Below, in pieces: positions 1 through 64,000 of a stretch of DNA of 64,000 nucleotides. A program made the translations under genes and the position numbers. How positions within the stretch are numbered: position 1 is the first letter of the stretch; every line of letters starts with the position of its first letter. The stretch comes from a virus, in IMG/VR virus record IMGVR_UViG_3300030102_005560, positions 17,288 through 81,287 of that record. The stretch is one strand, 5' to 3'. The notes under the pieces were generated by a model. That model did no database searches. It was not told the DNA's origin and worked only from the letters and a program-made list of their open reading frames with translations.

Positions 1-2
1 AG

Positions 3-821
3 CCAACTTTCCAGCACATCGCTGCAAAGCCAAAGACAATCGCACACACGTTCGATATGTCTGAGACGGCTATCTTCCTAGCAGACAGGGACGACGGATT
101 GGGAGACATCCGAGCAGTCCTCAAGGAAGAGATGGGCAAGCACCACGCTGAGATGGTCAACAAGATGCTCTTGACTGACTGTGACACAGTAGCAGGAAAC
201 AACTTCGAGTCCTTAGACCGAATCACTGCAAGTGACGCAGCAATGAACACATCAGTTCACGTAAACGCAGCAGCAGACTTGGACATATACAGCATCGACA
301 GAAGTGCTAACACTTGGTCCGACGCGGAAGTCAACTGTGACTCAAGCGGAAACGACAGGACACTGTCCCTAGACCAACTGGACACTCTGTTCCAGCAAAT
401 CTGGGAGCGCGGTGGAAACCCCAAGGTTATGCTAACTGGATACGACACTCTGATGAGACTACAGCAACTACTACAGTCCCAGCAGAGATTCATGGAAGAG
501 AAGAGAGTCACACCAACCTACAACGGCGTGAAGGGTGTACCCGGTATGGAAGCCGGATTCATCGTAGCGACCTACAACGGTGTGCCAATCATCCCAACCA
601 AGGACATGGATGACGATGGAACTCTATCCAAGATTTACTACCTAGACACAGACTACCTTTACTTCAGCACTGCGATACCAACCCAGTACTTCGAGTCTGG
701 TATCGAGACTGGCGACCCGTTCGCCATCAACAGGCTAGGTCAGGAAGGACTCTACAGAACGATGGGAGAAGTATGGACCACTTTCTTCGGAGCACAAGGG
801 AGTATTCGTGACCTAAAGTGA
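3..821 (+). CDS. Major capsid protein, HK97-like (5'-truncated by window edge)
   Basis: Frame is open upstream of ATG 57 (PTFQHIAAKPKTIAHTFDM...). C-terminal part has capsid-like motifs (VATYNGVPIIP, IYYLDTDYL, GSIRDLK). Heads the structural operon. Confidence 0.8.
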   Translation, partial: PTFQHIAAKPKTIAHTFDMSETAIFLADRDDGLGDIRAVLKEEMGKHHAEMVNKMLLTDCDTVAGNNFESLDRITASDAAMNTSVHVNAAADLDIYSIDRSANTWSDAEVNCDSSGNDRTLSLDQLDTLFQQIWERGGNPKVMLTGYDTLMRLQQLLQSQQRFMEEKRVTPTYNGVKGVPGMEAGFIVATYNGVPIIPTKDMDDDGTLSKIYYLDTDYLYFSTAIPTQYFESGIETGDPFAINRLGQEGLYRTMGEVWTTFFGAQGSIRDLK

Positions 822-856
822 GGTTGCAAAGGAGAAAATAAAGAGGTGAAAAAGAT

Positions 857-1252
857 ATGGCAACAGAACTAACAGCAACAGCAGCAGGAAGCGCATCAGT
901 GACACTATTGGGAGCATGGGAACTCAGAGCAGGTTCCATGGACACAACAGAATACCTTGACGGAGCAGCAGATGTATCGTACCCCGGTGGGGGTCCCGGT
1001 ACCTTCAACGCATCCAACACAGACGGAGCAAATGGATACGACCCAGCACCAAAGATGGCTCTACTAGAGGTCACCACGGCTAGTGGAACAGCCGCTGTGA
1101 CACTAGCAGGTGGAATCTCATCCGTGCTTATGGTAATGTCCTCTCAGAATGACGGAACAGCCGCCGCTAACAAAGTGGCTTTCTCTGGTAAAGTAGTGAC
1201 TGTCACTGGAGCAACCGCCCAGAAGCACAACGTGCTGGTGATGTACAACTGA
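857..1252 (+). CDS. Putative virion structural/decoration protein
   Basis: GAGGTGA SD upstream; Ala/Gly/Thr-rich beta-type protein directly after the capsid gene. Confidence 0.55.
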   Translation: MATELTATAAGSASVTLLGAWELRAGSMDTTEYLDGAADVSYPGGGPGTFNASNTDGANGYDPAPKMALLEVTTASGTAAVTLAGGISSVLMVMSSQNDGTAAANKVAFSGKVVTVTGATAQKHNVLVMYN

Positions 1253-1263
1253 GGTGACTCTTC

Positions 1264-1677
1264 GTGCCTACTATAACCTACAAAGGACCCTTCTACGAGA
1301 GGAAAAGCCCGGACCCAACAATACCGGCTTTCATTCGTAAAGTAAGCAGGGAAGTCAGTCAGGAATGGCTGAACGAGCACCGTAGGAAAATCAGTGACGC
1401 AGTGTTTCTGATTGAGGGCGACGAAGGAGTTCACCATGACATGGGCGGAGACGGAATCCCTGATGAGGGTTGGACTAGAGCCAACATCATCAAGTGGCTA
1501 GAGGACAATGGAAGCAGCGTGGGTGGAGGATACAAAACGAAGACCAGACTACTCGGTCTCGTGGACAATGTCCTTAACCCACCTGCTCCCGAACCTGTAG
1601 CAGAGCCAGTGGTCGAAGAACCAGTGGTTGAGGAAGCAGTCGAAGAACCAGTCGAGGAGACAACACAGGAGGAATGA
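1264..1677 (+). CDS. Protein with HeH/LEM-like helical motif and acidic Pro/Glu tail
   Basis: GAGGTGA SD, GTG start; WTRANIIKWLEDNG...YKTKTRLLGLV motif followed by EPVVEE repeats. Confidence 0.55.
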   Translation: MPTITYKGPFYERKSPDPTIPAFIRKVSREVSQEWLNEHRRKISDAVFLIEGDEGVHHDMGGDGIPDEGWTRANIIKWLEDNGSSVGGGYKTKTRLLGLVDNVLNPPAPEPVAEPVVEEPVVEEAVEEPVEETTQEE

Positions 1678-1682
1678 AATAA

Positions 1683-1946
1683 ATGGCAATAACATTTGAC
1701 CCAAGACCAACGATAATAGGAAACCTAATGCTAGTCACAGGTACTTTTGAAGACGGCGATACAAGCATAGACTTCTCAGGACATTTGGCTAGTCTAGTTT
1801 ACGGCGATGTAATAGTAGTAGGTGGCGACAACAACCCGACTGAGGAAGCAAACCCAGTAGCAATTGGTGCAAACGGCACTACCTTGCACTTTAGTGAGAG
1901 CGCATCCTTGGGCGGAAGGTTCATTGGCTTAGGTTTCCGCAATTGA
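1683..1946 (+). CDS. Small putative virion protein
   Basis: Tightly packed in the structural operon; beta-rich. Confidence 0.55.
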   Translation: MAITFDPRPTIIGNLMLVTGTFEDGDTSIDFSGHLASLVYGDVIVVGGDNNPTEEANPVAIGANGTTLHFSESASLGGRFIGLGFRN

Positions 1947-1959
1947 GGCGGTGACCTAA

Positions 1960-2154
1960 GTGGCTAACCTAACACCGAAATACAAAGTCGTAGGACCCTT
2001 CTCACCGAAGGAGTTCAGTGACACGTCCACGCTGTCAACGACCATAGCGACTGCTGTGGGTACGTTGGGTGATGCATCAAGCACCACCAGCCTGATAGCA
2101 TCGGACCCCTTTACGGTCTTAGGCAACGTCTACATATTGGTGACATACGTTTGA
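1960..2154 (+). CDS. Small hypothetical protein
   Basis: GGTGA SD, GTG start, operon packing. Confidence 0.55.
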   Translation: MANLTPKYKVVGPFSPKEFSDTSTLSTTIATAVGTLGDASSTTSLIASDPFTVLGNVYILVTYV

Positions 2155-2169
2155 TGGTGAGGGGTATGA

Positions 2170-2469
2170 ATGGGTTTCGAATTGAGAGAACTTGATATCG
2201 AAGACATCTCCCGAGCACAGAAGAAAAACGTACGTTCAGACATAAAATACGACAGCGGTGTGGTTGGGGACAACCCCAATCCCCTGAAAGGCACTGTGCG
2301 CAAGCAGCACAAGAGAGTCAAGGACGTCGCTGATATACTAAACATAGGCTCTGGCACTAGATGCAAGCATTGTGGTTTCCTTCATTTCATGTGGAGAGAG
2401 ACATGTGGCTCTTGTGATAGGCCTATGGAGTACAATCTAGGAAACAGGAATGAGGAGGCAAGGCTCTAA
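2170..2469 (+). CDS. Zinc-ribbon protein
   Basis: CKHC...CGSC; stop overlaps next start (TAATG). Confidence 0.65.
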   Translation: MGFELRELDIEDISRAQKKNVRSDIKYDSGVVGDNPNPLKGTVRKQHKRVKDVADILNIGSGTRCKHCGFLHFMWRETCGSCDRPMEYNLGNRNEEARL

Positions 2470-4151
2470 TGCCACAAGTATTCAGTCCCGGTGAACCTGA
2501 GACAAGACCCCTCGACCCCGATGCACTTGTCTACACGACTCCACAGAAGGTCGCTGACCTACTAGAGATAGGTCCACAAGAACCGGTATTGATGTCTGCT
2601 AACGCAGAGGCTAACGCCGTATTCGTGACAGGAGCGGACTACAGGAACATCGGATTCTCAGTAGGAGACACTCTACTACTGTACTCAGACGCAGACCCCT
2701 TGGGTGTTGACCGTGATATCACTGCAATAACCACTAGTGCAGGCGGCGTCAAACTCGCATTCTCATCCGCTATCAACCCCGGTCTATACGAGACCACGGA
2801 CAATGGATACGTTCAGAACAAGGCATCGTTCACCAACGGTAGAAACAGAGGACTGACCTATGATAAGGTGAAACAACTGATTCTACGTGCGCAAGACAGG
2901 ATAGACAATACCACGCACAACTCATGGAGACCTAACCTAGTCTCCGCCGAGTACATCAACTTCGACACGTACAAACCATACAGGCGAAGGTACTACACGG
3001 ATTACGTCGGCACCACACCGCTCCTATTCCGCAACGTGCAGCAACTGCTGAGGGTCGAACTGTGGCAGGGCGACGATTACAGGGAGATAGGCGCTGCTGA
3101 GGCTCGCCTCAAATTCGCTAAGAACACAACCAGTCTTTCACGCACTGGTGGTGGCACTATGCAGAACACTGCTACGGTTTACATAGCCAACGGCTCAGGG
3201 GTCTACGCTAAATTGGAATCGGTATCACTAGGCGCTGTAGGAGCAGTCACCCATGACAATGCCAAGTTCAGACTGGACTTGGACAACATGAGCAACGCAC
3301 AGACCCTCGCTGACCTCATCAACAAGGAGGACAGGGTATCCGCCAGTGCTGTTGAGTTCATTGATAATGGTGGTACGAAGTTTATCATGCCCGGTTCGAC
3401 ATCGAACGTGGCGGTCCACAACGAGTTCCTCGCAAGCGCCAATGCCGATTACGGCTCGGGAATAGTGAAGATATCCAGCATGAGGGACTCCGTCGGCGGT
3501 GAGGATTCAACTATCGCAGTGGTGGATAACCCAGACACCAACATAGAGGTCTCCCAGACGCACACCGAGACGACCACGACCGTCTCATCCACAGGCGACA
3601 TAAGCGCCGGTACGATGAATATCACAGTCGCTTCCACAGAGGGCTTCGCGCCATCCGGCCTTCTTATGGGCTCTTCCATAGGTGATGTAGTGTTCTACGA
3701 GGGCAAGTCCGGTAATGTGTTCATCAACTGCAAGCAAATAGGCGGTTTCGGGGGTGGCGGTGGTACTGCGTTGAGCAGTGCAGATGCCACCATGACTCAG
3801 CACAGATTCGCCATAGACCTGCAAGGAGGCGCCTCCAGCGGCGACAAGGGAAGGCTCAGGGACTTCTGGATGGATTCAGAGATGGGTATCATCTACTTCA
3901 ACAACTCATACCCGTTCTTCGAGTGGAATGCCGTCAAGGTCGCGTACATCTACGGTGAGAGATACGTCGAGCAGGCCATCGAGGACGTATGCACCAAGAT
4001 GGTGGCTATCGAGTTGCTGATGAGTGACGACAGGAGCGTCCTCATACCAGAGGGAACGCAGAACGTAGACCTCGCATCCAAGATTCAACTATACAGACAG
4101 GACATCGACAGGACCCTTCCTCGATACATAGAGGTGATTACCTTTGAGTAA
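2469..4151 (+). CDS. Head-tail adaptor/connector with large domain insertions
   Basis: YTTPQKVADLL, LILRAQDRID and KVAYIYG..AIEDVCTKMVAIELL resemble gp6/gp15-type adaptor segments, separated by beta-rich inserts; typical position. Confidence 0.6.
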   Translation: MPQVFSPGEPETRPLDPDALVYTTPQKVADLLEIGPQEPVLMSANAEANAVFVTGADYRNIGFSVGDTLLLYSDADPLGVDRDITAITTSAGGVKLAFSSAINPGLYETTDNGYVQNKASFTNGRNRGLTYDKVKQLILRAQDRIDNTTHNSWRPNLVSAEYINFDTYKPYRRRYYTDYVGTTPLLFRNVQQLLRVELWQGDDYREIGAAEARLKFAKNTTSLSRTGGGTMQNTATVYIANGSGVYAKLESVSLGAVGAVTHDNAKFRLDLDNMSNAQTLADLINKEDRVSASAVEFIDNGGTKFIMPGSTSNVAVHNEFLASANADYGSGIVKISSMRDSVGGEDSTIAVVDNPDTNIEVSQTHTETTTTVSSTGDISAGTMNITVASTEGFAPSGLLMGSSIGDVVFYEGKSGNVFINCKQIGGFGGGGGTALSSADATMTQHRFAIDLQGGASSGDKGRLRDFWMDSEMGIIYFNNSYPFFEWNAVKVAYIYGERYVEQAIEDVCTKMVAIELLMSDDRSVLIPEGTQNVDLASKIQLYRQDIDRTLPRYIEVITFE

Positions 4152-4518
4152 TAAGGCGTTTGACCGTAATGACCCGACCTATAACGATTACATGAAACTA
4201 CTCAGCAAGGAGTTCGCAAAAGGCGAGATGCAAGAGGAACTTAAGATGGTCATAACCCAGACTCCTCCCGAGTTCAGGGAGATTATCGAAAGGCAGGAAG
4301 CGGACGTGGCAGGTCTCAGGAAGACACCCGATGGGTATGAGAGGATGAATGGCACACAGGCGTCAGCGGATGAAATCTTGTCGTTAAACAACAATGTGAA
4401 TACCCGTATGTTAAATGAGTCTCCCGCTCTCCGAGAGCACAAGGTGGTGCTGCGCGACGGAAAACTAAGTCCGGACTTTGCATTACATGAGAGGGAAATG
4501 GAGGTCAAGAAATGGTAG
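4144..4518 (+). CDS. Hypothetical protein (neck region)
   Basis: GAGGTGA SD before TTG; overlaps both neighbours. Confidence 0.55.
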   Translation: MSNKAFDRNDPTYNDYMKLLSKEFAKGEMQEELKMVITQTPPEFREIIERQEADVAGLRKTPDGYERMNGTQASADEILSLNNNVNTRMLNESPALREHKVVLRDGKLSPDFALHEREMEVKKW

Positions 4519-4961
4519 CCACGTTCAAGGAAGGCATCGATTTAGTGGTTGACACCCTCAGTGACAACTGGAACAGGGGCAACACTGCCAACTTCAAACC
4601 CGTCATCATAGACATAGCAGAGGTTGGTGCAGAGAGGGGAAAGAGGCTTGACTTGGACAGGACCGATTACGTCCTCGTATTCGAGACGGCACACAACGAA
4701 GAGACACCAGAACTGCTCTACGACTTCGTCACAACCAGAATCAACATCACAGTCGACATGAGAACCACAAGGAGCAGGGCTCACTTCAAACTCATGGAGA
4801 ACGAGATACGCAGACTCATTCACTTATTCAGAAAAGGAGATGGCACGAACATGGACAGATTGGTCTACAAGACGAGGACCGATTTGTCAGACAGAAGCAA
4901 AAAACTGTTCAGAATGACCTATCAGATAGAAGTTGTTATCTTCGCAGAACTAATCCCATGA
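4512..4961 (+). CDS. Putative tail terminator/completion protein
   Basis: 149 aa immediately before tail tube; INITVDMRT..ENEIRRLI...YQIEV pattern. Confidence 0.55.
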   Translation: MVATFKEGIDLVVDTLSDNWNRGNTANFKPVIIDIAEVGAERGKRLDLDRTDYVLVFETAHNEETPELLYDFVTTRINITVDMRTTRSRAHFKLMENEIRRLIHLFRKGDGTNMDRLVYKTRTDLSDRSKKLFRMTYQIEVVIFAELIP

Positions 4962-4971
4962 GGTGTAGAAG

Positions 4972-7029
4972 ATGCCGTCGACAGTATACAAGGGTGACCT
5001 GAGCGAGATTACATTCGGCCATGAGGCTGGTCTGTTCCTAGAGCATGACTATGCAGGGACATTCAGAATCATTTGCAGTTTCGACACTGGTGGCAACGCA
5101 GCCAACGCACCACATCACAACTTGGTCAAGGACACGAGCGTCATCACATTCACAGGTGGGGCTTCAAACACTCCCGTCCACAATGGCATCCTACGATACC
5201 CGAACGGGATGCTCGTCGGTAGCAGACTGATATTCAACGCATCTGGGAACTTCTCCGCAGACGACTACAACTCGACAGGCCGCATCTACACAATAGTGAA
5301 GCAGGAGGTGGCAAACGATGCCAACAACGACAATAACAACAAGACCGAGATTACGGTCACACCTGCGCTCAAGTCAGGTGACACCACCCAAGACATCACG
5401 TCCGCAAGTGGTGACGCAATCACAATCCTACCATTCGGCACACCTGCCATTGACGTCAGCATGGCTCATGATGACGCTGCGAACTTATCAGCGGAGCGCG
5501 TCCTCACTGACCAGTTCGTAGGTCTAGTCAGCACCGTGGCCCTACCGGAGACCAAGGTCGACCTCAAGAGGTACCACGTCGTTGGTCTCGGTCGTGATGT
5601 GGCAGTTCAAGTACCGGGCAGGTTCACCAACCAAGGTGGCTCCTTCGAGTGCAACATACACAACAGTCGTTGGTTCAAGTACTGTCTCGGACAACACGTG
5701 TCCAAGCCATTGAACTCAGCAACCGAGAACGCTGCTACAGGCACATACGTACTCGCTACGAATAAACCAGCCAATCCCGGTGACTCGTACATAGAAATCA
5801 CCGATAACAGTGGTACGGACGACCCTTCCTTCGATAGCACATCCGTTGGTGTGGGTGACTATGTCATACTCGACACAGCATCGGAGATGGTCGACGTCCA
5901 GACGTACAGGGAGACAGGAGTCGGTGGTGGGCTTGTCGCTGATGCATGGCCAGCAGTCAACGCCACGCAGATATTCGACAAGGCAATCAAGCAGCAGATA
6001 AGGAGGATAGTGTCATTCTCCGCGAGCAGCGGTGACTGCAAGATATGGCTCGACCAACCTCTTGACTACGGTCACCCAGTCAGCGGCACGGTCGTCACTT
6101 TCGCTAGATATGCAGCAGGTTCAACAGCCGGTAGCCCTCATCGAACGGCAACCACTGGTGACCTCGTTAATGGCATCGAGCACCTCTACTTCTCCAGAAC
6201 CACGGTCCCGTCCTTCGCCATGGAAGTCAGCGTCAGGAGGAGGGACTTGGACAGCAACGCCGGTACCACTGACGGGGGAACTGGTGACTCCAAGCAACTC
6301 ACCCGTGTCTTCCGTGGATGCAAGGTCAAGGACTTCAGCCTGACAGCGGATACTGATGCGGCCCTCAGGATGACCGTCAACTTCGACTCAGCGCTCTGCT
6401 ATACCGACACAGGTAGATTGGAGAGCACAAACAAGGGTGACAGGTACGACACGCACAGGCTCTTCGAGGACACAGGAAACACCGTGCTCAGCAGGAAGGT
6501 GTCAGGCATCGAGAAGGGAACCCAGAAGCCATTCATGTTCTACAACGGCACGATGCGAGTCCTCGGTCAGAGTCTGGGTCAAGTCGTGTCCTTCACACTC
6601 AACGGCAAGACCGGCGTCGAGCAGTTCTACACCATAAGCGGTGCCAATGTCGCTGACTCGGCCACAGACCAAGTCCCATTCGCTGGTACTAGGAATCCCA
6701 CACTAGCAGTGGAGGGCAAGACGGAGTACGACCTAGAGATGGAAATCATAGTCGATGACCCAATCTTTTACCACAACATGAGGAGGGCCGTCGCTAACTT
6801 CGATGACACTGACGAAACCGGGCAGACGGACAATGACATGATACGGCTCACATTCACCAAGTCAGGCTCCGGTAGCACGAGGGAGAATCTGGAGATACTC
6901 ATCGATGACTACTTCATCACCGAAGCACCACTACCAATACCAGAGGACAAGGGGCCCATACGAAGCAAACTGAAGATTCTACCAAAGTCAGTCAAGGTGA
7001 TTGGCAGGGATACGATACTGAGTCCGTAG
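4972..7029 (+). CDS. Major tail tube protein with inserted domains
   Basis: Tube-like segments (VPGRFTNQGGSFE, PSFAMEV, RVFRGCKVKDFSLT, PFMFYNG); lies upstream of chaperones and tape measure. Confidence 0.7.
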   Translation: MPSTVYKGDLSEITFGHEAGLFLEHDYAGTFRIICSFDTGGNAANAPHHNLVKDTSVITFTGGASNTPVHNGILRYPNGMLVGSRLIFNASGNFSADDYNSTGRIYTIVKQEVANDANNDNNNKTEITVTPALKSGDTTQDITSASGDAITILPFGTPAIDVSMAHDDAANLSAERVLTDQFVGLVSTVALPETKVDLKRYHVVGLGRDVAVQVPGRFTNQGGSFECNIHNSRWFKYCLGQHVSKPLNSATENAATGTYVLATNKPANPGDSYIEITDNSGTDDPSFDSTSVGVGDYVILDTASEMVDVQTYRETGVGGGLVADAWPAVNATQIFDKAIKQQIRRIVSFSASSGDCKIWLDQPLDYGHPVSGTVVTFARYAAGSTAGSPHRTATTGDLVNGIEHLYFSRTTVPSFAMEVSVRRRDLDSNAGTTDGGTGDSKQLTRVFRGCKVKDFSLTADTDAALRMTVNFDSALCYTDTGRLESTNKGDRYDTHRLFEDTGNTVLSRKVSGIEKGTQKPFMFYNGTMRVLGQSLGQVVSFTLNGKTGVEQFYTISGANVADSATDQVPFAGTRNPTLAVEGKTEYDLEMEIIVDDPIFYHNMRRAVANFDDTDETGQTDNDMIRLTFTKSGSGSTRENLEILIDDYFITEAPLPIPEDKGPIRSKLKILPKSVKVIGRDTILSP

Positions 7030-7623
7030 GTGAATGAGATGTGGCCGGGGAATCTAGAGAGAGTGCAGAAGTACAACCGAGTCTCACACGAGCAGTACAT
7101 CTCTTGGCTTCTTGCTAGGATAGACCTGCCCATGAGGCCGGTGTTCCTCACTACCAGAACTAGGGAGGACGTGGATGAGATTGTCCTGTCATCGATAGAG
7201 AAGAAGCCGACACAGACGCCATCATGGGTAGAGGCTGCGCAGAAGAGCCTAGAGGAAGAGGTTGAGGAAGAGGTTGAGGAAGAGGTTGAGGAGCCCTCAC
7301 AACCTGAGGTGGCACCACAAGACAATCCATTTTCCGCTCCTGACTATGATTCATGGACAGTAGTAGAACTAAGAGAAGAGTGCAAGAACAGGGGAATAAC
7401 CGTTCGAGGCACCAAAGCAGAGGTCGTTCTGCGTCTCCGAAGAGATGACGAAGGCCTGACACAAGACCCAGTCGAACCAGACGAAGACGAGTCTGAGGCC
7501 CCCGTCGAAGAGACGGCTGCTGATGACTCGTCGGATGCCCCCTCTGAGGAAGAGGCTGCAACCGAGGAAGTGACACCAGATGCCGATAGCGGAGAAACAA
7601 GCAATATTGAAGAAGAAGAATGA
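7030..7623 (+). CDS. SAP-domain acidic protein (start uncertain)
   Basis: YDSWTVVELREECKNRGITVRGTKAEVVLRL fits the SAP consensus; acidic low-complexity flanks. Confidence 0.7.
   Translation: MNEMWPGNLERVQKYNRVSHEQYISWLLARIDLPMRPVFLTTRTREDVDEIVLSSIEKKPTQTPSWVEAAQKSLEEEVEEEVEEEVEEPSQPEVAPQDNPFSAPDYDSWTVVELREECKNRGITVRGTKAEVVLRLRRDDEGLTQDPVEPDEDESEAPVEETAADDSSDAPSEEEAATEEVTPDADSGETSNIEEEE
7252..7287 (+). repeat. Tandem 12-bp coding repeat (GAGGAAGAGGTT)x3
   Basis: Read directly; encodes EEEV x3. Confidence 0.9.
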
Positions 7624-7942
7624 ACAGAAGTACGAGATAAAAGTCGACCCGGATGACCATGAGCAAATCATGGAAATCTGGATTCGGGACATCACGTTCT
7701 TCGACGTGCAAAAAGCAGCACAGAACATGTTCCTGATGAACGGGGATGAAGTATCATTAGACCTAGAGGGATACTGGAGTTATGCTTTCTCGGAATGGGT
7801 AGTGAGGACCAACCCAGAACTGACAGTGAGCGAACTGAAGGAGATAAACTCCTTTGCGGGCCAACAGATAGCAGCGTTGCTACCCAAGCCAGATGAACTG
7901 GCGGAGGCGATGCAAGGGGGTTTTACGAAGGCGAGCAACTGA
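7580..7942 (+). CDS. Tail assembly chaperone (gpG-like)
   Basis: Lies between tube and tape measure genes; slippery site near 3' end. Confidence 0.7.
   Translation: MPIAEKQAILKKKNEQKYEIKVDPDDHEQIMEIWIRDITFFDVQKAAQNMFLMNGDEVSLDLEGYWSYAFSEWVVRTNPELTVSELKEINSFAGQQIAALLPKPDELAEAMQGGFTKASN
7918..7924 (+). other. Programmed -1 ribosomal frameshift site G_GGT_TTT
   Basis: Canonical X_XXY_YYZ heptamer in correct phase; -1 frame open from 7924 to 8217. Confidence 0.85.
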
Positions 7943-8217
7943 AGGTTCAGCGATTCTTACAGAGGAAGACAATCAAATCCACTGAAGACATAGACTTGCA
8001 GAATCAGTTGTTCGCCTACATCGTGGCAAAACATTACGGCATATCATTGAGTGAGGTGTATAACATGGGGCAGGAGATATTCAAACAGTCGCTAATCTGG
8101 GCCCTAGCAATCCAAGAAGAGGAGAGGAAGGAGCAACGCAGACAGCAGGCTGAGAGCGCAACCAGCAACGAGACAGTCACCTTCGACTACGACTTCCTGC
8201 ATCAGGAGGACTTCTGA
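7924..8217 (+). CDS. Frameshift extension of tail chaperone (gpT-like part of gpGT)
   Basis: Reads YEGEQLKVQRFLQRKTIKSTEDIDLQNQLFAYIVAKHYGISLSEV...; includes track ORF 7996..8217, which has only a TTG start. Confidence 0.75.
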   Translation, partial: YEGEQLKVQRFLQRKTIKSTEDIDLQNQLFAYIVAKHYGISLSEVYNMGQEIFKQSLIWALAIQEEERKEQRRQQAESATSNETVTFDYDFLHQEDF

Positions 8218-9116
8218 TGGCACTGGGAGCGCTGAGCACATCACTGGGCATGGTGCAGGGACTGCTCTCCTCCATCGGTGGGAGCATGGGTAGCCTCGGT
8301 GGCATCGCCAACAGCATAGGCAACGCGCTGGCTGGTGCCTTCAATGCAGCATCGGTAGCGGCTAGGAAGGCCTACAATGAAATGAACGACTTCTACAAAG
8401 AGCATGTGGAGCCGCAGTTTGAGGCTTTCGCAAAAAAGGCTGGGCCTGTCTTCGAGGACATCAAGAATGGCTTCAAGGAATTAGCGGAGTTCATGAGCGG
8501 AATCTGGAATGGGGTGGTCATCCCGATATTCTCCTTCTTCAAGGATTACGCCTCGATGGTATTCAGCCTGCTCACAGGGGATTTTGAAGAGGCAGCAGCC
8601 AAGGCTGAAGGTATCTTCGAGGACCATATAATGCCCATTGCTACTTCTTTGAAAACGGCATTCGGCGGCGTGATTGAGAACCTAAAGGAGGTTGTGACTG
8701 CGGCCTTTGGCATCTTCAGCACCGTATCAGGACAGATAGGCGATGCCTTTAGCACGATATACGATACCGTAGTCCAACCGATTCTAGATGGCATATCTGG
8801 TGCCATCGATTTCATAGTCGGTGGGATAGGCACGATACTCAAGGGACTAGCCGATATAGGAAGCAGCGTCATCGGAGGCGCTGTGGGAATCGGCAAGAAG
8901 TTAGGTGGCGGTGCTAAGAGCCTAATCGGTGGCGGTGGTGGCTCCGATGCTGGCACGACGGTCGAAGGCGGCGTGAGTCAGACATTCAACATCACGGTGA
9001 ATGCGGGCGGCATTACGGACAGGTCAGACAAGAGGTCCCTAGCGACAGAGATAGGAAGGATGATTCAGGAGGAGACCGCTCGTTCGGTCGGTGGCAGCAG
9101 GTATGCGAGTAGGTGA
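8217..9116 (+). CDS. Short tape measure protein
   Basis: Amphipathic Ala/Gly-rich helical protein with periodic F/W; C-terminal TFNITVNAGG..LATEIGRMIQEE; follows the frameshifted chaperone. Confidence 0.7.
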   Translation: MALGALSTSLGMVQGLLSSIGGSMGSLGGIANSIGNALAGAFNAASVAARKAYNEMNDFYKEHVEPQFEAFAKKAGPVFEDIKNGFKELAEFMSGIWNGVVIPIFSFFKDYASMVFSLLTGDFEEAAAKAEGIFEDHIMPIATSLKTAFGGVIENLKEVVTAAFGIFSTVSGQIGDAFSTIYDTVVQPILDGISGAIDFIVGGIGTILKGLADIGSSVIGGAVGIGKKLGGGAKSLIGGGGGSDAGTTVEGGVSQTFNITVNAGGITDRSDKRSLATEIGRMIQEETARSVGGSRYASR

Positions 9117-10387
9117 GTGAGATGCCAGCAGGAGTCCCGATAAGGCTAGTTCAGGAGAACGGAAAACTCATCGAGTTAGACGCTACCAACATGACCCTCT
9201 CTACAGAGCGTAAGGTCGGCGGCGCACCGATGCCCTTCACAGGCAGCCTGAGGCTAGGCGCTGACTTCAACGTCAATACGGCACTCATCAACATACAGGG
9301 TGTCATCGTGGATGACCGAGAAGGCTCCTCTAGCGCCAAGGCCTCCAGCCTCATCAACTTCGGCAGGCAGGGCGGCTCCAACATCTCTAGGGCTTGGGCT
9401 ACGTATGACAACGTCAATTCGCTTCTGGACAGAGGCATCAAGAAGATAGTATTCGAGAATGCCGCTGGCACTGATAAGGTAGTCACCTTCACCGAGAGCG
9501 GCTCCCTCATCAGCGGCGAGGTCGCTGCATACAGCGCCACTGGTGGTACTAATAACACTCCGACCGTGTTGGTGTACCTCTCACCTGACTTGCAGAGCGC
9601 ATCAGACACGACAGTGGAGAACGCACAGAGGCTCCTTGCCAAGAAGGTCGCATCGGCGGTGGCTGCCCTTATCAATGCGCAGCACTCATCCACGCTCACT
9701 GCTGCTGTGGAGACGGTTGCTGACTATGAGGGTGCAAGGGACACCTACGGTGTGAGAGTAACCCAAGTGTCCTTCGGTGCCACGGGCAACAACGCATCAC
9801 CGTACTGGACCATAGGCGGCTCCAACAACACGTACAACTCGGTGCTGTTCTCACAACCCGACCAGACCACCTTCTCTGGTGGCATCACTGGTGGCAAGAA
9901 GTCCGCTGGTGACAAGGCCATGGACCTGTATGGCATACTCAACAACAGCGTGACTGACACAGGCAGGAAACTAGCAGGCGTCGGCGCTGTCGTAGGTGGC
10001 CTTGCTGGTGCGGTTTTTGGAGGACCAGCGGGTGTCGTGGGAGGCGGCGCATTGGCGCTTAGTGGCCTCTCTACAGTAGTCCGCTCTACGGAGGATGACA
10101 GGAAGGACTACATCATCGGCATACAGATACCATACAACTCCACCATAACCTCCACGGACGGCGAACTCTACACGGCAAGGAACTTCTTCATGCCCACTGG
10201 TTTCGGCAAGCATGGCCTTGACAAGACGTCAGTGAACAACACCAATCCAGCCAGTGTCGAGTTCGATACCGGCGATGCGTTCACTGGAATACAAGGTGCC
10301 GTCCAGAAGATGGACATAGCATACGATGCTGGTGAGACTGTGTACAACTTCAACATGCTATTCGCTCCGGTAGACGTGCTGATTTGA
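9113..10387 (+). CDS. Distal tail (Dit-like) protein with inserted domain
   Basis: Follows tape measure; N-terminal beta motifs (LINIQGVIVD) and C-terminal GAVQKMDIAYDAGETVYNFNMLF. Confidence 0.5.
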   Translation: MSEMPAGVPIRLVQENGKLIELDATNMTLSTERKVGGAPMPFTGSLRLGADFNVNTALINIQGVIVDDREGSSSAKASSLINFGRQGGSNISRAWATYDNVNSLLDRGIKKIVFENAAGTDKVVTFTESGSLISGEVAAYSATGGTNNTPTVLVYLSPDLQSASDTTVENAQRLLAKKVASAVAALINAQHSSTLTAAVETVADYEGARDTYGVRVTQVSFGATGNNASPYWTIGGSNNTYNSVLFSQPDQTTFSGGITGGKKSAGDKAMDLYGILNNSVTDTGRKLAGVGAVVGGLAGAVFGGPAGVVGGGALALSGLSTVVRSTEDDRKDYIIGIQIPYNSTITSTDGELYTARNFFMPTGFGKHGLDKTSVNNTNPASVEFDTGDAFTGIQGAVQKMDIAYDAGETVYNFNMLFAPVDVLI

Positions 10388-10402
10388 TTCGAGGGAAGTG
10401 AT

Positions 10403-13400
10403 GTGTCAGTACTCAGTCGTAGCAACCACGCTTTCTTCTTCGATGGTGTGAGTGACAGCATCATCGTTCCTGATGGTCCCTTCATACTAGGCAAGAGGGA
10501 CTCCTTGGGTAACACGAGCGTCAAGGAGTTCCTAGACGATGACAATGCGGACCCGCAGTTGTCAATCACCTCAGGCTTGTACAGCAACGAGTTGACCATA
10601 GAGGCTTGGCTCATGCCTGACTGCGGTGGCACGGTAGTCGAGAAGTCAGGGCAGTTCAAACTCACCGTGGGCAACGTGGACACTCCCGGCCCCGCTACCT
10701 TCGGCATATATCTCAACAACGGCAGCAGTGACGAGTACCATGAGATAAGCACGGGTAACAAGACTGCCACGAGATATGAGGGAACGGTGTACCCCGCTTC
10801 CGAGTTCGGTGGTATACACGAGTCCTACAACAGGTTTGACACTTCCACCTATGGAACGGCGACCGATTTGAACAGGAATCACAGGCAACTGCTTCACGTC
10901 ATAGCCACCTTCAGGGAGAAGGGGCTAGAGTTGTACGTGAATGGTCAGATAATGGCATCCAAGAGCCTGAAGGACGTCCCTCGGACGATAGCGAAGAGCA
11001 ACTCGAACATATACATCGGTGGCAAGGGAGGGCAATTCAGAGGCGTCATGGAGGCCATTCACATCAAGGGTGGCTTCAAGCAAGGCATGACGCACGGCAA
11101 GTCTCCCCTCAAGGATGACACCACCATGCTCCTATACAGATTCGAGGAACCAATATCACCAATAGAGAAAGAGTACGCCTTCACGTCCATAACCAATGAC
11201 TTCAATGACGCTGGTCTGAGCACGATATCAATCAGCGCTTCTGATGCCCAAGCCATAGCGACTCTCCTGACTGGTAAGGCTGCTGACCTCTCCAACTTCC
11301 CCAACGGCAATCTGGACTTCACAGTCACGCCCTACAGTTCTGGCAAGTACACAGTCGTGCACCCCACCTCTGGAAACAAGTACATACCTCACGTGCCCTA
11401 CAACCTCCTAATCAATCCCAATTCTATAGACAGGAAGACGAGGAAGCCGAACCAGACTCCCCCTGAGAGAGTCAGGCTGCACTCGATAGACTCCATGTTC
11501 GGCGCTGCTACCCTGACGGTATCCAGCGTGCATCTGGACCATGACAGGGGTGTAGCCAACGATGGGCTCATGGGTGTCCTGAACAAGAGCAGGACCACTG
11601 ACTCTGATGACTACTTCGTCATCATCAGCGCTGACCTGCTCATAGACTCGGGCACTGGTAGACCCTACCAACCACCTCACTTCTCCACGCAGATAATTGA
11701 CAGGACAGGCCAGATGGTGATAGACGAGAGCAACTACGAACGACATGGTCTAGTGTACTCGTCGAGAATGGCAACTTCCACAGTCGATACGGACAACCCA
11801 TTCGCTCCAGTATGGTACTCCTCAGTGCCTAGCGAGTTCCAGATAGGACACAGCGGCAGGCACGTTAAGAACCACGTTGACGGTCACCCGTTCCTCAGAA
11901 TGCTCCCCGATGCCAATGAGGAGATTGTAGACCTGAAGGGAGACGGGCAGGCTGATTTGATTGACATAATCTACGACCAGATGCAGGATGGCGTGGAGCA
12001 TCAGATATCGGTCAATAGCAGGGTCGATGTGTTCAGGGACCTGAACGACCTACCCATCAACAGCATAACCAACACTACCACAGTCACACAGGTAGTCAAC
12101 ACGTACCAAGACACTGGGAGCCCACCGACGGGCAAGAGGAAACTCCTAGCGATAGGTGGTCCTCAGATGGACTTCAGACCATTCGCTCTGAAAGGCCCCG
12201 TCCCACTCGTGGGTGAGGAGTACGCCTCCGACATCAGGAAGCATCATCTCAGGCCCTCTTCGCAAAGTCGAGTCGCCCTCCTTCACGTACCCCAACTGTC
12301 CACTAGCAACATCAAGTTCGCTCCCTACGTGGAGATACACTACAATGCCATGGACCTCACTGGTGCGAGCATGTACAAGCCGGTTACCGCTGGCTCATTC
12401 GTCTCTGGGCAGACGTACATCATAGTCAGCATCGGGGACACTAACTTCACTACGATAGGGGCATCCGCTAACACTGTAGGCTTGATATTCGAGGCGACCG
12501 GAACAGGCTCAGGCACAGGCACAGCGCGACCCTACCACCCGATGCTCATGGTCGAGAAGACAGTGCCTGCATCCGATGTATCGATAGGCGCTGGCTCCTA
12601 CGTCTATGATGCGATAGCCGATTCCATATCATCGGGTAAGACCCTGTATGCCGCTGGTGGTGTCATAGACTTCGATGTCGGGAAACTACAGACGAACAGC
12701 AACATGCTTCAACCGCACAACCTGATTGGTGACAACAGCGAGGGCTACGCAGCAGACAGCGATGTCGATGAGACCTCCTCCCCTGCCAATTACACTCCTC
12801 GTGAGAGTGATTCTTCTGAGAACAAGACTCCATCTGTCATACTCGACTCCACCAGCAGCGGAAGGAGCCACGAGTCGGTGTTCAACAAAGTCAGACTATC
12901 CAAGCCCGGTCACAAGCACTCGCTCAATGACATAGGGGACTACTCCAGAGTTGAGCCACAGACAGTGCCCGGCTCACCCTCGACTGGTGAGTTCGACACT
13001 GGTATCACAACCTCGCACTCGCACGTTCACGAGGTGTTCGACATCATCGACAACGTCCCTCTGGTAAACGACAGCATCTCCAACATGAGCCTGATACTGC
13101 AACCCTCTGACAGGAGCAGGACCAATCAACTCAGCAGGGCGAAGTCCCTTCTAGACTCATTCGACACACCCAGCCAATTCAAGATAATGTGCATGATGAG
13201 CAGAGCGAGAGTCAGAAGCATAAAGGAGAACGACGCTGCTGACAAGGGGAACTACACGGTAGTGCATTGCGTCGGGCTATCCGAGTCAGCAGCGTCCAGA
13301 AACGTCGACTTCGTTGGCACTGGTAGCCCCGACTCCCACATAGTCAAGGAGATTGAGCCCAATGCGCCCGTGGTAACGGTCACACTGGGTGGTCCGGGTC

Positions 13401-16400
13401 AGGGTGCGATGGACACCAAGCCGCTGTACCACAAGAGCAAACTAGCCCATGAGTCGTACTCCACCAGAAGAGCGTATGCCGTAGAGGCAGTGAAACTGGA
13501 GATGGACTTCCTCTCTGGCACTGGCACTCTGCACATCAGACCCCTGAACAACAACTCGGATGACCTCGCCAGTTGGGGCACGTACGGCTTCCCCCGCTAT
13601 GGTAGCATCTACATGCCGGATGGCAGCAGCGCGAAGTACTCATCCAAGACCGGAACCTCATTCTCATTCGTGGCATCATCACTTGGCTCCGGTGACTACC
13701 TATCGTCATCCGGCTCGGAGTACACCACGATAGCCCAACTGCTCAATGCGATTGGGCTGATGGCAGGCTCCACCAGCGGTGTCGTGGAGATATACGGCAA
13801 CTTCACCATATACAGCGAGCCTGACTTCGGTGACGAGTCGAACATAGAGAACGGGACAACCGTGAATGACAAGATGCACCAGAGCCTCAACGACGTCCAA
13901 CACGACTACCAACTAGGTACGCAATACGCAAGCACCAGAGCGCTTGTAGAGATACCGCTCTTCGCCAACCAGTTCTTCAAGAGCACCATCGGCCCTGATA
14001 ACGGGTTCAAGATTCACTTGGATGCCACTCACACAGCACATACCTACAACCCATCTCCTGTCGGTAGGAGGCCGAAGGGCACCAGTCCCGCAGACAGGGA
14101 GGCCGAATCAGCATACTCCTTCGCCATGGCAAACAGGCAGTACGTCTCATCATCCACAGTGAAGAAGTGGACCGATACGAGAACCGTGAAGAGACTCTAC
14201 GTCTCCAACATCAGCATATTCCCTGACTCATCCACATCGACTGACACGTATCAGGGAATCACTAACGCATTCAGGTACAGAAAGATAAACCTCGCCAATG
14301 GCGAGTACGCATACTACACTAACGTGAATACCTCCAATGGGTATCTGGATATCCTCAATACCGAATATGGCTACAGCCCCGAGTTCTTCGACTCTCTGGA
14401 AGCAGGCATCACGGTCTTCCTGAACGAGTCCAGATTGAACAAGGAACTACCACCCATGTTCTCTGACAGCATCAGCCAGTCCTCCGACTTCGAGAACAGG
14501 AGCGAGTACTACCATGACTCAGCCAGCGTCAAGACACAGGGAGGGAATGTGGATTACGGTCTCAGGCAGTACGTCACGGCAGTCGAGTTCAAGGCCGGTC
14601 CCGAGAGCAACCCACACGCACCTAGGGTAGGACCGAGAAGGGCTACAGGCAAGGTGCTCAGCGAGTTGAAGACATCTCTCGGTAACGACGAGTTCGCCTT
14701 GACGCTCACACTCAGTCCGGATGAGTTCTCCACGTTCCCGAATCTCGGGTATGACACTCTGTCAGAGGCACCATTGGAAGCGGGAGAACTAATCTACGAA
14801 GTGCAGTACGATGACTCTGGTACGATTCACAGGTACCACTACCATGGCAACCTCAAGACTGTAGGCTCACTGACCACACCAGAGAACAGCATCACCCTGA
14901 CTTACACCACCACAGGTGGCTTTACCTCGTACCCAGTCTCGATACTCAACAAGAGGATAACGCTCAGCAGGAAGGCCTCTAGGGTCCTGCGAGAGACCTC
15001 GGCGTTCGGTACTGGCTACACCTACTACGAGGGAGGCACCGTCTACAGGGAACTCTTCAACAACATGAACATAGACACCACCATCGCCATACAGCAGAAT
15101 GACTCCTCCAGCAATCCCGAGTCCCTGATACAACTCACGATGCCAAGCAACAGGACCCTGCATGACCTCCATAACATCAGCGTCAAGAAGGATGACGAGG
15201 TGTACTACTACGTCGATACCACCACTGATGAGTTGAGGAAGATAGGAACGGTAACCAGAGTCGTCAGCGGTGAGGGGTCCAACAACACCACCATACACCT
15301 GAGTGCCAATGCCCCTACAATACCAGCCAGTGCCAAGTTAGCAGTAGCAATGGGTGACTACGAGGACAAGGACGCTATCCTCAATGCCCATTGGCTGAAC
15401 CCGTACGCTCCGGGTGGCCTCAGGAACGGTGACACCATCTGGGCCAACATGTCCTACAACAACCCGCATGCCGTAGAGGGGCTGTTCGCCAAGAGCAGAG
15501 GAGTGTACAACGAATCACAAGTCTGGACGGAGTTCAATGGCGGCACCGGGTCACTCAACAACTCACCGAGGGACAGCATACCGATAGAGAACTTCATGAT
15601 AGGCAAGACGTGTCTGGAGACTGCTAGGAACTACGTGCAGCACGTCAATCGGACGATAGAGGAGAACTACCTCGCACTGGGACTCACTGCATCCCAAGCA
15701 CCCACAGTGGCGTTCGTCGACCCCTATCTATCCACTCCCACCCATGCTAGAGTGCTGCTGTACGATACGGCGCACGATAGGGAGTTCGTGGCATTTCAAG
15801 ACATCTTCATGCAGGTGCAGACGAGCCCAGAGACAACCCAACTGGGATGGCGAAAGGAGGTCGTAGAGGGCAGTGCGAGGAAGCCGTTGCACAAGGTCAA
15901 TGCCCAATACGCGGGTAGCGGACCGAGCCCTTGGACCACGCAGATTGACGTCACTAACGGATACCCCTCGCAGAACCCGTTCATCAGGAGCACCCAGCAA
16001 TCTAAATTCATAGAGAGCGCGTATGCACATGACCTAGCCAATAGGCAATCCAGCGACCTATTGGGGAGCACTGTCCCCACTGGTTCCTACACCCTACCCA
16101 CTGATGGTAGGAGCAGCACCAGCGTCAGGATATACGGAAAGGCCCATGGTCATCACGTGCACACCGAGTACTCCCTCGGTGGCACTCTGTCCAACATCAG
16201 GCTCGGTAACAGCACCGTTCCCAGAACCAACGACTCCGTGGTGCTCCACAAGGTCGCAGATGAACTGCACTTCCTAGGTAGGAAGCCTGCTGGTACGAAC
16301 GTAGACGTATTCACCAAAGAACTAATCAAACTGAGAGAGGGCACCACTGGGGCTACCTTCAGAGACCCCTCCACCTTCTTCGATACGCCAGATGGCACTA

Positions 16401-19400
16401 GAGTGATACCAGCCTTCCTATGTCTCAGAGGCATAAGGGCAGAGTCGCTGGACCTGACATCACACGAGGAGGGCAGACTGCAACACCTGCCCGAGTGGAA
16501 GGACATGGACTTCGTCAGGAGACTGACTGTGGACATGGGCGTCGTCAAGAACAAGGAAGGAGTGGTGAACATCACAAAGGCTGCCGAGGAGGTAGTGAGG
16601 CTAATCAACCAACACGGCGCTCTGACTGCAAGGACAGAGAACGGTTCCGCTCATGACCCCTCACCCTTCTGGCACGTCGATGACAAGAACAAGGGCACGC
16701 ACATGGGTTACCTACGTGCGCACATAGGGAGGGAGGTCAGGGACCTCAACGGTGACATAGGGGTATCAGTGGTCATACACAGCACGGTCCCCGGTGCGAC
16801 AGGCAGGAACTTCTGCGTCTGGTTGGACAACAGCACTGGGCAGGATACCTACCAACCAGAGTTCATGATAGGTCACGGTGGTAGATGGAGGAACTTCTGG
16901 GCTCTACCCGAGGAGACCGAGGGCGAACTCATGCATCCAGCACCCATGCCCCTCAACAAGCATGGAAGGCCGTTCGCCCCCATCACCACCTTGCAGCAGT
17001 ACATCACATCGGAGGAGAGCGGGGAGGACGTACAGAGCGTCGCTGACTTCGAGGACGACTCAGTGCTGAGAGCAGTCTCCGACTCCATCAGCGGCAAGAG
17101 CCACAACTCAATCAATGCGGAGTCTCTTGACGTCAAGGGTTCATCATCAACATTCGTCAAAGGCCTGCGCACTGGTTCTCGTGCGATGGCCAGAATCAAC
17201 TTCGGTGGCCTAGTGGCAAGCGGTGTACCGGGATGGGCACCTAACGCTGGCAAATGGGGCTTCGGCAAGGTGAACGACTCCTCCTTCGATAACAGGTACG
17301 GAGAGTCCACGAGCACCAGTTACGGGTCGTACGTCCCTGCTGCTGACATACTACCGGACAACGTGGGCACGTCCAATATCTACGGCTTCAGATTCAAGGA
17401 CAACGTGGGTACCGAGCACGGCGTGAGGTACATCTACAGGAGGGATGGAGATTCCTTCTCCAATGAGAACACAGTGCTACCCACAACCATAGAGGAGGAG
17501 GTGTGCGTCTTCTTCGATGACAGGGACGTCGCGCAAGGCGGCTTCACGATAGGCAACTCGATGCAAGGTGACAATGACGCTACCGGGAGAATGGACTTCA
17601 CTTTCGTCAGTGAGACTCTAGGCAACAAGTGGAAGGGTGCTAGATGGAGAGGAGTGAGTGCTCCCAATGCTGCTACGCTAGTCACAGCCAGCGTCAGTAG
17701 CACCACCATGACCATAGCGTTCCAAGCGCCCTTCGATACTTCCTTCACCGATGACAAACTAGGTTACCTCGGCTTCCCCAGAGAGAATGGTATAATCCAA
17801 ATCACCGATGAGGATGGGGATGGCGATGCGGATGTCGGTCTCACTCTCTCATACGGCAGCAGGAGCGGGACACAGTTCTTCGATGTGCTAGGGCTACCCG
17901 GCTCTTGGACGAGCGGTGACTACCTCATCACCTCGGTCTTGAACTGGACTTGCCTCGTAACGGATGAGTTAATCGCGGCTGCGACTGCTGCTGCAATCAA
18001 CGCTGGCAATGAGATAAACAATCCAGACGGACTCAAGTTCGATTGCAGAGACATGTACGCCACTGATGGTAGGACCTTCGGCGAATGGGGCGTGAGGGAA
18101 GATGCGATAACCATCAGGGCGTTCAATCCCAGCAAGAACGTCGCACCTCTCAACGAGTCTTTCTCAGCCACCCTCCACAGGGACTTCGGAATACACGCCG
18201 CGCACCTAGAGTTCGGTGAGTTGAAGAAGACAGTCAGACCCACTGGTGCCGCTAGTTGGAACTTCGACACCTCAAGAGCACTGACTGATGCAGTCATAGA
18301 CGGTAGCAGAAACGTGGATTGCGGATACCTGCCCTTCAACATACTCAAAATAGACAGTGTCGCAAGAGGCCCTCACGCCAACACAGCAACTCCCTTGTTC
18401 GTTGATTCCAAGAACAACAAAGCGAGCACTAAGGAGTGGGCTCGTGGTCTCAAGGGGCTCAGTTTCACCAGAACCTCAGGAGACCACATACTACCAAAGA
18501 TAGACAACCCGTTGACGAGATACGAGACCGCTTGGACCGCGATAAGCGAGTTGGTAACCGATGGTGAGTTCTCAGAGGGATTCACTGGTGCCATAGCCGT
18601 GGACACTGGCAATCCCACAAACGAGATAGTGGTAGGTGACCTAATCGCTGATAACGCTGATAGGGTGCTGGGCCGAGTCACAGCACGAACCTCTACGAGC
18701 ATCACCTTGGACAGCCTCAGAGTCAGCATCGCTGACAACCTGATAATCAACAAGAGACAGTCACTCGACAACTCCACCAAGAACTGGCAGAGCAGCGTCA
18801 CTCTGTCAGCATCTATGTTCCACTTCGCCATACCAGCGGGACAAGTAACTGGTTCCATCATAAAGTCACTAGGGGAGAGGAAGAGAGTCTACCTATCACC
18901 ATCAGCATCAGTGGTGGCTGAGAGCAAGGTCGGTACCAGCAGCGACACAGTGCTCCAATGGGACATAGACAACTCGATAGGGAACATGCCTAGGGAAATC
19001 ACCTTCAACAGAAACCTACTATCCACTCATACGAATCCCGACTTCGATGGGTTGCGTTCCGTGGGTAGCGTGTTCTCGGAGCCCATCGTGATGTTCAGAG
19101 GCGGTAGGAGCAGCAAGGACCACAGCGTCCCTCTGTTCTTCGGTGGTGGCTTCAGTGGCGTCACCCTCGACGTCAACGACGGCACTCAGAACGACTACTC
19201 GTCATTCTACACCCACCCATATGCAAACGGACCAACTGGTGTGGCTGGGATACAGAATGCGAATGAGATATCCACGAGTTTCGCCATGCTGGATGCCAAC
19301 GCCATGTTCGCATTCTTCCCCGGTGCTGCGCTGTGCAACCAGCATCGTGGTAGCATCACTCCACCTGCGTTCAACAAGGACAACGTGCTTGCACCTGACT

Positions 19401-22400
19401 TGCATAGCACCACAACCCTAGCGAGCGACGTGGTCACAGCGAAGCCAGTGCCTTTAGTGCTCAGGTTCCCACACCCCACAGCGAGGTACGAGGACCATCT
19501 CGATGGCACTGAGAACAAGACCACGTACCTCGTCTTCGGTCCCGGTCAGGCCTTCCCATTCACTAGGGAGGCTGCTGACGGCACTGGTCTAGGACACTCC
19601 AGCGCAGACACGGGCAATAGGTTCGAGCCCAATCCCGGACTCATAGTCACAGCGACCAACAACTCGACATGGGCGTCCGTACCAGACAGCGACGGGCAAT
19701 CTAACCTGCTGTTCCCCAACTCCATCGACAACGACAACTACGCATTCGGCCCATTGACCAAGACACGATACAACGACACTGCTGGCTTCCATTGGAGAGC
19801 GATGGTCAACTGGGAGACCCCGGCAGGTTATTGCATGAAGGGGAAGTTCCTGCAAAGACCATCACATGGAAGGCACTATGGACAGCAGTTCAGCGATGCC
19901 ACACCGTACAACGTCATCCACCTCCTACCGATACACCCCAAGATGCACACTCCGGTGATAGCATACGGTATAGCGATGGCCGCCGACACGGTATGGCACA
20001 TGGATGGTGGCTTCCATCCCGGTGGGCACTGGATGGACAACCAAATCACATTCAACCCGCCGCACCCATCAGCCTCCAGTAGAATCAACGGCACCTCTTG
20101 GCCGAGAGCAGACCAGATACACCCAGCCGCATTCAGGGTATCAGGAGCCATGCTGAGCAAGACTCTCGATTACATAGGCTCCTCCGATACCGTCACCACC
20201 AACGACTCCAAGATGGAGTACATCGTTGTGGATGCCACACGCGCACAGAACGGCGAGGAACTGGCAACCGTTCTAGGGGCAGCGATAAACGCATTCCCCG
20301 GTGGTGGTGCCTTGAAGGCACTTGGAGGTACTCACATGCCCTCGATGGGTAACTCCCTGAGGCAGGACAGGTACGGCTGGGTCTCCGTAGGAACGTCCTC
20401 GAACGGGGTGCAGCAGGCAACGTCAGTATCACCCAATCAAATAACCAACTTCATCACAGTCGATACGGGTAACCCGAATCAGGTCACGGCAGAGCAGGTG
20501 CCAGCCTCAGGATGGCTGAGAGCGCATGTGGGCAATGCAGTGAGTTGGGCTTGCTACCACTCTAGGGAGATAAACGCAAGCGGTGACATTACCTTCCTAC
20601 TGGCACCCAACAGGATAGAAGGCAAAAGCGAGTTCGAGGACAAGGAGACTTGGGAGGACCATGCGAATGGTAGCGCTGATGACTTCGCAGCAGTAGCCAG
20701 CAACGCCACCATATTCGTATGGTCCAAGGCTGGTACGATACGCTTCAACAACGAGAATGACAGCACCCGCGACCACATGACGCAGGTCCACTTCTCCGGC
20801 ATAGCAGATGCGATAGACAGGACGAAACCAATCGGCGCAGTCGGCTGGCACGGAGAGAGGTACTCGCATCTCAACAGCCTCAAGATTTCAGTCTCTACAG
20901 TCAAGAACGGTGCAACGAGCACCACAACTGGATACGCTGCTGGTCTCGGTGCCTATCATCCAAGTCTAGCATTCTCCCCCTACGGCACTGCCGGGACCGT
21001 GATGAGCGTGCATAGTTCGGTGCCGGTAGTCGCACCCATGAAGCACAGCCCAGAGAGCGTCTCCCCAGTCGATGGCATAGGAACCAATGTGGCTGAGGCT
21101 CTCACCAAGAGCAGGTTCTACGTCAACTTCCCAGATGCCAATGGAGATGGTTGGTCAACAGGCACGCTCACCCCCTACTTCCAAGACAGCGACATCACCA
21201 CTGGTAGCGTTACCCACTGGTCGTCGCCCACCAACTACACCACCACCCTACCTGAGGAACTGACACACCCGCAAGGCGTGTACACCAGTGCGTTCCTAGT
21301 GGTCAGTTATGAGTGCGAGACTGCGCTAAAGAACAAGTACGACCGTGACCTGATACAGTGCAATGGCGACTGGCTCCATCTCAAGACGACGAGCACCAAC
21401 AAGATACGTTCTGCTGGTACATCCCAGTTCGACCCTAGGATACACAACCAAGACAGGTTCACCGCACCAGCCAACGCAGGTCCGAATGTGGAGGCACTCA
21501 TAGTCAGCGGCACCTCAGTACCCACTGGTGATGAGAGCGTCGCCAACTGGTCAGACAGCGTGACTTGGTCATTCTTCACAGCGTTCAGCGACAAGACGGA
21601 CAAGGACAACGACCTGTCCATGAAGAACGCGATACCCGGCCTCAACAAGACGGGTGACCTGCTATTCGACCTAGACCAGAGCATAGGCTCAGCGCTTCTC
21701 CAAACTGGAGACGCCAAGAGGAACGTATCATCTGACAAGTACACCGGCACTGCCTACACAGCCAGCACCGGCAACAGCGTATCATATCCCACCGAGTACT
21801 GGATGGGTGACGTCAACGCCTTCCAGATGTACGAGAACTCACCAGTGAAGAACTTCACAGTGGAGAACGTCGTATGGAAGAGAATGGATGGCGGTAACCT
21901 ATCACTACCAGCGATAAACGCCCGTGGTCTCGGTGCAGTTCCTTGGGTCACTAGGGTGGACACAACGGGTTCATCCGACGTATCGTACCTGACTGGAGAG
22001 AAGGTGTACGGTAACGTGCGCTTCTCCTTCGAGACTACGAACAGTGCCATGATGCCTGTGTTGCAGGCTCAGGAACTAGCCCATCCTGAGTTCATCAAGA
22101 AGGTACCGTACTCAGTGGGTGGCGTGCTAGAGATACCAAACGAGGAGGTGCAGTTCCAGAGCATCAGCGTCATCGATGACAGCGGGCAGGAGCATGTGCT
22201 GGAAGGTGGGAGCCCATTAGGCACGGTCATCAGAGGATTCAGGACACCACCAGACAGAGGCGTCAATGGGAAAGCACCAGCGCTCGCCAATAGCGGTAAC
22301 ACGCCCAACCTGAAGGTGATGCTACCTAACCCCGACTCCATACCCGGCAACCTCATCGTACGCTCTGGTTTCGACCCCATACAGGCCTACCAGAACGAGA

Positions 22401-25400
22401 CAATGGGCTCGGGTGGGATGATACACCCAGACCTCAGTGAGACGCACATAGGCCACCTGTTCGACAACTCAGTAGCAGGTCCTAGGAACTCTCCCACATA
22501 CGAGGACCACAACTGGGAGAGGATAGACCCAGTGACGTTCGATTCCGAAGTGGGCGGTTGGAACAACAACAACCCACTCAAGTCCTCATACGAACTACAT
22601 GACAGGACGCTCTTCTTCCACGTCACTAAGATGGGTCACACTCATACCCATAGGTATCCCACTGTGTACGACTACTCCTCCGGCTCATCAGGAGCATGCA
22701 GCCTGCAAAACCAAACGGTCTCGGTAACGGCATGGAACTCCACCAGCAGCCAGTTGACCGTGAGCCAGACTTTGGATTCCAGCGTATTCAGCGGTGGCTT
22801 CGGTACGAAGGAGGTGATGGATGACAGGAGATTCCTGAGAGTCTACAACCCAACCACTGACGAAGGTGCAGTCTGCTCGTACACCACCGCTGGTAGCACC
22901 ACCATCACTGTCGTAGGTGATGTGGGTTTCGCTGACTTCATGCTCGCACAGACAGTGACTGACCTCAAGGTGGTACCGTCCTACTACGTGCCTGCTGGTT
23001 CGACTAGGTTCTTCGCTGCTAGGAGAATGAGGGACCATGCTGAGGTGAGTGGCAACTCCCCAGATATGGCACACACCAGATACTTCGCCGGTGACACAGT
23101 CGCATACAACGCATATAGCAAACCCAAGATGACGCCAATGCCCTACCCGAGGATGGGACATCACTTCGTCACGCCCACGATGCCGATGCTACCCGGCCAT
23201 TGGGCACATCCCGCTTACCAGTCATTGTACAGAAGGCATTTGGTCGACTTCAACGCATCAGTGTCATTCAAGGACACTGACCTGCTCAACAAGTACAAGA
23301 CGCCCACTAACAGCCTGTCTGACATAGAGACGGCTCAGAGCATAACATTCGTCGATAACATAAACCCACTCGAAGCAGAGGTGAACTTCAGTGGTGTAAA
23401 CGCAGCCCCCAGCGGTCCCAGCGACATTCATGGAGGCGCGTTTACGCTCATGTTCGAGACGGGTGTGAAATATGATGGTTACGGAATACTAGCATCCTCT
23501 GGAACAGCAGGTACCATGAACTCCTTGGGAGGGCACACCATCATCCTAGAGGCAAGTGCCAACTACACATTGGAGAAGCACTTCCCAGACCCCGCTGAGG
23601 TTGGTGCCTATCAGATAGTAATCCAACCCAACGTGTTCTCCAACCAACTCATAGGATATCACAACAACGCCACGGTGGGGCTCACGAGCCAACAGGTCAA
23701 CACAGTGGTGGGCATCAAGAGGGATTCGAGCAGAAGCACCAAGATAGGGGGTCTAGGGCTAATTCTAGCAAAGGAGGTGCAAGCAGACGTCAGAGGCTGC
23801 GAGGTGTTCATCAACGAGATGATGCTCGATGTGAGTCCAGACTACGGCAGTCAGTTCACCAACATACCACCCCTCATGTCCTACAACCCCCTCGGTGTGC
23901 AACTGACAGAGTCTCCGTCATTCACCAGAAGGGGATTCCCCTATGCTGTCATGTTCTCCGATGCCACACCGGGCTATACTCTGAATATACCTTGGTGGTC
24001 AATACTGCACAAGAACGGTCCCCAAGGCACAGATGCGACCAACTACAGGGGTCTGAGCCAATATGGTCCCGATGACTACTACCTATTCTCAAGAAGCACC
24101 TTCGGTAGTGTAGGTAATCAACTAACAATCAATGGATATACCTCAACGTATATCGATATATATTCAAGTATACGTGAAAATATATCTATAAATCCAAAAA
24201 GTACAGTGGTATCATTCAGTAGTGCATCTGGTAAAATACAAATTAGCAACTCAAATACATTCCCTATATCTCCATACTACTCACAAGTAGTAGAATACAC
24301 AGGAAAGAATGGGAATAGATACACGAAAACCCTGCAAAGCAGGAGTGGTGCTCTATTCGATGTCAATCAAGGCGACTACTTGCAGTTGCAAGCGGGCTCC
24401 GATGAGTTCTGGACGAATCTCTACGATGGCGCTGTAGTGCGTCTGTCCTACAAATACGACACTCTGCCTGCTGGGGATATATTCACCAACGAGGAGAGAA
24501 GCGTATTCGCACATATCCTTCCGGACATAGTGGATGGGAACCAAGATACCAACAATGCATTCCTACCTGACGCATATATGTGTATGTGGCATCCTAATTT
24601 AGGTAGACCCAATACGTACTTCTCAGATAGTAGAACCACTTTGACGAGCAGTGCAATCGACAAGGACTCGTACAACTCCCTACCAGAGCACTTCGAGACC
24701 ATTCACTACCACGACTTCTCGCATGTAATCAGCACTGGTCCCTTCGACTTCCTCATCAAGACCCCCAAGAGCACTAGGACAGGGGAAGTGACGTCTGGTG
24801 ATTCCAGCCACGACGCCGGTGGAACCAACGTGATGCTAAGTGGCTTCTGGCCCTGTGGCAGCCGTGGTGGTGCCCACGCCAGCAGGCTGGACGTATACTC
24901 GTATGCGTCCTCGACTTGGAACCTGCATGCCACAACGGACAACTGCAACTTCTCATCGGCATCCAACAAGGAATGGACCGATGCCGATGACGATGGCTCT
25001 TACTCGCTCAGCAATGGCCTCGCAGTCGGGAGCATGGGTGGCACCAGAAGGAGGCCGTACGGATACCGTAACGCTGTACGTCAAGCCAATAACAAGCCTC
25101 GTTACGGTGTCAATCCAGTCAGATTCCAACACGAGGAGACGGCGAATACGGAGGGTAACAACACCCTAGACTATGATGCTGGCCCCCTAGTGCAGATTGA
25201 GACCTCTGACTGGGGCTGGTCTGGCAACGGTACGGATGATGACACATTCCCCACCACGTACGTGGGTGTGATGGAGAGGCTGACGAACTTCACAGGCATG
25301 CTAGGGCACGACCAAGCCAACGTGCAAGTGAGGTACAGCGACGGTCGTAGGATGACTCGTCCGTTCGGCACACCTGTGCGTACTCTGAGAAACCCCAGCG

Positions 25401-28400
25401 GTGTCGAGAGGGACTGGTGGGGAGACAGCGAGGGGAAGGGCGAAACGAGCCTCTCTGTGGCCTCCCAGTACTATCTGGTGGACTGGTGGGGCAACGAGCG
25501 CGGAGAGGACGTGAGACGCGCTCCAGTGCGTGGATTCGGCATCCGCCCAGCATGGGACTGCGGCAATGCCTACGAGGAGGACAGGACCAACACCGCTGGT
25601 GCTGACAACCCGTCCAACACAGTGACGATAACCTCCTTCAACAGCCTCGAGAGAGACACTGCCTCCACTGCGCAAATCACCATCTCGGGTGACATAACCA
25701 ACTATGTCAGTCCTGCCAACGCAACTGCCTCGATTGCTATAGCGAACAGCAATGGACTGAACACGGACGTCTTCCCAGTGGGAGAATCAGCCCAGATAAA
25801 ATTCGGACTTCAACCTGCGGATTCCGATAACACAGACGCGAACAACTTCATTCAGTTAGTGAGCGAAGACGGCGCACAGACCACTAAGTGGTTCGCTAGG
25901 ACCAGTGGTACCAACGGTGCTGCCCTGAGCGGTAACAATGGGCAATTCACTTACCCGTCGGGTGCAAGGCAGTACAACATCGGTGCTTCTGTCGTGCTTA
26001 CTGCGAGGAACTTCAAAGGAGCAGTGGAGACTTACAGTCAGGGCTTTGCTGGTTCATTGTCCCAACCACAGCAAGTTGTAAGTGATGTACTAGGTGCAGA
26101 CGACACACAGAACATCACTCTGACTGCTGCTCCCACGGGCTCTGCTCCCAACAGGGTAGGAGCGACCAGTGCGACCCTAACTCTTGGCAGCAGTTTTGCC
26201 TCCCACAACACCAACAACCCCAATACGATAGCCGTCGTTGACTTTACTGGTGGCATCAACGAACTCATACTGGGTGAGACCACGGGCTCCAATGACAATA
26301 CAATCAACTACTTCACAATAACAGACAGTGCTAGTAACGTGAAGAACTACTTCCCATCACATGATTCAACGAATCAGCCTACTGGCTCTACTGGCACTAG
26401 AACCTTCGATGACGGTAGCACCAAATCCGTTGTGTACTTCAACTTCGCTAGTAATGGAAACAACGGGGCCGCTGGTCTTGCTTTAGTCCAAGCAATCAAT
26501 GGGTCGTCTGGACACCCAAACACAATATCAGCACAGAACAATGGCAGTGGAAGCGTCGGCCTCACGCATGACTTGGCTGGCACTGCTGGCAACGGCGCCG
26601 CACTGGCCAAGAGCAACATAGCAGACAGCGTTGCGACAATCTCAGGCAGCAACTTCTCAGGAGGCGTGACGGAGGAGAACGCAACCAACACACCCTTCAT
26701 ACAAATCATCGACAACGAGTCGAGCCCGACGACGAAGAAGTACGTGCCAGTGAAGAACGGTGACGCTCTAGGCAACGGCAACAATGGCGGGGGCAGCATA
26801 GGCGACGTCACTGGTGGTATAGCCTTCCAAGAGGGAGCATCAGCAGTCGCCACTGCTGACAACCTGAGGATAGCGATAGGTCACAGCAATGGTCACGACG
26901 GCACTGTGCTGACTGATGCGGCTGGCAGCGCCGCTATCACCCTCACGCAGAAGACGATAGGGGCAAACACAGCGGCCATCACCCTGAACAACCTTGCCTC
27001 CAACATCAGCAAGACCAACTTCAGCGGTGGCGGGATTCGAGACAACTTCCTCGGACTGACTGATGCGGCAGGGACGCTGAAGAAGTACAAGGCCTCGAAC
27101 ACCGCAGCGAACGGCAGCACCGATGGTACGTACGTCTTCTACGATGCCGCAGCCCCATCCCAGAACAGCACGGTTGCTGAGAATCTCGAGACTGCCATAA
27201 ACAGCGTCAACGGTCACAACGGCACCCTTACCACGACTAGGACCAACAATGCAATAGAAGTCAGGCTCAATCAAGCGACAGTAGGCAGCGCGGCAGTGAG
27301 TGACAACGTGACAGGGTTGACGACCGATGTCTCCTTCACCTCGGTAGTGCACCAGCCCAGAACCCCCTACAGGAGAATCTGGAACGATGCCAAGCCAATC
27401 TACAACCTCAAGGGGATTGCCGACCTTTCCAGCGGGAACATATCCGTCACTGCCGGGAATACCATACCCAGATTCGGCGGTGTGTTGAATGACACCAACA
27501 ACAATGACACTAGCAACCTAGTGGATGTCTTCGCACCGACGCATTCCCTCAGAGTCGGGGACATGGGCAACGGCAGGGGAGTCAGATACCCCACTGCGTT
27601 CAACGAGGACGTAGTCACCGAACTTTCATCACCTACCCACACCACAGGCATGGTGCTCAGTCACAACACAGCAGAGCCACCATTCGGCAATGGTCTGATG
27701 AGACCTCGAAACGACGTCCTAGAATCCGATGAGGTCCCAAGAGGAATAAGCGCTAGACTAGGGATATCCGAGAACGGTCTGCTCAAGCCGGATGCCGTAG
27801 TGAGCGACAGGGTCGAGGAGGTCGTGGGGAGCAGCGTACACAAGGATGCTGTATCCAGAACGAGCCCTAGGATAGGCATAGACGCTGACACGGTGGAGGG
27901 CATAGAGCAGCATCACGTGGTAATCAACACAGAGGCACATAGCCTACACACGGATAGGGACATAGGCCAGAGGGTCCTGCTCCAAGGAGGGAGCCAAGTC
28001 AAGACTAGCAGTGCAAGCACTCTCACTGATGTGAACTACAACGCTCTCTCCTTCGCTAGACAGTCATCCAGCGGGTCTGTGGTGAGCGCTGCTCACAAGT
28101 TCAGCCACACATCTACATTCAGACCGTATGGTGGTACGTATCTGATTGACAGCAAATCGTACTCGGGTCTCTTCGATGACACTGGCTGGGGAGTCACTAG
28201 CCTGACCGGCTCCACTGACACCTCCAATCCATATCAGGACCCTGACAACTATTCGAGTGACACAGTGAGGAACAACGAGAAGGACAAATCGGTTGAGTTC
28301 CTCCTTCGCCCAATCAGAGTGCTGGACAACAGCCACGTAGAGGTATTCAGGTTCCACAACTCCCTATCCTCAGGCACTCCGCAGTACGATGCCAACTACT

Positions 28401-28834
28401 ACTATTGCACCTCAGGTGGTAGATACGGTCTGTACACCTACAAGGTAGCCAGTGGTAGGACACCTGCTGCCAACACGCCAGCGTCCAGAGCGACACCAGA
28501 CGGCAACGGGCCATACATCCCAGTGTACGTAATGACACCCGGTAACAGCCTAGATGTTCCCACCAGCCAAGGTCCGAACATACCCGGAGTGGGTGTGACG
28601 GGCTTCGACAACACTAACCTAGAATCCACCGTATCACGTCTGGTCATTAGCGAGAACACGATACAACACCACCGCTCGGATGCGCCTAGGAGAAAGCAGG
28701 AGCAGGAGAGCGACGACAAACTGAGAAGGGTGGATTACGAGGTAAAGGCGAGGTTCAGCCAGTCCTTGCATGGCAAGGGTCATGACGGTGACGTCGCCTT
28801 CAGCGTTACTGAGCACAGCGGAGATGGTAGTTGA
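10403..28834 (+). CDS. Giant 6,143-aa tail/virion protein with N-terminal LamG (ConA-like) domain
   Basis: Uninterrupted 18.4-kb ORF with genome-typical codon usage; LamG motifs AFFFDGVSD, TIEAW, HVIATF..LYVNG, IYIGG..FRG. Confidence 0.85.
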   Translation: MSVLSRSNHAFFFDGVSDSIIVPDGPFILGKRDSLGNTSVKEFLDDDNADPQLSITSGLYSNELTIEAWLMPDCGGTVVEKSGQFKLTVGNVDTPGPATFGIYLNNGSSDEYHEISTGNKTATRYEGTVYPASEFGGIHESYNRFDTSTYGTATDLNRNHRQLLHVIATFREKGLELYVNGQIMASKSLKDVPRTIAKSNSNIYIGGKGGQFRGVMEAIHIKGGFKQGMTHGKSPLKDDTTMLLYRFEEPISPIEKEYAFTSITNDFNDAGLSTISISASDAQAIATLLTGKAADLSNFPNGNLDFTVTPYSSGKYTVVHPTSGNKYIPHVPYNLLINPNSIDRKTRKPNQTPPERVRLHSIDSMFGAATLTVSSVHLDHDRGVANDGLMGVLNKSRTTDSDDYFVIISADLLIDSGTGRPYQPPHFSTQIIDRTGQMVIDESNYERHGLVYSSRMATSTVDTDNPFAPVWYSSVPSEFQIGHSGRHVKNHVDGHPFLRMLPDANEEIVDLKGDGQADLIDIIYDQMQDGVEHQISVNSRVDVFRDLNDLPINSITNTTTVTQVVNTYQDTGSPPTGKRKLLAIGGPQMDFRPFALKGPVPLVGEEYASDIRKHHLRPSSQSRVALLHVPQLSTSNIKFAPYVEIHYNAMDLTGASMYKPVTAGSFVSGQTYIIVSIGDTNFTTIGASANTVGLIFEATGTGSGTGTARPYHPMLMVEKTVPASDVSIGAGSYVYDAIADSISSGKTLYAAGGVIDFDVGKLQTNSNMLQPHNLIGDNSEGYAADSDVDETSSPANYTPRESDSSENKTPSVILDSTSSGRSHESVFNKVRLSKPGHKHSLNDIGDYSRVEPQTVPGSPSTGEFDTGITTSHSHVHEVFDIIDNVPLVNDSISNMSLILQPSDRSRTNQLSRAKSLLDSFDTPSQFKIMCMMSRARVRSIKENDAADKGNYTVVHCVGLSESAASRNVDFVGTGSPDSHIVKEIEPNAPVVTVTLGGPGQGAMDTKPLYHKSKLAHESYSTRRAYAVEAVKLEMDFLSGTGTLHIRPLNNNSDDLASWGTYGFPRYGSIYMPDGSSAKYSSKTGTSFSFVASSLGSGDYLSSSGSEYTTIAQLLNAIGLMAGSTSGVVEIYGNFTIYSEPDFGDESNIENGTTVNDKMHQSLNDVQHDYQLGTQYASTRALVEIPLFANQFFKSTIGPDNGFKIHLDATHTAHTYNPSPVGRRPKGTSPADREAESAYSFAMANRQYVSSSTVKKWTDTRTVKRLYVSNISIFPDSSTSTDTYQGITNAFRYRKINLANGEYAYYTNVNTSNGYLDILNTEYGYSPEFFDSLEAGITVFLNESRLNKELPPMFSDSISQSSDFENRSEYYHDSASVKTQGGNVDYGLRQYVTAVEFKAGPESNPHAPRVGPRRATGKVLSELKTSLGNDEFALTLTLSPDEFSTFPNLGYDTLSEAPLEAGELIYEVQYDDSGTIHRYHYHGNLKTVGSLTTPENSITLTYTTTGGFTSYPVSILNKRITLSRKASRVLRETSAFGTGYTYYEGGTVYRELFNNMNIDTTIAIQQNDSSSNPESLIQLTMPSNRTLHDLHNISVKKDDEVYYYVDTTTDELRKIGTVTRVVSGEGSNNTTIHLSANAPTIPASAKLAVAMGDYEDKDAILNAHWLNPYAPGGLRNGDTIWANMSYNNPHAVEGLFAKSRGVYNESQVWTEFNGGTGSLNNSPRDSIPIENFMIGKTCLETARNYVQHVNRTIEENYLALGLTASQAPTVAFVDPYLSTPTHARVLLYDTAHDREFVAFQDIFMQVQTSPETTQLGWRKEVVEGSARKPLHKVNAQYAGSGPSPWTTQIDVTNGYPSQNPFIRSTQQSKFIESAYAHDLANRQSSDLLGSTVPTGSYTLPTDGRSSTSVRIYGKAHGHHVHTEYSLGGTLSNIRLGNSTVPRTNDSVVLHKVADELHFLGRKPAGTNVDVFTKELIKLREGTTGATFRDPSTFFDTPDGTRVIPAFLCLRGIRAESLDLTSHEEGRLQHLPEWKDMDFVRRLTVDMGVVKNKEGVVNITKAAEEVVRLINQHGALTARTENGSAHDPSPFWHVDDKNKGTHMGYLRAHIGREVRDLNGDIGVSVVIHSTVPGATGRNFCVWLDNSTGQDTYQPEFMIGHGGRWRNFWALPEETEGELMHPAPMPLNKHGRPFAPITTLQQYITSEESGEDVQSVADFEDDSVLRAVSDSISGKSHNSINAESLDVKGSSSTFVKGLRTGSRAMARINFGGLVASGVPGWAPNAGKWGFGKVNDSSFDNRYGESTSTSYGSYVPAADILPDNVGTSNIYGFRFKDNVGTEHGVRYIYRRDGDSFSNENTVLPTTIEEEVCVFFDDRDVAQGGFTIGNSMQGDNDATGRMDFTFVSETLGNKWKGARWRGVSAPNAATLVTASVSSTTMTIAFQAPFDTSFTDDKLGYLGFPRENGIIQITDEDGDGDADVGLTLSYGSRSGTQFFDVLGLPGSWTSGDYLITSVLNWTCLVTDELIAAATAAAINAGNEINNPDGLKFDCRDMYATDGRTFGEWGVREDAITIRAFNPSKNVAPLNESFSATLHRDFGIHAAHLEFGELKKTVRPTGAASWNFDTSRALTDAVIDGSRNVDCGYLPFNILKIDSVARGPHANTATPLFVDSKNNKASTKEWARGLKGLSFTRTSGDHILPKIDNPLTRYETAWTAISELVTDGEFSEGFTGAIAVDTGNPTNEIVVGDLIADNADRVLGRVTARTSTSITLDSLRVSIADNLIINKRQSLDNSTKNWQSSVTLSASMFHFAIPAGQVTGSIIKSLGERKRVYLSPSASVVAESKVGTSSDTVLQWDIDNSIGNMPREITFNRNLLSTHTNPDFDGLRSVGSVFSEPIVMFRGGRSSKDHSVPLFFGGGFSGVTLDVNDGTQNDYSSFYTHPYANGPTGVAGIQNANEISTSFAMLDANAMFAFFPGAALCNQHRGSITPPAFNKDNVLAPDLHSTTTLASDVVTAKPVPLVLRFPHPTARYEDHLDGTENKTTYLVFGPGQAFPFTREAADGTGLGHSSADTGNRFEPNPGLIVTATNNSTWASVPDSDGQSNLLFPNSIDNDNYAFGPLTKTRYNDTAGFHWRAMVNWETPAGYCMKGKFLQRPSHGRHYGQQFSDATPYNVIHLLPIHPKMHTPVIAYGIAMAADTVWHMDGGFHPGGHWMDNQITFNPPHPSASSRINGTSWPRADQIHPAAFRVSGAMLSKTLDYIGSSDTVTTNDSKMEYIVVDATRAQNGEELATVLGAAINAFPGGGALKALGGTHMPSMGNSLRQDRYGWVSVGTSSNGVQQATSVSPNQITNFITVDTGNPNQVTAEQVPASGWLRAHVGNAVSWACYHSREINASGDITFLLAPNRIEGKSEFEDKETWEDHANGSADDFAAVASNATIFVWSKAGTIRFNNENDSTRDHMTQVHFSGIADAIDRTKPIGAVGWHGERYSHLNSLKISVSTVKNGATSTTTGYAAGLGAYHPSLAFSPYGTAGTVMSVHSSVPVVAPMKHSPESVSPVDGIGTNVAEALTKSRFYVNFPDANGDGWSTGTLTPYFQDSDITTGSVTHWSSPTNYTTTLPEELTHPQGVYTSAFLVVSYECETALKNKYDRDLIQCNGDWLHLKTTSTNKIRSAGTSQFDPRIHNQDRFTAPANAGPNVEALIVSGTSVPTGDESVANWSDSVTWSFFTAFSDKTDKDNDLSMKNAIPGLNKTGDLLFDLDQSIGSALLQTGDAKRNVSSDKYTGTAYTASTGNSVSYPTEYWMGDVNAFQMYENSPVKNFTVENVVWKRMDGGNLSLPAINARGLGAVPWVTRVDTTGSSDVSYLTGEKVYGNVRFSFETTNSAMMPVLQAQELAHPEFIKKVPYSVGGVLEIPNEEVQFQSISVIDDSGQEHVLEGGSPLGTVIRGFRTPPDRGVNGKAPALANSGNTPNLKVMLPNPDSIPGNLIVRSGFDPIQAYQNETMGSGGMIHPDLSETHIGHLFDNSVAGPRNSPTYEDHNWERIDPVTFDSEVGGWNNNNPLKSSYELHDRTLFFHVTKMGHTHTHRYPTVYDYSSGSSGACSLQNQTVSVTAWNSTSSQLTVSQTLDSSVFSGGFGTKEVMDDRRFLRVYNPTTDEGAVCSYTTAGSTTITVVGDVGFADFMLAQTVTDLKVVPSYYVPAGSTRFFAARRMRDHAEVSGNSPDMAHTRYFAGDTVAYNAYSKPKMTPMPYPRMGHHFVTPTMPMLPGHWAHPAYQSLYRRHLVDFNASVSFKDTDLLNKYKTPTNSLSDIETAQSITFVDNINPLEAEVNFSGVNAAPSGPSDIHGGAFTLMFETGVKYDGYGILASSGTAGTMNSLGGHTIILEASANYTLEKHFPDPAEVGAYQIVIQPNVFSNQLIGYHNNATVGLTSQQVNTVVGIKRDSSRSTKIGGLGLILAKEVQADVRGCEVFINEMMLDVSPDYGSQFTNIPPLMSYNPLGVQLTESPSFTRRGFPYAVMFSDATPGYTLNIPWWSILHKNGPQGTDATNYRGLSQYGPDDYYLFSRSTFGSVGNQLTINGYTSTYIDIYSSIRENISINPKSTVVSFSSASGKIQISNSNTFPISPYYSQVVEYTGKNGNRYTKTLQSRSGALFDVNQGDYLQLQAGSDEFWTNLYDGAVVRLSYKYDTLPAGDIFTNEERSVFAHILPDIVDGNQDTNNAFLPDAYMCMWHPNLGRPNTYFSDSRTTLTSSAIDKDSYNSLPEHFETIHYHDFSHVISTGPFDFLIKTPKSTRTGEVTSGDSSHDAGGTNVMLSGFWPCGSRGGAHASRLDVYSYASSTWNLHATTDNCNFSSASNKEWTDADDDGSYSLSNGLAVGSMGGTRRRPYGYRNAVRQANNKPRYGVNPVRFQHEETANTEGNNTLDYDAGPLVQIETSDWGWSGNGTDDDTFPTTYVGVMERLTNFTGMLGHDQANVQVRYSDGRRMTRPFGTPVRTLRNPSGVERDWWGDSEGKGETSLSVASQYYLVDWWGNERGEDVRRAPVRGFGIRPAWDCGNAYEEDRTNTAGADNPSNTVTITSFNSLERDTASTAQITISGDITNYVSPANATASIAIANSNGLNTDVFPVGESAQIKFGLQPADSDNTDANNFIQLVSEDGAQTTKWFARTSGTNGAALSGNNGQFTYPSGARQYNIGASVVLTARNFKGAVETYSQGFAGSLSQPQQVVSDVLGADDTQNITLTAAPTGSAPNRVGATSATLTLGSSFASHNTNNPNTIAVVDFTGGINELILGETTGSNDNTINYFTITDSASNVKNYFPSHDSTNQPTGSTGTRTFDDGSTKSVVYFNFASNGNNGAAGLALVQAINGSSGHPNTISAQNNGSGSVGLTHDLAGTAGNGAALAKSNIADSVATISGSNFSGGVTEENATNTPFIQIIDNESSPTTKKYVPVKNGDALGNGNNGGGSIGDVTGGIAFQEGASAVATADNLRIAIGHSNGHDGTVLTDAAGSAAITLTQKTIGANTAAITLNNLASNISKTNFSGGGIRDNFLGLTDAAGTLKKYKASNTAANGSTDGTYVFYDAAAPSQNSTVAENLETAINSVNGHNGTLTTTRTNNAIEVRLNQATVGSAAVSDNVTGLTTDVSFTSVVHQPRTPYRRIWNDAKPIYNLKGIADLSSGNISVTAGNTIPRFGGVLNDTNNNDTSNLVDVFAPTHSLRVGDMGNGRGVRYPTAFNEDVVTELSSPTHTTGMVLSHNTAEPPFGNGLMRPRNDVLESDEVPRGISARLGISENGLLKPDAVVSDRVEEVVGSSVHKDAVSRTSPRIGIDADTVEGIEQHHVVINTEAHSLHTDRDIGQRVLLQGGSQVKTSSASTLTDVNYNALSFARQSSSGSVVSAAHKFSHTSTFRPYGGTYLIDSKSYSGLFDDTGWGVTSLTGSTDTSNPYQDPDNYSSDTVRNNEKDKSVEFLLRPIRVLDNSHVEVFRFHNSLSSGTPQYDANYYYCTSGGRYGLYTYKVASGRTPAANTPASRATPDGNGPYIPVYVMTPGNSLDVPTSQGPNIPGVGVTGFDNTNLESTVSRLVISENTIQHHRSDAPRRKQEQESDDKLRRVDYEVKARFSQSLHGKGHDGDVAFSVTEHSGDGS

Positions 28835-30276
28835 TGGCGAGGATGAGAAACAGCAACGGAGCGTTTGACACCTCTCTGACTGCAATAGCCACGAAGAGCA
28901 GGAGACCAGTTTTCGTCGACAATGCAGTGCACTTCGCCAAGGTCGAGCCACGCAGCAGCGGCAAGAGCAGAGTGACCATAGAGCAGAAGAACGCGGAGAC
29001 CTACTACGTGGCCACTGAGAAGTCATACTCCATAGCGGAGTCCGAGTCAGCGGTGACGCTGTCACACGAGGAGACTGCTGGTCACACCCTCAAGAGCACG
29101 GTCTTCAGCACTCGTGGGAGGAACACATCAACCCCGCTCCTGTACTCAGCGGATGAGCCATCAAAGAGAATCATAGGAAGCACATCCACCATGACCAACA
29201 ACGGTCTCAGAGTGAACCTTCGCAACATGAAAGGCAAGAAACTCTCGGACATAGGCTTCTCTACCGATAGGGTGAGAATGGGCCAGATAGTGGACATCGG
29301 TCTGAGGACCACTGACTTAGCGACTGAGTTGGCTGACTCGCTGTCAGGTACGGTGACAGCCTTCTCTATAGGCAACGCGATGCGAAGCACCAACACCAAT
29401 CGCCAAAGGAGAACCGTCAGCAACGTGTTCCTCGCTGCTGACTTCAAGAACATCAATCTCCTATCAGCACTCCGCTTCGTGTCCAGACACGATAACAGGA
29501 TACCGATGTACGACAGATACGGCGTGTTACAGTACGTTCCTTACAATGCAGCGTCTACCATACGCTCCATAGATGCGAACGTCAGACTGGGAGACAGAGA
29601 CACCAACCCCGTGGAGAACTCGGAGAACAGAATCACAGTCCAAGGTAGGCCGATAGCCCTTAATGACAATCTCCTGCTCACAATGGACGACCGAGAAAAG
29701 CAACAGGGGAGATTCGACAACGACATAGTGGAGGGAGTGTCGCCGGTGTTCGACGCATCCATCACCAATCGTCAACAGGCCAGAAGAGTCGCTAGACAGA
29801 TACTGAAGACAAACTCCCTCTTCACTGGGAGCATCACATCGAATGGCCACCCTGAGTTATGGGACTTGAGACCCGGTGACACTGTGTTCTTCGATGGCAG
29901 CAAATACTCTGTTCTAGAAGTGAGACACAAGATGGCAGACCTCAACAGCGACTTCGTGTTCCTCAATGCTGACATCGGCATAGAGGGAGTGTTCCAAGGC
30001 ATAATAGAAGGTAGTGTCTCGGCGTCCAATGACACTGGTGACGAAAAGGTGAACCAAATCGTCGACGAGAACTTCTCCTTCTTCGAGGGCTTTGAAATCA
30101 ACGTGATGCCCATAATCACCGTCACCCACGTTGGGAGCACTGGGCTTCTCATAGGTGGAAACACCAATAGGGGTAAGATAGGTGGAGCAGTAACGATAGG
30201 ACCGGGCGTGACAGGTGACATCAGGAGCATTGGGCTAAACAAGTCGACCCCATTAGTAGTAAGAGGTGAGATGTGA
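28831..30276 (+). CDS. Tail tip/baseplate hub protein (gp27/Tal-like)
   Basis: NLLSALRFVS..YDRYGVLQY, NRITVQG, DASITNRQQARRVARQIL, LRPGDTVFF..VLEVRH. Confidence 0.6.
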   Translation: MMARMRNSNGAFDTSLTAIATKSRRPVFVDNAVHFAKVEPRSSGKSRVTIEQKNAETYYVATEKSYSIAESESAVTLSHEETAGHTLKSTVFSTRGRNTSTPLLYSADEPSKRIIGSTSTMTNNGLRVNLRNMKGKKLSDIGFSTDRVRMGQIVDIGLRTTDLATELADSLSGTVTAFSIGNAMRSTNTNRQRRTVSNVFLAADFKNINLLSALRFVSRHDNRIPMYDRYGVLQYVPYNAASTIRSIDANVRLGDRDTNPVENSENRITVQGRPIALNDNLLLTMDDREKQQGRFDNDIVEGVSPVFDASITNRQQARRVARQILKTNSLFTGSITSNGHPELWDLRPGDTVFFDGSKYSVLEVRHKMADLNSDFVFLNADIGIEGVFQGIIEGSVSASNDTGDEKVNQIVDENFSFFEGFEINVMPIITVTHVGSTGLLIGGNTNRGKIGGAVTIGPGVTGDIRSIGLNKSTPLVVRGEM

Positions 30277-30620
30277 TGCCAGCAAACGACCATTTGAAGC
30301 GCCTGATGGTGGAAACCATCGCAAATAACATCAACGAGATGGTTATCGGGTTCGATGGCACACCGGCTACTTCGACCGACGGGGCCGCCGGTCGACCCGC
30401 TATCACCATCACTCCCACAGTCAGGATACTGGACAACTCCACTCTCTTGGTCGAGGGAGTCATACCATCGAGCGAGTCCTTCAGCGAGACTCTCAAGGAG
30501 GTCTTTGTGCAACTCAGAGGCACCAACGACTTCACTCCCATCACTAGGCATGTTTTCAGACCGATTCAAAAGACCTCGACCAACGAGGTCAATCTACAGT
30601 TGATAATAGAGGTGAAGTGA
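30273..30620 (+). CDS. Fibre-attachment/tail-collar-like small protein
   Basis: MVIGFDGT..STD, TLKEVFV, RHVFRPIQKT..LQLIIEV resemble tail-collar fibre N-terminal domains. Confidence 0.5.
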   Translation: MMPANDHLKRLMVETIANNINEMVIGFDGTPATSTDGAAGRPAITITPTVRILDNSTLLVEGVIPSSESFSETLKEVFVQLRGTNDFTPITRHVFRPIQKTSTNEVNLQLIIEVK

Positions 30621-30621
30621 A

Positions 30622-33225
30622 GTGCCAAGCGGAAAGAAGAACCACACCACCAGACTCACAGATGGCGACTTCATCATGTCCCCCTCGCTCACTAATCTAC
30701 TAGAGGGAATACATGGCAACGGCGTTCTCCTTCTGGAGGACGGTGCCACTAGCACCAGTGGCAATCGCAACACGCCCGCTTCGCTATCAGGGGCGGTTGC
30801 AGCGAACGGCACCAATGGCCTGACAATCAAAGCAGGTTATGCTGTCATTGATGGCATGGTCGTCGACTTCGGGAACTACACCGTAGGAACCAACGCCAAC
30901 GACTACAACATAACGCTGGAAGCAAGCAGAATAGAGGGCACTAACACTGCTCTCACGACTGCTGGAGACACAGTGCTCTTGGTGGTCTACGTCTCGACTT
31001 ACGGTAACAGCGGCTATCACAACGTACACGTGGAGATGGGAACCAAGGTCACCAGTGGATTCCCAGTGACCCCAGAGGGCTTCCTCTCCGACACCAGTGG
31101 CCTCGAGAGCCTGAACCTCAACTCCAAGCAGAGCACAGTCCTAGCCGTGGTCAAATGCGTTCACAACTCAAGCGGAGGCGACTTGAAACTAGAAGTAGAC
31201 ACCATCTACGACATGAGGACATTCATACGAAACTCCCCGATTTACATGGCTCCCATGACCAAGGACACCGTGGGGACCTACACTAACAGAATCACCTCAG
31301 CCAGCGAACTGGATGGCATGCATGGGGGTGGAGACGAGACTGGTGCACTGACCAAGAGTGACAACCCCCTTGGTGCGCTTTGGATGAGCGGTAACGAAAA
31401 TGGGGAGTCGGTGCTTTACTTCAGCGGTATTCAATCGAGCAGCCGCATCACTTCGAGACTGGGGCCCGATAACGTGGTAGTAGCCGCTGATGGTAACAAT
31501 CAGACCTTCAAGGTGGACACAGGCAACGTATTTCATCTCACTCCAACTGGAAACATAGAAGTCAATCCACAAGGGTCCTTCCCCAGAAGCCACATGATTA
31601 GCATATTCAACTTTAGTAGTAGCAACACAATCAGTTACAACGCCACTAATGATGGTAACTCAGGCAATGCAAGTTTCACCATAGGCGTCTCCACCAGTGC
31701 CATGATTGCTTACGATGGTAACAACTGGAAGCAGGTGTTTGTCTCCACCAACGTATCTGGTGCAGCCGATGGCGTGGTCGGAAGAATGCAGATATCTGAT
31801 GGCTCGGGCAACCACACCTCCGATGCCGACCTCACGTTCAGCAAAGGTGAGGTTACGGGGGTGCTTGTCAACAACGGCAGCGGATACAGCGGCGGTCACA
31901 CTGGGGCCGTAGTCGTCGACACCGTAGATGCCACCACTAAGATATCAGTCGGTGACGTGCTGCGCAGAACCAATAACGCTGGTGCCGTGATAGGCACAGT
32001 CACAGCGGTCACATCAACCTCAGTCACCTTCGCTGCTGGCACGCTCACTGCCCTCAGCAACAACGACCCTCTGTACAGAGAGGGGAAGTTGGCTGTCGAT
32101 GGCGTAGTCGACATCAGCAAGCCCATCTTCGGTCCGACCGGCATTGAGTTCACACCTATCGGCAAGAACCCATACAAGACCACAGCAGCAAACTCGCTCT
32201 GGAGGAACAGCGCTGACAGCAACAGGCTCTACTCAGGCGGGACCAAGATACTGCTCGATGGAGACAGCGTTGGTGCTACCACTATTCTAGGTCTCACCGA
32301 TACACCAGCCAACTTCACTAGCGCGGCGAACAAGTTCCTGCAAGTCAACAGCACGCCTGATGCAATCATATTCGACACGATAGCAAGTGGTGACCTGCCC
32401 TCCAATCTGAATACAATCACAGCCATAGGTCCCGCTGGTACACTCACCGTCAATCAGGACCTGACTGTGACTGGCAATCTGACCGTGAGCGGCACAACCA
32501 CGACTCTGGACGTGGCCACTGTGAACGTCGAGGACATCAACATGGTCCTCGGCAATGGTGTGGGCAATGACGCAGCAGTCGATGGTGGGGGAATCACGCT
32601 GGACAGCAGTGATGGTGACAAGACCATTCTATTCACTGACTCCACTGATTCTTGGACATTCAATCAGCATCTCTTCCCGAGTGCTGACAGCAGTAAGAAT
32701 CTCGGTAGCAGCAGCATCAGATGGGCGACCAGTTTCTCCGATGCTGTCAACACCGGCACGATTACAGGAAGCGGAGACGTAACCATAGACACCAGCGTGC
32801 TGAAGGTAGATACGGCCAACAACAGGGTCGGTGTCAACCAAGCGACCCCACTAGCGTCCTTCCAGTACGAGAGCGTTGGGCACGGCTACGTGACTGGTAC
32901 GAGCGGTACAGGTAGCGACGCGGCAGTCCCCCTCACTCTCTTCGGCAAAGCCGAATTCAGGGGTGCAAAGTTGCTGGTGTCAATAGAGAACTCAACAGAC
33001 AGCGCGTATGAGACCCATGAGGCTGTGATAACGCATGATGGCTCCACTGGTGCCTCCGCTGCCATGATTACCATCTACGGAACAGTCAAATCAGCGTCCC
33101 AGACAGTATGCACGCTGACGGCACAAGAGGCAAGTGGCAACATACAATTAGTCATCACCCCCGGTGTGGGAAGCAAGGCGTACACGTTCGGAGTGGCTTG
33201 GAAGGGGATTGCTAAACTGACTTGA
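30622..33225 (+). CDS. Tail fibre/baseplate protein 1
   Basis: N-terminal anchor-like motifs (LTIKAGYAVIDG..IYDMRTF), LTV.G.TTT shaft motif, C-terminal domain shared with next gene. Confidence 0.7.
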   Translation: MPSGKKNHTTRLTDGDFIMSPSLTNLLEGIHGNGVLLLEDGATSTSGNRNTPASLSGAVAANGTNGLTIKAGYAVIDGMVVDFGNYTVGTNANDYNITLEASRIEGTNTALTTAGDTVLLVVYVSTYGNSGYHNVHVEMGTKVTSGFPVTPEGFLSDTSGLESLNLNSKQSTVLAVVKCVHNSSGGDLKLEVDTIYDMRTFIRNSPIYMAPMTKDTVGTYTNRITSASELDGMHGGGDETGALTKSDNPLGALWMSGNENGESVLYFSGIQSSSRITSRLGPDNVVVAADGNNQTFKVDTGNVFHLTPTGNIEVNPQGSFPRSHMISIFNFSSSNTISYNATNDGNSGNASFTIGVSTSAMIAYDGNNWKQVFVSTNVSGAADGVVGRMQISDGSGNHTSDADLTFSKGEVTGVLVNNGSGYSGGHTGAVVVDTVDATTKISVGDVLRRTNNAGAVIGTVTAVTSTSVTFAAGTLTALSNNDPLYREGKLAVDGVVDISKPIFGPTGIEFTPIGKNPYKTTAANSLWRNSADSNRLYSGGTKILLDGDSVGATTILGLTDTPANFTSAANKFLQVNSTPDAIIFDTIASGDLPSNLNTITAIGPAGTLTVNQDLTVTGNLTVSGTTTTLDVATVNVEDINMVLGNGVGNDAAVDGGGITLDSSDGDKTILFTDSTDSWTFNQHLFPSADSSKNLGSSSIRWATSFSDAVNTGTITGSGDVTIDTSVLKVDTANNRVGVNQATPLASFQYESVGHGYVTGTSGTGSDAAVPLTLFGKAEFRGAKLLVSIENSTDSAYETHEAVITHDGSTGASAAMITIYGTVKSASQTVCTLTAQEASGNIQLVITPGVGSKAYTFGVAWKGIAKLT

Positions 33226-33235
33226 GGTGAGATGA

Positions 33236-35716
33236 ATGACTGAAACAGACTTCCGTGTGCAGAAGGGAATAGTGGTGGGTGACGGTGACGTCACCGTGCC
33301 ATCCGCACACAGCGTATTCGCAGGCACATTCGACACCAACGTCACTGCTGCTGGTGTCACTCTATCAGGCATCACGTTAGCGGCTGACGGCACTGATACC
33401 AACATCGACATCAACATCACGCCAAAGGGAACGGGCGAGGTGAACATCACCAAGGTGGACATAAACGGCGGGACGATAGATGGGATTTCGTCATTGACGT
33501 CCTCTGGTGACTTGGATATAGGCGCCCATGACCTCAGAGCAGCCACCCTGACGGCTGATGGCCTGACTGCTGGGCGTGTTGTGTTCGCTGGCACTAACGG
33601 AGTCCTGAGTGATGACAGCGATTTGAGTTTCTCCGGTGACACTCTGACTGCGACTAAGATTGGAGCATTCACCGCCGCTGGTGCAATCGACTTCAACAAC
33701 GAGGACATGACCAACGTCGACATCGACAGTGGTGCCATCGACGGTACAACCATCGGTGGGGCCAGCGCAGCAGCAGGTACCTTCACCGACATGACGGCAA
33801 CTAATGCATTGGCAGGCACCTTCGACACGAACGTGGCTGCTGCTGGCGTTACCCTATCAGGCACCACGCTGGCTGCTGACGGCACTGATACCAACATCGA
33901 CATTAATGTCAATGCCAAGGGCACCGGCTCGTTAGTAGTTGGTAAGGTCTCTATCGGAGGTGGTGCCATTGACAGCACCATCATCGGCGGAAGCACCCCA
34001 GCAGCAGGTACATTCACTGGCCTGACAGCGACCAGTCTCAACCTATCGGAGGGCAACCTCACCAATGCCGGTGAAATCAGCGCTGACAAAATAAAACCAG
34101 ACGGTGCAACCCTCGGTCTTGAGATAGACTTCTCCACTGCTAACAGTGCTAGGTCCAAGATAATAATGCCAGACAATGTAGCCAACGGGCTCGAGATAAG
34201 AGAGGGGTTCACTCCCTACCTCAGGTTCAAGACCACGGATAGCGAGGAGGAGATAGCAGCCATGCGAAATTTCGTGATTGGTCTGAATGGCAATGGTAGC
34301 AGCGGCCACACCCTCGCTTTCAGAGGCAAGACGAGCGGTGGAGATGTGAGGGACATAGCATTCCAAGCATCGATAAACGCCATCTCCAGCAACAACACCG
34401 GCACACAGACGTACACCCTACCCACTGACTTTCCCGCTGCCTCAGGCTATGTTCTCTCGAGCACCGATGCTGGTGTCATGTCATGGGCTGCACAATCCAG
34501 TGGGACAATCACTGCACTGAACAACCAAGGTGCAAACAGGTTGGTCACGATAGGCAGCACGACCACCGAGTTGGATGGGGAGGCTACCGCTACGTACGAT
34601 GGGCAGACGCTTCACATCAACACCACTACTGACAACGCGCCTGCTCAGTTGCTGCTAGAACATAGTTTCAATGACACTAGCGGGCCTAATATCTCATTAA
34701 GGCTTGACAAGGGCGCTGCGGGAGCGGCAAGTGACATAGTAGGTACAATAAAATTTCAGGGTGACGACGCTGGCCAAAACACCACTACTTACGCTGGTTT
34801 GAAAGCAGACGTAGTTGCTGCTACTTCTGGCTCTGAAGAGGGTAGACTCTCATTGCAAGTAGCACAAACAAGCAACGGTGATGTCGCGGACGTGTTGGTG
34901 CTGACTGGTGGTGACAACGCCGACGGCTCCACGTCTAAGGTGGTCGTCAAAGGCGACTTACAGGTGGATGGTAGCACCACCACGATAAACAGCACGACGC
35001 TGGACGTAGATGACCTCAACATCACCGTAGCGAAAGGCGCGGCTGACTCCGCTGCGGCTGATGGTGCTGGTCTCACCGTCGATGGCGCCGGTGCCACATT
35101 CACCTATACCGATTTAGGCACGAGGTGGAACATGAACAAATCATTGAGTGTGACAGGAAGAGTCGCTGCTACCACATCATTCGTCATCGGTAGCGCCGAC
35201 CTCAATGAGACTGACCTAGAGAAACTCGATGGAATCACCGATGGTACTATTGCTGCAAACAAAGCAGTCGTAGTTGATGCTAACAAAGATGCATCTGCCT
35301 TCAGAAATCTCTCTGCTGCGTCGATGTCAACAGGCGAGTTAAGAATTGATTCAGGGGCAGTACTCCTCGATAGTTCTTCAGCAGCCAGCCAGTCTTGGAC
35401 AGGGGGCTCGGCGTATGTCATTGCTGACTTCGATTATAGCAATTTCAGAACAGTCAAGTTCGTGGGTCAAGTCAGCGATGGTACAGATATAGATGCCTTC
35501 GAGGTGCTAGTGACGTGGAAGGGTGCCAGCGCACCAGCAGACGATGCTGCGATATTCATGACCACATACGCCTACATGGCGTCCAGCGGCACACCACTGG
35601 GCTCAGTGACCGCTGTCAAGGATGGCACTGGTGGGACGGTGGACGTGAAGTTCACACCCGGTAGCAACGGCACGTATAAGTACGCAGTGTCGGCAACGCA
35701 AATTACAGCACAATGA
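33236..35716 (+). CDS. Tail fibre protein 2
   Basis: IDGTTIGG..AAGTFT and INITPKGTG fibre repeats; GAGGTGA SD. Confidence 0.75.
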   Translation: MTETDFRVQKGIVVGDGDVTVPSAHSVFAGTFDTNVTAAGVTLSGITLAADGTDTNIDINITPKGTGEVNITKVDINGGTIDGISSLTSSGDLDIGAHDLRAATLTADGLTAGRVVFAGTNGVLSDDSDLSFSGDTLTATKIGAFTAAGAIDFNNEDMTNVDIDSGAIDGTTIGGASAAAGTFTDMTATNALAGTFDTNVAAAGVTLSGTTLAADGTDTNIDINVNAKGTGSLVVGKVSIGGGAIDSTIIGGSTPAAGTFTGLTATSLNLSEGNLTNAGEISADKIKPDGATLGLEIDFSTANSARSKIIMPDNVANGLEIREGFTPYLRFKTTDSEEEIAAMRNFVIGLNGNGSSGHTLAFRGKTSGGDVRDIAFQASINAISSNNTGTQTYTLPTDFPAASGYVLSSTDAGVMSWAAQSSGTITALNNQGANRLVTIGSTTTELDGEATATYDGQTLHINTTTDNAPAQLLLEHSFNDTSGPNISLRLDKGAAGAASDIVGTIKFQGDDAGQNTTTYAGLKADVVAATSGSEEGRLSLQVAQTSNGDVADVLVLTGGDNADGSTSKVVVKGDLQVDGSTTTINSTTLDVDDLNITVAKGAADSAAADGAGLTVDGAGATFTYTDLGTRWNMNKSLSVTGRVAATTSFVIGSADLNETDLEKLDGITDGTIAANKAVVVDANKDASAFRNLSAASMSTGELRIDSGAVLLDSSSAASQSWTGGSAYVIADFDYSNFRTVKFVGQVSDGTDIDAFEVLVTWKGASAPADDAAIFMTTYAYMASSGTPLGSVTAVKDGTGGTVDVKFTPGSNGTYKYAVSATQITAQ
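33320..33928 (+). repeat. Intragenic duplication (~117 bp at 33320 and 33812)
   Basis: AGTFDTNV.AAGVTLSG.TLAADGTDTNIDIN occurs twice, 492 bp apart; 29-bp exact match at 33383 and 33875. Confidence 0.85.
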
Positions 35717-35741
35717 TGGACAGTGAAATCATGGTGAAACA

Positions 35742-38700
35742 ATGGCAGAGGAGAATTTCAGAGTAAGAAAGGGGATAACCGTAGATGGCTCTGGCTACTC
35801 GGCCATCAGGGACTCCTTGAAGATAGGATACATCTCCACGCTGACCAGCAACAACACGAATGTGGGTGGCCAAGATGCCCAACTGAGGGTCTCAGGTAGG
35901 AACGATGACGAGCCCGGCATAATACAACTCTCACACTTCGACAATAACAACTTCTACGGTGGCACTGGTGTCTTCACACTGGGGCAGATACAATTCGCCA
36001 TGAACGAGAATAGCAACGATGTCACCACTGTCGCTGAGATTCGTGGTATCACCAGCGACCCGAATACCCCCGGAGACTTCGATGGTGCGCTCAAGTTCTT
36101 CACTTCGCAAGGAGATGGTTCCGGGGCTAACCTCACTGAGAAGATGATACTTACTGCTGATGGTAGGGTCGGAATAGGCACTACGGGTCCCGGTATTTCG
36201 CTCGATGTGCGAACTGGCTCGCAATACACCAACACCTACAAAGCGCACCTGAGCCTCATTGACACTCAAACTGCATACGATGGCTCAAACCCCGGCGGGG
36301 CAGTTATCTTCGGTGGCATTGATGATTCCAGTGGTGGTACTTCTTGGTGGGCGAAGATAGCCGGAGAGAAGGCTAATGCGACAGATGACAATAGAAGCGG
36401 TATTCTAAATTTCTACACCCGTGAAGAGGGAGGGAACCCAACTCAAAGAATGAGGATAAAAGAGGATGGGCAAGTTCTAATCGGGAAGACAGCATCAGTA
36501 GCAAGCATCGACAGAAAACTAGAGGTGGAGGGAACCATTGCCGCCGCAAGTGGTAGTTCGGGTGGAGTAGGATTCCACATGCAGAACTCCGAAGGGGAGT
36601 TTCTCGTTTACACTGATGGTGGTGCGCTGATTGTCAAGGACTACGCAGGTTCAGACACATACCCATTCAAGATAGAAGGTACGGCACAGAACGACACTCT
36701 CGTTGTAAATACTGGCGGGGATGTCACCATCAAAGACCAACTTATATTGGGTTCTGAGATTATTCATTCTGGTGATACCAACAACAAGATTGCATTCGGT
36801 ACTGATACTCAGACTTTCACTACTGCTGGTTCTGCTAGGATGACCATTGAAGCAGATGGTGACATTGCTATGACGGAAGACCTTGATGTAGCAAAGCACT
36901 TCTCCTTCAACACACAGCATGTTGGTGGCTCTGCGGGCGGAAGCACAGGAACGGAGAATGGTGCTAATACATGGTGCAAGATTCTGGAATGGGACCCCGG
37001 TACAAATCAATACAGGGACTTGAGCCTGACTCTAGGTATTACTGCGGTGGATGTAGGGAGTCAGAACCAAGCGATAATCAACGTCTATGGTAGGTCCAAT
37101 GGAACTAACAGCGCACATACTATGGGTGTCAAAGTCATATCCCTGATAAGCACGGTTCATCTACAAGACGACTCCTTCAAGATGATTACCGAGGGATGGG
37201 GGCAACCGATAGAACTCTGGATGAAGAAGTACGGTAATTATGGTACTTACAATTGGAACGAGATAGCGAAGAAATTGGGCGGTAGCACCACTCTGACTTA
37301 TTCCTCCAACTCGGCATGGCAATCAACAGAGCCGGTGAAGACCAACGGGTCGCCACAAGCAACTCGCTCTTACGGCACGGTGATTGAGGGTAGGAATCCT
37401 GTATTGAATCTGTATCACAACCAGAACGTAAGTCAGTTGAGCGCAGGTGATGTCCTCTCCACGATTAGTTTCAGGAAGCATACGACTACGAGTGGTAATG
37501 AGACAATCAGAATCTACAACGTGCAGGGCGACTCCGGTTCTAGCGGTGCATCTGATGACTACCACACTAGCGACCTGAGAATATCAACTAGGAAGATAGG
37601 AACGAATTCCTACTTCGACCGATTCACCATTCTAGGTCAGGAGGGCTATGTAGGAATAGGGACTATGAGTCCCGCAGTTCCCCTTCATGTTGCAGGTGCA
37701 AACAACGAAGCGGCGAGATTTGAGGGTAGTGGTAATGATGCCTTCATCAAAATCCTAGAGCCAACGGGTAGTGAGAACGTAGTCCTCGGCTCAACGGGTG
37801 GAACGGGATTCGTTGGTTCTGCAAGCAATAACAACTTCGCCATCAGAGCGAACAACTCCAACAAGATGACCATAACTCCGGCGGGTTTGGTCGGAATAGG
37901 CACTACATCCCCAACCGATACATTACACGTTGAAGGAAACACAAGAACTGATGGAACATTCCTAGTGGAAGACCAAAACACGGACTTCCACATGATTAAA
38001 TTGACAAGTGCTGATGGTAGCACTGACTACGATGTAGGTCTTCATTTCCAAGGCTCGCCAAACATACTGGATGTGACTAACGCACACGGCGATGTGAACT
38101 TAAGACCCGGTTCAGCAGGAACTCTATCCACATCGTATCTCACTGTCAAGGGTGATGGTGATGTCGGAATAGGCACTACGAGTCCACAGTCCAAACTGCA
38201 CATCTCAAGCGGAACATCGGGTGATGCTGTCCTCATCCTTGAGGCAGACACGGACAACAACGATGAGACAGACCAACCATTCATCGTCTTTGAGCAAGAT
38301 GGTGGGACACAACACTCAGCGATTGGCAGTCATTCGGGGAGCAGTACCGACAACAACGCTTTGATTCTCTCTAACTCAGTTGGTTCAAGCGGCATTGAAG
38401 CCGGAATGATATTCAAGACAGGCACAACAAGTGGTTATGCCAATGCCGTTGAAAGAATGAGAATCACACCTGCTGGTAATGTCGGAATAGGCACTACGAG
38501 TCCCAGCACTTCACTTCATGTTTCAGATGCCGCAGAAGTGTCATTGAGCGTTGATTCATCCCATGCGACAGGCTCGCAGATTAGCCTCGATGCGACAGGA
38601 ACAGGCGGAGATGAGTGGAGAATAGTATCCGGTGCTGACAATGCAGGTATCGGCGGTGGCGCATTCGGGTTATACAATGTGGATACAACTTCATACAGAT

Positions 38701-40547
38701 GGATGGTCACATCTGCTGGCAATGTCGGCATAGGCACTACGAGTCCTGATGCCAAACTCCATGTCGAGGGTAGTGTGTTGATTGACGCATATGAGCAAGG
38801 AGCAGGTGCAGGTTTATTCTTCCGCGAGGGATTCCTCAATACCAACCAACCCTCAATCACAGTAATAGACCATAGCGGTGCTAACCCTGACGGGCTTTGC
38901 ATAGCCGCTCATGATGGCATATCATTCAAAGTGAATGGTGGCACTGAGAGAGTAAGATTCGCCTCTGATGGTAATGTCGGGATAGGCACAACGAGTCCTT
39001 CTTCAAAGTTAGATGTGGCAGGAACGATAGAATGCACCGGACTGAACCTACAAAACGGCAGTTTGGACTATGGTAATGGTAAGCAGCAAACAGTCGATTT
39101 GGCTGTTGGTTGGTACACGTTTGCGGTCTGCAAGGGCCGAGATGCAACCACATCGGCGCAAAGGGCGTTCGGTGAGTTCCTAATCAACGATGTAGATAGC
39201 GGTAGGCACGGCTCTTGTAGGTTGAATGCCACGCACTTCTTCGGTGCTGGAAACAGCATACAGGTCTTCGCATACAACTTCTACTCTACTGTTGTATTCA
39301 CTGAATTAAGAATAAAAGAAAGTGGCACATATGCTGGTGCGGCTTTGCAGGTCTATGTGTCGAATGCGAATAACAACCTAGAGTCTTACATGACCATGAG
39401 TGAGCAGAATCGGTCTTGGGATTTGTTAGATACGTGGCTCCCTGACAGCGATATAGTGGGCCACGATGCCATACTAGGTTATGCATCCCATAGCCAAGAT
39501 TGGTCAGGATTTTCCGTAGCAGAAACGGTAGACTTGAGCGTATTTAGCGCCACCAACCAAGGTGGTATCTACACAAGTGGTGGCGTAAAGGCAGAAACTC
39601 TATTTCTCGGTAAGACTGGAACTTCAAGTGAATACAGACTTCACCCTGATTCTGCTAATTCAGTTCTTTCTACCAACTCTGACGGGTCTGATGTCACGCT
39701 TCGTGCTGACGATGACTTGGTTCTCATTGCCGATGATGATATGATTTTCAAGAATGGAAGCGCAACCAATATGGTTCTTACTTCTGACGTTCGTTTAGGA
39801 GTAGGCACTAATGTTCCTGACCGATTGCTCGAGATAAAGGAAAGCGGAACTGGTGCCGCTATCATGCGTTTCAGAAACAGCAACACATCATACCCAGATG
39901 ACACCGCCTTCGGTACCATAGAGTTCTACAACGCAGATGCTTCTGGTGAGGGCATAACTGCGAAGATAAACGCAATCTCAGATGCCTCTGGTCGAGGCGG
40001 GCAACTGCAATTCCAAACTGACGATACCGGAACAAGCCCACAGACGGCTCTCTTATTGCAAGGTGATTTGAACGCGGTGTTCGCAGGAAACGTCGCTTCT
40101 ACAAGCGCCAACAATTACAATCTCTACTGGCCTTTGTATTTCCAAAGAGACAATATGGGAACAAGCAATATAGACATGAGAATGCCTGTCGGTGGTGCTG
40201 GAACTAGCAGTCCAAACGCTATGGCTATGCCAAGAGCAGGTAAGATAATGGCTTTGACTTTACATTACTACGGAGGCACATTAAGCACTAGCAGTTCTAA
40301 GAGCGATACATGGAGAATCAGACATCACAGCGGTGGAACTGCTGATGTGACTACTGAGGATATTGTGGTAACTATGGACACTCTAGTAGCAACTTCCAAT
40401 GCTAATCAGAGAGTAAAAACCATTGAGTTATCTACTCCTTTGGTGTTTGCTGCGGATGACTCAATAGGATTTAGGAGAAATGCCAATGCCGGGTCAAATT
40501 CAATACATGAAGTGGCTGCCGTAATATGGTGTCACTTTGACGTATAG
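35742..40547 (+). CDS. Long tail fibre / receptor-binding protein
   Basis: At least 7 (R/K)M.I...G.VGIGTT.P repeats; mosaic, more AT-rich codon usage; followed by a fibre chaperone. Confidence 0.8.
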   Translation: MAEENFRVRKGITVDGSGYSAIRDSLKIGYISTLTSNNTNVGGQDAQLRVSGRNDDEPGIIQLSHFDNNNFYGGTGVFTLGQIQFAMNENSNDVTTVAEIRGITSDPNTPGDFDGALKFFTSQGDGSGANLTEKMILTADGRVGIGTTGPGISLDVRTGSQYTNTYKAHLSLIDTQTAYDGSNPGGAVIFGGIDDSSGGTSWWAKIAGEKANATDDNRSGILNFYTREEGGNPTQRMRIKEDGQVLIGKTASVASIDRKLEVEGTIAAASGSSGGVGFHMQNSEGEFLVYTDGGALIVKDYAGSDTYPFKIEGTAQNDTLVVNTGGDVTIKDQLILGSEIIHSGDTNNKIAFGTDTQTFTTAGSARMTIEADGDIAMTEDLDVAKHFSFNTQHVGGSAGGSTGTENGANTWCKILEWDPGTNQYRDLSLTLGITAVDVGSQNQAIINVYGRSNGTNSAHTMGVKVISLISTVHLQDDSFKMITEGWGQPIELWMKKYGNYGTYNWNEIAKKLGGSTTLTYSSNSAWQSTEPVKTNGSPQATRSYGTVIEGRNPVLNLYHNQNVSQLSAGDVLSTISFRKHTTTSGNETIRIYNVQGDSGSSGASDDYHTSDLRISTRKIGTNSYFDRFTILGQEGYVGIGTMSPAVPLHVAGANNEAARFEGSGNDAFIKILEPTGSENVVLGSTGGTGFVGSASNNNFAIRANNSNKMTITPAGLVGIGTTSPTDTLHVEGNTRTDGTFLVEDQNTDFHMIKLTSADGSTDYDVGLHFQGSPNILDVTNAHGDVNLRPGSAGTLSTSYLTVKGDGDVGIGTTSPQSKLHISSGTSGDAVLILEADTDNNDETDQPFIVFEQDGGTQHSAIGSHSGSSTDNNALILSNSVGSSGIEAGMIFKTGTTSGYANAVERMRITPAGNVGIGTTSPSTSLHVSDAAEVSLSVDSSHATGSQISLDATGTGGDEWRIVSGADNAGIGGGAFGLYNVDTTSYRWMVTSAGNVGIGTTSPDAKLHVEGSVLIDAYEQGAGAGLFFREGFLNTNQPSITVIDHSGANPDGLCIAAHDGISFKVNGGTERVRFASDGNVGIGTTSPSSKLDVAGTIECTGLNLQNGSLDYGNGKQQTVDLAVGWYTFAVCKGRDATTSAQRAFGEFLINDVDSGRHGSCRLNATHFFGAGNSIQVFAYNFYSTVVFTELRIKESGTYAGAALQVYVSNANNNLESYMTMSEQNRSWDLLDTWLPDSDIVGHDAILGYASHSQDWSGFSVAETVDLSVFSATNQGGIYTSGGVKAETLFLGKTGTSSEYRLHPDSANSVLSTNSDGSDVTLRADDDLVLIADDDMIFKNGSATNMVLTSDVRLGVGTNVPDRLLEIKESGTGAAIMRFRNSNTSYPDDTAFGTIEFYNADASGEGITAKINAISDASGRGGQLQFQTDDTGTSPQTALLLQGDLNAVFAGNVASTSANNYNLYWPLYFQRDNMGTSNIDMRMPVGGAGTSSPNAMAMPRAGKIMALTLHYYGGTLSTSSSKSDTWRIRHHSGGTADVTTEDIVVTMDTLVATSNANQRVKTIELSTPLVFAADDSIGFRRNANAGSNSIHEVAAVIWCHFDV
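36168..38998 (+). repeat. Seven dispersed ~23-bp repeats, consensus GTCGGAATAGGCACTACGAGTCC
   Basis: Copies at 36168, 37650, 37890, 38163, 38481, 38724, 38976; all in frame as VGIGTTSP-type motifs. Confidence 0.85.
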
Positions 40548-40555
40548 GTGATGTT

Positions 40556-40765
40556 ATGGATTGGGAAGAAGTAAGAGGAAAGAGAGACAGTGAACTATTG
40601 AACATGGATAAGTATCAACTAGCGATACCATATTCACTATTGACAGATGCACAGAAGGAAGAGTTGGCTACATACAGACAGGCGCTTCTCGACCTGCCCA
40701 ATGATTACGATACTCCCGAAGAGGCAGAGGAGAACTTCCCGGAGCAACCAGACTGGATGGCTTAG
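40556..40765 (+). CDS. Tail fibre assembly chaperone
   Basis: WEEVRGKRD.LL..D...YRQALLDLP....FPEQP matches the small phage fibre chaperone family. Confidence 0.8.
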   Translation: MDWEEVRGKRDSELLNMDKYQLAIPYSLLTDAQKEELATYRQALLDLPNDYDTPEEAEENFPEQPDWMA

Positions 40766-40769
40766 AGAC

Positions 40770-40910
40770 CTACGGTCTGAATCCTGACCATGGCCTCAGT
40801 TGATAGGTGAGGAAAGACAGAGCCAATACTAGGAACGCAGTTGCCACTGTGACGGTAGGAGGGACATCAACCGTCAAATCATCTAGGAATCGAAGGTCCA
40901 TCTCTATCAT
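40770..40910 (-). CDS. 46-aa single-pass membrane microprotein (not in ORF track)
   Basis: Hand translation MIEMDLRFLDDLTVDVPPTVTVATAFLVLALSFLTYQLRPWSGFRP; fills the gap, starting 2 nt after the upstream stop. Confidence 0.55.
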   Translation of the reverse strand: MIEMDLRFLDDLTVDVPPTVTVATAFLVLALSFLTYQLRPWSGFRP

Positions 40911-40912
40911 GC

Positions 40913-41206
40913 TCAATACCCCATATCGAATTTGCTAGGCTTCTTCAACTCACGAATCTGTTGAGTGGCGAATCTAATTTTCTGTGTGCTATGGAGATGC
41001 CAAAAGGTGTCTTTCGGGACTTTGAACTCCTTCTCCACTATGCGGCATAATTCGTATCTCGATGATGTCTGTAGGTCTTCGTCTATCTTGAGACCGAGTA
41101 CCTCAGAGACCTCCTCATCCGTGTACTTGACCCTCTTGTCCAACCAGACATATGCATAGCCCATCACGGTCATGAGTTTGCGAGCCATCCATCGGAACAA
41201 CGCCAT
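40913..41206 (-). CDS. Hypothetical protein with amphipathic N-terminus
   Basis: ORF packing on the - strand. Confidence 0.6.
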   Translation of the reverse strand: MALFRWMARKLMTVMGYAYVWLDKRVKYTDEEVSEVLGLKIDEDLQTSSRYELCRIVEKEFKVPKDTFWHLHSTQKIRFATQQIRELKKPSKFDMGY

Positions 41207-41233
41207 GGTGCAGAATCTACACCGCCTAGTTAT

Positions 41234-41458
41234 TCAACTTTCTCCGCCGCTGGTCATTCTAGGCAACAAGTTTCTCTTCTTTTTGAATACGGAGTCCTGC
41301 CAGAAGTGCCCGCATTTCTTGCACTGCCACAGTTGTATTCTCTTCTTTATCGCAGTGGTATCCCCGTTGTGGTATCTAGCAGTGAGACGATGTGGGACGT
41401 GAGTGTGATTGCAGTTTCTACACTTCACTTCCAACCGCTTCATCAGTCGTCCCATCAC
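41234..41458 (-). CDS. Zinc-ribbon protein (TFS/TFIIS C-terminal-like)
   Basis: VKCRNC...WQCKKCGHFWQD; start overlaps thermosome stop. Confidence 0.6.
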   Translation of the reverse strand: MMGRLMKRLEVKCRNCNHTHVPHRLTARYHNGDTTAIKKRIQLWQCKKCGHFWQDSVFKKKRNLLPRMTSGGES

Positions 41459-42951
41459 GCTCCTCTCTTTGCTATGACATCATCAATCTTGAGTATGGCC
41501 GTGGTGACTTCAGTGGCGCTCAGCACAGCCTGCCTGATGAGGGAGGATGGCTCTACGACGCCCGATTCATTCATTGACACTATGCCTTCGTTCTCCAAGT
41601 CCGGACCCATGTCTAGCGAGCCATCCTGAATAGCGTGTCTCAGGCTCAGTATGCAATCCAATGGGTCTTGTCCACCGTTCTCCGCTATAGTCGCAGGAAT
41701 AATCTCCAGAGCCTCAGCGAATGCCTCTATCGCCATCTGTGCCCTTCCCTCTACGGTCGCTGCTTGGGAGCGCAGGTATGAGGCCATGGATGCGTATGCA
41801 CTACCACCACCAGCGACTACGCCATCGCCGTTCATCACGAGTGAGACGACCCCCAATGCGTCATCGAAGCCACGCTCAATCTCATCTAGCGTCGTCGTTG
41901 TGGCACCGCGTAGCACGAGCGTGGATTGGTCTGAGTCCACCATGCCCTCTACGAATATGTAATCGACGTCGTAGTGCCTTTGCTTGTGCACCTTGCCTCT
42001 AGCAGCGCACTCGACGTCCGAGGGCATCTGCGCTATCGGCAGACCCAGCGTGGACGAGAGGGCTTTCATGGTGCTCTCCGGTAGTCTCCTGACCACTGCG
42101 ATGTCGTGCTTCTTGAGATAGGCACAGACGTGGTCAGAGGCACCATCCCTGACAAACACCACACCACCCTTGGGCAAGTGATTGGTGAGATTCTTAGCCT
42201 GTTCTAGCATGCTTTCCCTATCCGAGGACTTGAATGCGTTGTAGCCCTTCATATCCTGTAATTGGACCTGTACGTTCTGCTCTGTCTTCTCTGGCTCCAG
42301 TCCCATGTTGACCAGCAGTATGTCACACTCCATGTCCACCTCGTGCTCTATGACGTAGTCCTTGTTGACTATGGCACCGTTGAACAGATAGGAGTCCCTG
42401 AGCGAACCGCCCGGTAGACTGAGCACCCTCACCTTCTCTGCGTCTCCTGCCTTCTTGACTGCCTCCACGCAAAGTTGGGATACCGTCTCGGTCGCAGAGT
42501 CCAATGTCTTACCTGTAATAGCAGTCTTCGCTACTGACGTCAAGGTTTCATCCGAGGCGTCTCTGGACAATGAGTCCTTGAGATAATCAGTAGCCATGTG
42601 AGCGGCCTCGTTGTAACCCTTGCAGACGAGATTGGGATGCAAACCCCGATTCATCAGGTTCTCACTGTTGGTCAGTAGTTGTCCCGCTAATACCACCGTC
42701 GACGTGGTGCCATCGTAGCACAGGCTCTCCTGCGTATGCGCACACTCGATTATCATCTTGGCGCCGGGGTGAGCAACGTCCAATTCCCTCAGTATGGTTG
42801 CTCCATCGTTGGTCACGATAGCGTTGCCGCCACCGTCTACCATCATCTTGTCCCTGCCGTTGGGCCCAAGCGTGCTCTTCACAGTGTGCACTATCGTCTT
42901 CACTGCGTTTATGTTCGTTCTCAATGCGTTTTCGTTTTCGTTTTCCGTCAT
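41455..42951 (-). CDS. ths: Group II chaperonin (thermosome)
   Basis: STLGPNGRDKM, VTNDGATIL, YDGTTS, TLVLRG, VAGGG, ILKIDDVI. Confidence 0.95.
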   Translation of the reverse strand: MTENENENALRTNINAVKTIVHTVKSTLGPNGRDKMMVDGGGNAIVTNDGATILRELDVAHPGAKMIIECAHTQESLCYDGTTSTVVLAGQLLTNSENLMNRGLHPNLVCKGYNEAAHMATDYLKDSLSRDASDETLTSVAKTAITGKTLDSATETVSQLCVEAVKKAGDAEKVRVLSLPGGSLRDSYLFNGAIVNKDYVIEHEVDMECDILLVNMGLEPEKTEQNVQVQLQDMKGYNAFKSSDRESMLEQAKNLTNHLPKGGVVFVRDGASDHVCAYLKKHDIAVVRRLPESTMKALSSTLGLPIAQMPSDVECAARGKVHKQRHYDVDYIFVEGMVDSDQSTLVLRGATTTTLDEIERGFDDALGVVSLVMNGDGVVAGGGSAYASMASYLRSQAATVEGRAQMAIEAFAEALEIIPATIAENGGQDPLDCILSLRHAIQDGSLDMGPDLENEGIVSMNESGVVEPSSLIRQAVLSATEVTTAILKIDDVIAKRGA

Positions 42952-42952
42952 G

Positions 42953-43570
42953 CTACCATTCCACCTGTACTTCTACTATCTCCCCGGTTTCCAAGGAGCG
43001 TGATTTTATGATGCCGTTGTCTCTTCCCAACATGAAAAGGTCATAGGTCAATTGAGCGTCACTCAAGCAGTACTTGATGACCTCTTCGTACTTTCCCTCT
43101 GCCCAAGCCTTCGGTGCCTCTACGCTCTCCATGAGTTTGCTCTCATTGAGATTGTGCTTGGATAGGATGTTCAGGCTCGATTCCAGAGTGCCATGTGAGA
43201 GGGAGGCCTTCTGGAACATGGCCTTGGTGTCGAATACGGATTCGGTCTTCTGCATGACGTCTCCTATTGCCCAGCAATCCAGAGAGTCTCTCAGCACTGG
43301 GAAGTCGAAGTTGATTATGTTGTGTCCCACTATCTTACCACCCTTCTCGACGAAATCGGATATGTGGTCTCCCAATGCTCTGGGGTGTAGGGGGTGGACC
43401 TCGATTCCCTCTACTTCCACCTCTTGCTTAGAGAAGACAGTTGCCTTCTCACCATCCCACGTGGCAACCACTGATGGGTCGAAGAGGGCTTTGTTCTGCC
43501 ACCCTCCTATCTCCCATGAGTAGTTGCTGGTTTCTATGTCCAGCGAGAGTATGTCGGTCATCTTACTCAA
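42953..43570 (-). CDS. DEDD/RNase H-like 3'-5' exonuclease
   Basis: LDIET, VGHNIINFD, YCLSD motifs. Confidence 0.85.
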   Translation of the reverse strand: MSKMTDILSLDIETSNYSWEIGGWQNKALFDPSVVATWDGEKATVFSKQEVEVEGIEVHPLHPRALGDHISDFVEKGGKIVGHNIINFDFPVLRDSLDCWAIGDVMQKTESVFDTKAMFQKASLSHGTLESSLNILSKHNLNESKLMESVEAPKAWAEGKYEEVIKYCLSDAQLTYDLFMLGRDNGIIKSRSLETGEIVEVQVEW

Positions 43571-43577
43571 CTCCGAA

Positions 43578-44969
43578 TCATGCGTCGTCTCTCAGCCTCA
43601 GGAACACAACCTTGCCGTCCTTGCCTTGGTCGAACATGCTGCTTGCCCACTTGTTGAAGTGGTTATAGGCTGTTCCCCTAGTAACCTGATTCTGATTCAT
43701 GTATGTGGACATTATGTCAGAACGCTTTCTCCAATTGTCACCTCGACCACCTAGGTCGAATGGGTTGCAAGCATCGTGAGCGGCCAGCCACCTTGCTTTC
43801 TGGTTTGCCTTCTCTGCAATCTTTGCACCAATCTCAACCTCTCCTTCAAGCCACTCTATGAGGTTGTTGAACAGGTCATACAGAATCTCCTTTGCCATGT
43901 CCACGTGTTCGTCGGTCACGACCCAAGTGTCCTCCATCAGAGCGATGTGTGTGGATAGGATGACTGTGTAGTTCTCCATTGCCGGTATGAATGATGCTAC
44001 GACCTCACCTATGCCCGGTCCTAGACCAGTGAGCAAGTCGTAGTAGTCCTCTATGGCAGTGTACATAGCGGGGTAGAACGAATCATTCGCGCTTAGCATG
44101 TCACCCATGGCATCTTGGAGCAACTCCTCCTGTTCTGGTCTGGACATGTTGTCCCACTCGACGAACTTCGTCTCAGTGACTTCCAGTACCCTGTTCCTCA
44201 TTCTCTTCTCTAGGTCTTTGAAATAGTCGGTGATTTCTTCGTAACTGACTTCCATCTTTGGTATCTTCTTGAAAGCAGATTCGGACCTCTTCATACTGAC
44301 ATTCATCCTCCTACCCATGCTCCAATTGGACCAGTACAGTAGAACCCTCTGGAAGATACCCTTGGTGAGCACGTATTCCTTGACGCCTGATGGAGGGTAT
44401 GTGGTAATCCACAGTGATACTAGAGATTCAGTCTCTATCCTACCTGCTTTGGTGTGCTTGACGAGGATGTTGTTGTTGCTTCCGACCGGGTTGCATGCTG
44501 ATTGTAAGTAGAGCACTGTCTCCTGACTGTGCTTGTTGGGGTTGAGTATGATTGAGCCTTCATCGAAGTTGAGAGCCTTGCGTCCGTTCAGGAACCCCTC
44601 CTTCTCAACGACCTCTACGTTGCCATCAGCGTCCTTGGTCTCCTCGAAGCCACCAATCAAACCTGCATCGGTCCCTGTGGTGTACAGGTCAGTTGGTATA
44701 TCTATGTCCTTCAGTATGTCACCAATGAACTCCCAAGCGATTGACTTGCCAGTCCTGCTCGATTGAATCCAGAAGGCATGAACCCTAGGGTCAAGGTGAG
44801 ATGCGCCCCAAGGTATTCTGACATATGGTACCGCTAGTTGTCCTTGTATGAAAAAGAAGGATAACATACCGGGTATGTCGTTGTCTATCGATGTATTACC
44901 GAAGTGTTCTAGGTACCCTCTGAAAATAGGGTTCTTCTTTACTATTGCATATTGCTCTACTTGCTTCAT
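43578..44969 (-). CDS. MCM-like AAA+ ATPase (putative replicative helicase)
   Basis: Walker A SRTGKS, TDAGLIG, Walker B LNFDEG, putative Arg finger IFQR. Confidence 0.6.
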   Translation of the reverse strand: MKQVEQYAIVKKNPIFRGYLEHFGNTSIDNDIPGMLSFFFIQGQLAVPYVRIPWGASHLDPRVHAFWIQSSRTGKSIAWEFIGDILKDIDIPTDLYTTGTDAGLIGGFEETKDADGNVEVVEKEGFLNGRKALNFDEGSIILNPNKHSQETVLYLQSACNPVGSNNNILVKHTKAGRIETESLVSLWITTYPPSGVKEYVLTKGIFQRVLLYWSNWSMGRRMNVSMKRSESAFKKIPKMEVSYEEITDYFKDLEKRMRNRVLEVTETKFVEWDNMSRPEQEELLQDAMGDMLSANDSFYPAMYTAIEDYYDLLTGLGPGIGEVVASFIPAMENYTVILSTHIALMEDTWVVTDEHVDMAKEILYDLFNNLIEWLEGEVEIGAKIAEKANQKARWLAAHDACNPFDLGGRGDNWRKRSDIMSTYMNQNQVTRGTAYNHFNKWASSMFDQGKDGKVVFLRLRDDA

Positions 44970-44971
44970 AC

Positions 44972-45030
44972 CTGACCTGATTACTGGTCAGTATATTATA
45001 ATTCCTGTTATTCTAATATCTATTCTATAC
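44972..45030 (-). promoter_or_regulatory. Putative TATA promoter with inverted repeat upstream of helicase gene
   Basis: TTATAATATA on - strand ~23-32 nt before ATG 44969; CTGACC-N8-GGTCAG at 44972-44991. Confidence 0.5.
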
Positions 45031-45721
45031 GTTTGAACCTGCTTGCCTCTACGTGAACTGGGTTCTCGCTGGTCAAGACCTCGATGACCTTCTTCCTGCC
45101 CTTCTCGCCTAGTCCCTTCACCATCTTCAACGACTCGGGGTAGCACATCTCCTCTATTGACCCGCATTCCTTGAGAAGCCTGTCTGCCATTTGACTACCG
45201 ATACCCGGCACGGTCAGTAGCATGTCCTTCCTGACGTCATTGGTGCTGACTCTCCTGATTGCCTTGGCACCGTGCGCGGATGCGGGCTTGTGCAGTTTGT
45301 TGTGCAGTTTGACTATGAAGAGCGCTGCCTCGCTCAGGTTGGGCGTGAAGAACACCTGACAGTCGAAGTCGGACATTATCCTCGCAATCGTGCCTATCAG
45401 TTCGTTCTGCACTCTCGTGTAAGTGAGTTTCTTGCCGTTGTTCTTGCTCATGGCGATGTACTTGTCTATGCCGCCATGTATCAGGAGGAAGAAGCGCTCG
45501 TAGTTAGCGTCCATGTTGTCCAGTTGCCTCCAGAGGTGACCGCTGTGACTGGACTGGAACAAGTCGCTGATGGACTTGGCCTCGATGCAAGCATTACCCA
45601 GCAAGTAGTCACCAACGACTAGGGTCCTCTTGCCCACTCTGAGACCGACTGACTCTGCCTTCCTTATCACCGAGTCATGCAGTGGTCCTCTCTCGTTGCT
45701 ATCTATCACTAAATCAGCCAT
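45020..45721 (-). CDS. xpf: XPF/ERCC4 structure-specific nuclease with tandem HhH
   Basis: IDSNE, VGDY, IEAKSISDL..S..SGHL..Q, VPGIG and VKGLG HhH motifs; likely start 45721. Confidence 0.9.
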   Translation of the reverse strand: MADLVIDSNERGPLHDSVIRKAESVGLRVGKRTLVVGDYLLGNACIEAKSISDLFQSSHSGHLWRQLDNMDANYERFFLLIHGGIDKYIAMSKNNGKKLTYTRVQNELIGTIARIMSDFDCQVFFTPNLSEAALFIVKLHNKLHKPASAHGAKAIRRVSTNDVRKDMLLTVPGIGSQMADRLLKECGSIEEMCYPESLKMVKGLGEKGRKKVIEVLTSENPVHVEASRFKRIE

Positions 45722-45950
45722 TACGTTCACGCTCCGCTATTCTTTTGTGGATACCACAGTACTTGTCACAACTGTAGTTCTTTCTCAGTTTGCATCTGCT
45801 ACCGTCCCTCTTGGTGTAGATGCATCTGTCCTCGTGAGAGGGGTGCTTGTAGCACTTACCACATAGTTGGCTGAACACCGCCTTTTTCCTATTCCCATTT
45901 CGGGAGGACAGTTTAGCGTTGCACTCCTTACATCTGTTGGTGAACATCAA
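45714..45950 (-). CDS. Cys/His-rich zinc-finger protein
   Basis: CKEC, CGKC and C-x8-C..YCGIH. Confidence 0.6.
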   Translation of the reverse strand: MMFTNRCKECNAKLSSRNGNRKKAVFSQLCGKCYKHPSHEDRCIYTKRDGSRCKLRKNYSCDKYCGIHKRIAERERNG

Positions 45951-47062
45951 ATTCCCTCCGCTGTGCCATCATAGAATTCGCACTTACCCACGCACAGTCC
46001 TTCCTGCATGAGCGTCAGACAGTTAGCATGTTTATATCCACTGTGGCCATTGCTCCCCATCACTATGCTGGAGACCTGAGTGGTGGTTACATCTCTGTCC
46101 CAATCGACCCATCCCTGCTCCGAGAGTATGTCCACTATCTGCTTGACGTGCTCCTCTTTCTTCTCCATGGGTACGCTTTCCGGAGGGAAGAACCAGCGTA
46201 GCCTGTCCCCTAGATATGAGGCGAGGTGGAATCTGGCTCTGTGAATCGGGTTGCCCTCCCCTAGTGCCGCTTGTGCTAGACACGGTAGAACCTTGATTTT
46301 ATTCAGCGATATGGTTGGTAGGTCCTTCATCTTCTTCGTCCTCTTGAATCTGGAGGGCCTCTTCTCTGGGAGGACCAGATGAACATCCTTCTCCCCTATC
46401 TGGATGTAGCCATTACGAGGCTCCTGCGCTAGGTCCAGAAGGTCATCATGGGAGAGCGTGAGTATCTCCTCGCTAGACAGGGGTATGCTCCAGCAGCCTC
46501 TTCTCATGTTGTATGAGTTAGGCAGACGTATCATGCCCGCTAAGTCGAACGCGACTGTAGGGTCGTTACATGACAAGTCCAGATTCTTGTCCCAGTTCCG
46601 GATGAGGTTTCTACCGCCTTGCTTTATCCTAGTTACCTCCAGACCATCAACGGGTGTGAAGGTCTCTGACAACGGCACGTAGATGTGATAGCCACCACCG
46701 CTGAACCAGACGTAGTGCCTGAAGTCGTTATCCAAGAAATGCTTGTGCAAGCGCCTCACTTGTTCTTGCATGAATGAGAAGTCGACTCCCTGTCCTCCGT
46801 TCTTGAAGTCCTTGCAATCGAAGTCCATGACGAAGTGCTTGACTATCGCACTGTTGTACTCGACACGATGATGCTTAGGAGGTGTGGTTCTCCTGTATCC
46901 ATAGGCGGTGAAGTAGGCATTGCCCCTACCATTCTTGCCTCTCCAGTATCTCTCCAAGTCGTCCCAACTGCGTACGATGTATCTTCCACCGTTCCTACCA
47001 TTGGAGCCTATCTCCAGCACCTCCCGTGGGAAGTCCAAGTCTATGAATGGCATCAAAATCAA
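45947..47062 (-). CDS. priS: Archaeo-eukaryotic primase, fused small subunit + Fe-S large-subunit domain
   Basis: MDFD, FSGGGYH, D..MIRLPNS; then LPCL..HRARFHL..C....EGLCVGKC. Confidence 0.9.
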   Translation of the reverse strand: MILMPFIDLDFPREVLEIGSNGRNGGRYIVRSWDDLERYWRGKNGRGNAYFTAYGYRRTTPPKHHRVEYNSAIVKHFVMDFDCKDFKNGGQGVDFSFMQEQVRRLHKHFLDNDFRHYVWFSGGGYHIYVPLSETFTPVDGLEVTRIKQGGRNLIRNWDKNLDLSCNDPTVAFDLAGMIRLPNSYNMRRGCWSIPLSSEEILTLSHDDLLDLAQEPRNGYIQIGEKDVHLVLPEKRPSRFKRTKKMKDLPTISLNKIKVLPCLAQAALGEGNPIHRARFHLASYLGDRLRWFFPPESVPMEKKEEHVKQIVDILSEQGWVDWDRDVTTTQVSSIVMGSNGHSGYKHANCLTLMQEGLCVGKCEFYDGTAEGI

Positions 47063-47367
47063 ATCTTGTAGAATTTAGCAGATTTCCTAATCAGGCTCTG
47101 TTTGATTTCATGCGCCATCCTCTCCACCGACCAGTCGATGAAGAACCTCGGATTCACTATCACATCGAATGCCAAGAAGGATAGGCCGTGTGGTCCCTCT
47201 CCGTCTTCGATAAATACATCAAGGGTCATTTGCCTCCCAATACTCGTGCTAAAGGCCTGCTTAGCACCCAGTAGCCCTGTCTTCATGTTTATCTCAAACG
47301 GTTCTTTGATAAACTCACTCATTAGTTCATTCAGTACTTTCTTCGTTCGTTCTATATTCTCATTCAT
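47059..47367 (-). CDS. Hypothetical protein with PIP-box-like motif
   Basis: Likely start MNENIERT at 47367; contains RQMTLDVFI. Confidence 0.5.
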   Translation of the reverse strand: MNENIERTKKVLNELMSEFIKEPFEINMKTGLLGAKQAFSTSIGRQMTLDVFIEDGEGPHGLSFLAFDVIVNPRFFIDWSVERMAHEIKQSLIRKSAKFYKI

Positions 47368-47368
47368 T

Positions 47369-48313
47369 TCATATCGCCTCCACATTATCATTCCACGCTG
47401 GGCACAACTCCATGAAGTCGCACCATTCACACTTCCTCGAACTTGGTTCAGGTGGAAATGAATCTTCAATATGTGACTTGACGAGTTTCTTCAATTTGTT
47501 CTCCACGGTCCTCGGTGCGTAACTCGTCTTCCTCGTACCGATTTCCTCTATCTCCCATTCGTCCTTGATGCCATTCTCATGTCCATTCGGGAACTCCCAA
47601 GCCCAGTGCGTCACTGGTAGGAACTTGGTGAACTGTCCCACTTCTAGGGCCAGCCTGTAGAATTGCATCTCCGGTCTCATCTTACTAGCGGTCTTTAGGT
47701 TCCACTTGCCTGTCTTCAACTCCATGAGAATGAAGCCAGAGTCACCATCAGAGTATATCGTATCGATGAAGCCTCTCATGTGTATGGGAATGCTCTCCCC
47801 GTCTACCTCGACGTCCCTACGAGCGTGGAATGAAACCTCATTGCCAACGGGCTTCCAGTTCTCACCCCCGTCTAGGAGTGTCAGCCTCTTGAACTGCCAC
47901 TCCAGCCATCTCTCTATCACTGCTTCCTCCCCATACATGTAGGGCTCAGGAGGCTTTGGTATGATGCTCCTGAGTAGTTCCATGGCAGCGTATTGATTGT
48001 CCTTCTCCAGATGCTCCAACACCTCTGGTAGCACCTCATCGACATGGTCCCAGAAGTACTCCACTATGGCATGCACGTTAGTACCGCGAATCATGGTGTA
48101 GTTTTCTTCAGAGGGCAACTCGTGAATGTACTTCAATTTGTATTGGTACTGGCAGAAGCCATGAGTGCCCATCGAGGACTTGCTCACCCTGAGTATCTTG
48201 TCCTTCATCGATGGGTGCCAAGCATACGTGCTGTTCTCGTAAGACTTTAGCAACTCATCATCGTGATACTCCTTGTTCTCGAAGAAGGCAGTATCGTTGG
48301 GGTTGAACTTCAT
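47369..48313 (-). CDS. PD-(D/E)XK exonuclease, Cas4/AddB/RecB-like
   Basis: S.SS....FC, GTNVH, GFID, ELKTGK, QFY, CEWCDFMELC (Fe-S staple). Confidence 0.85.
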   Translation of the reverse strand: MKFNPNDTAFFENKEYHDDELLKSYENSTYAWHPSMKDKILRVSKSSMGTHGFCQYQYKLKYIHELPSEENYTMIRGTNVHAIVEYFWDHVDEVLPEVLEHLEKDNQYAAMELLRSIIPKPPEPYMYGEEAVIERWLEWQFKRLTLLDGGENWKPVGNEVSFHARRDVEVDGESIPIHMRGFIDTIYSDGDSGFILMELKTGKWNLKTASKMRPEMQFYRLALEVGQFTKFLPVTHWAWEFPNGHENGIKDEWEIEEIGTRKTSYAPRTVENKLKKLVKSHIEDSFPPEPSSRKCEWCDFMELCPAWNDNVEAI

Positions 48314-48474
48314 TTCTCCTCATCCCCCACGCAGTCACATGAATCCCCAGTCCACTTCATCCAGTCCTCGATGTTCTTCGGTAGACCGCAATTCTTGCAG
48401 TCTTCCAAGTCAAAGACCCACGGTGGTAGGCTTTCCTCAGGATGCTCTGGGTAACTGAACTCGCCGTCCTTCAC
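48310..48474 (-). CDS. Small Cys-containing hypothetical protein
   Basis: GTG start overlaps upstream stop; CKNC..CDC. Confidence 0.45.
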   Translation of the reverse strand: MKDGEFSYPEHPEESLPPWVFDLEDCKNCGLPKNIEDWMKWTGDSCDCVGDEEK

Positions 48475-48656
48475 TCCTCTTCCTCCAGTATACATCTCTC
48501 AAGGTAAACACAAGCGTCCATCAGTTCCTCTTGTAAGTGTATCAACCACTCCTTCTTGGACAAATCGGTACGCTCCATCGTAGTGCCGTACTTGTTCAGT
48601 CCAGCCACGCATCTTCTTGCTATCTTTATTATCACATTGTCTTCTATCTTGCTCAT
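48471..48656 (-). CDS. All-alpha NTP pyrophosphohydrolase-like (MazG/dATP-dGTP diphosphohydrolase-related)
   Basis: GLNKYGTT..DL...WLIHLQEELMD..VYLE; AGGTGA SD before ATG 48656. Confidence 0.6.
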   Translation of the reverse strand: MSKIEDNVIIKIARRCVAGLNKYGTTMERTDLSKKEWLIHLQEELMDACVYLERCILEEEE

Positions 48657-48667
48657 TCTTCTTTCAC

Positions 48668-51031
48668 CTACCAATGGCTCTTGGGCATCTTGGCCCCGCA
48701 TGCCTCATCGAGAGACCTCCAACCCAGAGTGTCATACACCCTCTTTATCTTGGCCTTGATGAACTTGTCAACAATCAATCCGTAATCGACTGAGAAGCCC
48801 TCCAACTCGACTGGGTTCCTGAATGCCGCTACCTCTGTGTAAGGCATGTCCTCCGGCACCTTGGACACATACAACCACCTGATGCTATCACCGACCCTCA
48901 CGGGGTCCACTGGGTCCATGTGGTTGTTGTAGTACCTCGCTGCCCTGACAGAGAGCGGTGGTGTGTTCTTGTAGTTCTCCTTGCCAATCCTACCATAGGG
49001 AGCGAGTCTCTCCATGTTCCAATCCCCATTGAGCACTGAAGTGGAGAAGTCCCTGATTGCGTCCGTCACCTCTCTCTCCTCTGCCCCCGTGCCGACCTTC
49101 CTGAACAGCACCTCGGACACCTCCTTGGTCAGGGGTGATACGCTCGACGCCTTGTATGCGAAGCCAGTCACCTTCATGGTGCCCTTCTTGCTCTCAGGCC
49201 AAGTGATGATGCCGAAGTTCCTGTTCTTCACATCAGCCGTGGTCCAGTAGTCGAAGTAGGCCTCGAACTCTATCTCCATGCCGGGGAGGTCCAGAGTCGT
49301 TTGAATCTTGTCGTTAAGTTTGTCCACAAGGTCATCGACCTCATCGAATGGGCACTGTATGTACCCGGAATCAGTGTGTCCAGCAAGGGCCTTGTAGCCT
49401 AGCACCTCGCTCTCAGATAGGAGCATGTTGATGCATCTCCTACCGTAGTGCGTGATTGTAGCACCGATGTCTGGGTCTATCCACCCACCACCGACGGCCT
49501 TCTGTGAGACGTATCCGTAGCAAGCGTTGCTGTTGACCTTCACGGCCAATTGAAGCATGTTGTACTTGAACTTGGTATCCTCGTCCTCGGCCTCGTTCAT
49601 CTTGCGCTTGTACTTCTTCCTGAGTTCCATCATCTCGCTGATGAGGGAGGGTAGCACTCCTACCTTGTTCTGGTTCCAATGCGTCCCGTTCTCTATGCTT
49701 CTGATACCCTCCCCTTTCTTTCTCTCCTTAGTAGTGATGCAGAGGTTGGCATCCACGATTATCCGAGGGTACATGGCAGCGAAGTCGATGCAAGCGACTC
49801 CGGGCCACCTACCAGCCTTTGGTTGTGGTATGAAAGCAGCAGTCATCTCCTCCCTCTTCCTGTTGAATAGTGATGGGCCCTTCAGGTCGGTCCTCCTGCC
49901 TATCAGCCCTCGAATGTAATTCGACACGTTGTGAGTCGATTGGAATCTCACACCGCAGAACTTCTGCATGGTGGTGAAGAACGGTATCGCACTCACCTTC
50001 TCCGTGCATCTCCTGAGGAGAGTGGTGTCACGCACGCAGTAGTCTACGAACTCATTGAAGTTCTCGACCCACCAAGTGCGGACATCGGCGTCCATCTTCT
50101 CTCCCTGCTCCCCGAAATCATCGGAGAGTTTCAGGTCGACAGCGATGTCAGCGAGTTTGCGACTCTTGAACTGACCATTGCCGCTCTTCTGCCACAGGGA
50201 CTCGAGCCCTGTGCCTGTGCCCCACCTAGCGGCTGTGTCGAAGCACAACCTGCCTAGGATGGGTTGAGCAGTCTCCTTGTAGCCGTCCTTCCTAGGTCGG
50301 ATGACCTCCCCTATGGGACTCAGCCTATCTGCCTTGGAGCCGAGCCTGCGAATCAACTGGGGCAAGTCAGCCCACATGATTGCATGGGCTATGAGCATGT
50401 CAGGGTCGCACTCCTCGAGATGCTTCAGGAAGGCCTCATGCATGTCATCCTCGTTGGTGAACATGTAGAGCATGTACCCGCCCTCCTTGTCTATGAAATC
50501 CATCCACTCGCTGTCCACCTCTAGGTTCCAAGCGAACACGACAGGATGGTCTGCGTGTGTGTCGTCAATTGCTATCATGGTGGTGGCACCCTCGCAGGGC
50601 TCATTGGGTTGCCACTCCATATCGAAGTACCATATCCTCGGCTCGAGCAGAGGATAGTCCCTGCTGTCTGGGTATCTGTGCTTCAACCACTGGTCAGGGT
50701 ACGAGATATCAGCCTCGTAGGTCTTCAACTCCTCCTTTATCTCCCAGAGGTGCTGCGGGTGACTCACTTCCATCTTGAACAGCGGTGTGCCATCATTGCC
50801 CATCGCAGTCTCATCAGTCTTGAACTTCACACCGGGATACCTAGCCGCTATCCTAGAGAGCCTCCTCTCAGGGATGAACGAAGGCACCCAGCAGTGCGGA
50901 GCGCAATACTCGGGGTGGTCCGGATTTAGAGTCTTTACGGTAAGACCGTCCACATTGTTACGGGTTCTCACATACAGGTGTGGTTTGCTGAAGCCATCCC
51001 AGCCCTCCGGATAGAAGTAGTCCACAATCAT
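48668..51031 (-). CDS. polB: Family B DNA polymerase
   Basis: Exo I FDME, Exo III YCVRD, motif A DFAAMYP, motif B KVNSNACYG, motif C AGHTDS. Confidence 0.95.
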   Translation of the reverse strand: MIVDYFYPEGWDGFSKPHLYVRTRNNVDGLTVKTLNPDHPEYCAPHCWVPSFIPERRLSRIAARYPGVKFKTDETAMGNDGTPLFKMEVSHPQHLWEIKEELKTYEADISYPDQWLKHRYPDSRDYPLLEPRIWYFDMEWQPNEPCEGATTMIAIDDTHADHPVVFAWNLEVDSEWMDFIDKEGGYMLYMFTNEDDMHEAFLKHLEECDPDMLIAHAIMWADLPQLIRRLGSKADRLSPIGEVIRPRKDGYKETAQPILGRLCFDTAARWGTGTGLESLWQKSGNGQFKSRKLADIAVDLKLSDDFGEQGEKMDADVRTWWVENFNEFVDYCVRDTTLLRRCTEKVSAIPFFTTMQKFCGVRFQSTHNVSNYIRGLIGRRTDLKGPSLFNRKREEMTAAFIPQPKAGRWPGVACIDFAAMYPRIIVDANLCITTKERKKGEGIRSIENGTHWNQNKVGVLPSLISEMMELRKKYKRKMNEAEDEDTKFKYNMLQLAVKVNSNACYGYVSQKAVGGGWIDPDIGATITHYGRRCINMLLSESEVLGYKALAGHTDSGYIQCPFDEVDDLVDKLNDKIQTTLDLPGMEIEFEAYFDYWTTADVKNRNFGIITWPESKKGTMKVTGFAYKASSVSPLTKEVSEVLFRKVGTGAEEREVTDAIRDFSTSVLNGDWNMERLAPYGRIGKENYKNTPPLSVRAARYYNNHMDPVDPVRVGDSIRWLYVSKVPEDMPYTEVAAFRNPVELEGFSVDYGLIVDKFIKAKIKRVYDTLGWRSLDEACGAKMPKSHW

Positions 51032-51035
51032 CGAA

Positions 51036-51800
51036 TCACTCCTGTTGGTCGATGATGATTAGCAGTCTCTCCTCGTTACTCTTCTCCTGCTGCACCACGA
51101 GCCCGGTCGCTTGACCGAAGTGCAGTGTCGCTGTGGAGGGTGATACGAGCCCTAGGCAGGGCATGAGCCATGGCCCGAAGTTGGAGTGGACCGTGTGCGC
51201 TGGCCCTTCGCTGTCATCCAAGTCAGTGGTGGCGAATATCCTCACGTCATGCTCCTTGCCGACAGCGACGGATATCTCACCAGCCTCAGCATTGGCAGTC
51301 ACCTTGAAGTCGGAGTTGTTCGCTATCAGGTTCTTCATCGATGATATGCTGTTGAAGTCCTTCAGATTGGCCGTGCCATGGACGTCGTAGTTATCCATGC
51401 CGAAACTCCTCCAATCCGCCTCCTCTGCCTTGGACACCAACTTATCGAAGTTGGGGAGCATCTGCGTGCTCTTGCAGTCGGTGATTGGCAGGTTCATCTT
51501 CAGATTGCCGGATGACACATACAGAGTCTTGCCATTGGCCATCTGCTTCAATGTGACCTGTCCCTTGCACTTCTTCACGAAGGTCACTAACTTCGCTAGG
51601 TCGGAGATGATTATCGAGCCAGCCTTGTCTACCCCTGAGGTGAGTGTCCTCTTCACTCTGAGATAGTGGGTCTGATACCCAACCGCGTAGGTCATGACTT
51701 GCTTGTCCTCGCTCAGGTCTAACCTGAGGTCATTGATGCTCTGAGGAAACTGGGCTATGTGACCTAACAACTCATCCTTGTCTAGAACTAGCGTGGGCAT
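51036..51800 (-). CDS. PCNA-like sliding clamp (divergent)
   Basis: ~254 aa with a two-repeat alpha/beta pattern ending ...LLIIIDQ; next to PolB; AGGTGA SD before ATG 51800. Confidence 0.55.
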   Translation of the reverse strand: MPTLVLDKDELLGHIAQFPQSINDLRLDLSEDKQVMTYAVGYQTHYLRVKRTLTSGVDKAGSIIISDLAKLVTFVKKCKGQVTLKQMANGKTLYVSSGNLKMNLPITDCKSTQMLPNFDKLVSKAEEADWRSFGMDNYDVHGTANLKDFNSISSMKNLIANNSDFKVTANAEAGEISVAVGKEHDVRIFATTDLDDSEGPAHTVHSNFGPWLMPCLGLVSPSTATLHFGQATGLVVQQEKSNEERLLIIIDQQE

Positions 51801-51808
51801 CCAATCAC

Positions 51809-52786
51809 CTACAGGTTCTCTAGTTCGGGAAGCCCATTCCAAGTGGGTCTCTTGCCTTGCTCGGTTCTCAATATGATGCTCTTCTGTCCTTGGAGCGAGG
51901 CATCGGTCTTGCTCTTCTCGAACGTCGCTGTGTACTCTGACATGATGACGTCCCCATTGTCATCGGTGATGTCGTTTCTCTCGCACAGCACGATTTGGAA
52001 CAGGTAGTTGTTGGTGGCCTTCTCCCAAGCAGGGCGCCATTGCGCGTTTTGCTCATTCGCGCTGCTGTAGTTGGTCATCTTGAGATGAGTCTCCCAGAAC
52101 ACCCTCACGCCTCTCTTGACCAGACCCCTGCACGTAGCAGTCATCTGGTGGAAGCGCGTGGTCCTGATGGCCCAATCCCACTGGTACTCGACTCTCCTGC
52201 CTGTACCAGCGCCTCTGTTATCGGCAGCGTCTATCCCATCTCGACTTAACCCGAGGTCAGCGATGCGCATGCAATTGGTCGCTACGCTGTCCCATAGGTC
52301 CACACCAGTGACGAGAACGCCCCAGTACTGGTCGTGCTCGCTCAAGGTGTATTGCAGGATTGACATGACCCTGTCATGTGTAGCAGGGTAATCATAGGCA
52401 GTCCTGTCATTGACGTTCATGACCCAAGGGTCCCAGCACTTGATGTACTTGTTATCAGGGTAGAATGCCGACTTGGTAGCAGCACCGCCGCCATCGAAGT
52501 CGAGGATTGCTAGATACTTCGGCTCACCATCCTCACTCTTCGATATCTCATCGCAGTAATTTTGGAAGAAGTGCAGAACTACTCCTGACTTGCCTGTGTT
52601 CTCATGCCCTATGACTCCCATGAAGATGTGAGTCTTCGGACCACTTTGTTGTAGTTCCTCGAACTCTGCCTTCAGCGCAGCGAATGCGCCAGAGTCAGTT
52701 CTTTGAACAACAGGTGTGGCCTCGAGTTCATCCGCTGCTTCCTCCTCCACCTGAAGGTCCTTCGCCTTGCCGAACCCAGCCATCAA
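51809..52786 (-). CDS. RecA/RadA-superfamily ATPase (RadA/Sak4-like)
   Basis: GHENTGKS, ILDFDGG, VLVTGVD, VFWETH. Confidence 0.7.
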   Translation of the reverse strand: MMAGFGKAKDLQVEEEAADELEATPVVQRTDSGAFAALKAEFEELQQSGPKTHIFMGVIGHENTGKSGVVLHFFQNYCDEISKSEDGEPKYLAILDFDGGGAATKSAFYPDNKYIKCWDPWVMNVNDRTAYDYPATHDRVMSILQYTLSEHDQYWGVLVTGVDLWDSVATNCMRIADLGLSRDGIDAADNRGAGTGRRVEYQWDWAIRTTRFHQMTATCRGLVKRGVRVFWETHLKMTNYSSANEQNAQWRPAWEKATNNYLFQIVLCERNDITDDNGDVIMSEYTATFEKSKTDASLQGQKSIILRTEQGKRPTWNGLPELENL

Positions 52787-53028
52787 TCCTCACTCCGCTC
52801 GGGTGCAGCAGGCTGCTGTTGCATCAGGTTCAGTTCGTTCATGTCTCTGCTCAGTTTCTCTGCCGATTGGATTACCGAGTTTGCGAAGCCCTCCAGCAAT
52901 CGCAGTGACATGAGCCTCTGGTTGGATACCTTCTGCAACTCCTGTGCTTGCCCCATCAGTTGGTCATAAGCGGCCTTTACGTTCTCTAGTTCTTCCTCTA
53001 CTTGTTTCTTGGTTTTCTTTTCTGTCAT
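52783..53028 (-). CDS. Small coiled-coil protein
   Basis: AGGTGA SD; heptad pattern. Confidence 0.65.
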   Translation of the reverse strand: MTEKKTKKQVEEELENVKAAYDQLMGQAQELQKVSNQRLMSLRLLEGFANSVIQSAEKLSRDMNELNLMQQQPAAPERSED

Positions 53029-53039
53029 TCCTAATCACC

Positions 53040-54365
53040 TCAGTTGAATTGCTCCGAGCCAGTGCTACCACCCTGCTGTCCTCTCCGGGACCGGCGTGCG
53101 CTGGCATACACTCCCATGGCCTTGATGTTGGGTATCATCTCTCCATCTCTTGACGACATGGCTAGTCTTCCGCAGACAAGCACCGGACTCCTCTCGGCGT
53201 ATGGCCACTTCTCCCCGTCCTCCTCCTCGAAGTGGAAGGGATGGCTCAGGTCGTTGCAGGCTCCTGAAATCCATACGGTGATGTCGCTACCGATGCCAGT
53301 GCCATGTATGTGTTGAAGTTTTGATGATGTCAGCGAAAGGGAGTATGACATACCACTCTCATCGTACTCGCTCTCCCTGCCCTCTGGTGACATCCTGTTG
53401 ACTATGCCCTTCGTGAAGACGATTGGTCCTACTCTGCCTTGTCTACCATCAGCGCCCTCGAACGTCCTGACATTGGCCTCGTAGGCCTCTGGTAGTTCCT
53501 CTAGGTCCACGTACGTCTCACCGACGAAATCCTCGCTGGTCCAGAAGGTGAACGGGTTGAGGAACTTCTTCACTCCGTCATCGACGAAGTCATCGGTGTA
53601 CTCGACCGCGCTCCAGAAGTTCATGTTGGTGTTGAGGATGTCCTTGAAGGCCTCGAGTTCAGTCGTTGGCATCCTCACCTGTATCTTGCATGGGACTCCT
53701 ATCCTAACCTCGCGGTCCTTGTTGTCGTCCGTGCAGTCCACCCTCCACAGGGATACGTTGCCGTTGTTGACGAACTCATTGATTTCATTGCCGAGGAAGT
53801 AATAGTGCCTGCCTATGCTCTTGCATGGATACGGATTGCCCGCTCTGCTCAGTAGGCAGCAGTAGTCGTTGCCTGCCCTGAATCCCATGGACGGAGTCTC
53901 CTCCACCGACTCGTTGGTCTGAAGCACGCCGTTCGTGGTGTTGATTACCCATGTGTCGCCCTCCTTCATGTAGTGACCGACCATGCCGCTGCCTAGGGCT
54001 TCGTTGCTGTTGTTTACCCACATCTCCGCTCTGCGTCGTACGATGTTGGCTCTCCTGTCCGAGGACTTGGCATCCACTCCTACGAAGCAACCTACGAACG
54101 TGGTGGTATCAGCACCACCGCCGCTCACGCCGCTCCTCCTGTCCATGATGACGAAGGACTCAGCCCAGTCAATCAGGAGGTCCTCGCTCTCGGCGGCCCA
54201 GTCGTCGCAGGAATGCTCGTCCATCAAGTGCTTGATGAATGCCTCCTGCACCTTCTCCAAGGACTCGCCAGTCCTCTCAGCCTGCATGCTGAGTCTCTCG
54301 ATGACCTCAGCAGGCCACTCTTCTGTCTTTCTTTCTTTCTTAAACGGGTTGTTATCATCTGTCAT
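53040..54365 (-). CDS. Putative RPA-like ssDNA-binding protein (OB folds)
   Basis: Acidic, OB-like beta segments (VFTKGIV, ITVWI, VLVCGRL); G-rich tail ending QFN; SD GAGGTGG before ATG 54365; lies between RFC and RadA-like genes. Confidence 0.55.
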   Translation of the reverse strand: MTDDNNPFKKERKTEEWPAEVIERLSMQAERTGESLEKVQEAFIKHLMDEHSCDDWAAESEDLLIDWAESFVIMDRRSGVSGGGADTTTFVGCFVGVDAKSSDRRANIVRRRAEMWVNNSNEALGSGMVGHYMKEGDTWVINTTNGVLQTNESVEETPSMGFRAGNDYCCLLSRAGNPYPCKSIGRHYYFLGNEINEFVNNGNVSLWRVDCTDDNKDREVRIGVPCKIQVRMPTTELEAFKDILNTNMNFWSAVEYTDDFVDDGVKKFLNPFTFWTSEDFVGETYVDLEELPEAYEANVRTFEGADGRQGRVGPIVFTKGIVNRMSPEGRESEYDESGMSYSLSLTSSKLQHIHGTGIGSDITVWISGACNDLSHPFHFEEEDGEKWPYAERSPVLVCGRLAMSSRDGEMIPNIKAMGVYASARRSRRGQQGGSTGSEQFN

Positions 54366-54525
54366 ATTTCCACCTCTTCTCATCTCTTCCATTGATTTCA
54401 TCAACGGATTTTCTCAAGTTATCCACTACCATGGTCAGGTTGGCAATCTCCACCTCGACCCCAGCAAGTCCTCTTTGTATTGTGAGGCCCAATTCTTCAA
54501 TGTCTATGCTTCTTAATTCACTCAT
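54355..54525 (-). CDS. 56-aa coiled-coil microprotein (not in ORF track)
   Basis: MSELRSIDIEELGLTIQRGLAGVEVEIANLTMVVDNLRKSVDEINGRDEKRWKYDR; ATGA overlap with RFC stop. Confidence 0.6.
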   Translation of the reverse strand: MSELRSIDIEELGLTIQRGLAGVEVEIANLTMVVDNLRKSVDEINGRDEKRWKYDR

Positions 54526-55469
54526 ATTCTTTCACTTTCCTTTTTCATTTTCGCCACCATATAGTCTAGGTAGGAATAGTCATCGCCGCTCCACGTATGC
54601 TTGTGTACCAGCACATCGCCATACACAGCCATCATGGGCCAGAGAACAGGGTACACCTCGTCATCGAAGTGTTTCCTCATGTTCCTGTAGAACCCGCTCA
54701 GCACATTGTGGAGTGGTGCACCAGAGTCGAGCAGTGCATGAAGGTTCCGTCTGAGTTTGTGCCACTCGTCTTTCACAATCAACTCAGCATTGTCATCAGA
54801 GGCCATTGCCTCTAGGAGTTCAATCCTCTCTTGGAGAGTGTCTATGGCCATCCCGTCGAGGAACATGACGCATGCGCGTATGTCCCCGTTCATCGCTCTG
54901 GTGAGTCTCCTCAGGAGTTCATCCAGTTTGAACCAGTACGCATGCCACTCCCTTCCCAGTATCGCACTCAGACGGTTGGCACCTGCGCTCTCTGACACGG
55001 GCTTGAAGGCATAGGTCTTGCATCTGGAGCGTATCGCAGGTCTGACCTTCTCCAAGTCGTTGCACGTGAGAATCAGCATGGCGTTCTTGGAGTACTTCTC
55101 TATGATTTGCCTCATGGCGTCCTGTGCTGTAGGTGTGAGACCATCAGCCTCATCCAGAAGGACGACCTTCCTCTCTGCTCCTATTGACTTGGCCCTCATG
55201 GCGAACTTGAGTTCGCTCCTGATGAAGTCAATGCCCCTGTCGTCACTCGCATTCGTCTCTATGAAGTTCATCTCGTTGAAGTGCTCACCCAGCATCGTCC
55301 TCGCTATCACTGTAGCAGCACTGGTCTTGCCTATCCCCGGTGGGCCATGAAACAACAACGCTTGGGGATATGACCCCTCGTTCTCCCAACCCTCGACGTC
55401 CTCGACCAGTTTATCCAGTCCGACTAGGTCATTGAGGGTCTGGGGTATCGCTCTCTCAATCAGTCTCAT
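54522..55469 (-). CDS. rfcS: Replication factor C small subunit (clamp loader)
   Basis: GPPGIGKT, NASDDRGID, LDEAD, IRSRC. Confidence 0.95.
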   Translation of the reverse strand: MRLIERAIPQTLNDLVGLDKLVEDVEGWENEGSYPQALLFHGPPGIGKTSAATVIARTMLGEHFNEMNFIETNASDDRGIDFIRSELKFAMRAKSIGAERKVVLLDEADGLTPTAQDAMRQIIEKYSKNAMLILTCNDLEKVRPAIRSRCKTYAFKPVSESAGANRLSAILGREWHAYWFKLDELLRRLTRAMNGDIRACVMFLDGMAIDTLQERIELLEAMASDDNAELIVKDEWHKLRRNLHALLDSGAPLHNVLSGFYRNMRKHFDDEVYPVLWPMMAVYGDVLVHKHTWSGDDYSYLDYMVAKMKKESERI

Positions 55470-55482
55470 ACGCACTGAACGG

Positions 55483-55500
55483 CTATTCCCTTTTATAGTC
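55483..55500 (-). promoter_or_regulatory. Conserved promoter motif GACTATAAAAGGGAATAG, copy 1
   Basis: TATAAAA 22-28 nt upstream of RFC ATG; near-identical copies at 59533 and 60755. Confidence 0.75.
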
Positions 55501-55918
55501 AGAGAGATTTCTCCACTTCTTCGTGCATCTCATCGTACTTCGGAGCCCACTCTACGAACTTCTCCCAGTTGGCTGGAGGCGGGTTGTCGTACAACCACCT
55601 CATCACCCTCAGTCCCTTGGTGTCAGATGGCGTGTAGCCGTATACTGACTCTATCTTCTCGAAGAGCATGAGGAACTGCTCGACGTCATCCACCCGGTGG
55701 TATGACTTCTGCATCCTTATCCCGTAGTTCCCTAGGAACGACTCCACGCATTCCTTCTGGTCATCAGTGCCGGAGGAGAACAGGGACCTCCATCTTATCC
55801 TCCTCTGGAGCCTGACGCTGGACGTGCTGTCCCCTCTGTTCTCGAACCATGAACTGAATCGCACTTCAGTCAGCGCTATCCCCAGTCCCACTGCGTCCCT
55901 ATCCACTGCCACCACCAA
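55499..55918 (-). CDS. Hypothetical protein, possibly degenerate LAGLIDADG fold
   Basis: LGIALTEVRF helix followed by a beta-beta-alpha pattern; weak similarity judged by eye. Confidence 0.4.
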   Translation of the reverse strand: MVVAVDRDAVGLGIALTEVRFSSWFENRGDSTSSVRLQRRIRWRSLFSSGTDDQKECVESFLGNYGIRMQKSYHRVDDVEQFLMLFEKIESVYGYTPSDTKGLRVMRWLYDNPPPANWEKFVEWAPKYDEMHEEVEKSL

Positions 55919-57200
55919 TCAAGTCAACGTACTGCGTGACGTCCTCTATACCCATGCCGTCCCTCAATGACATGTAGGAGGGGTTGGTAAGCATATTGGT
56001 CTCCCTGTCGATGAATGGCGAGGAGACCGAGATGACGACGCAGTGCTCTATGGGCACCTCGTTCCAATCAGCCTCGGCCTTGCCCCTGTCAGGCATCAGC
56101 CTGTCTAGGTGGAACGTGATGCTGGTCTGCTCGTTCGGCTCGTAGACCGGGCAGATGCATGCATCGATGTAGTCGTCGTAACCATCCATGGCCTGCAATC
56201 GTATGCTCATCGAGCCATCCTTCTCCTGCTTGTACGCATCCAACCTGAGATTGTGTATGTGATGGTCCCTGACTAGCATGTACCCACCCTCCTCAGTTGG
56301 GTTGTAAGGTGATACGTTGGGGAACCTGACGCTGTGATTCTCATCCGTTCTCATCAGCGCGTGCCAAGAGGGGATGGGGACGGGCCACGCTATCTCGGCG
56401 TCGTTGCTGTCGTGGTACATGGCGAGCCTATCCTGAAGGCTCAGTTCCGGATGCTCTGGGAAGATGGCATCGACCACCGTCCCGTTCTTCGTCCTCTCTA
56501 TGATGACCTCCCCCTCCATCACGACCTCCGTCATCCCGCTCAATGGTATCTCTTGGTACAGGGCACCGTTGTACTCATCCAGCCCGGTGACCCTCTGCTT
56601 GCTCCAAGAGTAGAGGGGCCTCTTCCTCAACGCCACCCTAGGGCTATGGTACCACTCCTTGGGATTGAATAGGCTGTCGACGGCATTGAACATGGACTCG
56701 ATGACCTCCTCGTCTGAAAGGTATGCTCTGCTCCCTCTGACCACATCGGCCTTGATGCCCAGTTGCGAACCTAGGAGAGTTAGAAATCCACCCCTTGTAA
56801 TTATTGCTCTGTCTCTTATTAAAGTGGACCAGAACAACCTCGCTTCTGGCTCGCTCAACTGCTTGGACGTGGGTATGAAGGTGAAGTCCTTCAGTATGGC
56901 TTGTCTTAGACGCAAGACTTCATCCAGTGAGTATTGCGACTGCTGTGTCTCGCTGCTCTCGGAAGCCAGCAGTTGGGAGACCGAACCAGTCACCAGTTCC
57001 CTCAGTATCTCGATTGGCGTCTCCAACTCGGTTGCCACCTTGAGCAGTGCCATCGTCTCCGTCATCGTGTCCTGATTGTCTGGGAACAGGATGGTGTATG
57101 CTGACAATGCATCCTCCATCTGGAACTCCAGCCTGTGCAGGGCACGCTTGTCACCAAGTCTCCTGCTCTCCCAAGCGATGGCCAACTCGCTGAATTGCAT
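55899..57200 (-). CDS. Degenerate ATP-dependent DNA ligase homologue
   Basis: MQFSELA start, SLDEV and LSEPEARLF (DBD-like); SPYNP; C-terminal VVISV..LTNPSYMSLRD..IEDV (OB-like); no KxDG. Confidence 0.6.
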   Translation of the reverse strand: MQFSELAIAWESRRLGDKRALHRLEFQMEDALSAYTILFPDNQDTMTETMALLKVATELETPIEILRELVTGSVSQLLASESSETQQSQYSLDEVLRLRQAILKDFTFIPTSKQLSEPEARLFWSTLIRDRAIITRGGFLTLLGSQLGIKADVVRGSRAYLSDEEVIESMFNAVDSLFNPKEWYHSPRVALRKRPLYSWSKQRVTGLDEYNGALYQEIPLSGMTEVVMEGEVIIERTKNGTVVDAIFPEHPELSLQDRLAMYHDSNDAEIAWPVPIPSWHALMRTDENHSVRFPNVSPYNPTEEGGYMLVRDHHIHNLRLDAYKQEKDGSMSIRLQAMDGYDDYIDACICPVYEPNEQTSITFHLDRLMPDRGKAEADWNEVPIEHCVVISVSSPFIDRETNMLTNPSYMSLRDGMGIEDVTQYVDLIGGGSG

Positions 57201-57224
57201 CACTTATGGGGTCAGGTATCTTGC

Positions 57225-57238
57225 ATTAAGGGCTTTTG
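57225..57238 (-). promoter_or_regulatory. Archaeal BRE-TATA promoter for ligase-like gene
   Basis: - strand CAAAAGCCCTTAAT, TATA element ~25-29 nt upstream of ATG 57200. Confidence 0.55.
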
Positions 57239-57282
57239 CCCGCGCTAGAAAGTGCTAAGAGATTTATAGCGCTCCGGCTATC

Positions 57283-58038
57283 ATGAGCGAAGCGTTTGAG
57301 AAAGCGTGGTTTGTTCTCAAGTTCCAACCTTCCCAAGGGTATAGAATAGGAGAAGGTCGAAATCAAGTGGTCTACGGCATGGAAGGAGACCCTAACGTAA
57401 CTAAGGTCGGCGGTGCCTTCAACCTAGGAGACATGTATCTGAACGAGTTGCTGAAACCGATAGGGCCGCTCGCTGGACAGGTAGTGATACCAACGACGGA
57501 GGAGTTACCAGTAGAGGCTCAGTCACGCTTCATAGGACGCAGCCCTATACTGTCCCAGCAGATAAGAGGAGACCCTTTCCCTGATACTAAATCCCACAAG
57601 GAACACATGGCAGACAGTTTTGCTAACATGGCAATGGCATACGACCAACCGGAGTACGGAGCGTTACTGGAGGCGCTAGGCTTGGCTGATTTGAAAAGAC
57701 CCAACTTCATGAGGGTGGCTGGTTACGAGAAGCCGCTCATCCACGACCCGATGTTCTATGGCCCCGAGAATCCCGCTAACCAGCACTCGGATGAATATCG
57801 CACTGCCTTCTTGGCGAGAGGAACCCCACGAAGACTGGGTATAGATTACACAGTTCCTGATGTGTTGATGGAGTCACTAGCACGTAGAGTGGATGAGTTG
57901 CCCTACGACGAATACGTTCAACCAGCATTGGAATCCGAGGTACCTATGAGCGCCATCGAGGAGGAGCAACTCAACCAGATGATTGATGAGCAGGGGAAGG
58001 ATGTCAAGTCTAATCTTGGGAAGATTGGCGTGTTTTGA
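57283..58038 (+). CDS. Protein kinase-like protein, inverted relative to neighbours
   Basis: IGEGRNQVVY (Gly loop), VTK, ADLKRPNF (catalytic loop), IHDP (DFG-equivalent). Confidence 0.7.
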   Translation: MSEAFEKAWFVLKFQPSQGYRIGEGRNQVVYGMEGDPNVTKVGGAFNLGDMYLNELLKPIGPLAGQVVIPTTEELPVEAQSRFIGRSPILSQQIRGDPFPDTKSHKEHMADSFANMAMAYDQPEYGALLEALGLADLKRPNFMRVAGYEKPLIHDPMFYGPENPANQHSDEYRTAFLARGTPRRLGIDYTVPDVLMESLARRVDELPYDEYVQPALESEVPMSAIEEEQLNQMIDEQGKDVKSNLGKIGVF

Positions 58039-58342
58039 AAGCGGTTACCCAAGACCCCTCTCTTGGATAGGCATCGGCGATTAAGTGACTGATGCCCGGC
58101 TTGCCCTTGTCCTTCGGGAAAGTACCACAGTGCTCTACCTCATTCTCATGTCTCGGCTTGGTGTCCTTGTTCAGGTTCCTTTGAACAACCAGCCACATGT
58201 ACTCGGCAATGCGCTCTTTGAACACTTCCTCATCATCACCGAATATGCGCATGACCGCATCGGTTGCTCCTAGGAATCCCTCCAGATTATTAGTCCAATG
58301 TGGGTTCTCCACGTCAAATATGTCTTCCAATTTCATGAGCAT
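58010..58342 (-). CDS. Hypothetical protein
   Basis: Operon packing with upstream gene. Confidence 0.5.
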   Translation of the reverse strand: MLMKLEDIFDVENPHWTNNLEGFLGATDAVMRIFGDDEEVFKERIAEYMWLVVQRNLNKDTKPRHENEVEHCGTFPKDKGKPGISHLIADAYPREGSWVTAFKTRQSSQD

Positions 58343-58950
58343 CCCTCGCAGTACTTCCTTAGTTTACCCTTGCCGTGCTGCTCGAAGACCTTCTGGCAAG
58401 TGGCACACTTGTACTCCCTGACCACAGGCACGTACTTCTTCCTCTCGAAGTCCCTCGACTGCTGTCGCCTTCGCTCTTTGTAGCAAGTGGGGCACACCTT
58501 GCGCACCCTGCCTCTGCCCTTCTTGACGCCAAGGCTACATCCGCACATCTCGCAGTTGCCCTGCTCCCTCTCCACAGGAACCCTGTTCTTCTGCCTGTAC
58601 TTCTTGTAGGCCTCCTTCCTTCGCTCCTCCCTGCACACACCGCAGAACAGCCTCTTGCCTCCTCTGCCTGTCTGGGTAATCATTCTGTCACATGTCTTGC
58701 ACTTGTGCTCCCTGACAATCTTCTCCTTGGGCTTCTTCTTCTGCCTCTTGTTCTCTGCCCTGCACTGGTCCGAGCACATCTGCGGGTTCTTGCCCCTCTT
58801 CGACTCGAACGTGAAGGGGGACTCGCAGACTATGCATGTGCCTATGAGCATCTTAGGTGGCTCAGGCTCCGGCTCAGGCTCTGGCTCCTTGCGCACGGCC
58901 TTGCCTAGGAAGCCAGCCACTAGGTCATCCTCAGAAATCCCCGACGGCAT
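58333..58950 (-). CDS. Basic protein with four tandem C4 zinc fingers
   Basis: Four CxxC...G.G..R..CxxC-type units joined by K/R/E helices. Confidence 0.75.
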   Translation of the reverse strand: MPSGISEDDLVAGFLGKAVRKEPEPEPEPEPPKMLIGTCIVCESPFTFESKRGKNPQMCSDQCRAENKRQKKKPKEKIVREHKCKTCDRMITQTGRGGKRLFCGVCREERRKEAYKKYRQKNRVPVEREQGNCEMCGCSLGVKKGRGRVRKVCPTCYKERRRQQSRDFERKKYVPVVREYKCATCQKVFEQHGKGKLRKYCEGCS

Positions 58951-59521
58951 GCTTGACCTCCTCTTCCTGTTTCAACTTGGTGAAGTCCATCTTGGTCGTC
59001 CCTGCTCCCTCTATGGCGAAGGACGTGCAAGTGTCACCTGCTCTCACCGTCCATGTCTCACCTAGGATGTCACCCAGAGCCGCTGTGATAGCAGCAGCGT
59101 ACTTGTCATCACCTGCTGCCCACTTGGTCTCATCAGCCATCTCCTCAGCGATGTCCTGTATCGCCTTCTTCACGACGATGCTGTACTCATCGTCTGGTGC
59201 ATCCTTGGGCACGAAGTTCCTGATTGCTATCTTGAGCAACCTGCTCAGGACCTTCTTGGTCGGTAGTTTCGCAGCGACTCTCTGCCTGACCTGCTTGCAC
59301 CGCCTGTACCCACGTCCGTTCGTCTTTCCTGTTTCCTTGACCTCGGTGCCTATCGTCAACGAAGACCCTGTCTTCATGTCAATCACTAGCAATTCCGGGT
59401 CGGCATAGTAGTCCTCATCAGGGTCATGCATGTCCTTCTCTATCTTAGACAGCATCATCCCTGCTTTCTTCAGTGCCGTTCCGCTTCCGTCGGTCCAATC
59501 CATTTCTTCTACATTCATCAT
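58931..59521 (-). CDS. Hypothetical protein
   Basis: Genome-typical codons; preceded by the conserved promoter motif. Confidence 0.7.
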   Translation of the reverse strand: MMNVEEMDWTDGSGTALKKAGMMLSKIEKDMHDPDEDYYADPELLVIDMKTGSSLTIGTEVKETGKTNGRGYRRCKQVRQRVAAKLPTKKVLSRLLKIAIRNFVPKDAPDDEYSIVVKKAIQDIAEEMADETKWAAGDDKYAAAITAALGDILGETWTVRAGDTCTSFAIEGAGTTKMDFTKLKQEEEVKHAVGDF

Positions 59522-59532
59522 TCTCTCTCCTT

Positions 59533-59550
59533 CTATTCCTTTTTATAGTC
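59533..59550 (-). promoter_or_regulatory. Conserved promoter motif GACTATAAAAAGGAATAG, copy 2
   Basis: Upstream of ATG 59521. Confidence 0.75.
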
Positions 59551-59794
59551 AAGACTGCCTGAAGTCAATCAGGTACAGCCCTGCCTCCTCTTCCTCACTA
59601 TCATCATGCTCACGCACGTTGACTTTCTCATTCACTTTCACTTTCACTTTCAGCAGCGTGTTCCTCCTGTACTGCTCCTGCCACATCACCTTGATGCAGT
59701 CCTCACACAGCCTGCCGTTCTTGGCAGCCTTCGCGCTCGGCTCTGTGTACTCAGCACCACACAGGGTCTCGTCTAGTATTCGGAAGTGAATCAT
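59549..59794 (-). CDS. Small zinc-binding hypothetical protein
   Basis: H..LCG...LCEDC; ATGA overlap. Confidence 0.6.
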   Translation of the reverse strand: MIHFRILDETLCGAEYTEPSAKAAKNGRLCEDCIKVMWQEQYRRNTLLKVKVKVNEKVNVREHDDSEEEEAGLYLIDFRQS

Positions 59795-59958
59795 TCCTCT
59801 TCACCTCCGAGGTCTTTGCTTGTCGGAAAAATCAACCTGCTCAAGGGTTGTATTCCCATTTCTTCCAACTTCCTCCGCCACTCTTCCACATCGCTTGAGT
59901 TTCCTGTTCGGCTCTCTTGTATCCAAAAGAAATCTATTCGTGGGTCTGGGTCAGTCAT
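59791..59958 (-). CDS. 55-aa hypothetical protein (not in ORF track)
   Basis: MTDPDPRIDFFWIQESRTG...GGEEE; ATGA overlaps at both ends. Confidence 0.6.
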   Translation of the reverse strand: MTDPDPRIDFFWIQESRTGNSSDVEEWRRKLEEMGIQPLSRLIFPTSKDLGGEEE

Positions 59959-60263
59959 TGTCCCTTCTCCTCCTTCTTCTCTCGCACTATCCCTCCGGGT
60001 GCGACTTCCTCGTACTCCATATCGTCCCAGTATATGAGCCAGTCATTTACGCTGAGATACCACTCGTGTAATTTCTTTATCATGTCTATGAACTGAGCAT
60101 TGCTTATCGTGGCTGAACCTAACACACCATCTTCACGTTGTAGTGTGAATTTTATTGGGTCCATGGGGCCTCTTTCGTTTGAATTAAACACATTACCAAT
60201 GCTACATATCTCAAACTTACTATGTAGGTGCGAGTCCTCCTTTTCCATCCATGGCTCGCTCAT
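59955..60263 (-). CDS. Hypothetical protein
   Basis: TAATG overlap with upstream gene. Confidence 0.6.
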   Translation of the reverse strand: MSEPWMEKEDSHLHSKFEICSIGNVFNSNERGPMDPIKFTLQREDGVLGSATISNAQFIDMIKKLHEWYLSVNDWLIYWDDMEYEEVAPGGIVREKKEEKGQ

Positions 60264-60508
60264 TATATCTTCTCCTTGTACTCGGTGTGGCTCTTAGGCA
60301 ACTTGTGCCTGCGTCTCCCCATCATGTTCTCTATCAGTCCAAGGACATTCGCACCAGCCTTGGTGAACCTGTCCTTCGACACATTGTCATCACACATCCG
60401 AGACTTCAACCTGCTGAGGTCTATCTCGGTGACTATGTGATTGAGTATCTCGTACTCAACGTGTGTCACGCTCGCTGCTCTCTCTTCTTTGCTTCCTCTC
60501 TTCTTCAT
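60263..60508 (-). CDS. Hypothetical protein
   Basis: Operon packing. Confidence 0.6.
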   Translation of the reverse strand: MKKRGSKEERAASVTHVEYEILNHIVTEIDLSRLKSRMCDDNVSKDRFTKAGANVLGLIENMMGRRRHKLPKSHTEYKEKI

Positions 60509-60743
60509 CTTTCATTTCTCCTATCAGTTGTTGAAGTGCCTCTTGCAGTTCCACTGCCTGCTCTATGGTCAAGCGCACTCCGTGCTTGGTCCATGTGCCG
60601 GGGACCTTGGACTGGTTCAACAGCCTCAGGTCTATCCACAATTGCTTGTAGTACTCTATCCCCCTCAGGAACACCATGCCCTTGCCGTCCCTCCACTTGT
60701 GCTCCAAGCAGGGGGAGCGCCACGCTATTATGTCGTCCATCAA
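60456..60743 (-). CDS. PC4/p15-like ssDNA-binding protein
   Basis: EYYKQLWIDLR...TKHGVRLTIEQAVEL fits the PC4 consensus. Confidence 0.7.
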   Translation of the reverse strand: MMDDIIAWRSPCLEHKWRDGKGMVFLRGIEYYKQLWIDLRLLNQSKVPGTWTKHGVRLTIEQAVELQEALQQLIGEMKDEEERKQRRESSERDTR

Positions 60744-60754
60744 TATCTCTCCTT

Positions 60755-60772
60755 CTATTCCCTTTTATAGTC
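60755..60772 (-). promoter_or_regulatory. Conserved promoter motif GACTATAAAAGGGAATAG, copy 3
   Basis: TATAAAA 23-29 nt upstream of ATG 60740. Confidence 0.75.
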
Positions 60773-60777
60773 AAGAG

Positions 60778-60891
60778 TCATAGTCCCTGCTCGATGATGC
60801 AATCGTAGCATCGCTCCTTCTTCGGGTCCCATGCGAGGTTCCTCTGCTTCTTGCATATGGCGCAGTACCTGCCTCTGTACTTGTTAGCCAT
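60778..60891 (-). CDS. 37-aa zinc-finger microprotein (not in ORF track)
   Basis: MANKYRGRYCAICKKQRNLAWDPKKERCYDCIIEQGL; GGAG SD; starts 1 nt after upstream stop. Confidence 0.6.
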   Translation of the reverse strand: MANKYRGRYCAICKKQRNLAWDPKKERCYDCIIEQGL

Positions 60892-60892
60892 G

Positions 60893-61612
60893 TCACTCCT
60901 CTTCTCCAAGCACTGACGTCACCTCGCAGTATGTCCCGTACATCCAAGGTGGTATCTTCTCGCCAGTGTTAGGGTCGGTGGTTCCGATTAGTACCCCGAG
61001 GTCACCCTCGTCTATGGCTCGTATCATACCGGCCCTGTCCATCGCCTTCATCAGTTGGCCCGATTCGTTCACGTACTGCATGAACCTGTCGTCCCCCTTC
61101 AGCAGGTGGTAGTCATCAGGGTCTATGGATAGAACCTGCTCGGTGTTGGGATTGAGGAGCGGGTACTCCCATACCTCTACCGTGGTCGTCTCCCCGTTGT
61201 CCAAGAGTATCTCCTTGTCCTCGACGAACCTAGGGTAAGCACCGTCCAAGTTCATGTCAATCAGGAGGGTGCCGTCCTCGTCGGCCCAGCCTTGGGCTAT
61301 CCTCCTCTTCATGTCCAACTCCTGCATCTGTGCCTCCATCTGGTTGAGAGGCTCAGGGACCAACTCAGCACCATCGTCCTCTATGGTGTAGCCCAAGTCC
61401 CACGCAACCGTCTTCATCCTGTCGTGGTTGCTCCTGCACCCCTCGGTATCCACTAGCCTCAGCAGCGTCAGTTTGTTGCCCTCCTTCTTCTGGTAGGTCA
61501 CGCCCGCATTCTCGGGCATCCATATAGCACCTACAGCCATGTTGGCGAAGTGCTCCTTCATCCATCTTCTTAGTCCTTCATCTGGTTTCCATTCATCATT
61601 CATTGTTATCAT
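60893..61612 (-). CDS. Hypothetical acidic protein
   Basis: Long ORF with genome-typical codons. Confidence 0.7.
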   Translation of the reverse strand: MITMNDEWKPDEGLRRWMKEHFANMAVGAIWMPENAGVTYQKKEGNKLTLLRLVDTEGCRSNHDRMKTVAWDLGYTIEDDGAELVPEPLNQMEAQMQELDMKRRIAQGWADEDGTLLIDMNLDGAYPRFVEDKEILLDNGETTTVEVWEYPLLNPNTEQVLSIDPDDYHLLKGDDRFMQYVNESGQLMKAMDRAGMIRAIDEGDLGVLIGTTDPNTGEKIPPWMYGTYCEVTSVLGEEE

Positions 61613-61916
61613 CTCCCTTTGTTTTTATTCTCAGGAATTTGTTGGTTTTCTTACACATCATAACCTCACCTTTGTCTGTTACCAAACACGTACAACCTGT
61701 GCATTCAACCGTACTATCAAGGGGGCAGTACCTACCCCTCCCATCGAATGATGCATATAGAACCTTGCACTCTAGTTGACCATCGTTGAAGTAAAACTTG
61801 AGTTCGGCACCAACTATGTCCATTATGAGATTCTCGGGAAGCGGGAAGAGCCCATCCCCATCCACCTCGCTCATGGTGAACTCGTGGTGACCTTTCCACG
61901 GGAACTTATCGCTCAT
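61596..61916 (-). CDS. Hypothetical Cys-containing protein
   Basis: ATGA overlap with upstream gene. Confidence 0.55.
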   Translation of the reverse strand: MSDKFPWKGHHEFTMSEVDGDGLFPLPENLIMDIVGAELKFYFNDGQLECKVLYASFDGRGRYCPLDSTVECTGCTCLVTDKGEVMMCKKTNKFLRIKTKGDDNNE

Positions 61917-63901
61917 GCCAGAGCCCCCCTTCTGTAGTCACGTTCCCATATCGATACGACGTTGAACCCCATCTCACTGAGTATCCTCTCCTTCTCCATC
62001 TGCGACTCGTGCAACTCACGGGCTGTCACGTCACTGTGTGGGTGTGGTGTTGCTTCTGGTGAGAAGCACTCAGGGTTGCCATGCCAGACATCACCATTGA
62101 ACTCGTACGCTGTGTTGGTCTCCTCGCAGTACCCATCTAGGAGGTAGTACCTCCCACTGCCCAACTCGACTCTCAGTTCGCCTCCGTTCTCGGCATGCTG
62201 GATTTCCACGTTCTCCATCTTGGATATCTTGTTCAGCCAGTTGATGGCCATCCTCGAGTAGTTGCTCGGCTCCCTGCCTAGGGAGTAAGTCACGTCAGGT
62301 GGAACCTTGCCGGTCCAGTGCCCTCTCCTCTCCTTGATGATGCTGTACCTGCTCTTGTCGTCAGGACCCACTGGGTCATAGACGGCGTACTTGTCGTAGT
62401 CCTTGATGTAGAACCTGCACAGGTGTGGCCTGACATACCTCGCAGCGGTGTTGCTCTTGCGCTTCCTGCCACCGGGGTAGATGTACTGCACCCTGTCCGT
62501 GCCCCATACCAACTTCCTCTCCACTCTCATCTTGGGCACCTTGTGCCTCAGTGCCTTCCTCACGGTCTTGGGGTCGACGCCTGTCGATACCTTGACCGTC
62601 TTCAACGAGCCTCTCATCTCAGGTGAGTTGAGAGCGCATATCAGTTTGGTAGCCAACTCCAGTTGGTTCGGCAGTTCCTTGTCATAGTTGGTGGTGCCTT
62701 CGGTCGGGTCTAGGTAGATGCCCACTGACTCCGCTGCTAGGTAGTTCTCGAAGTCAGCAGCAGCACCACCGAGCGAGGAGGGCTCGAGCCCCATGGTCTC
62801 GAACACCTCCTTGAACTCAGCCTTGTTCCTTACCTTCTCCCTCTTCCTTCCGAAACTGAACATCCTCCGTATGTCAGTAGAGGTGATTCTCTCAGGTAGC
62901 GCCTCGACCTTCATGGTCTTCACGCTGACTGCCTTCAATCCTCCTTGCGGCGCCTGCCCAATCGGCTCGTGTGCCATGCACAGGACGTCGTTCTCTACCC
63001 ATAGGCTCAGTGCAATCTCCTCGTTGTACTTGTCTAGGTTCTTGAACATGAACCTCGTGCCCTTCTCCAAGTAAGACGAGGCTAGGAACAACTCCCTAGG
63101 TATGGAGAGTTGCGCATTGCTCACTCTCGATAGTATTGACTTCCTGACCTCTATCGTCTCGAACCTCTCGCTGATGCGCCTGAATCTCCTCCCCATGTGC
63201 ATCAGGAACAACTGGGATGTCTGTGGTGTGTAGAGGCTACCGAAGAATCTCTCATACTCCGTCTCAGCGCTATCGGATTTAGAATCGGCTGCTATTCTCG
63301 CCATGGCTTGCGCTGTCAGCGTGCCTACCCCGAGGCCTTCGATGCAGCCGTCCTGTCTGAGTCTGCCGAACCCGAACATGCCACTGGTTTGCAGCACCAA
63401 CCACGCGGGGGGCGAGAGTCTCATGGTGCCGAGGGTATCAATCCCATCCAACTCTATCGAGTTATCCAGAACGGCGGTGTGCAGGAGGAAGCAAGGTTGC
63501 CCGATATCGACTATGAAATCGTCGGGGGTTATGTTCTTGTTACAACGCCGCACCATATCTGCAAAGGTCTCGAGAGTCACAACCACCGTTGTCATGTCGA
63601 AGGTCCTGAACATGTCATCTACCTCTGCTCCCCTCGCTGGTCTGCCATCGACCTCGTACTGCTTCAGAACATACGAGTCATTGTACAGTCCCATCAGGTC
63701 GAACACGGGCTCCTCAGTGGGGAAGGAGAAGACCACATGGTCGCAGCCACTCAGTTCTACGAACGACTCCAAGTTCATGTTGGCCGTATGGTCCTCCACC
63801 AACAGAGTGTCACCGGGATACATGGCTGACTCAATCGCGTCGGCGGCTCTCTCCATTCGCTTACGGTACTTTTGCAATTCAGGTATCTTGGGTGTAATCA
63901 T
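61913..63901 (-). CDS. Large protein with C-terminal Vsr/DUF559-like endonuclease domain
   Basis: S.MAINWL..IQHAENGGE..LDGY...NTAYEFNGDVWHG...GFNVVSIWE. Confidence 0.7.
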   Translation of the reverse strand: MITPKIPELQKYRKRMERAADAIESAMYPGDTLLVEDHTANMNLESFVELSGCDHVVFSFPTEEPVFDLMGLYNDSYVLKQYEVDGRPARGAEVDDMFRTFDMTTVVVTLETFADMVRRCNKNITPDDFIVDIGQPCFLLHTAVLDNSIELDGIDTLGTMRLSPPAWLVLQTSGMFGFGRLRQDGCIEGLGVGTLTAQAMARIAADSKSDSAETEYERFFGSLYTPQTSQLFLMHMGRRFRRISERFETIEVRKSILSRVSNAQLSIPRELFLASSYLEKGTRFMFKNLDKYNEEIALSLWVENDVLCMAHEPIGQAPQGGLKAVSVKTMKVEALPERITSTDIRRMFSFGRKREKVRNKAEFKEVFETMGLEPSSLGGAAADFENYLAAESVGIYLDPTEGTTNYDKELPNQLELATKLICALNSPEMRGSLKTVKVSTGVDPKTVRKALRHKVPKMRVERKLVWGTDRVQYIYPGGRKRKSNTAARYVRPHLCRFYIKDYDKYAVYDPVGPDDKSRYSIIKERRGHWTGKVPPDVTYSLGREPSNYSRMAINWLNKISKMENVEIQHAENGGELRVELGSGRYYLLDGYCEETNTAYEFNGDVWHGNPECFSPEATPHPHSDVTARELHESQMEKERILSEMGFNVVSIWERDYRRGALA

Positions 63902-64000
63902 TCAACCATCTCACTAGCAATCATGCCAATCAGCATCTTGTTCTGCATCTCCAGCAGTTCGATTATCCTATCCAGTTTCCTCTCCACTGCTTTGTCATGC
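63898..64000 (-). CDS. 3' end of hypothetical gene (runs off window)
   Basis: ...HDKAVERKLDRIIELLEMQNKMLIGMIASEMVE*; ATGA overlap with next gene. Confidence 0.55.
   Translation of the reverse strand, partial: HDKAVERKLDRIIELLEMQNKMLIGMIASEMVE

What the first reader, a model, noticed from the sequence alone, without database searches (positions are those of the whole stretch)
1..64000. Apparent genome-wide purge of GATC, AGCT and CCWGG by synonymous recoding
Seen: I found none of these sites in the stretches read base by base (36001-36540, 41461-42000, 48661-49320) and noticed none elsewhere. Roughly 250 of each 4-mer and 125 CCWGG are expected by chance in 64 kb. Codon choices fit active avoidance: GAG-ATA/ATT instead of GAG-ATC; GAA-CTN or GAG-TTG instead of GAG-CTN; C-CTA-G, C-TTG-G and C-CAA-G instead of C-CTG-G or C-CAG-G. 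TCGA, CTAG, GTAC and GGCC are common. Inference: long-term selection against three host restriction or methylation-sensing specificities, extending to the compositionally different fibre modules. This would fingerprint the host clade.
Basis: partly seen in the sequence, partly recalled or inferred. Interest (0 to 1): 0.7.

Follow-up and report, generated by a model that had tools for sequence, protein, structure and literature searches.

The report
Magrovirus genome purged of restriction words
This marine archaeal virus, and every relative sampled, has removed all copies of GATC and CCWGG (and, in all but one clade, AGCT) by choosing synonymous codons; this is a known anti-restriction strategy, here order-wide and absolute although the hosts' cutting enzymes remain unidentified.

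Summary
The window, and the whole 81,287-bp virus contig it comes from, contain 0 GATC, 0 AGCT and 0 CCWGG. A shuffle that preserves proteins and codon usage gives 251±13, 332±14 and 190±11. Avoidance is achieved by context-dependent synonymous codon choice; for example ATC is 52% of Ile codons but 0 of 376 after a G-ending codon. CTGCAG and several other 6-mer palindromes are also missing.

The genome looks like a magrovirus, a tailed virus of marine group II archaea (Poseidoniales). All 25 related contigs (PolB identity 42-94%, 39-54% GC) lack GATC and CCWGG, and 23 of 25 lack AGCT. The one clade that keeps AGCT has gained a 261-aa C5 cytosine methyltransferase. Host genomes show a weaker depletion of the same words (AGCT 0.40, GATC 0.50), and a published methylome reports GATC and AGCT modification in Poseidoniia.

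The best reading is restriction-site avoidance under ongoing selection. The weak point is that cognate host nucleases were not found (DpnII 0 of 151, MutH/Sau3AI 0 of 151, EcoRII-C 1 of 151).

This is a known kind of phenomenon, and I did not find it reported for magroviruses in the papers searched. The scan has noted the same three-word avoidance on other marine archaeal virus windows.

The parts
1..64000 (.). Whole window (G000:C1:17288-81287): zero GATC, AGCT and CCWGG on both strands, and also zero CTGCAG, CCCGGG, GCTAGC, AACGTT and GCCGGC
   Evidence: counts against Markov and codon-preserving shuffles
1..10402 (+). Structural and tape-measure-like genes. Counts against Markov expectation: GATC 0/42, AGCT 0/39, CCWGG 0/18
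   Evidence: The tape-measure-like PHROG hits are for 8217-9116
10403..28834 (+). Giant 6143-aa ORF, a putative tail or adhesin protein with a Laminin_G_3 domain. Counts: GATC 0/72, AGCT 0/73, CCWGG 0/46
28831..40547 (+). Tail and fibre-type genes, including the compositionally different 1601-aa ORF at 35742-40547 (GC 0.483). The purge also holds here: 0/29 and 0/35 in 28831-35716, and 0/18 and 0/14 in the low-GC ORF
   Evidence: (weak Phage-tail_3 hit)
40913..41206 (-). Conserved 97-aa ORF that marks the far side of the methyltransferase slot. It is 75% identical to the ORF that follows the C5 MTase in the AGCT-retaining relative
41207..41454 (-). Slot downstream of the chaperonin. It holds only a 74-aa ORF, which ends inside this interval (41234-41458). 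In relatives G001 and G002 the same slot holds a 261-aa C5 cytosine methyltransferase
41455..42951 (-). Cpn60/TCP-1 family chaperonin, a magrovirus hallmark in the replication module
   Evidence: (PF00118, E 1e-125), and PMC5434244
45020..45730 (-). ERCC4/XPF-type structure-specific nuclease with HhH. It is a repair-type enzyme, not a sequence-specific restriction enzyme
47369..48313 (-). PD-(D/E)XK (Cas4/RecB-like) nuclease
48668..51031 (-). Family B DNA polymerase. I used it to find 25 related viral loci and to build the tree
54522..55475 (-). RFC-like clamp-loader AAA+ ATPase

Best explanation
The window belongs to a magrovirus-like tailed dsDNA virus of marine group II archaea (Poseidoniales). 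Its genome has been kept free of GATC, AGCT and CCWGG, and largely free of CTGCAG and a few other 6-bp palindromes. The cause is purifying selection against any mutation that creates one of these words. About 5% of all point substitutions would create one. Removal costs nothing at the protein level, because each word can be avoided in all three reading frames by a context-dependent synonymous codon. The most likely selective agent is sequence-specific host nucleases that cut these words when unmethylated, that is, Type II-like restriction activities circulating in Poseidoniales populations. A virus has two ways out. It can lose the word, which is the ancestral state of the group. Or it can methylate the word itself, which one derived clade does for AGCT after gaining a small C5 cytosine methyltransferase between the chaperonin gene and a conserved 97-aa gene. 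The following are shown: the absolute absence, the synonymous mechanism, conservation across the group, ongoing selection, the complementarity between the MTase and AGCT, and the weaker depletion of the same words in host genomes. The following are inferred: that nucleases are the agent, that the viral MTase methylates AGCT, and which host genes are responsible.
For: (1) The counts are zero against 250-340 expected per word under Markov and codon-preserving nulls. (2) Codon context is absolute in all three frames. (3) All 25 relatives found through PolB lack GATC and CCWGG, and all 25 sampled loci lack CTGCAG (the whole G001 record has 3). These relatives span 42-94% identity, 39.5-53.6% GC and many independent metagenomes. 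Twenty-three of the 25 lack AGCT. (4) Selection is ongoing. There are about 3,500 nucleotide differences between G000 and L001 over 17.7 kb. About 175 new forbidden words would be expected and none is seen, and four other relatives give the same result. (5) Methylation and AGCT are complementary. PF00145 MTase is present in G001 and G002 (AGCT 112 and 138 copies). It is absent from G000, G003 (98% complete) and G004 (100% complete), which have AGCT = 0. All five magrovirus contigs carrying the 92-100% identical MTase keep AGCT at 65-86% of expectation while still lacking GATC and CCWGG. On the PolB tree the AGCT-positive state is one derived clade. (6) Hosts show the same pattern more weakly. 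In 180 kb from six Poseidoniales genomes, AGCT (O/E 0.40) and GATC (0.50) are the two most depleted 4-bp palindromes in the pooled counts and CCWGG is 0.72, while TCGA, TGCA and GCGC are about 1.0. The rRNA-flank sample of 94 loci gives the same ranking. (7) PMC8919816 reports GATC methylation across marine archaeal MAGs and weak AGCT modification across Ca. Poseidoniia MAGs. (8) Hosts do carry sporadic R-M-type loci, often at contig ends. Examples are a C5 MTase with an EcoRII-C-like nuclease in G049, a Dam-like MTase with a PD-(D/E)XK nuclease in G124, and a Dam-like MTase beside a Type IIG enzyme and a McrB-like ATPase in G097. (9) Lineage-specific extra purges are phylogenetically coherent: CTAG and GTAC in one clade, GTWAC, GGWCC and different 6-mers elsewhere. 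Host families also differ in CTAG content.
Against: Recognisable cognate endonucleases are nearly absent from 151 sampled Poseidoniales species genomes. DpnII/MboI was found in 0, MutH/Sau3AI in 0, EcoRII-C in 1 and Mrr_cat in 4-5. C5 MTases occur in only 31 of 151 genomes and strong Dam-type hits in about 13 of 151. The one widespread MTase is an orphan PF01555 enzyme in a housekeeping neighbourhood. It is confined to Poseidoniaceae (5 of 5, against 0 of 5 Thalassarchaeaceae), so it cannot by itself explain a purge shared by all viral lineages. PMC8919816 also found that most marine MTases are orphans, with only four M-R pairs. The specificity of the viral MTase is unproven, and its closest solved relatives are uninformative. 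These host genomes are mostly incomplete MAGs, which lose variable islands, so absence is weak evidence.
Confidence: 0.75

Rival explanations
1. The virus is avoiding being methylated rather than avoiding classical restriction. Hosts methylate GATC, and perhaps CCWGG or AGCT, with orphan MTases. The virus sheds the target words so that its DNA is never marked or hemimethylated. This would escape methyl-dependent (Type IV, Mrr/McrBC-like) nucleases in other strains. It would also escape methyl-directed nicking of the kind proposed for GATC counterselection in enterobacteriophages (Dam/MutH; cited from my own knowledge: McClelland 1985; Deschavanne and Radman 1991).
For: A conserved orphan PF01555 MTase lies in a housekeeping block in about 90 of 151 sampled genomes and in 5 of 5 Poseidoniaceae. 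GATC methylation is widespread in marine archaeal MAGs and most MTases there are orphans (PMC8919816). Classical GATC and CCWGG endonuclease families were essentially not found. An McrB-like AAA_5 protein and Mrr_cat-like proteins exist in some host islands.
Against: MutH was found in 0 of 151 genomes and Mrr_cat in only 4-5 of 151. For AGCT the evidence points the other way, because the clade that keeps the word has acquired a methyltransferase, so methylation is protective. The orphan MTase is missing from Thalassarchaeaceae, yet every viral lineage lacks GATC. Depletion of the same words in the host is the usual mark of classical R-M exposure.
Confidence: 0.12
2. The virus itself makes a sequence-specific nuclease that degrades host DNA at these words, as chlorovirus R-M enzymes do. 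It is immune because its own genome lacks the sites, or methylates them in the MTase-carrying clade.
For: The virus encodes several nucleases: PD-(D/E)XK, ERCC4 and a 3'-5' exonuclease. It also has many ORFs with no family assignment. The MTase/AGCT complementarity is also compatible with self-protection.
Against: The nucleases found belong to recombination and repair families, not to known restriction families. No MTase-nuclease pair is visible next to the viral MTase, whose neighbours are the chaperonin and a 97-aa ORF. At least three unrelated specificities, plus clade-specific extras, would each need their own viral nuclease. Host GATC is reported to be methylated and would resist a DpnII-type enzyme.
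Confidence: 0.04
3. There is no selection on the words as such. The absence is an artefact of sequencing or assembly, or passive mimicry of host oligonucleotide usage, or mutational decay such as deamination of m5C at AGCT and CCWGG.
For: Hosts are also depleted in these words. m5C deamination can erode methylated sites.
Against: The same zeros occur in 25 or more contigs from independent metagenomes and in public runs from at least 14 studies. ORFs are intact and the avoidance is strictly synonymous and context-dependent. Hosts are at O/E 0.4-0.7, not zero. GATC carries m6A, which is not mutagenic. The deamination products (AGTT/AACT, CTWGG/CCWAG) show no special excess. Decay cannot produce 0 of about 800 while 3,500 substitutions accumulate.
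Confidence: 0.02

Closest known systems
Haloarchaeal tailed viruses: either encode a Dam-type MTase and carry GATC, or lack both (Liu et al. 2021, PMC8651126)
   Same: These are archaeal Caudoviricetes. A 4-bp palindrome is purged completely unless the virus carries the matching methyltransferase, and the authors read this as escape from host R-M.
   Different: Here the hosts are uncultured marine Poseidoniales. No sampled magrovirus keeps GATC. The either/or relation is seen for AGCT with a C5 (not N6) MTase. Three short words plus several 6-mers are purged at once across the whole viral group.
Restriction-site avoidance in virulent phages generally (survey: Rusinov et al. 2018, PMC6286503; total loss of GATC in Staphylococcus phage K is cited from my own knowledge)
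   Same: Short palindromic Type II-like words are under-represented or absent, the removal is synonymous, and the effect is stronger in the virus than in the host.
   Different: In the classical cases the host's cognate enzyme is known (for example Sau3AI). Here the cognate nucleases were not found in 151 host genomes, so the viral genome is the main evidence that they exist.
GATC counterselection in enterobacteriophages T7 and T3 by the Dam/MutH system (my own knowledge: McClelland 1985; Deschavanne and Radman 1991)
   Same: The host has an orphan adenine MTase, there is no cognate Type II enzyme, and the phage is still depleted in GATC.
   Different: No MutH homologue was found in Poseidoniales (0 of 151). 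The depletion here is total, and it includes AGCT and CCWGG.
Phage-encoded C5 MTases that shield a subset of restriction sites (earlier scan notes e1-5703456 and e1-6021232)
   Same: A virus-encoded methyltransferase goes together with retention of otherwise purged words.
   Different: In the window's own genome no MTase is present and nothing is retained. The shielding is seen only in a sister clade (G001 and G002).

Membership tests
Restriction-site (short palindrome) avoidance by a virus | Word counts lie far below a null that preserves protein sequence and codon usage | tested here: met
   0 against 251±13, 332±14 and 190±11. CTGCAG is 0 against 24.6±4.6.
Restriction-site (short palindrome) avoidance by a virus | The avoided words are palindromes of the Type II recognition-site kind, while non-target palindromes are unaffected | tested here: met
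   Only GATC, AGCT and CCWGG are zero among the 4-5-mers tested. TCGA, CTAG, GTAC and ACGT are near expectation.
Restriction-site (short palindrome) avoidance by a virus | Avoidance is achieved by synonymous, context-dependent codon choice | tested here: met
   All eight codon contexts tested show 0% use of the otherwise common codon.
Restriction-site (short palindrome) avoidance by a virus | The host encodes R-M systems of the same specificities | tested here: inconclusive
   MTases are present (PF01555 in about 90 of 151, PF00145 in 31 of 151, Dam-type in about 13 of 151). Methylation of GATC and AGCT is published. One EcoRII-C pair was found. DpnII was found in 0 of 151 and MutH/Sau3AI in 0 of 151. 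Specificities cannot be assigned without REBASE or experiments.
Restriction-site (short palindrome) avoidance by a virus | Reciprocity: the word is retained where the virus carries a protective methyltransferase | tested here: met
   This holds for AGCT only, and the MTase specificity is inferred.
Restriction-site (short palindrome) avoidance by a virus | Site-bearing viral DNA is demonstrably cleaved by the host | not testable with these tools
Magroviruses (tailed viruses of Marine Group II archaea) | A genome of about 65-110 kb with a near-complete replication module (PolB, RFC and others) that contains a chaperonin gene, plus a Caudoviricetes-type tail module | tested here: met
   compared with the description in PMC5434244. 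A primase-like PHROG hit at 45947-47062 is weak.
Magroviruses (tailed viruses of Marine Group II archaea) | Phylogenetic placement with reference magrovirus genomes, or a direct host link (CRISPR spacer or tRNA) | not tested
   Reference magrovirus sequences were not in the collections searched (one search gave no hit at 60% identity or more). No tRNA is present. The host assignment rests on gene content, the marine source and the literature.
Dam/MutH-type GATC counterselection | A MutH-like GATC nicking endonuclease in the host | tested here: not met
   PF02976 was found in 0 of 151 Poseidoniales genomes, and the E. coli control was positive.

The most novel reading that the evidence does not exclude
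Poseidoniales, among the most abundant planktonic archaea, may carry an ancient, order-wide restriction barrier against unmethylated GATC, AGCT and CCWGG. It would be run by nucleases that belong to no recognised restriction family, or that sit in variable islands MAGs fail to assemble. The absolute, family-wide motif purge of magroviruses would be its only visible footprint so far. If this is so, the clade-specific purge sets (CTAG/GTAC, GTWAC, GGWCC and particular 6-mers) could be read as a map of R-M specificities and host ranges for uncultured hosts.
Probability: 0.3. Interest if true: 0.75.

Novelty: new member of a known kind. Interest (0 to 1): 0.55.

Why it matters
Magroviruses and their Poseidoniales hosts are abundant in the surface ocean, and neither has been cultured, so nothing is known directly about their defence and counter-defence.

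The purge shows that sequence-specific attack on GATC, AGCT and CCWGG has been strong and continuous since before the sampled magrovirus lineages diverged. About one point mutation in twenty in these genomes is forbidden for this reason.

Recognisable restriction enzymes are scarce in host MAGs, so the viral genomes point to restriction activities that remain to be found.

There are also practical uses:
- The clade-specific extra purges, together with differences between host families such as CTAG content, give a testable way to assign viruses to host lineages.
- The small viral C5 methyltransferase is a simple candidate for an AGCT-protecting enzyme.
- The word set gives a cheap filter for recognising magrovirus-like contigs in metagenomes.

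Tried and rejected
**Routes to host genomes**
- The viral chaperonin failed as a bridge.
The organism titles it returned verified it.

**Candidate host enzymes**
- DpnII, EcoRII-C, MutH/Sau3AI and Mrr_cat were found in 0 to 5 of 151 genomes.
- DUF7004, which lies next to one Dam-like MTase, occurs in 1 of 151 genomes, so it is not a general partner.
- The gene next to the conserved PF01555 MTase is an M24 peptidase, not a nuclease.

**Methyltransferase specificity**
- Homology to solved structures did not settle the specificity of either MTase.
- I considered whether the viral MTase might be a broad GC, GCY or RGCY enzyme. CTGCAG and GGCC stay depleted in the MTase-carrying viruses. That argues against broad GC protection but does not prove AGCT specificity.

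**Other checks**
- No deamination signature was seen among the one-substitution neighbours of the purged words.
- The population-variant test was underpowered. Only 40 of about 900 variant places were listed. I replaced it with the divergence test.
- Loose contig ends containing GATC lie on nothing in the window, and I drew no inference from them.
- No structure prediction or complex prediction was run, because neither would bear on the question.


Full report
**What is there**

The window is bases 17,288-81,287 of a single 81,287-bp linear viral contig, which CheckV estimates to be 81% complete. It has about 52.5% GC and is 96% coding.

One arm carries structural genes. These include tape-measure-like genes, a giant 6,143-aa ORF and tail genes. 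The opposite strand carries a replication module with a Cpn60/TCP-1 chaperonin, ERCC4 and PD-(D/E)XK nucleases, a family B DNA polymerase and an RFC-like clamp loader. No tRNA gene was found.

This gene content, especially the chaperonin inside the replication module, matches the published description of magroviruses, the tailed viruses of marine group II archaea (PMC5434244). Near-identical DNA occurs in marine and seawater metagenomes from at least 14 studies between 2014 and 2025. I did not place the contig phylogenetically against reference magrovirus genomes.

**The observation**

GATC, AGCT, CCAGG and CCTGG each occur zero times in the window and zero times in the whole contig.

| Word | Observed | Markov expectation, whole contig | Codon-preserving shuffle |
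|---|---|---|---|
| GATC | 0 | 342 | 251±13 (minimum 217) |
| AGCT | 0 | 306 | 332±14 (minimum 292) |
| CCWGG | 0 | 178 | 190±11 (minimum 153) |

The shuffle permutes synonymous codons within each gene, so it preserves every protein and the codon usage. It used 300 shuffles.

No other 4-mer or 5-mer is missing. Several 6-bp palindromes are missing or nearly so:
- CTGCAG: 0 against 18-25
- GCTAGC: 0 against 11-18
- GCCGGC: 0 against 7-18
- AACGTT: 0 against 10-12
- CCCGGG: 0 against 7-12
- ACCGGT: 4 against 17-25

The zeros hold in every module.

**How the words are avoided**

Codon choice depends on the neighbouring codon, and the effect is absolute:
- ATC is the commonest Ile codon (52%) but is never used after a codon ending in G (0 of 376).
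- GAT is 40% of Asp codons but 0 of 226 before a C.
- GCT is the commonest Ala codon but 0 of 446 after an A.
- AGC is the commonest Ser codon but 0 of 285 before a T.
- Leu after NAG is always TTR (70 of 70).
- Pro before GG is always CCC or CCG (71 of 71).
- CAG (0 of 48) and CTG (0 of 190) vanish between C and G.

**Is it real, and is it selected?**

Using PolB as a probe I found 25 related IMG/VR loci from many different metagenomes. They span 42-94% PolB identity and 39.5-53.6% GC. All 25 lack GATC, CCWGG, CTGCAG and CCCGGG. Twenty-three lack AGCT. Two complete relatives of 111 kb and 102 kb are also at zero for the three words. An assembly artefact is excluded.

About 5% of all possible point substitutions in this genome would create one of the words. 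The contig differs from its nearest relative at about 3,500 positions over 17.7 kb. That should have produced roughly 175 new sites, and neither genome has any. Four other relatives give the same result.

A direct population test was underpowered. None of the 40 listed natural variants creates a word, against about 2 expected.

The one-substitution neighbours of the words show no excess of deamination products.

**The key natural experiment**

Two relatives, L017 and L018 (whole records G001 and G002), carry AGCT. Both encode a 261-aa C5 cytosine methyltransferase (PF00145, E 4e-45). The window's genome and the two complete AGCT-free genomes encode neither PF00145 nor PF01555.

A search with this MTase found three more magrovirus contigs carrying it at 92-94% identity. 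All five keep AGCT at 65-86% of expectation while still lacking GATC and CCWGG. On a PolB tree the AGCT-keeping viruses form one well-supported clade nested among AGCT-free lineages. So the purge is ancestral, and retention with the MTase is derived.

The MTase sits in a defined slot between the chaperonin gene and a conserved 97-aa gene that is 75% identical between the two viruses. In the window that slot holds only a 74-aa ORF.

In G001, AGCT is at normal density only in the 15 kb around the MTase, and is about tenfold rarer in the other 40 kb. That suggests either a recombinant genome or one that is only beginning to re-accumulate sites.

This either/or pattern is the one reported for GATC and Dam in haloarchaeal tailed viruses (PMC8651126). 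It shows that an unmethylated AGCT is the liability. That the MTase targets AGCT is an inference from this pattern, and homology to solved structures does not decide it.

**Lineage-specific additions**

On top of the shared core, different viral clades have purged further words:
- CTAG and GTAC in the G004 clade (0 against 268 and 0 against 326)
- GTWAC in L001 and L025
- GGWCC in L016
- Different sets of 6-mers in G003 and G004

These states are coherent on the PolB tree.

**The host side**

I reached Poseidoniales genomes with the MGII 16S probe sequence Eury806.

In 94 loci around rRNA operons the three words are present but depleted: O/E is 0.59, 0.64 and 0.72, against about 1.0 for CTAG and TCGA. 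In 180 kb of ordinary chromosomal DNA from six genomes, AGCT (0.40) and GATC (0.50) are the two most depleted 4-bp palindromes in the pooled counts.

A SMRT metaepigenome study reports GATC methylation in nearly all marine archaeal MAGs. It also reports weak AGCT modification signals across Ca. Poseidoniia MAGs. The same study finds that most marine MTases are orphans (PMC8919816).

Among 151 sampled Poseidoniales species genomes:

| Family | Genomes with a match |
|---|---|
| PF01555 (N6/N4 MTase) | about 90 |
| PF00145 (C5 MTase) | 31 |
| PF02086 (Dam-type MTase), strong hits | about 13 |
| PF04556 (DpnII/MboI nuclease) | 0 |
| PF02976 (MutH/Sau3AI) | 0 |
| PF09019 (EcoRII-C nuclease) | 1 |
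| PF04471 (Mrr_cat nuclease) | 4-5 |

The PF01555 enzyme is a conserved protein of about 318 aa. It lies in a syntenic housekeeping block beside phosphoglycerate kinase, an M24 peptidase and a histone-fold protein, with no nuclease beside it. It was present in 5 of 5 Poseidoniaceae and 0 of 5 Thalassarchaeaceae genomes. It is therefore an orphan, family-level core gene, and it cannot by itself explain a purge shared by all viral lineages.

The sporadic MTases sit in defence-like contexts, often at contig ends:
- a C5 MTase convergent with an EcoRII-C-like nuclease
- a Dam-like MTase convergent with a PD-(D/E)XK protein
- a Dam-like MTase between a Type IIG enzyme and a McrB-like ATPase
- tandem Dam-like MTases next to an unknown 444-aa ORF

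So R-M systems exist in these archaea, but the enzymes that would account for the core purge were not identified. MAG incompleteness and the poor recognisability of restriction enzymes are plausible reasons, not demonstrated ones.

**Fingerprinting**

The three-word core is common to all sampled magroviruses, so it can mark the host order at most. Finer signals may lie in the extras.

Most Poseidoniaceae are CTAG-poor (0.17-0.35 of zero-order expectation). Thalassarchaeaceae and a few Poseidoniaceae are CTAG-rich (0.5-1.25). This parallels the split between CTAG-purged viruses (the G004 clade) and CTAG-rich viruses such as this one (0.85). It is a correlation to be tested, not a host assignment.

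**Verdict**

The best explanation is restriction-site avoidance maintained by strong, ongoing purifying selection. Self-methylation is the alternative escape, used by one clade for AGCT. My confidence is about 0.75.

The main rival is avoidance of host methylation or of methyl-dependent attack, particularly for GATC. It is weakened by the protective role of the viral MTase, by the absence of MutH, by the rarity of Mrr-type nucleases, and by the family-restricted distribution of the orphan MTase.

The phenomenon is of a well-known kind. None of the three main magrovirus papers I read mentions restriction, methylation or motif avoidance. I therefore rate it a new member of a known kind.

Earlier notes of this scan record the same three-word avoidance on other marine archaeal virus windows, and one case of Dam-shielded sites.

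Noticed in passing
window 10403-28834 (+): A single 6,143-aa ORF lies between tape-measure-like genes and tail genes. The only Pfam hit is a Laminin_G_3 (concanavalin-like lectin) domain near the N-terminus. It is probably a giant tail, fibre or adhesin protein.
   Followed up: partly
L145-L147 (G001, IMGVR_UViG_3300030061_002072): AGCT density is normal (10-19 per 2.5 kb) in the first 15 kb around the C5 MTase. It is about tenfold lower (0-4 per 2.5 kb) in the remaining 40 kb. This suggests a recombinant genome, or recent relaxation of selection after the MTase was gained.
   Followed up: partly
L226 / L227 (IMGVR_UViG_3300049736_000338 and the 160-kb contig IMGVR_UViG_3300025132_000021): A larger marine virus carries a more distant relative (51% identity) of the C5 MTase. 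In 20.8 kb it has zero ACGT, AGCT, CGCG, CTAG, GATC, GTAC, TCGA and CCWGG, a far more extreme purge.
   Followed up: no
L275-L280 (for example L276:5393-6385, -): A conserved orphan N6/N4 DNA methyltransferase of about 318 aa (PF01555) lies in a syntenic block with phosphoglycerate kinase, an M24 peptidase and a histone-fold gene. It was found in 5 of 5 Poseidoniaceae and 0 of 5 Thalassarchaeaceae genomes, and is a candidate for the lineage-wide GATC methylation reported in the literature.
   Followed up: partly
L028-L105 (host rRNA-flank loci): CTAG content of host DNA is bimodal. Most Poseidoniaceae are at 0.17-0.35 of expectation, while Thalassarchaeaceae and a few Poseidoniaceae are at 0.5-1.25.
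   Followed up: partly
L281:542-2222 (+) and L281:2244-3578 (-): A Poseidoniales contig has two tandem Dam-like MTases followed by a convergent 444-aa ORF with no Pfam family. This layout is reminiscent of DpnII-type cassettes, and the ORF is a candidate for an unrecognised GATC endonuclease.
   Followed up: no
window 48473-48496: In contigs from two independent public runs, 22 bases of the intergenic region between the PD-(D/E)XK nuclease gene and PolB are replaced by about 150 other bases. This is a population indel polymorphism.
   Followed up: no
window 7030-7623 (+): A 197-aa protein with a SAP DNA-binding domain lies in the structural arm. SAP is mostly known from eukaryotic and archaeal chromatin-associated proteins.
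   Followed up: no
whole contig G000: CGCG (65 against 158 by Markov, 164 by codon shuffle), TATA, TTAA and GGCC are partially depleted. CGCG methylation is reported for some marine Euryarchaeota in PMC8919816.
   Followed up: no

What the first reader, a model, noticed from the sequence alone, without database searches (positions are those of the whole stretch)
30273..40765. Candidate plug-and-socket daisy-chain system for building a segmented tail fibre
Seen: fibre 1 (867 aa) and fibre 2 (826 aa) end in the same ~100-aa domain (F...FR..K....TD...E..(I/V)T..G...AA..T.Y....TA....G....TPG...Y...V; ~32926-33222 and ~35411-35713). The gene after each begins with the same peptide (MTETDFRVQKGIVV; MAEENFRVRKGITV). 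Fibre 1 has the domain but not the peptide, fibre 2 has both, and fibre 3 has the peptide but ends in a different tip followed by a chaperone gene. Inference: the C-terminal domain is a socket that captures the N-terminal FRVxKG plug of the next protein. This would give an extensible anchor-extender-adhesin chain, collinear with gene order, in which whole genes can be added or swapped. I am not aware of this pair being described as a docking system.
Basis: partly seen in the sequence, partly recalled or inferred. Interest (0 to 1): 0.8.

Follow-up and report, generated by a model that had tools for sequence, protein, structure and literature searches.

The report
Head-to-tail docking of tail-fibre proteins
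Three neighbouring tail-fibre genes of an uncultured marine virus seem to join end to end: an end domain related to phage T4's fibre "socket" (gp9) precedes a short start peptide on the next protein, and this pairing recurs in hundreds of uncultured viruses.

Summary
Fibre 1 (30622-33225) and fibre 2 (33236-35716) end in the same ~100-aa beta-sandwich. Fibre 2 and fibre 3 (35742-40547) start with the same peptide. A Pfam tail-fibre chaperone gene follows.

- **Socket:** it is a distant homologue of the C-terminal domain of T4 gp9. The literature describes that domain as the site where the long tail fibre attaches, via the gp34 N-terminus. T4 gp9 is the only PDB-wide profile hit (E 0.016). The fold match is Z 11.6, and phrog_967 is hit weakly.
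- **Fibre 1:** it also carries a gp9-middle-like domain and a shoulder-type baseplate anchor, so it looks like a stretched gp9.
- **Adjacency:** in about 330 IMG/VR loci, 312 of 395 genes ending in the socket are followed by a gene starting with the peptide. For other genes the figure is 21 of 2012.
- **Chain ends:** peptide-bearing genes with a socket are followed by another peptide gene in 104 of 108 cases. Those without a socket are followed by one in 0 of 157.
- **Commonest chain type:** socket / peptide+socket / peptide, as in this window.

Binding itself is inferred, not shown. Similarity of the peptide to the gp34 N-terminus is not significant. Some lineages carry the domain with no partner gene. 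First readers noted the same pattern in two other genomes. Verdict: a new variant of a known kind.

The parts
30622..33225 (+). Fibre 1 (867 aa), the proposed anchor. It has no N-terminal peptide and ends in the socket domain.
   Evidence: ORF, translation. It is colinear with orthologues at 48-50% identity. The N-terminus (SGHT..LTDGD.I.SPS.TNL.E..HGNG) is conserved in 12 relatives.
30709..31227 (+). Fibre 1 residues ~30-202: a shoulder-type baseplate-attachment fold.
   Evidence: AF2 model mce909e06a0b2. VIA matches: lactococcal phage 1358 RBP N-terminus Z 7.0, A-1(L) tail fibre Z 6.1, Mtd Z 6.0, Haloferax tailed virus 1 fibre Z 5.8, TssK Z 5.5. These are middling Z values, so this is a lead and not proof.
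31465..31758 (+). Fibre 1 residues ~282-379: a fold like the gp9 middle domain (XD1).
   Evidence: VIA matches: 9f4a_LA residues 62-174 Z 8.7, CBA120 TSP4-N Z 8.9, CpaA Z 9.0, StcE Z 6.8. PMC8825819 groups T4 gp9, TSP4 XD1, CpaA and StcE in one fold.
32449..32690 (+). Conserved pre-socket block in fibre 1 (V.G.L.V.G.TTT...N..LG.G.G.DAA.DGGGITL). The same block lies in fibre 2 at about 34928-35130.
   Evidence: Alignment A1 has many invariant columns. The AF2 model is of low confidence here, so its function is not known.
32926..33222 (+). Socket 1: the C-terminal beta-sandwich of fibre 1, like the gp9 C-terminal domain.
   Evidence: AF2 pLDDT 80-90 with eight strands. Foldseek top hit is T4 gp9 1qex, E 3e-6. 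VIA 9f4a_LA residues 175-300: Z 11.6, rmsd 2.4 over 113 residues. phrog_967 E 1.2e-4. Profile A2 hits T4 gp9 residues 188-280.
33236..35716 (+). Fibre 2 (826 aa), the proposed extender, with both the peptide and the socket.
   Evidence: Against the L003 orthologue the N- and C-terminal parts are conserved, and L003 has an insert of about 450 aa in the middle.
33236..33301 (+). Plug 2: the N-terminal peptide MTETDFRVQKGIVVGDGDVTV.
   Evidence: Peptide profile E 1.4e-7 in the six-frame record. It starts 10 nt after the stop of fibre 1.
35414..35713 (+). Socket 2: the C-terminal beta-sandwich of fibre 2.
   Evidence: Socket profile 85.6 bits, E 1.8e-25. It is 22% identical to socket 1 in alignment A2.
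35742..40547 (+). Fibre 3 (1601 aa), the proposed distal adhesin, with the peptide and no socket.
   Evidence: phrog_18345 tail fibre E 1e-53. No socket is found even with filters off. The body is unrelated to fibre 3 of L003.
35742..35807 (+). Plug 3: the N-terminal peptide MAEENFRVRKGITVDGSGYSAI.
   Evidence: Peptide profile E 6e-5 in the six-frame record, with no close relative in that profile. It starts 25 nt after the stop of fibre 2.
40556..40765 (+). Tail-fibre assembly chaperone (69 aa).
   Evidence: Pfam PF16778 E 8e-11, 42 bits against a cut-off of 26.6. PHROG tail fibre assembly families also match.
28831..30620 (+). Context: 481-aa and 115-aa ORFs between the giant ORF and fibre 1, probably tail-tip or hub proteins.
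   Evidence: There is only a weak Pfam Phage-tail_3 hit, E 7.6e-4 and below the cut-off. The same two ORFs precede fibre 1 in L001, L003 and L183.

Best explanation
The three genes encode one segmented fibre that assembles head to tail in gene order. Fibre 1 is a stretched relative of the T4 baseplate-fibre connector gp9. It has a shoulder-type domain that fixes it to the tail tip, a gp9-middle-like domain, a shaft, and at its far end a gp9-C-terminal-type beta-sandwich. By analogy with gp9 this domain would form a trimeric socket. The N-terminal peptide of fibre 2 (consensus x3-6-[DN]-F-[RK]-V-K-x-G-L-x-V) has the alternating pattern of a short beta-hairpin. It would dock coaxially on that socket, as the gp34 N-terminus does on gp9 in T4. 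Fibre 2 carries the same socket at its own end and takes up fibre 3 in the same way. Fibre 3 has no socket, needs the chaperone encoded downstream, and is the receptor-binding end. What is shown: the two elements, their homology and fold, their strict gene-order coupling across many viruses, and the rule that chains end at a protein without a socket. What is inferred: the physical contact, the trimeric state, the hairpin shape of the peptide, and that pair-specific residues set the order.
For: Socket and gp9: the A2 profile's only hit among 177,635 PDB sequences is T4 gp9 residues 188-280, E 0.016. The 175-sequence socket profile scores 19.0 bits on gp9, against 2.3 bits or less on gp10, gp35, gp36 and gp37. 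phrog_967 is the family that T4 gp9 itself hits at 3e-149. Socket 1 hits it at 1.2e-4, and a 148-aa socket-only protein from another lineage hits it at 8.5e-5. Fold matches are Z 11.6 and Foldseek E 3e-6. Literature: gp9 trimers are called the socket proteins, long tail fibres attach coaxially to the gp9 C-terminal domain (PMC3004832), and they do so via the gp34 N-terminus (PMC10253068). Fibre 1 also has a gp9-middle-like domain and an anchor fold. Coupling: 209 of 212 DNA-pattern hits for the peptide lie 5-7 codons after a start codon, and 170 of 195 are preceded by a socket gene. In loci chosen through plug-less socket proteins, 58 of 126 genes after a socket carry the peptide, against 12 of 609 others (odds ratio 42). 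With filters off the figures are 312 of 395 against 21 of 2012. There are 283 junctions with a median gap of 18 nt, and only 2 lie between two genes that carry both elements. Chains end where the socket ends: 104 of 108 against 0 of 157. By clusters at 50% identity the counts are 21, 3, 31 and 0. The own record holds two sockets and two peptides. Fibre 3 was exchanged downstream of the peptide.
Against: No binding was measured or modelled. The peptide's likeness to the T4 gp34 N-terminus (REFRAEDGLDAGG) is not significant. A narrow profile ranks it 80th of 3237 T4 six-frame segments. A broader profile makes it the best single site in the T4 genome, but at E about 1. Pfam's gp9 C-terminal model PF23618 does not hit the sockets. 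The domain also occurs with no peptide gene after it. Examples are pelagiphage-like fibres, 122-aa proteins, and cyanophage S-SM2 gene SSM2_107. It also occurs as 3-8 tandem copies inside single proteins. A similar fold caps tailspikes of Acinetobacter and Klebsiella phages, where it is read as a trimerisation domain (PMC10253068). The loci are related to one another and partly chosen through the peptide, so the P values overstate independence. At loose clustering the extenders fall into only 2-3 groups. No natural fusion of socket and peptide was seen among the 150 best socket-profile hits.
Confidence: 0.65

Rival explanations
1. A branched or alternative arrangement. Only the socket of fibre 1 is used, and fibres 2 and 3 both dock on it, either on different fibre 1 trimers or in competition. 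This gives two kinds of fibre. The domain at the end of fibre 2 would then be a free tip or a folding knob.
For: The two peptides are alike at 9 of 14 positions, so one socket might take both. The same fold is a terminal domain of tailspikes elsewhere. Branched receptor-binding complexes that use a conserved N-terminal peptide are known in Klebsiella phages (PMC6872550, PMC13352976).
Against: Gene order would then be free. Yet a peptide gene without a socket is never followed by another peptide gene (0 of 157), and one with a socket almost always is (104 of 108). The socket-less member is last in every multi-gene chain type seen.
Confidence: 0.15
2. There is no contact between the two elements. 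The C-terminal domain serves only for folding and trimerisation, or for binding the host. The peptide fixes each fibre to some other tail protein. The adjacency reflects shared regulation and the inheritance of a gene cassette.
For: The gp9 C-terminal domain is also said to be needed for folding and trimerisation (PMC10253068). About half of the socket lineages sampled have no peptide gene after them. No other gp9-like socket is needed if the peptide binds a different fold.
Against: The own record has no further socket-like domain for the peptides to bind. The junction, rather than the gene, is the conserved unit across unrelated N-termini, bodies and tips. The socket is homologous to a domain whose documented role is to hold a fibre N-terminus.
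Confidence: 0.15
3. Chance resemblance, or recent tandem duplication of one fibre gene.
For: Fibres are repetitive and low in complexity. The fibre 1 / fibre 2 BLASTP E-value is only 5e-5.
Against: Profile E-values are about 1e-25 for both sockets. The library search gave 2037 proteins at E up to 0.001, and in about 140 of the 150 best hits the domain is at the extreme C-terminus. Only 2 of 283 junctions lie between genes carrying both elements.
Confidence: 0.02

Closest known systems
T4 gp9 (baseplate-fibre connector, 'socket protein') with the N-terminus of the proximal long-tail-fibre protein gp34
   Same: The socket here is homologous in sequence profile and in fold to the gp9 C-terminal domain (residues ~170-288), the site where the fibre attaches coaxially (PMC3004832; PMC10253068). 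Fibre 1 also has a gp9-middle-like domain. Like gp34, the partner is held by its extreme N-terminus. The gp34 start (FRAEDGL) looks like the peptide.
   Different: In T4 the socket sits on a 288-aa baseplate protein, is used once, and its gene lies far from gene 34. Here it sits at the far end of long fibres, is used repeatedly, and is always followed directly by the partner gene. The likeness of the peptide to gp34 is not statistically supported. Pfam's gp9 C-terminal model does not reach these domains.
T4 long tail fibre joints (gp34-gp35-gp36-gp37)
   Same: Both are segmented fibres made of several proteins encoded in assembly order, with a chaperone gene after the distal subunit.
   Different: The T4 joints use a monomeric hinge protein (gp35) and unrelated interfaces. 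The socket profile does not match gp35, gp36 or gp37. The gp36 N-terminus is not plug-like on the narrow peptide profile, and gp37 gave no reported match.
Branched receptor-binding proteins of Klebsiella phages (KP32, K11, KP34) and CBA120 TSP4: T4gp10-like branching domains plus a conserved docking peptide on the second protein
   Same: A trimeric beta-sandwich module on one receptor-binding protein takes up the conserved N-terminal part of the next one, and the genes are adjacent and exchangeable (PMC6872550, PMC13352976, PMC8825819).
   Different: There the docking modules (XD2/XD3) lie near the N-terminus of the first protein and give side branches. Here the module is the gp9 C-terminal type at the extreme C-terminus and gives a linear chain. 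The peptide motif also differs.
Neck fibre of cyanophage A-1(L): gp82-(gp81)14-gp80 bead chain
   Same: It is an experimentally shown anchor-extender-terminator chain of trimers. N-terminal beta-hairpins of one trimer bind the preceding trimer, and the three genes lie in one operon (PMC10966104).
   Different: There is no sequence similarity to the socket or the peptide. The extender polymerises with itself about 14 times. It is a neck fibre, not a tail fibre.
gp9-like C-terminal domain of tailspikes (RaK2 gp529; Acinetobacter phage tailspikes; Kp9 gp42)
   Same: The same fold sits at the extreme C-terminus of a trimeric receptor-binding protein (PMC10253068).
   Different: It is interpreted there as a trimerisation domain, and no partner peptide is described. 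I did not examine their downstream genes.

Membership tests
T4 gp9 C-terminal domain (Pfam PF23618 T4_gp9_10_C; phrog_967) | Match to the curated Pfam model | tested here: not met
   Fibres 1 and 2 have no Pfam family at E up to 0.1. T4 gp9 itself hits PF23618 at 1e-42.
T4 gp9 C-terminal domain (Pfam PF23618 T4_gp9_10_C; phrog_967) | Profile-level sequence homology to the gp9 C-terminal domain | tested here: met
   The A2 profile's only PDB-wide hit is T4 gp9 residues 188-280, E 0.016. The 175-sequence profile scores 19.0 bits on gp9 (best domain 17.3 bits), aligned nearly end to end. phrog_967 is hit at E 1.2e-4 and 8.5e-5.
T4 gp9 C-terminal domain (Pfam PF23618 T4_gp9_10_C; phrog_967) | Eight-stranded antiparallel beta-sandwich fold | tested here: met
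   The AF2 model has eight strands at pLDDT 80-90. Foldseek's top hit is 1qex, E 3e-6. VIA gives Z 11.6, rmsd 2.4 over 113 residues, to residues 175-300 of 9f4a_LA, a 303-aa baseplate chain.
T4 gp9 C-terminal domain (Pfam PF23618 T4_gp9_10_C; phrog_967) | Forms a trimer that holds a fibre N-terminus coaxially | not testable with these tools
   Only monomer prediction was on hand. Support is indirect, from gene-order statistics.
T4 gp34-type N-terminal attachment peptide | Sequence similarity to the gp34 N-terminus | tested here: inconclusive
   The narrow profile ranks gp34 80th of 3237 segments. The broad profile's best single site in the whole T4 six-frame translation is gp34 residues 9-26, but at 7.3 bits and E 0.99. 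A bridging form, SAFRVEDGL, follows a 138-aa socket protein in L365.
T4 gp34-type N-terminal attachment peptide | Located at the extreme N-terminus of a fibre protein | tested here: met
   209 of 212 pattern hits lie 5-7 codons after a start codon. Internal occurrences are rare and scattered among the 150 socket-profile hits.
Branched RBP systems (T4gp10-like XD2/XD3 branching domain plus conserved peptide) | Docking domain of XD2/XD3 type in the N-terminal part of the first RBP | tested here: inconclusive
   The fibre 1 N-terminal model shows an XD1-like domain (TSP4-N Z 8.9). No separate XD2/XD3 match was resolved. The conserved partner-adjacent domain is C-terminal and of gp9-C type.
A-1(L) neck-fibre bead chain (gp82/gp81/gp80) | Sequence relationship to gp80-gp82 | tested here: not met
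   The socket and peptide profiles score below 1 bit on gp80 and gp81, and gp82 gave no reported match.
Phage tail fibre assembly chaperone (Pfam PF16778) | Match above the curated cut-off, with the gene directly after the distal fibre gene | tested here: met
   42.1 bits against a cut-off of 26.6, E 8e-11. The gene starts 9 nt after the stop of fibre 3.

The most novel reading that the evidence does not exclude
The gp9-C-type socket and the DF[RK]VKxGL-type N-terminal peptide form a general, portable docking code. Many uncultured tailed viruses would use it to string two, three or more separately encoded trimers into one fibre. These viruses include this magrovirus-like one, which may infect archaea. 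Pair-specific residues would fix the order, and a socket-less protein would end the chain. T4's gp9-gp34 joint would then be one specialised, baseplate-bound instance of a much wider system. A second peptide type (MATKIQAFNLH...) would serve another socket subfamily.
Probability: 0.5. Interest if true: 0.75.

Novelty: new variant of a known kind. Interest (0 to 1): 0.68.

Why it matters
If the contact is real, fibre architecture could be read straight from sequence in uncultured viruses. One could tell which protein is the anchor, which extends the fibre, and which touches the host. It would explain how host-range modules are exchanged as whole genes behind a constant joint. It would place T4's long-known gp9 socket in a large family of fibre-to-fibre joints. 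It would also offer a small, defined peptide-domain pair for testing modular fibre assembly in laboratory phages.

Tried and rejected
Gene contexts for the library hits had to be obtained by the search for related loci with subfamily alignments instead.
- **The search for related loci with alignment A2** failed for lack of a conserved stretch.
- **Cultured phages:** tblastn of fibre 2, the 14-kb region and the 148-aa socket protein against cultured phages gave nothing. Cultured examples are therefore lacking, apart from S-SM2 SSM2_107, which has the domain but no peptide gene after it.
- **The genome search on the T4 record** with the peptide alignment found no candidates. I scanned T4 locally instead.
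- **Natural fusion:** I looked for a socket followed by the peptide in one chain. There was none among the 150 best hits.
- **PDB search with the peptide profile** gave only chance-level hits.
- **A-1(L) neck-fibre proteins** are analogous, not homologous.
- **Read-through fusions:** I considered folding a read-through of a socket gene into the next gene as a stand-in for a complex, and rejected it. A monomeric artificial fusion would not model a trimeric coaxial joint.
- **Method note:** hmmsearch with default filters missed 10 sockets on long fibres, so the final counts use filters off on the last 160 residues.
- **Covariation** between socket and peptide was not attempted, because shared descent would confound it without a proper tree-aware method.
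Full report
**Where the window lies.** The window is part of an 81-kb IMG/VR virus record, estimated 81% complete. It carries a structural module on the + strand. A replication module on the - strand includes a GroEL-type chaperonin and a family-B DNA polymerase. Cultured phages show no similarity. Three IMG/VR contigs (L001-L003) are syntenic relatives with about 47% protein identity.

**The observation.** Fibre 1 has 867 aa, fibre 2 has 826 aa, fibre 3 has 1601 aa, and a 69-aa ORF follows. The shared C-terminal domain lies exactly at the coordinates given.
- BLASTP of fibre 1 against fibre 2 gives E 5e-5 over about 250 residues. The likeness therefore begins earlier than the last 100 aa and includes a strongly conserved block of unknown role.
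- The first 14 residues of fibres 2 and 3 agree at 9 positions.
- The 69-aa ORF is a tail-fibre assembly chaperone by Pfam's own threshold.
- In the complete record a socket profile finds only the two C-termini, and a peptide profile finds only the two N-termini.
- The relatives L001 and L003 repeat the pattern. Fibre 1 ends in the domain. Fibre 2 starts with MGTIKDFRVKQGL and ends in the domain. Fibre 3 starts with MGTKKDF[KV]VK.GL.
- Between this window and L003, fibre 3 shares nothing but the peptide and one weak segment, while fibres 1 and 2 are colinear.

**What the C-terminal domain is.** An AlphaFold2 model built from five sequences is confident only for the last ~115 residues, which form an eight-stranded beta-sandwich.
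- Foldseek's best PDB match is T4 gp9, E 3e-6.
- An independent all-against-all aligner gives Z 11.6 (rmsd 2.4 Å over 113 residues) to residues 175-300 of a 303-aa baseplate chain of Klebsiella phage KP1. Next come the C-terminal domains of several tailspikes, at Z 8-10.
- Sequence profiles agree. The five-sequence profile has one hit in the entire PDB, T4 gp9 residues 188-280, E 0.016.
- A 175-sequence profile aligns nearly end to end with the same residues at 17-19 bits, and gives nothing on gp10, gp35, gp36 or gp37.
- phrog_967, the gp9 family, is hit by socket 1 and by a 148-aa socket-only protein of an unrelated virus group.
- Pfam's gp9 C-terminal model does not reach these domains, so the relationship is distant.

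The literature is explicit about what this domain does in T4. [quoted passage not shown] They do so via the N-terminus of gp34 (PMC10253068).

**What fibre 1 is.** A second model, of the first 420 residues of fibre 1 (13 sequences, mean pLDDT 61), shows two folded parts.
- Residues ~30-202 resemble the shoulder or TssK-type domain by which receptor-binding proteins sit on baseplates (Z 5.5-7).
- Residues ~282-379 resemble the middle (XD1) domain of gp9-like proteins. The matches include residues 62-174 of the same KP1 chain whose residues 175-300 matched the socket (Z 8.7), and CBA120 TSP4-N (Z 8.9).

Fibre 1 thus looks like a gp9 with a shaft of about 390 aa inserted between its middle and C-terminal domains. 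That suits the role of anchor. These Z values are middling, so this part is a lead.

**How widespread the domain is.** A profile search of 1.84 billion representative proteins found 2037 proteins at E up to 0.001 and 154 at up to 1e-10.
- In about 140 of the 150 best hits the domain is at the extreme C-terminus.
- About 37 of those proteins also begin with the peptide at residue 6-8, and the motif is almost never internal.
- Other N-termini occur: fibre 1-like, gp37-like (KLKRSS...), LQFRRGT-type, and gp9-N-like (VIDVG...GDSLY..G.KIN.NF).
- Some proteins with a gp9-N-like start carry three to six detected tandem copies of the domain; the library search counted up to eight matched stretches.

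- Of 212 in-frame matches, 209 lie five to seven codons after a start codon.
- Of 195 with enough upstream sequence, 170 have an immediately upstream same-strand gene that ends in the socket.
- By protein cluster the count is 12 of 19.
- The commonest layout is a 148-aa socket-only protein, then a 470-940-aa fibre with peptide and socket, then a ~150-aa protein with the peptide only. This is the same three-part logic as in the window, in a quite different virus group.

**Test from the socket side.** I fetched 145 loci through four subfamilies of socket proteins that themselves lack the peptide.
- Genes that follow a socket carry the peptide in 58 of 126 cases. Other genes carry it in 12 of 609 (odds ratio 42).
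- By socket cluster at 70% identity: 16 clusters are followed by the peptide, 3 by a different conserved start (MATK[IVL][KQR]..N[FIL]), and 12 by neither.
- The group followed by neither is mainly pelagiphage-like fibres and 122-aa proteins. Cyanophage S-SM2 gives a cultured example.

So the domain family is wider than the pairing, and about half of the sampled socket lineages take part in it.

**Is it just duplicated genes?** No. Among 283 socket/peptide junctions only 2 lie between two genes that both carry peptide and socket. In 199 the upstream gene has no peptide. In 140 of the 225 junctions whose downstream gene is complete, that gene has no socket. The median gap is 18 nt; the gaps in the window are 10 and 25 nt. 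What is conserved is the junction, not the gene.

**Serial or branched?** The data favour a serial chain.
- With filters off on the last 160 residues, a peptide-bearing gene that has a socket is followed by another peptide gene in 104 of 108 cases. One without a socket is followed by one in 0 of 157 cases.
- Ten apparent exceptions turned out to be sockets that default filters had missed.
- By clusters at 50% identity, with the peptide itself left out of the comparison, the four cells are 21, 3, 31 and 0. At looser clustering the extenders fall into few groups, so the number of independent lineages is uncertain.
- Complete chains are of the types -S>PS>P- (63, the window's type), -S>P- (42), PS>P- (11) and -S>PS (10).

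A chain that always ends at the first socket-less member is what head-to-tail assembly predicts. A model in which all fibres bind one socket does not predict it.

**The peptide and gp34.** T4 gp34 begins MAEIKREFRAEDGLDAGGDKIINV, which looks like the peptide.
- A profile built from 17 peptides on socket-bearing library hits does not pick it out. It ranks 80th of 3237 six-frame segments.
- A broader profile of 34 peptides, including forms such as SAFRVEDGL that follow sockets, makes gp34 residues 9-26 the best single site in the T4 genome. The score is only 7.3 bits, E about 1.

I therefore treat homology of the peptide to gp34 as open. The functional analogy rests on the socket.

**Comparison with what is known.** The principle that one trimeric fibre protein holds the N-terminus of the next is established in several systems:
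- T4 gp9-gp34;
- T4 gp10 and CBA120 TSP4 (PMC8825819);
- the branching domain and docking peptide of Klebsiella podophages (PMC6872550, PMC13352976);
- the A-1(L) neck-fibre bead chain (PMC10966104).

A gp9-like C-terminus on a tailspike has been noted, and was read as a trimerisation domain (PMC10253068). In the papers I could search, I did not find this particular pair described as a serial docking system: a gp9-C-type domain at the far end of fibres, with a DF[RK]VKxGL-type start on the next gene. I also found no description of the gene-order rule shown here.

**Earlier notes of this scan.** First readers recorded the same pattern in two other genomes (e1-6070379, e1-6052183) and in an overlapping reading of this stretch (e1-6053726). 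The peptides quoted in the first are those of L003, which I examined.

**Verdict.** The feature is real and widespread, and its most likely meaning is head-to-tail docking. The socket is a relative of a known one, so the kind is known. The serial use on fibre ends, the conserved peptide and the chain-ending rule make it a new variant. Binding remains to be shown.

Noticed in passing
window 10403-28834 (+): A single 6143-aa ORF lies between the tail-tip genes and the 481-aa ORF. The relatives L001-L003 and L183 have the same giant ORF, cut by contig ends. Another first-reader note covers it (e1-6053730).
   Followed up: no
window 41455-42951 (-) and 48668-51031 (-): A GroEL/Cpn60-type chaperonin (Pfam PF00118, E 1e-125) and a family-B DNA polymerase (PF00136, E 1e-26). 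A chaperonin-sized gene on the - strand follows the fibre genes in L001 and L003 as well.
   Followed up: partly
L348, L349, L351, L360, L361, L381 (gene directly after the socket gene): A second conserved N-terminal motif, MATK[IVL][KQR]..N[FIL] (for example MATKIQAFNLH), abuts sockets of the '...VKLRAIRT..' subfamily with zero gap or overlapping stop and start. It may be a second plug type matched to another socket subfamily.
   Followed up: partly
P0009, P0012, P0019, P0031, P0064 (library hits): Single proteins carry several tandem copies of the socket-like domain (five or six detected locally, up to eight matched stretches in the library search). Several (P0009, P0012, P0031) have a gp9-N-like start (VIDVG...GDSLY..G.KIN.NF). 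No plug motifs lie between the copies. Their role is unknown; they could be beads, branching sites or lectins.
   Followed up: partly
L339, L340, L411, L412: A variant chain: a socket gene, then a small 117-135-aa protein with no recognisable plug but its own socket, then a plug gene.
   Followed up: no
window 32449-32690 and 34928-35130: A strongly conserved block (V.G.L.V.G.TTT......V.D.N..LG.G.G.DAA.DGGGITL) precedes both sockets and recurs in the relatives. AlphaFold gave it low confidence as a monomer. It may be a trimeric beta-helix segment.
   Followed up: no
window 33300-34040 (fibre 2 residues ~25-267); L004-L080: A repeated shaft module (..AADGTDTNIDINI.PKG.G.V....V.I.GG.IDG..) is shared at up to 80% identity with short fibres of many podovirus-like contigs that start MPTNLTG..., which shows exchange of shaft modules across virus groups.
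   Followed up: partly
L094, L098, L117 and many others (gene after the ~150-aa plug-only protein): In the 148/600/150-aa chain family the next gene is a further fibre that starts MATRMQQRRGTAAQW (Mtd-N/hyaluronidase-type start). These viruses therefore carry a second, differently attached fibre beside the chain.
   Followed up: no
method: hmmsearch with default filters missed the socket on 10 long, compositionally biased fibres. Searching only the last 160 residues with filters off recovered them at 32-74 bits.
   Followed up: yes
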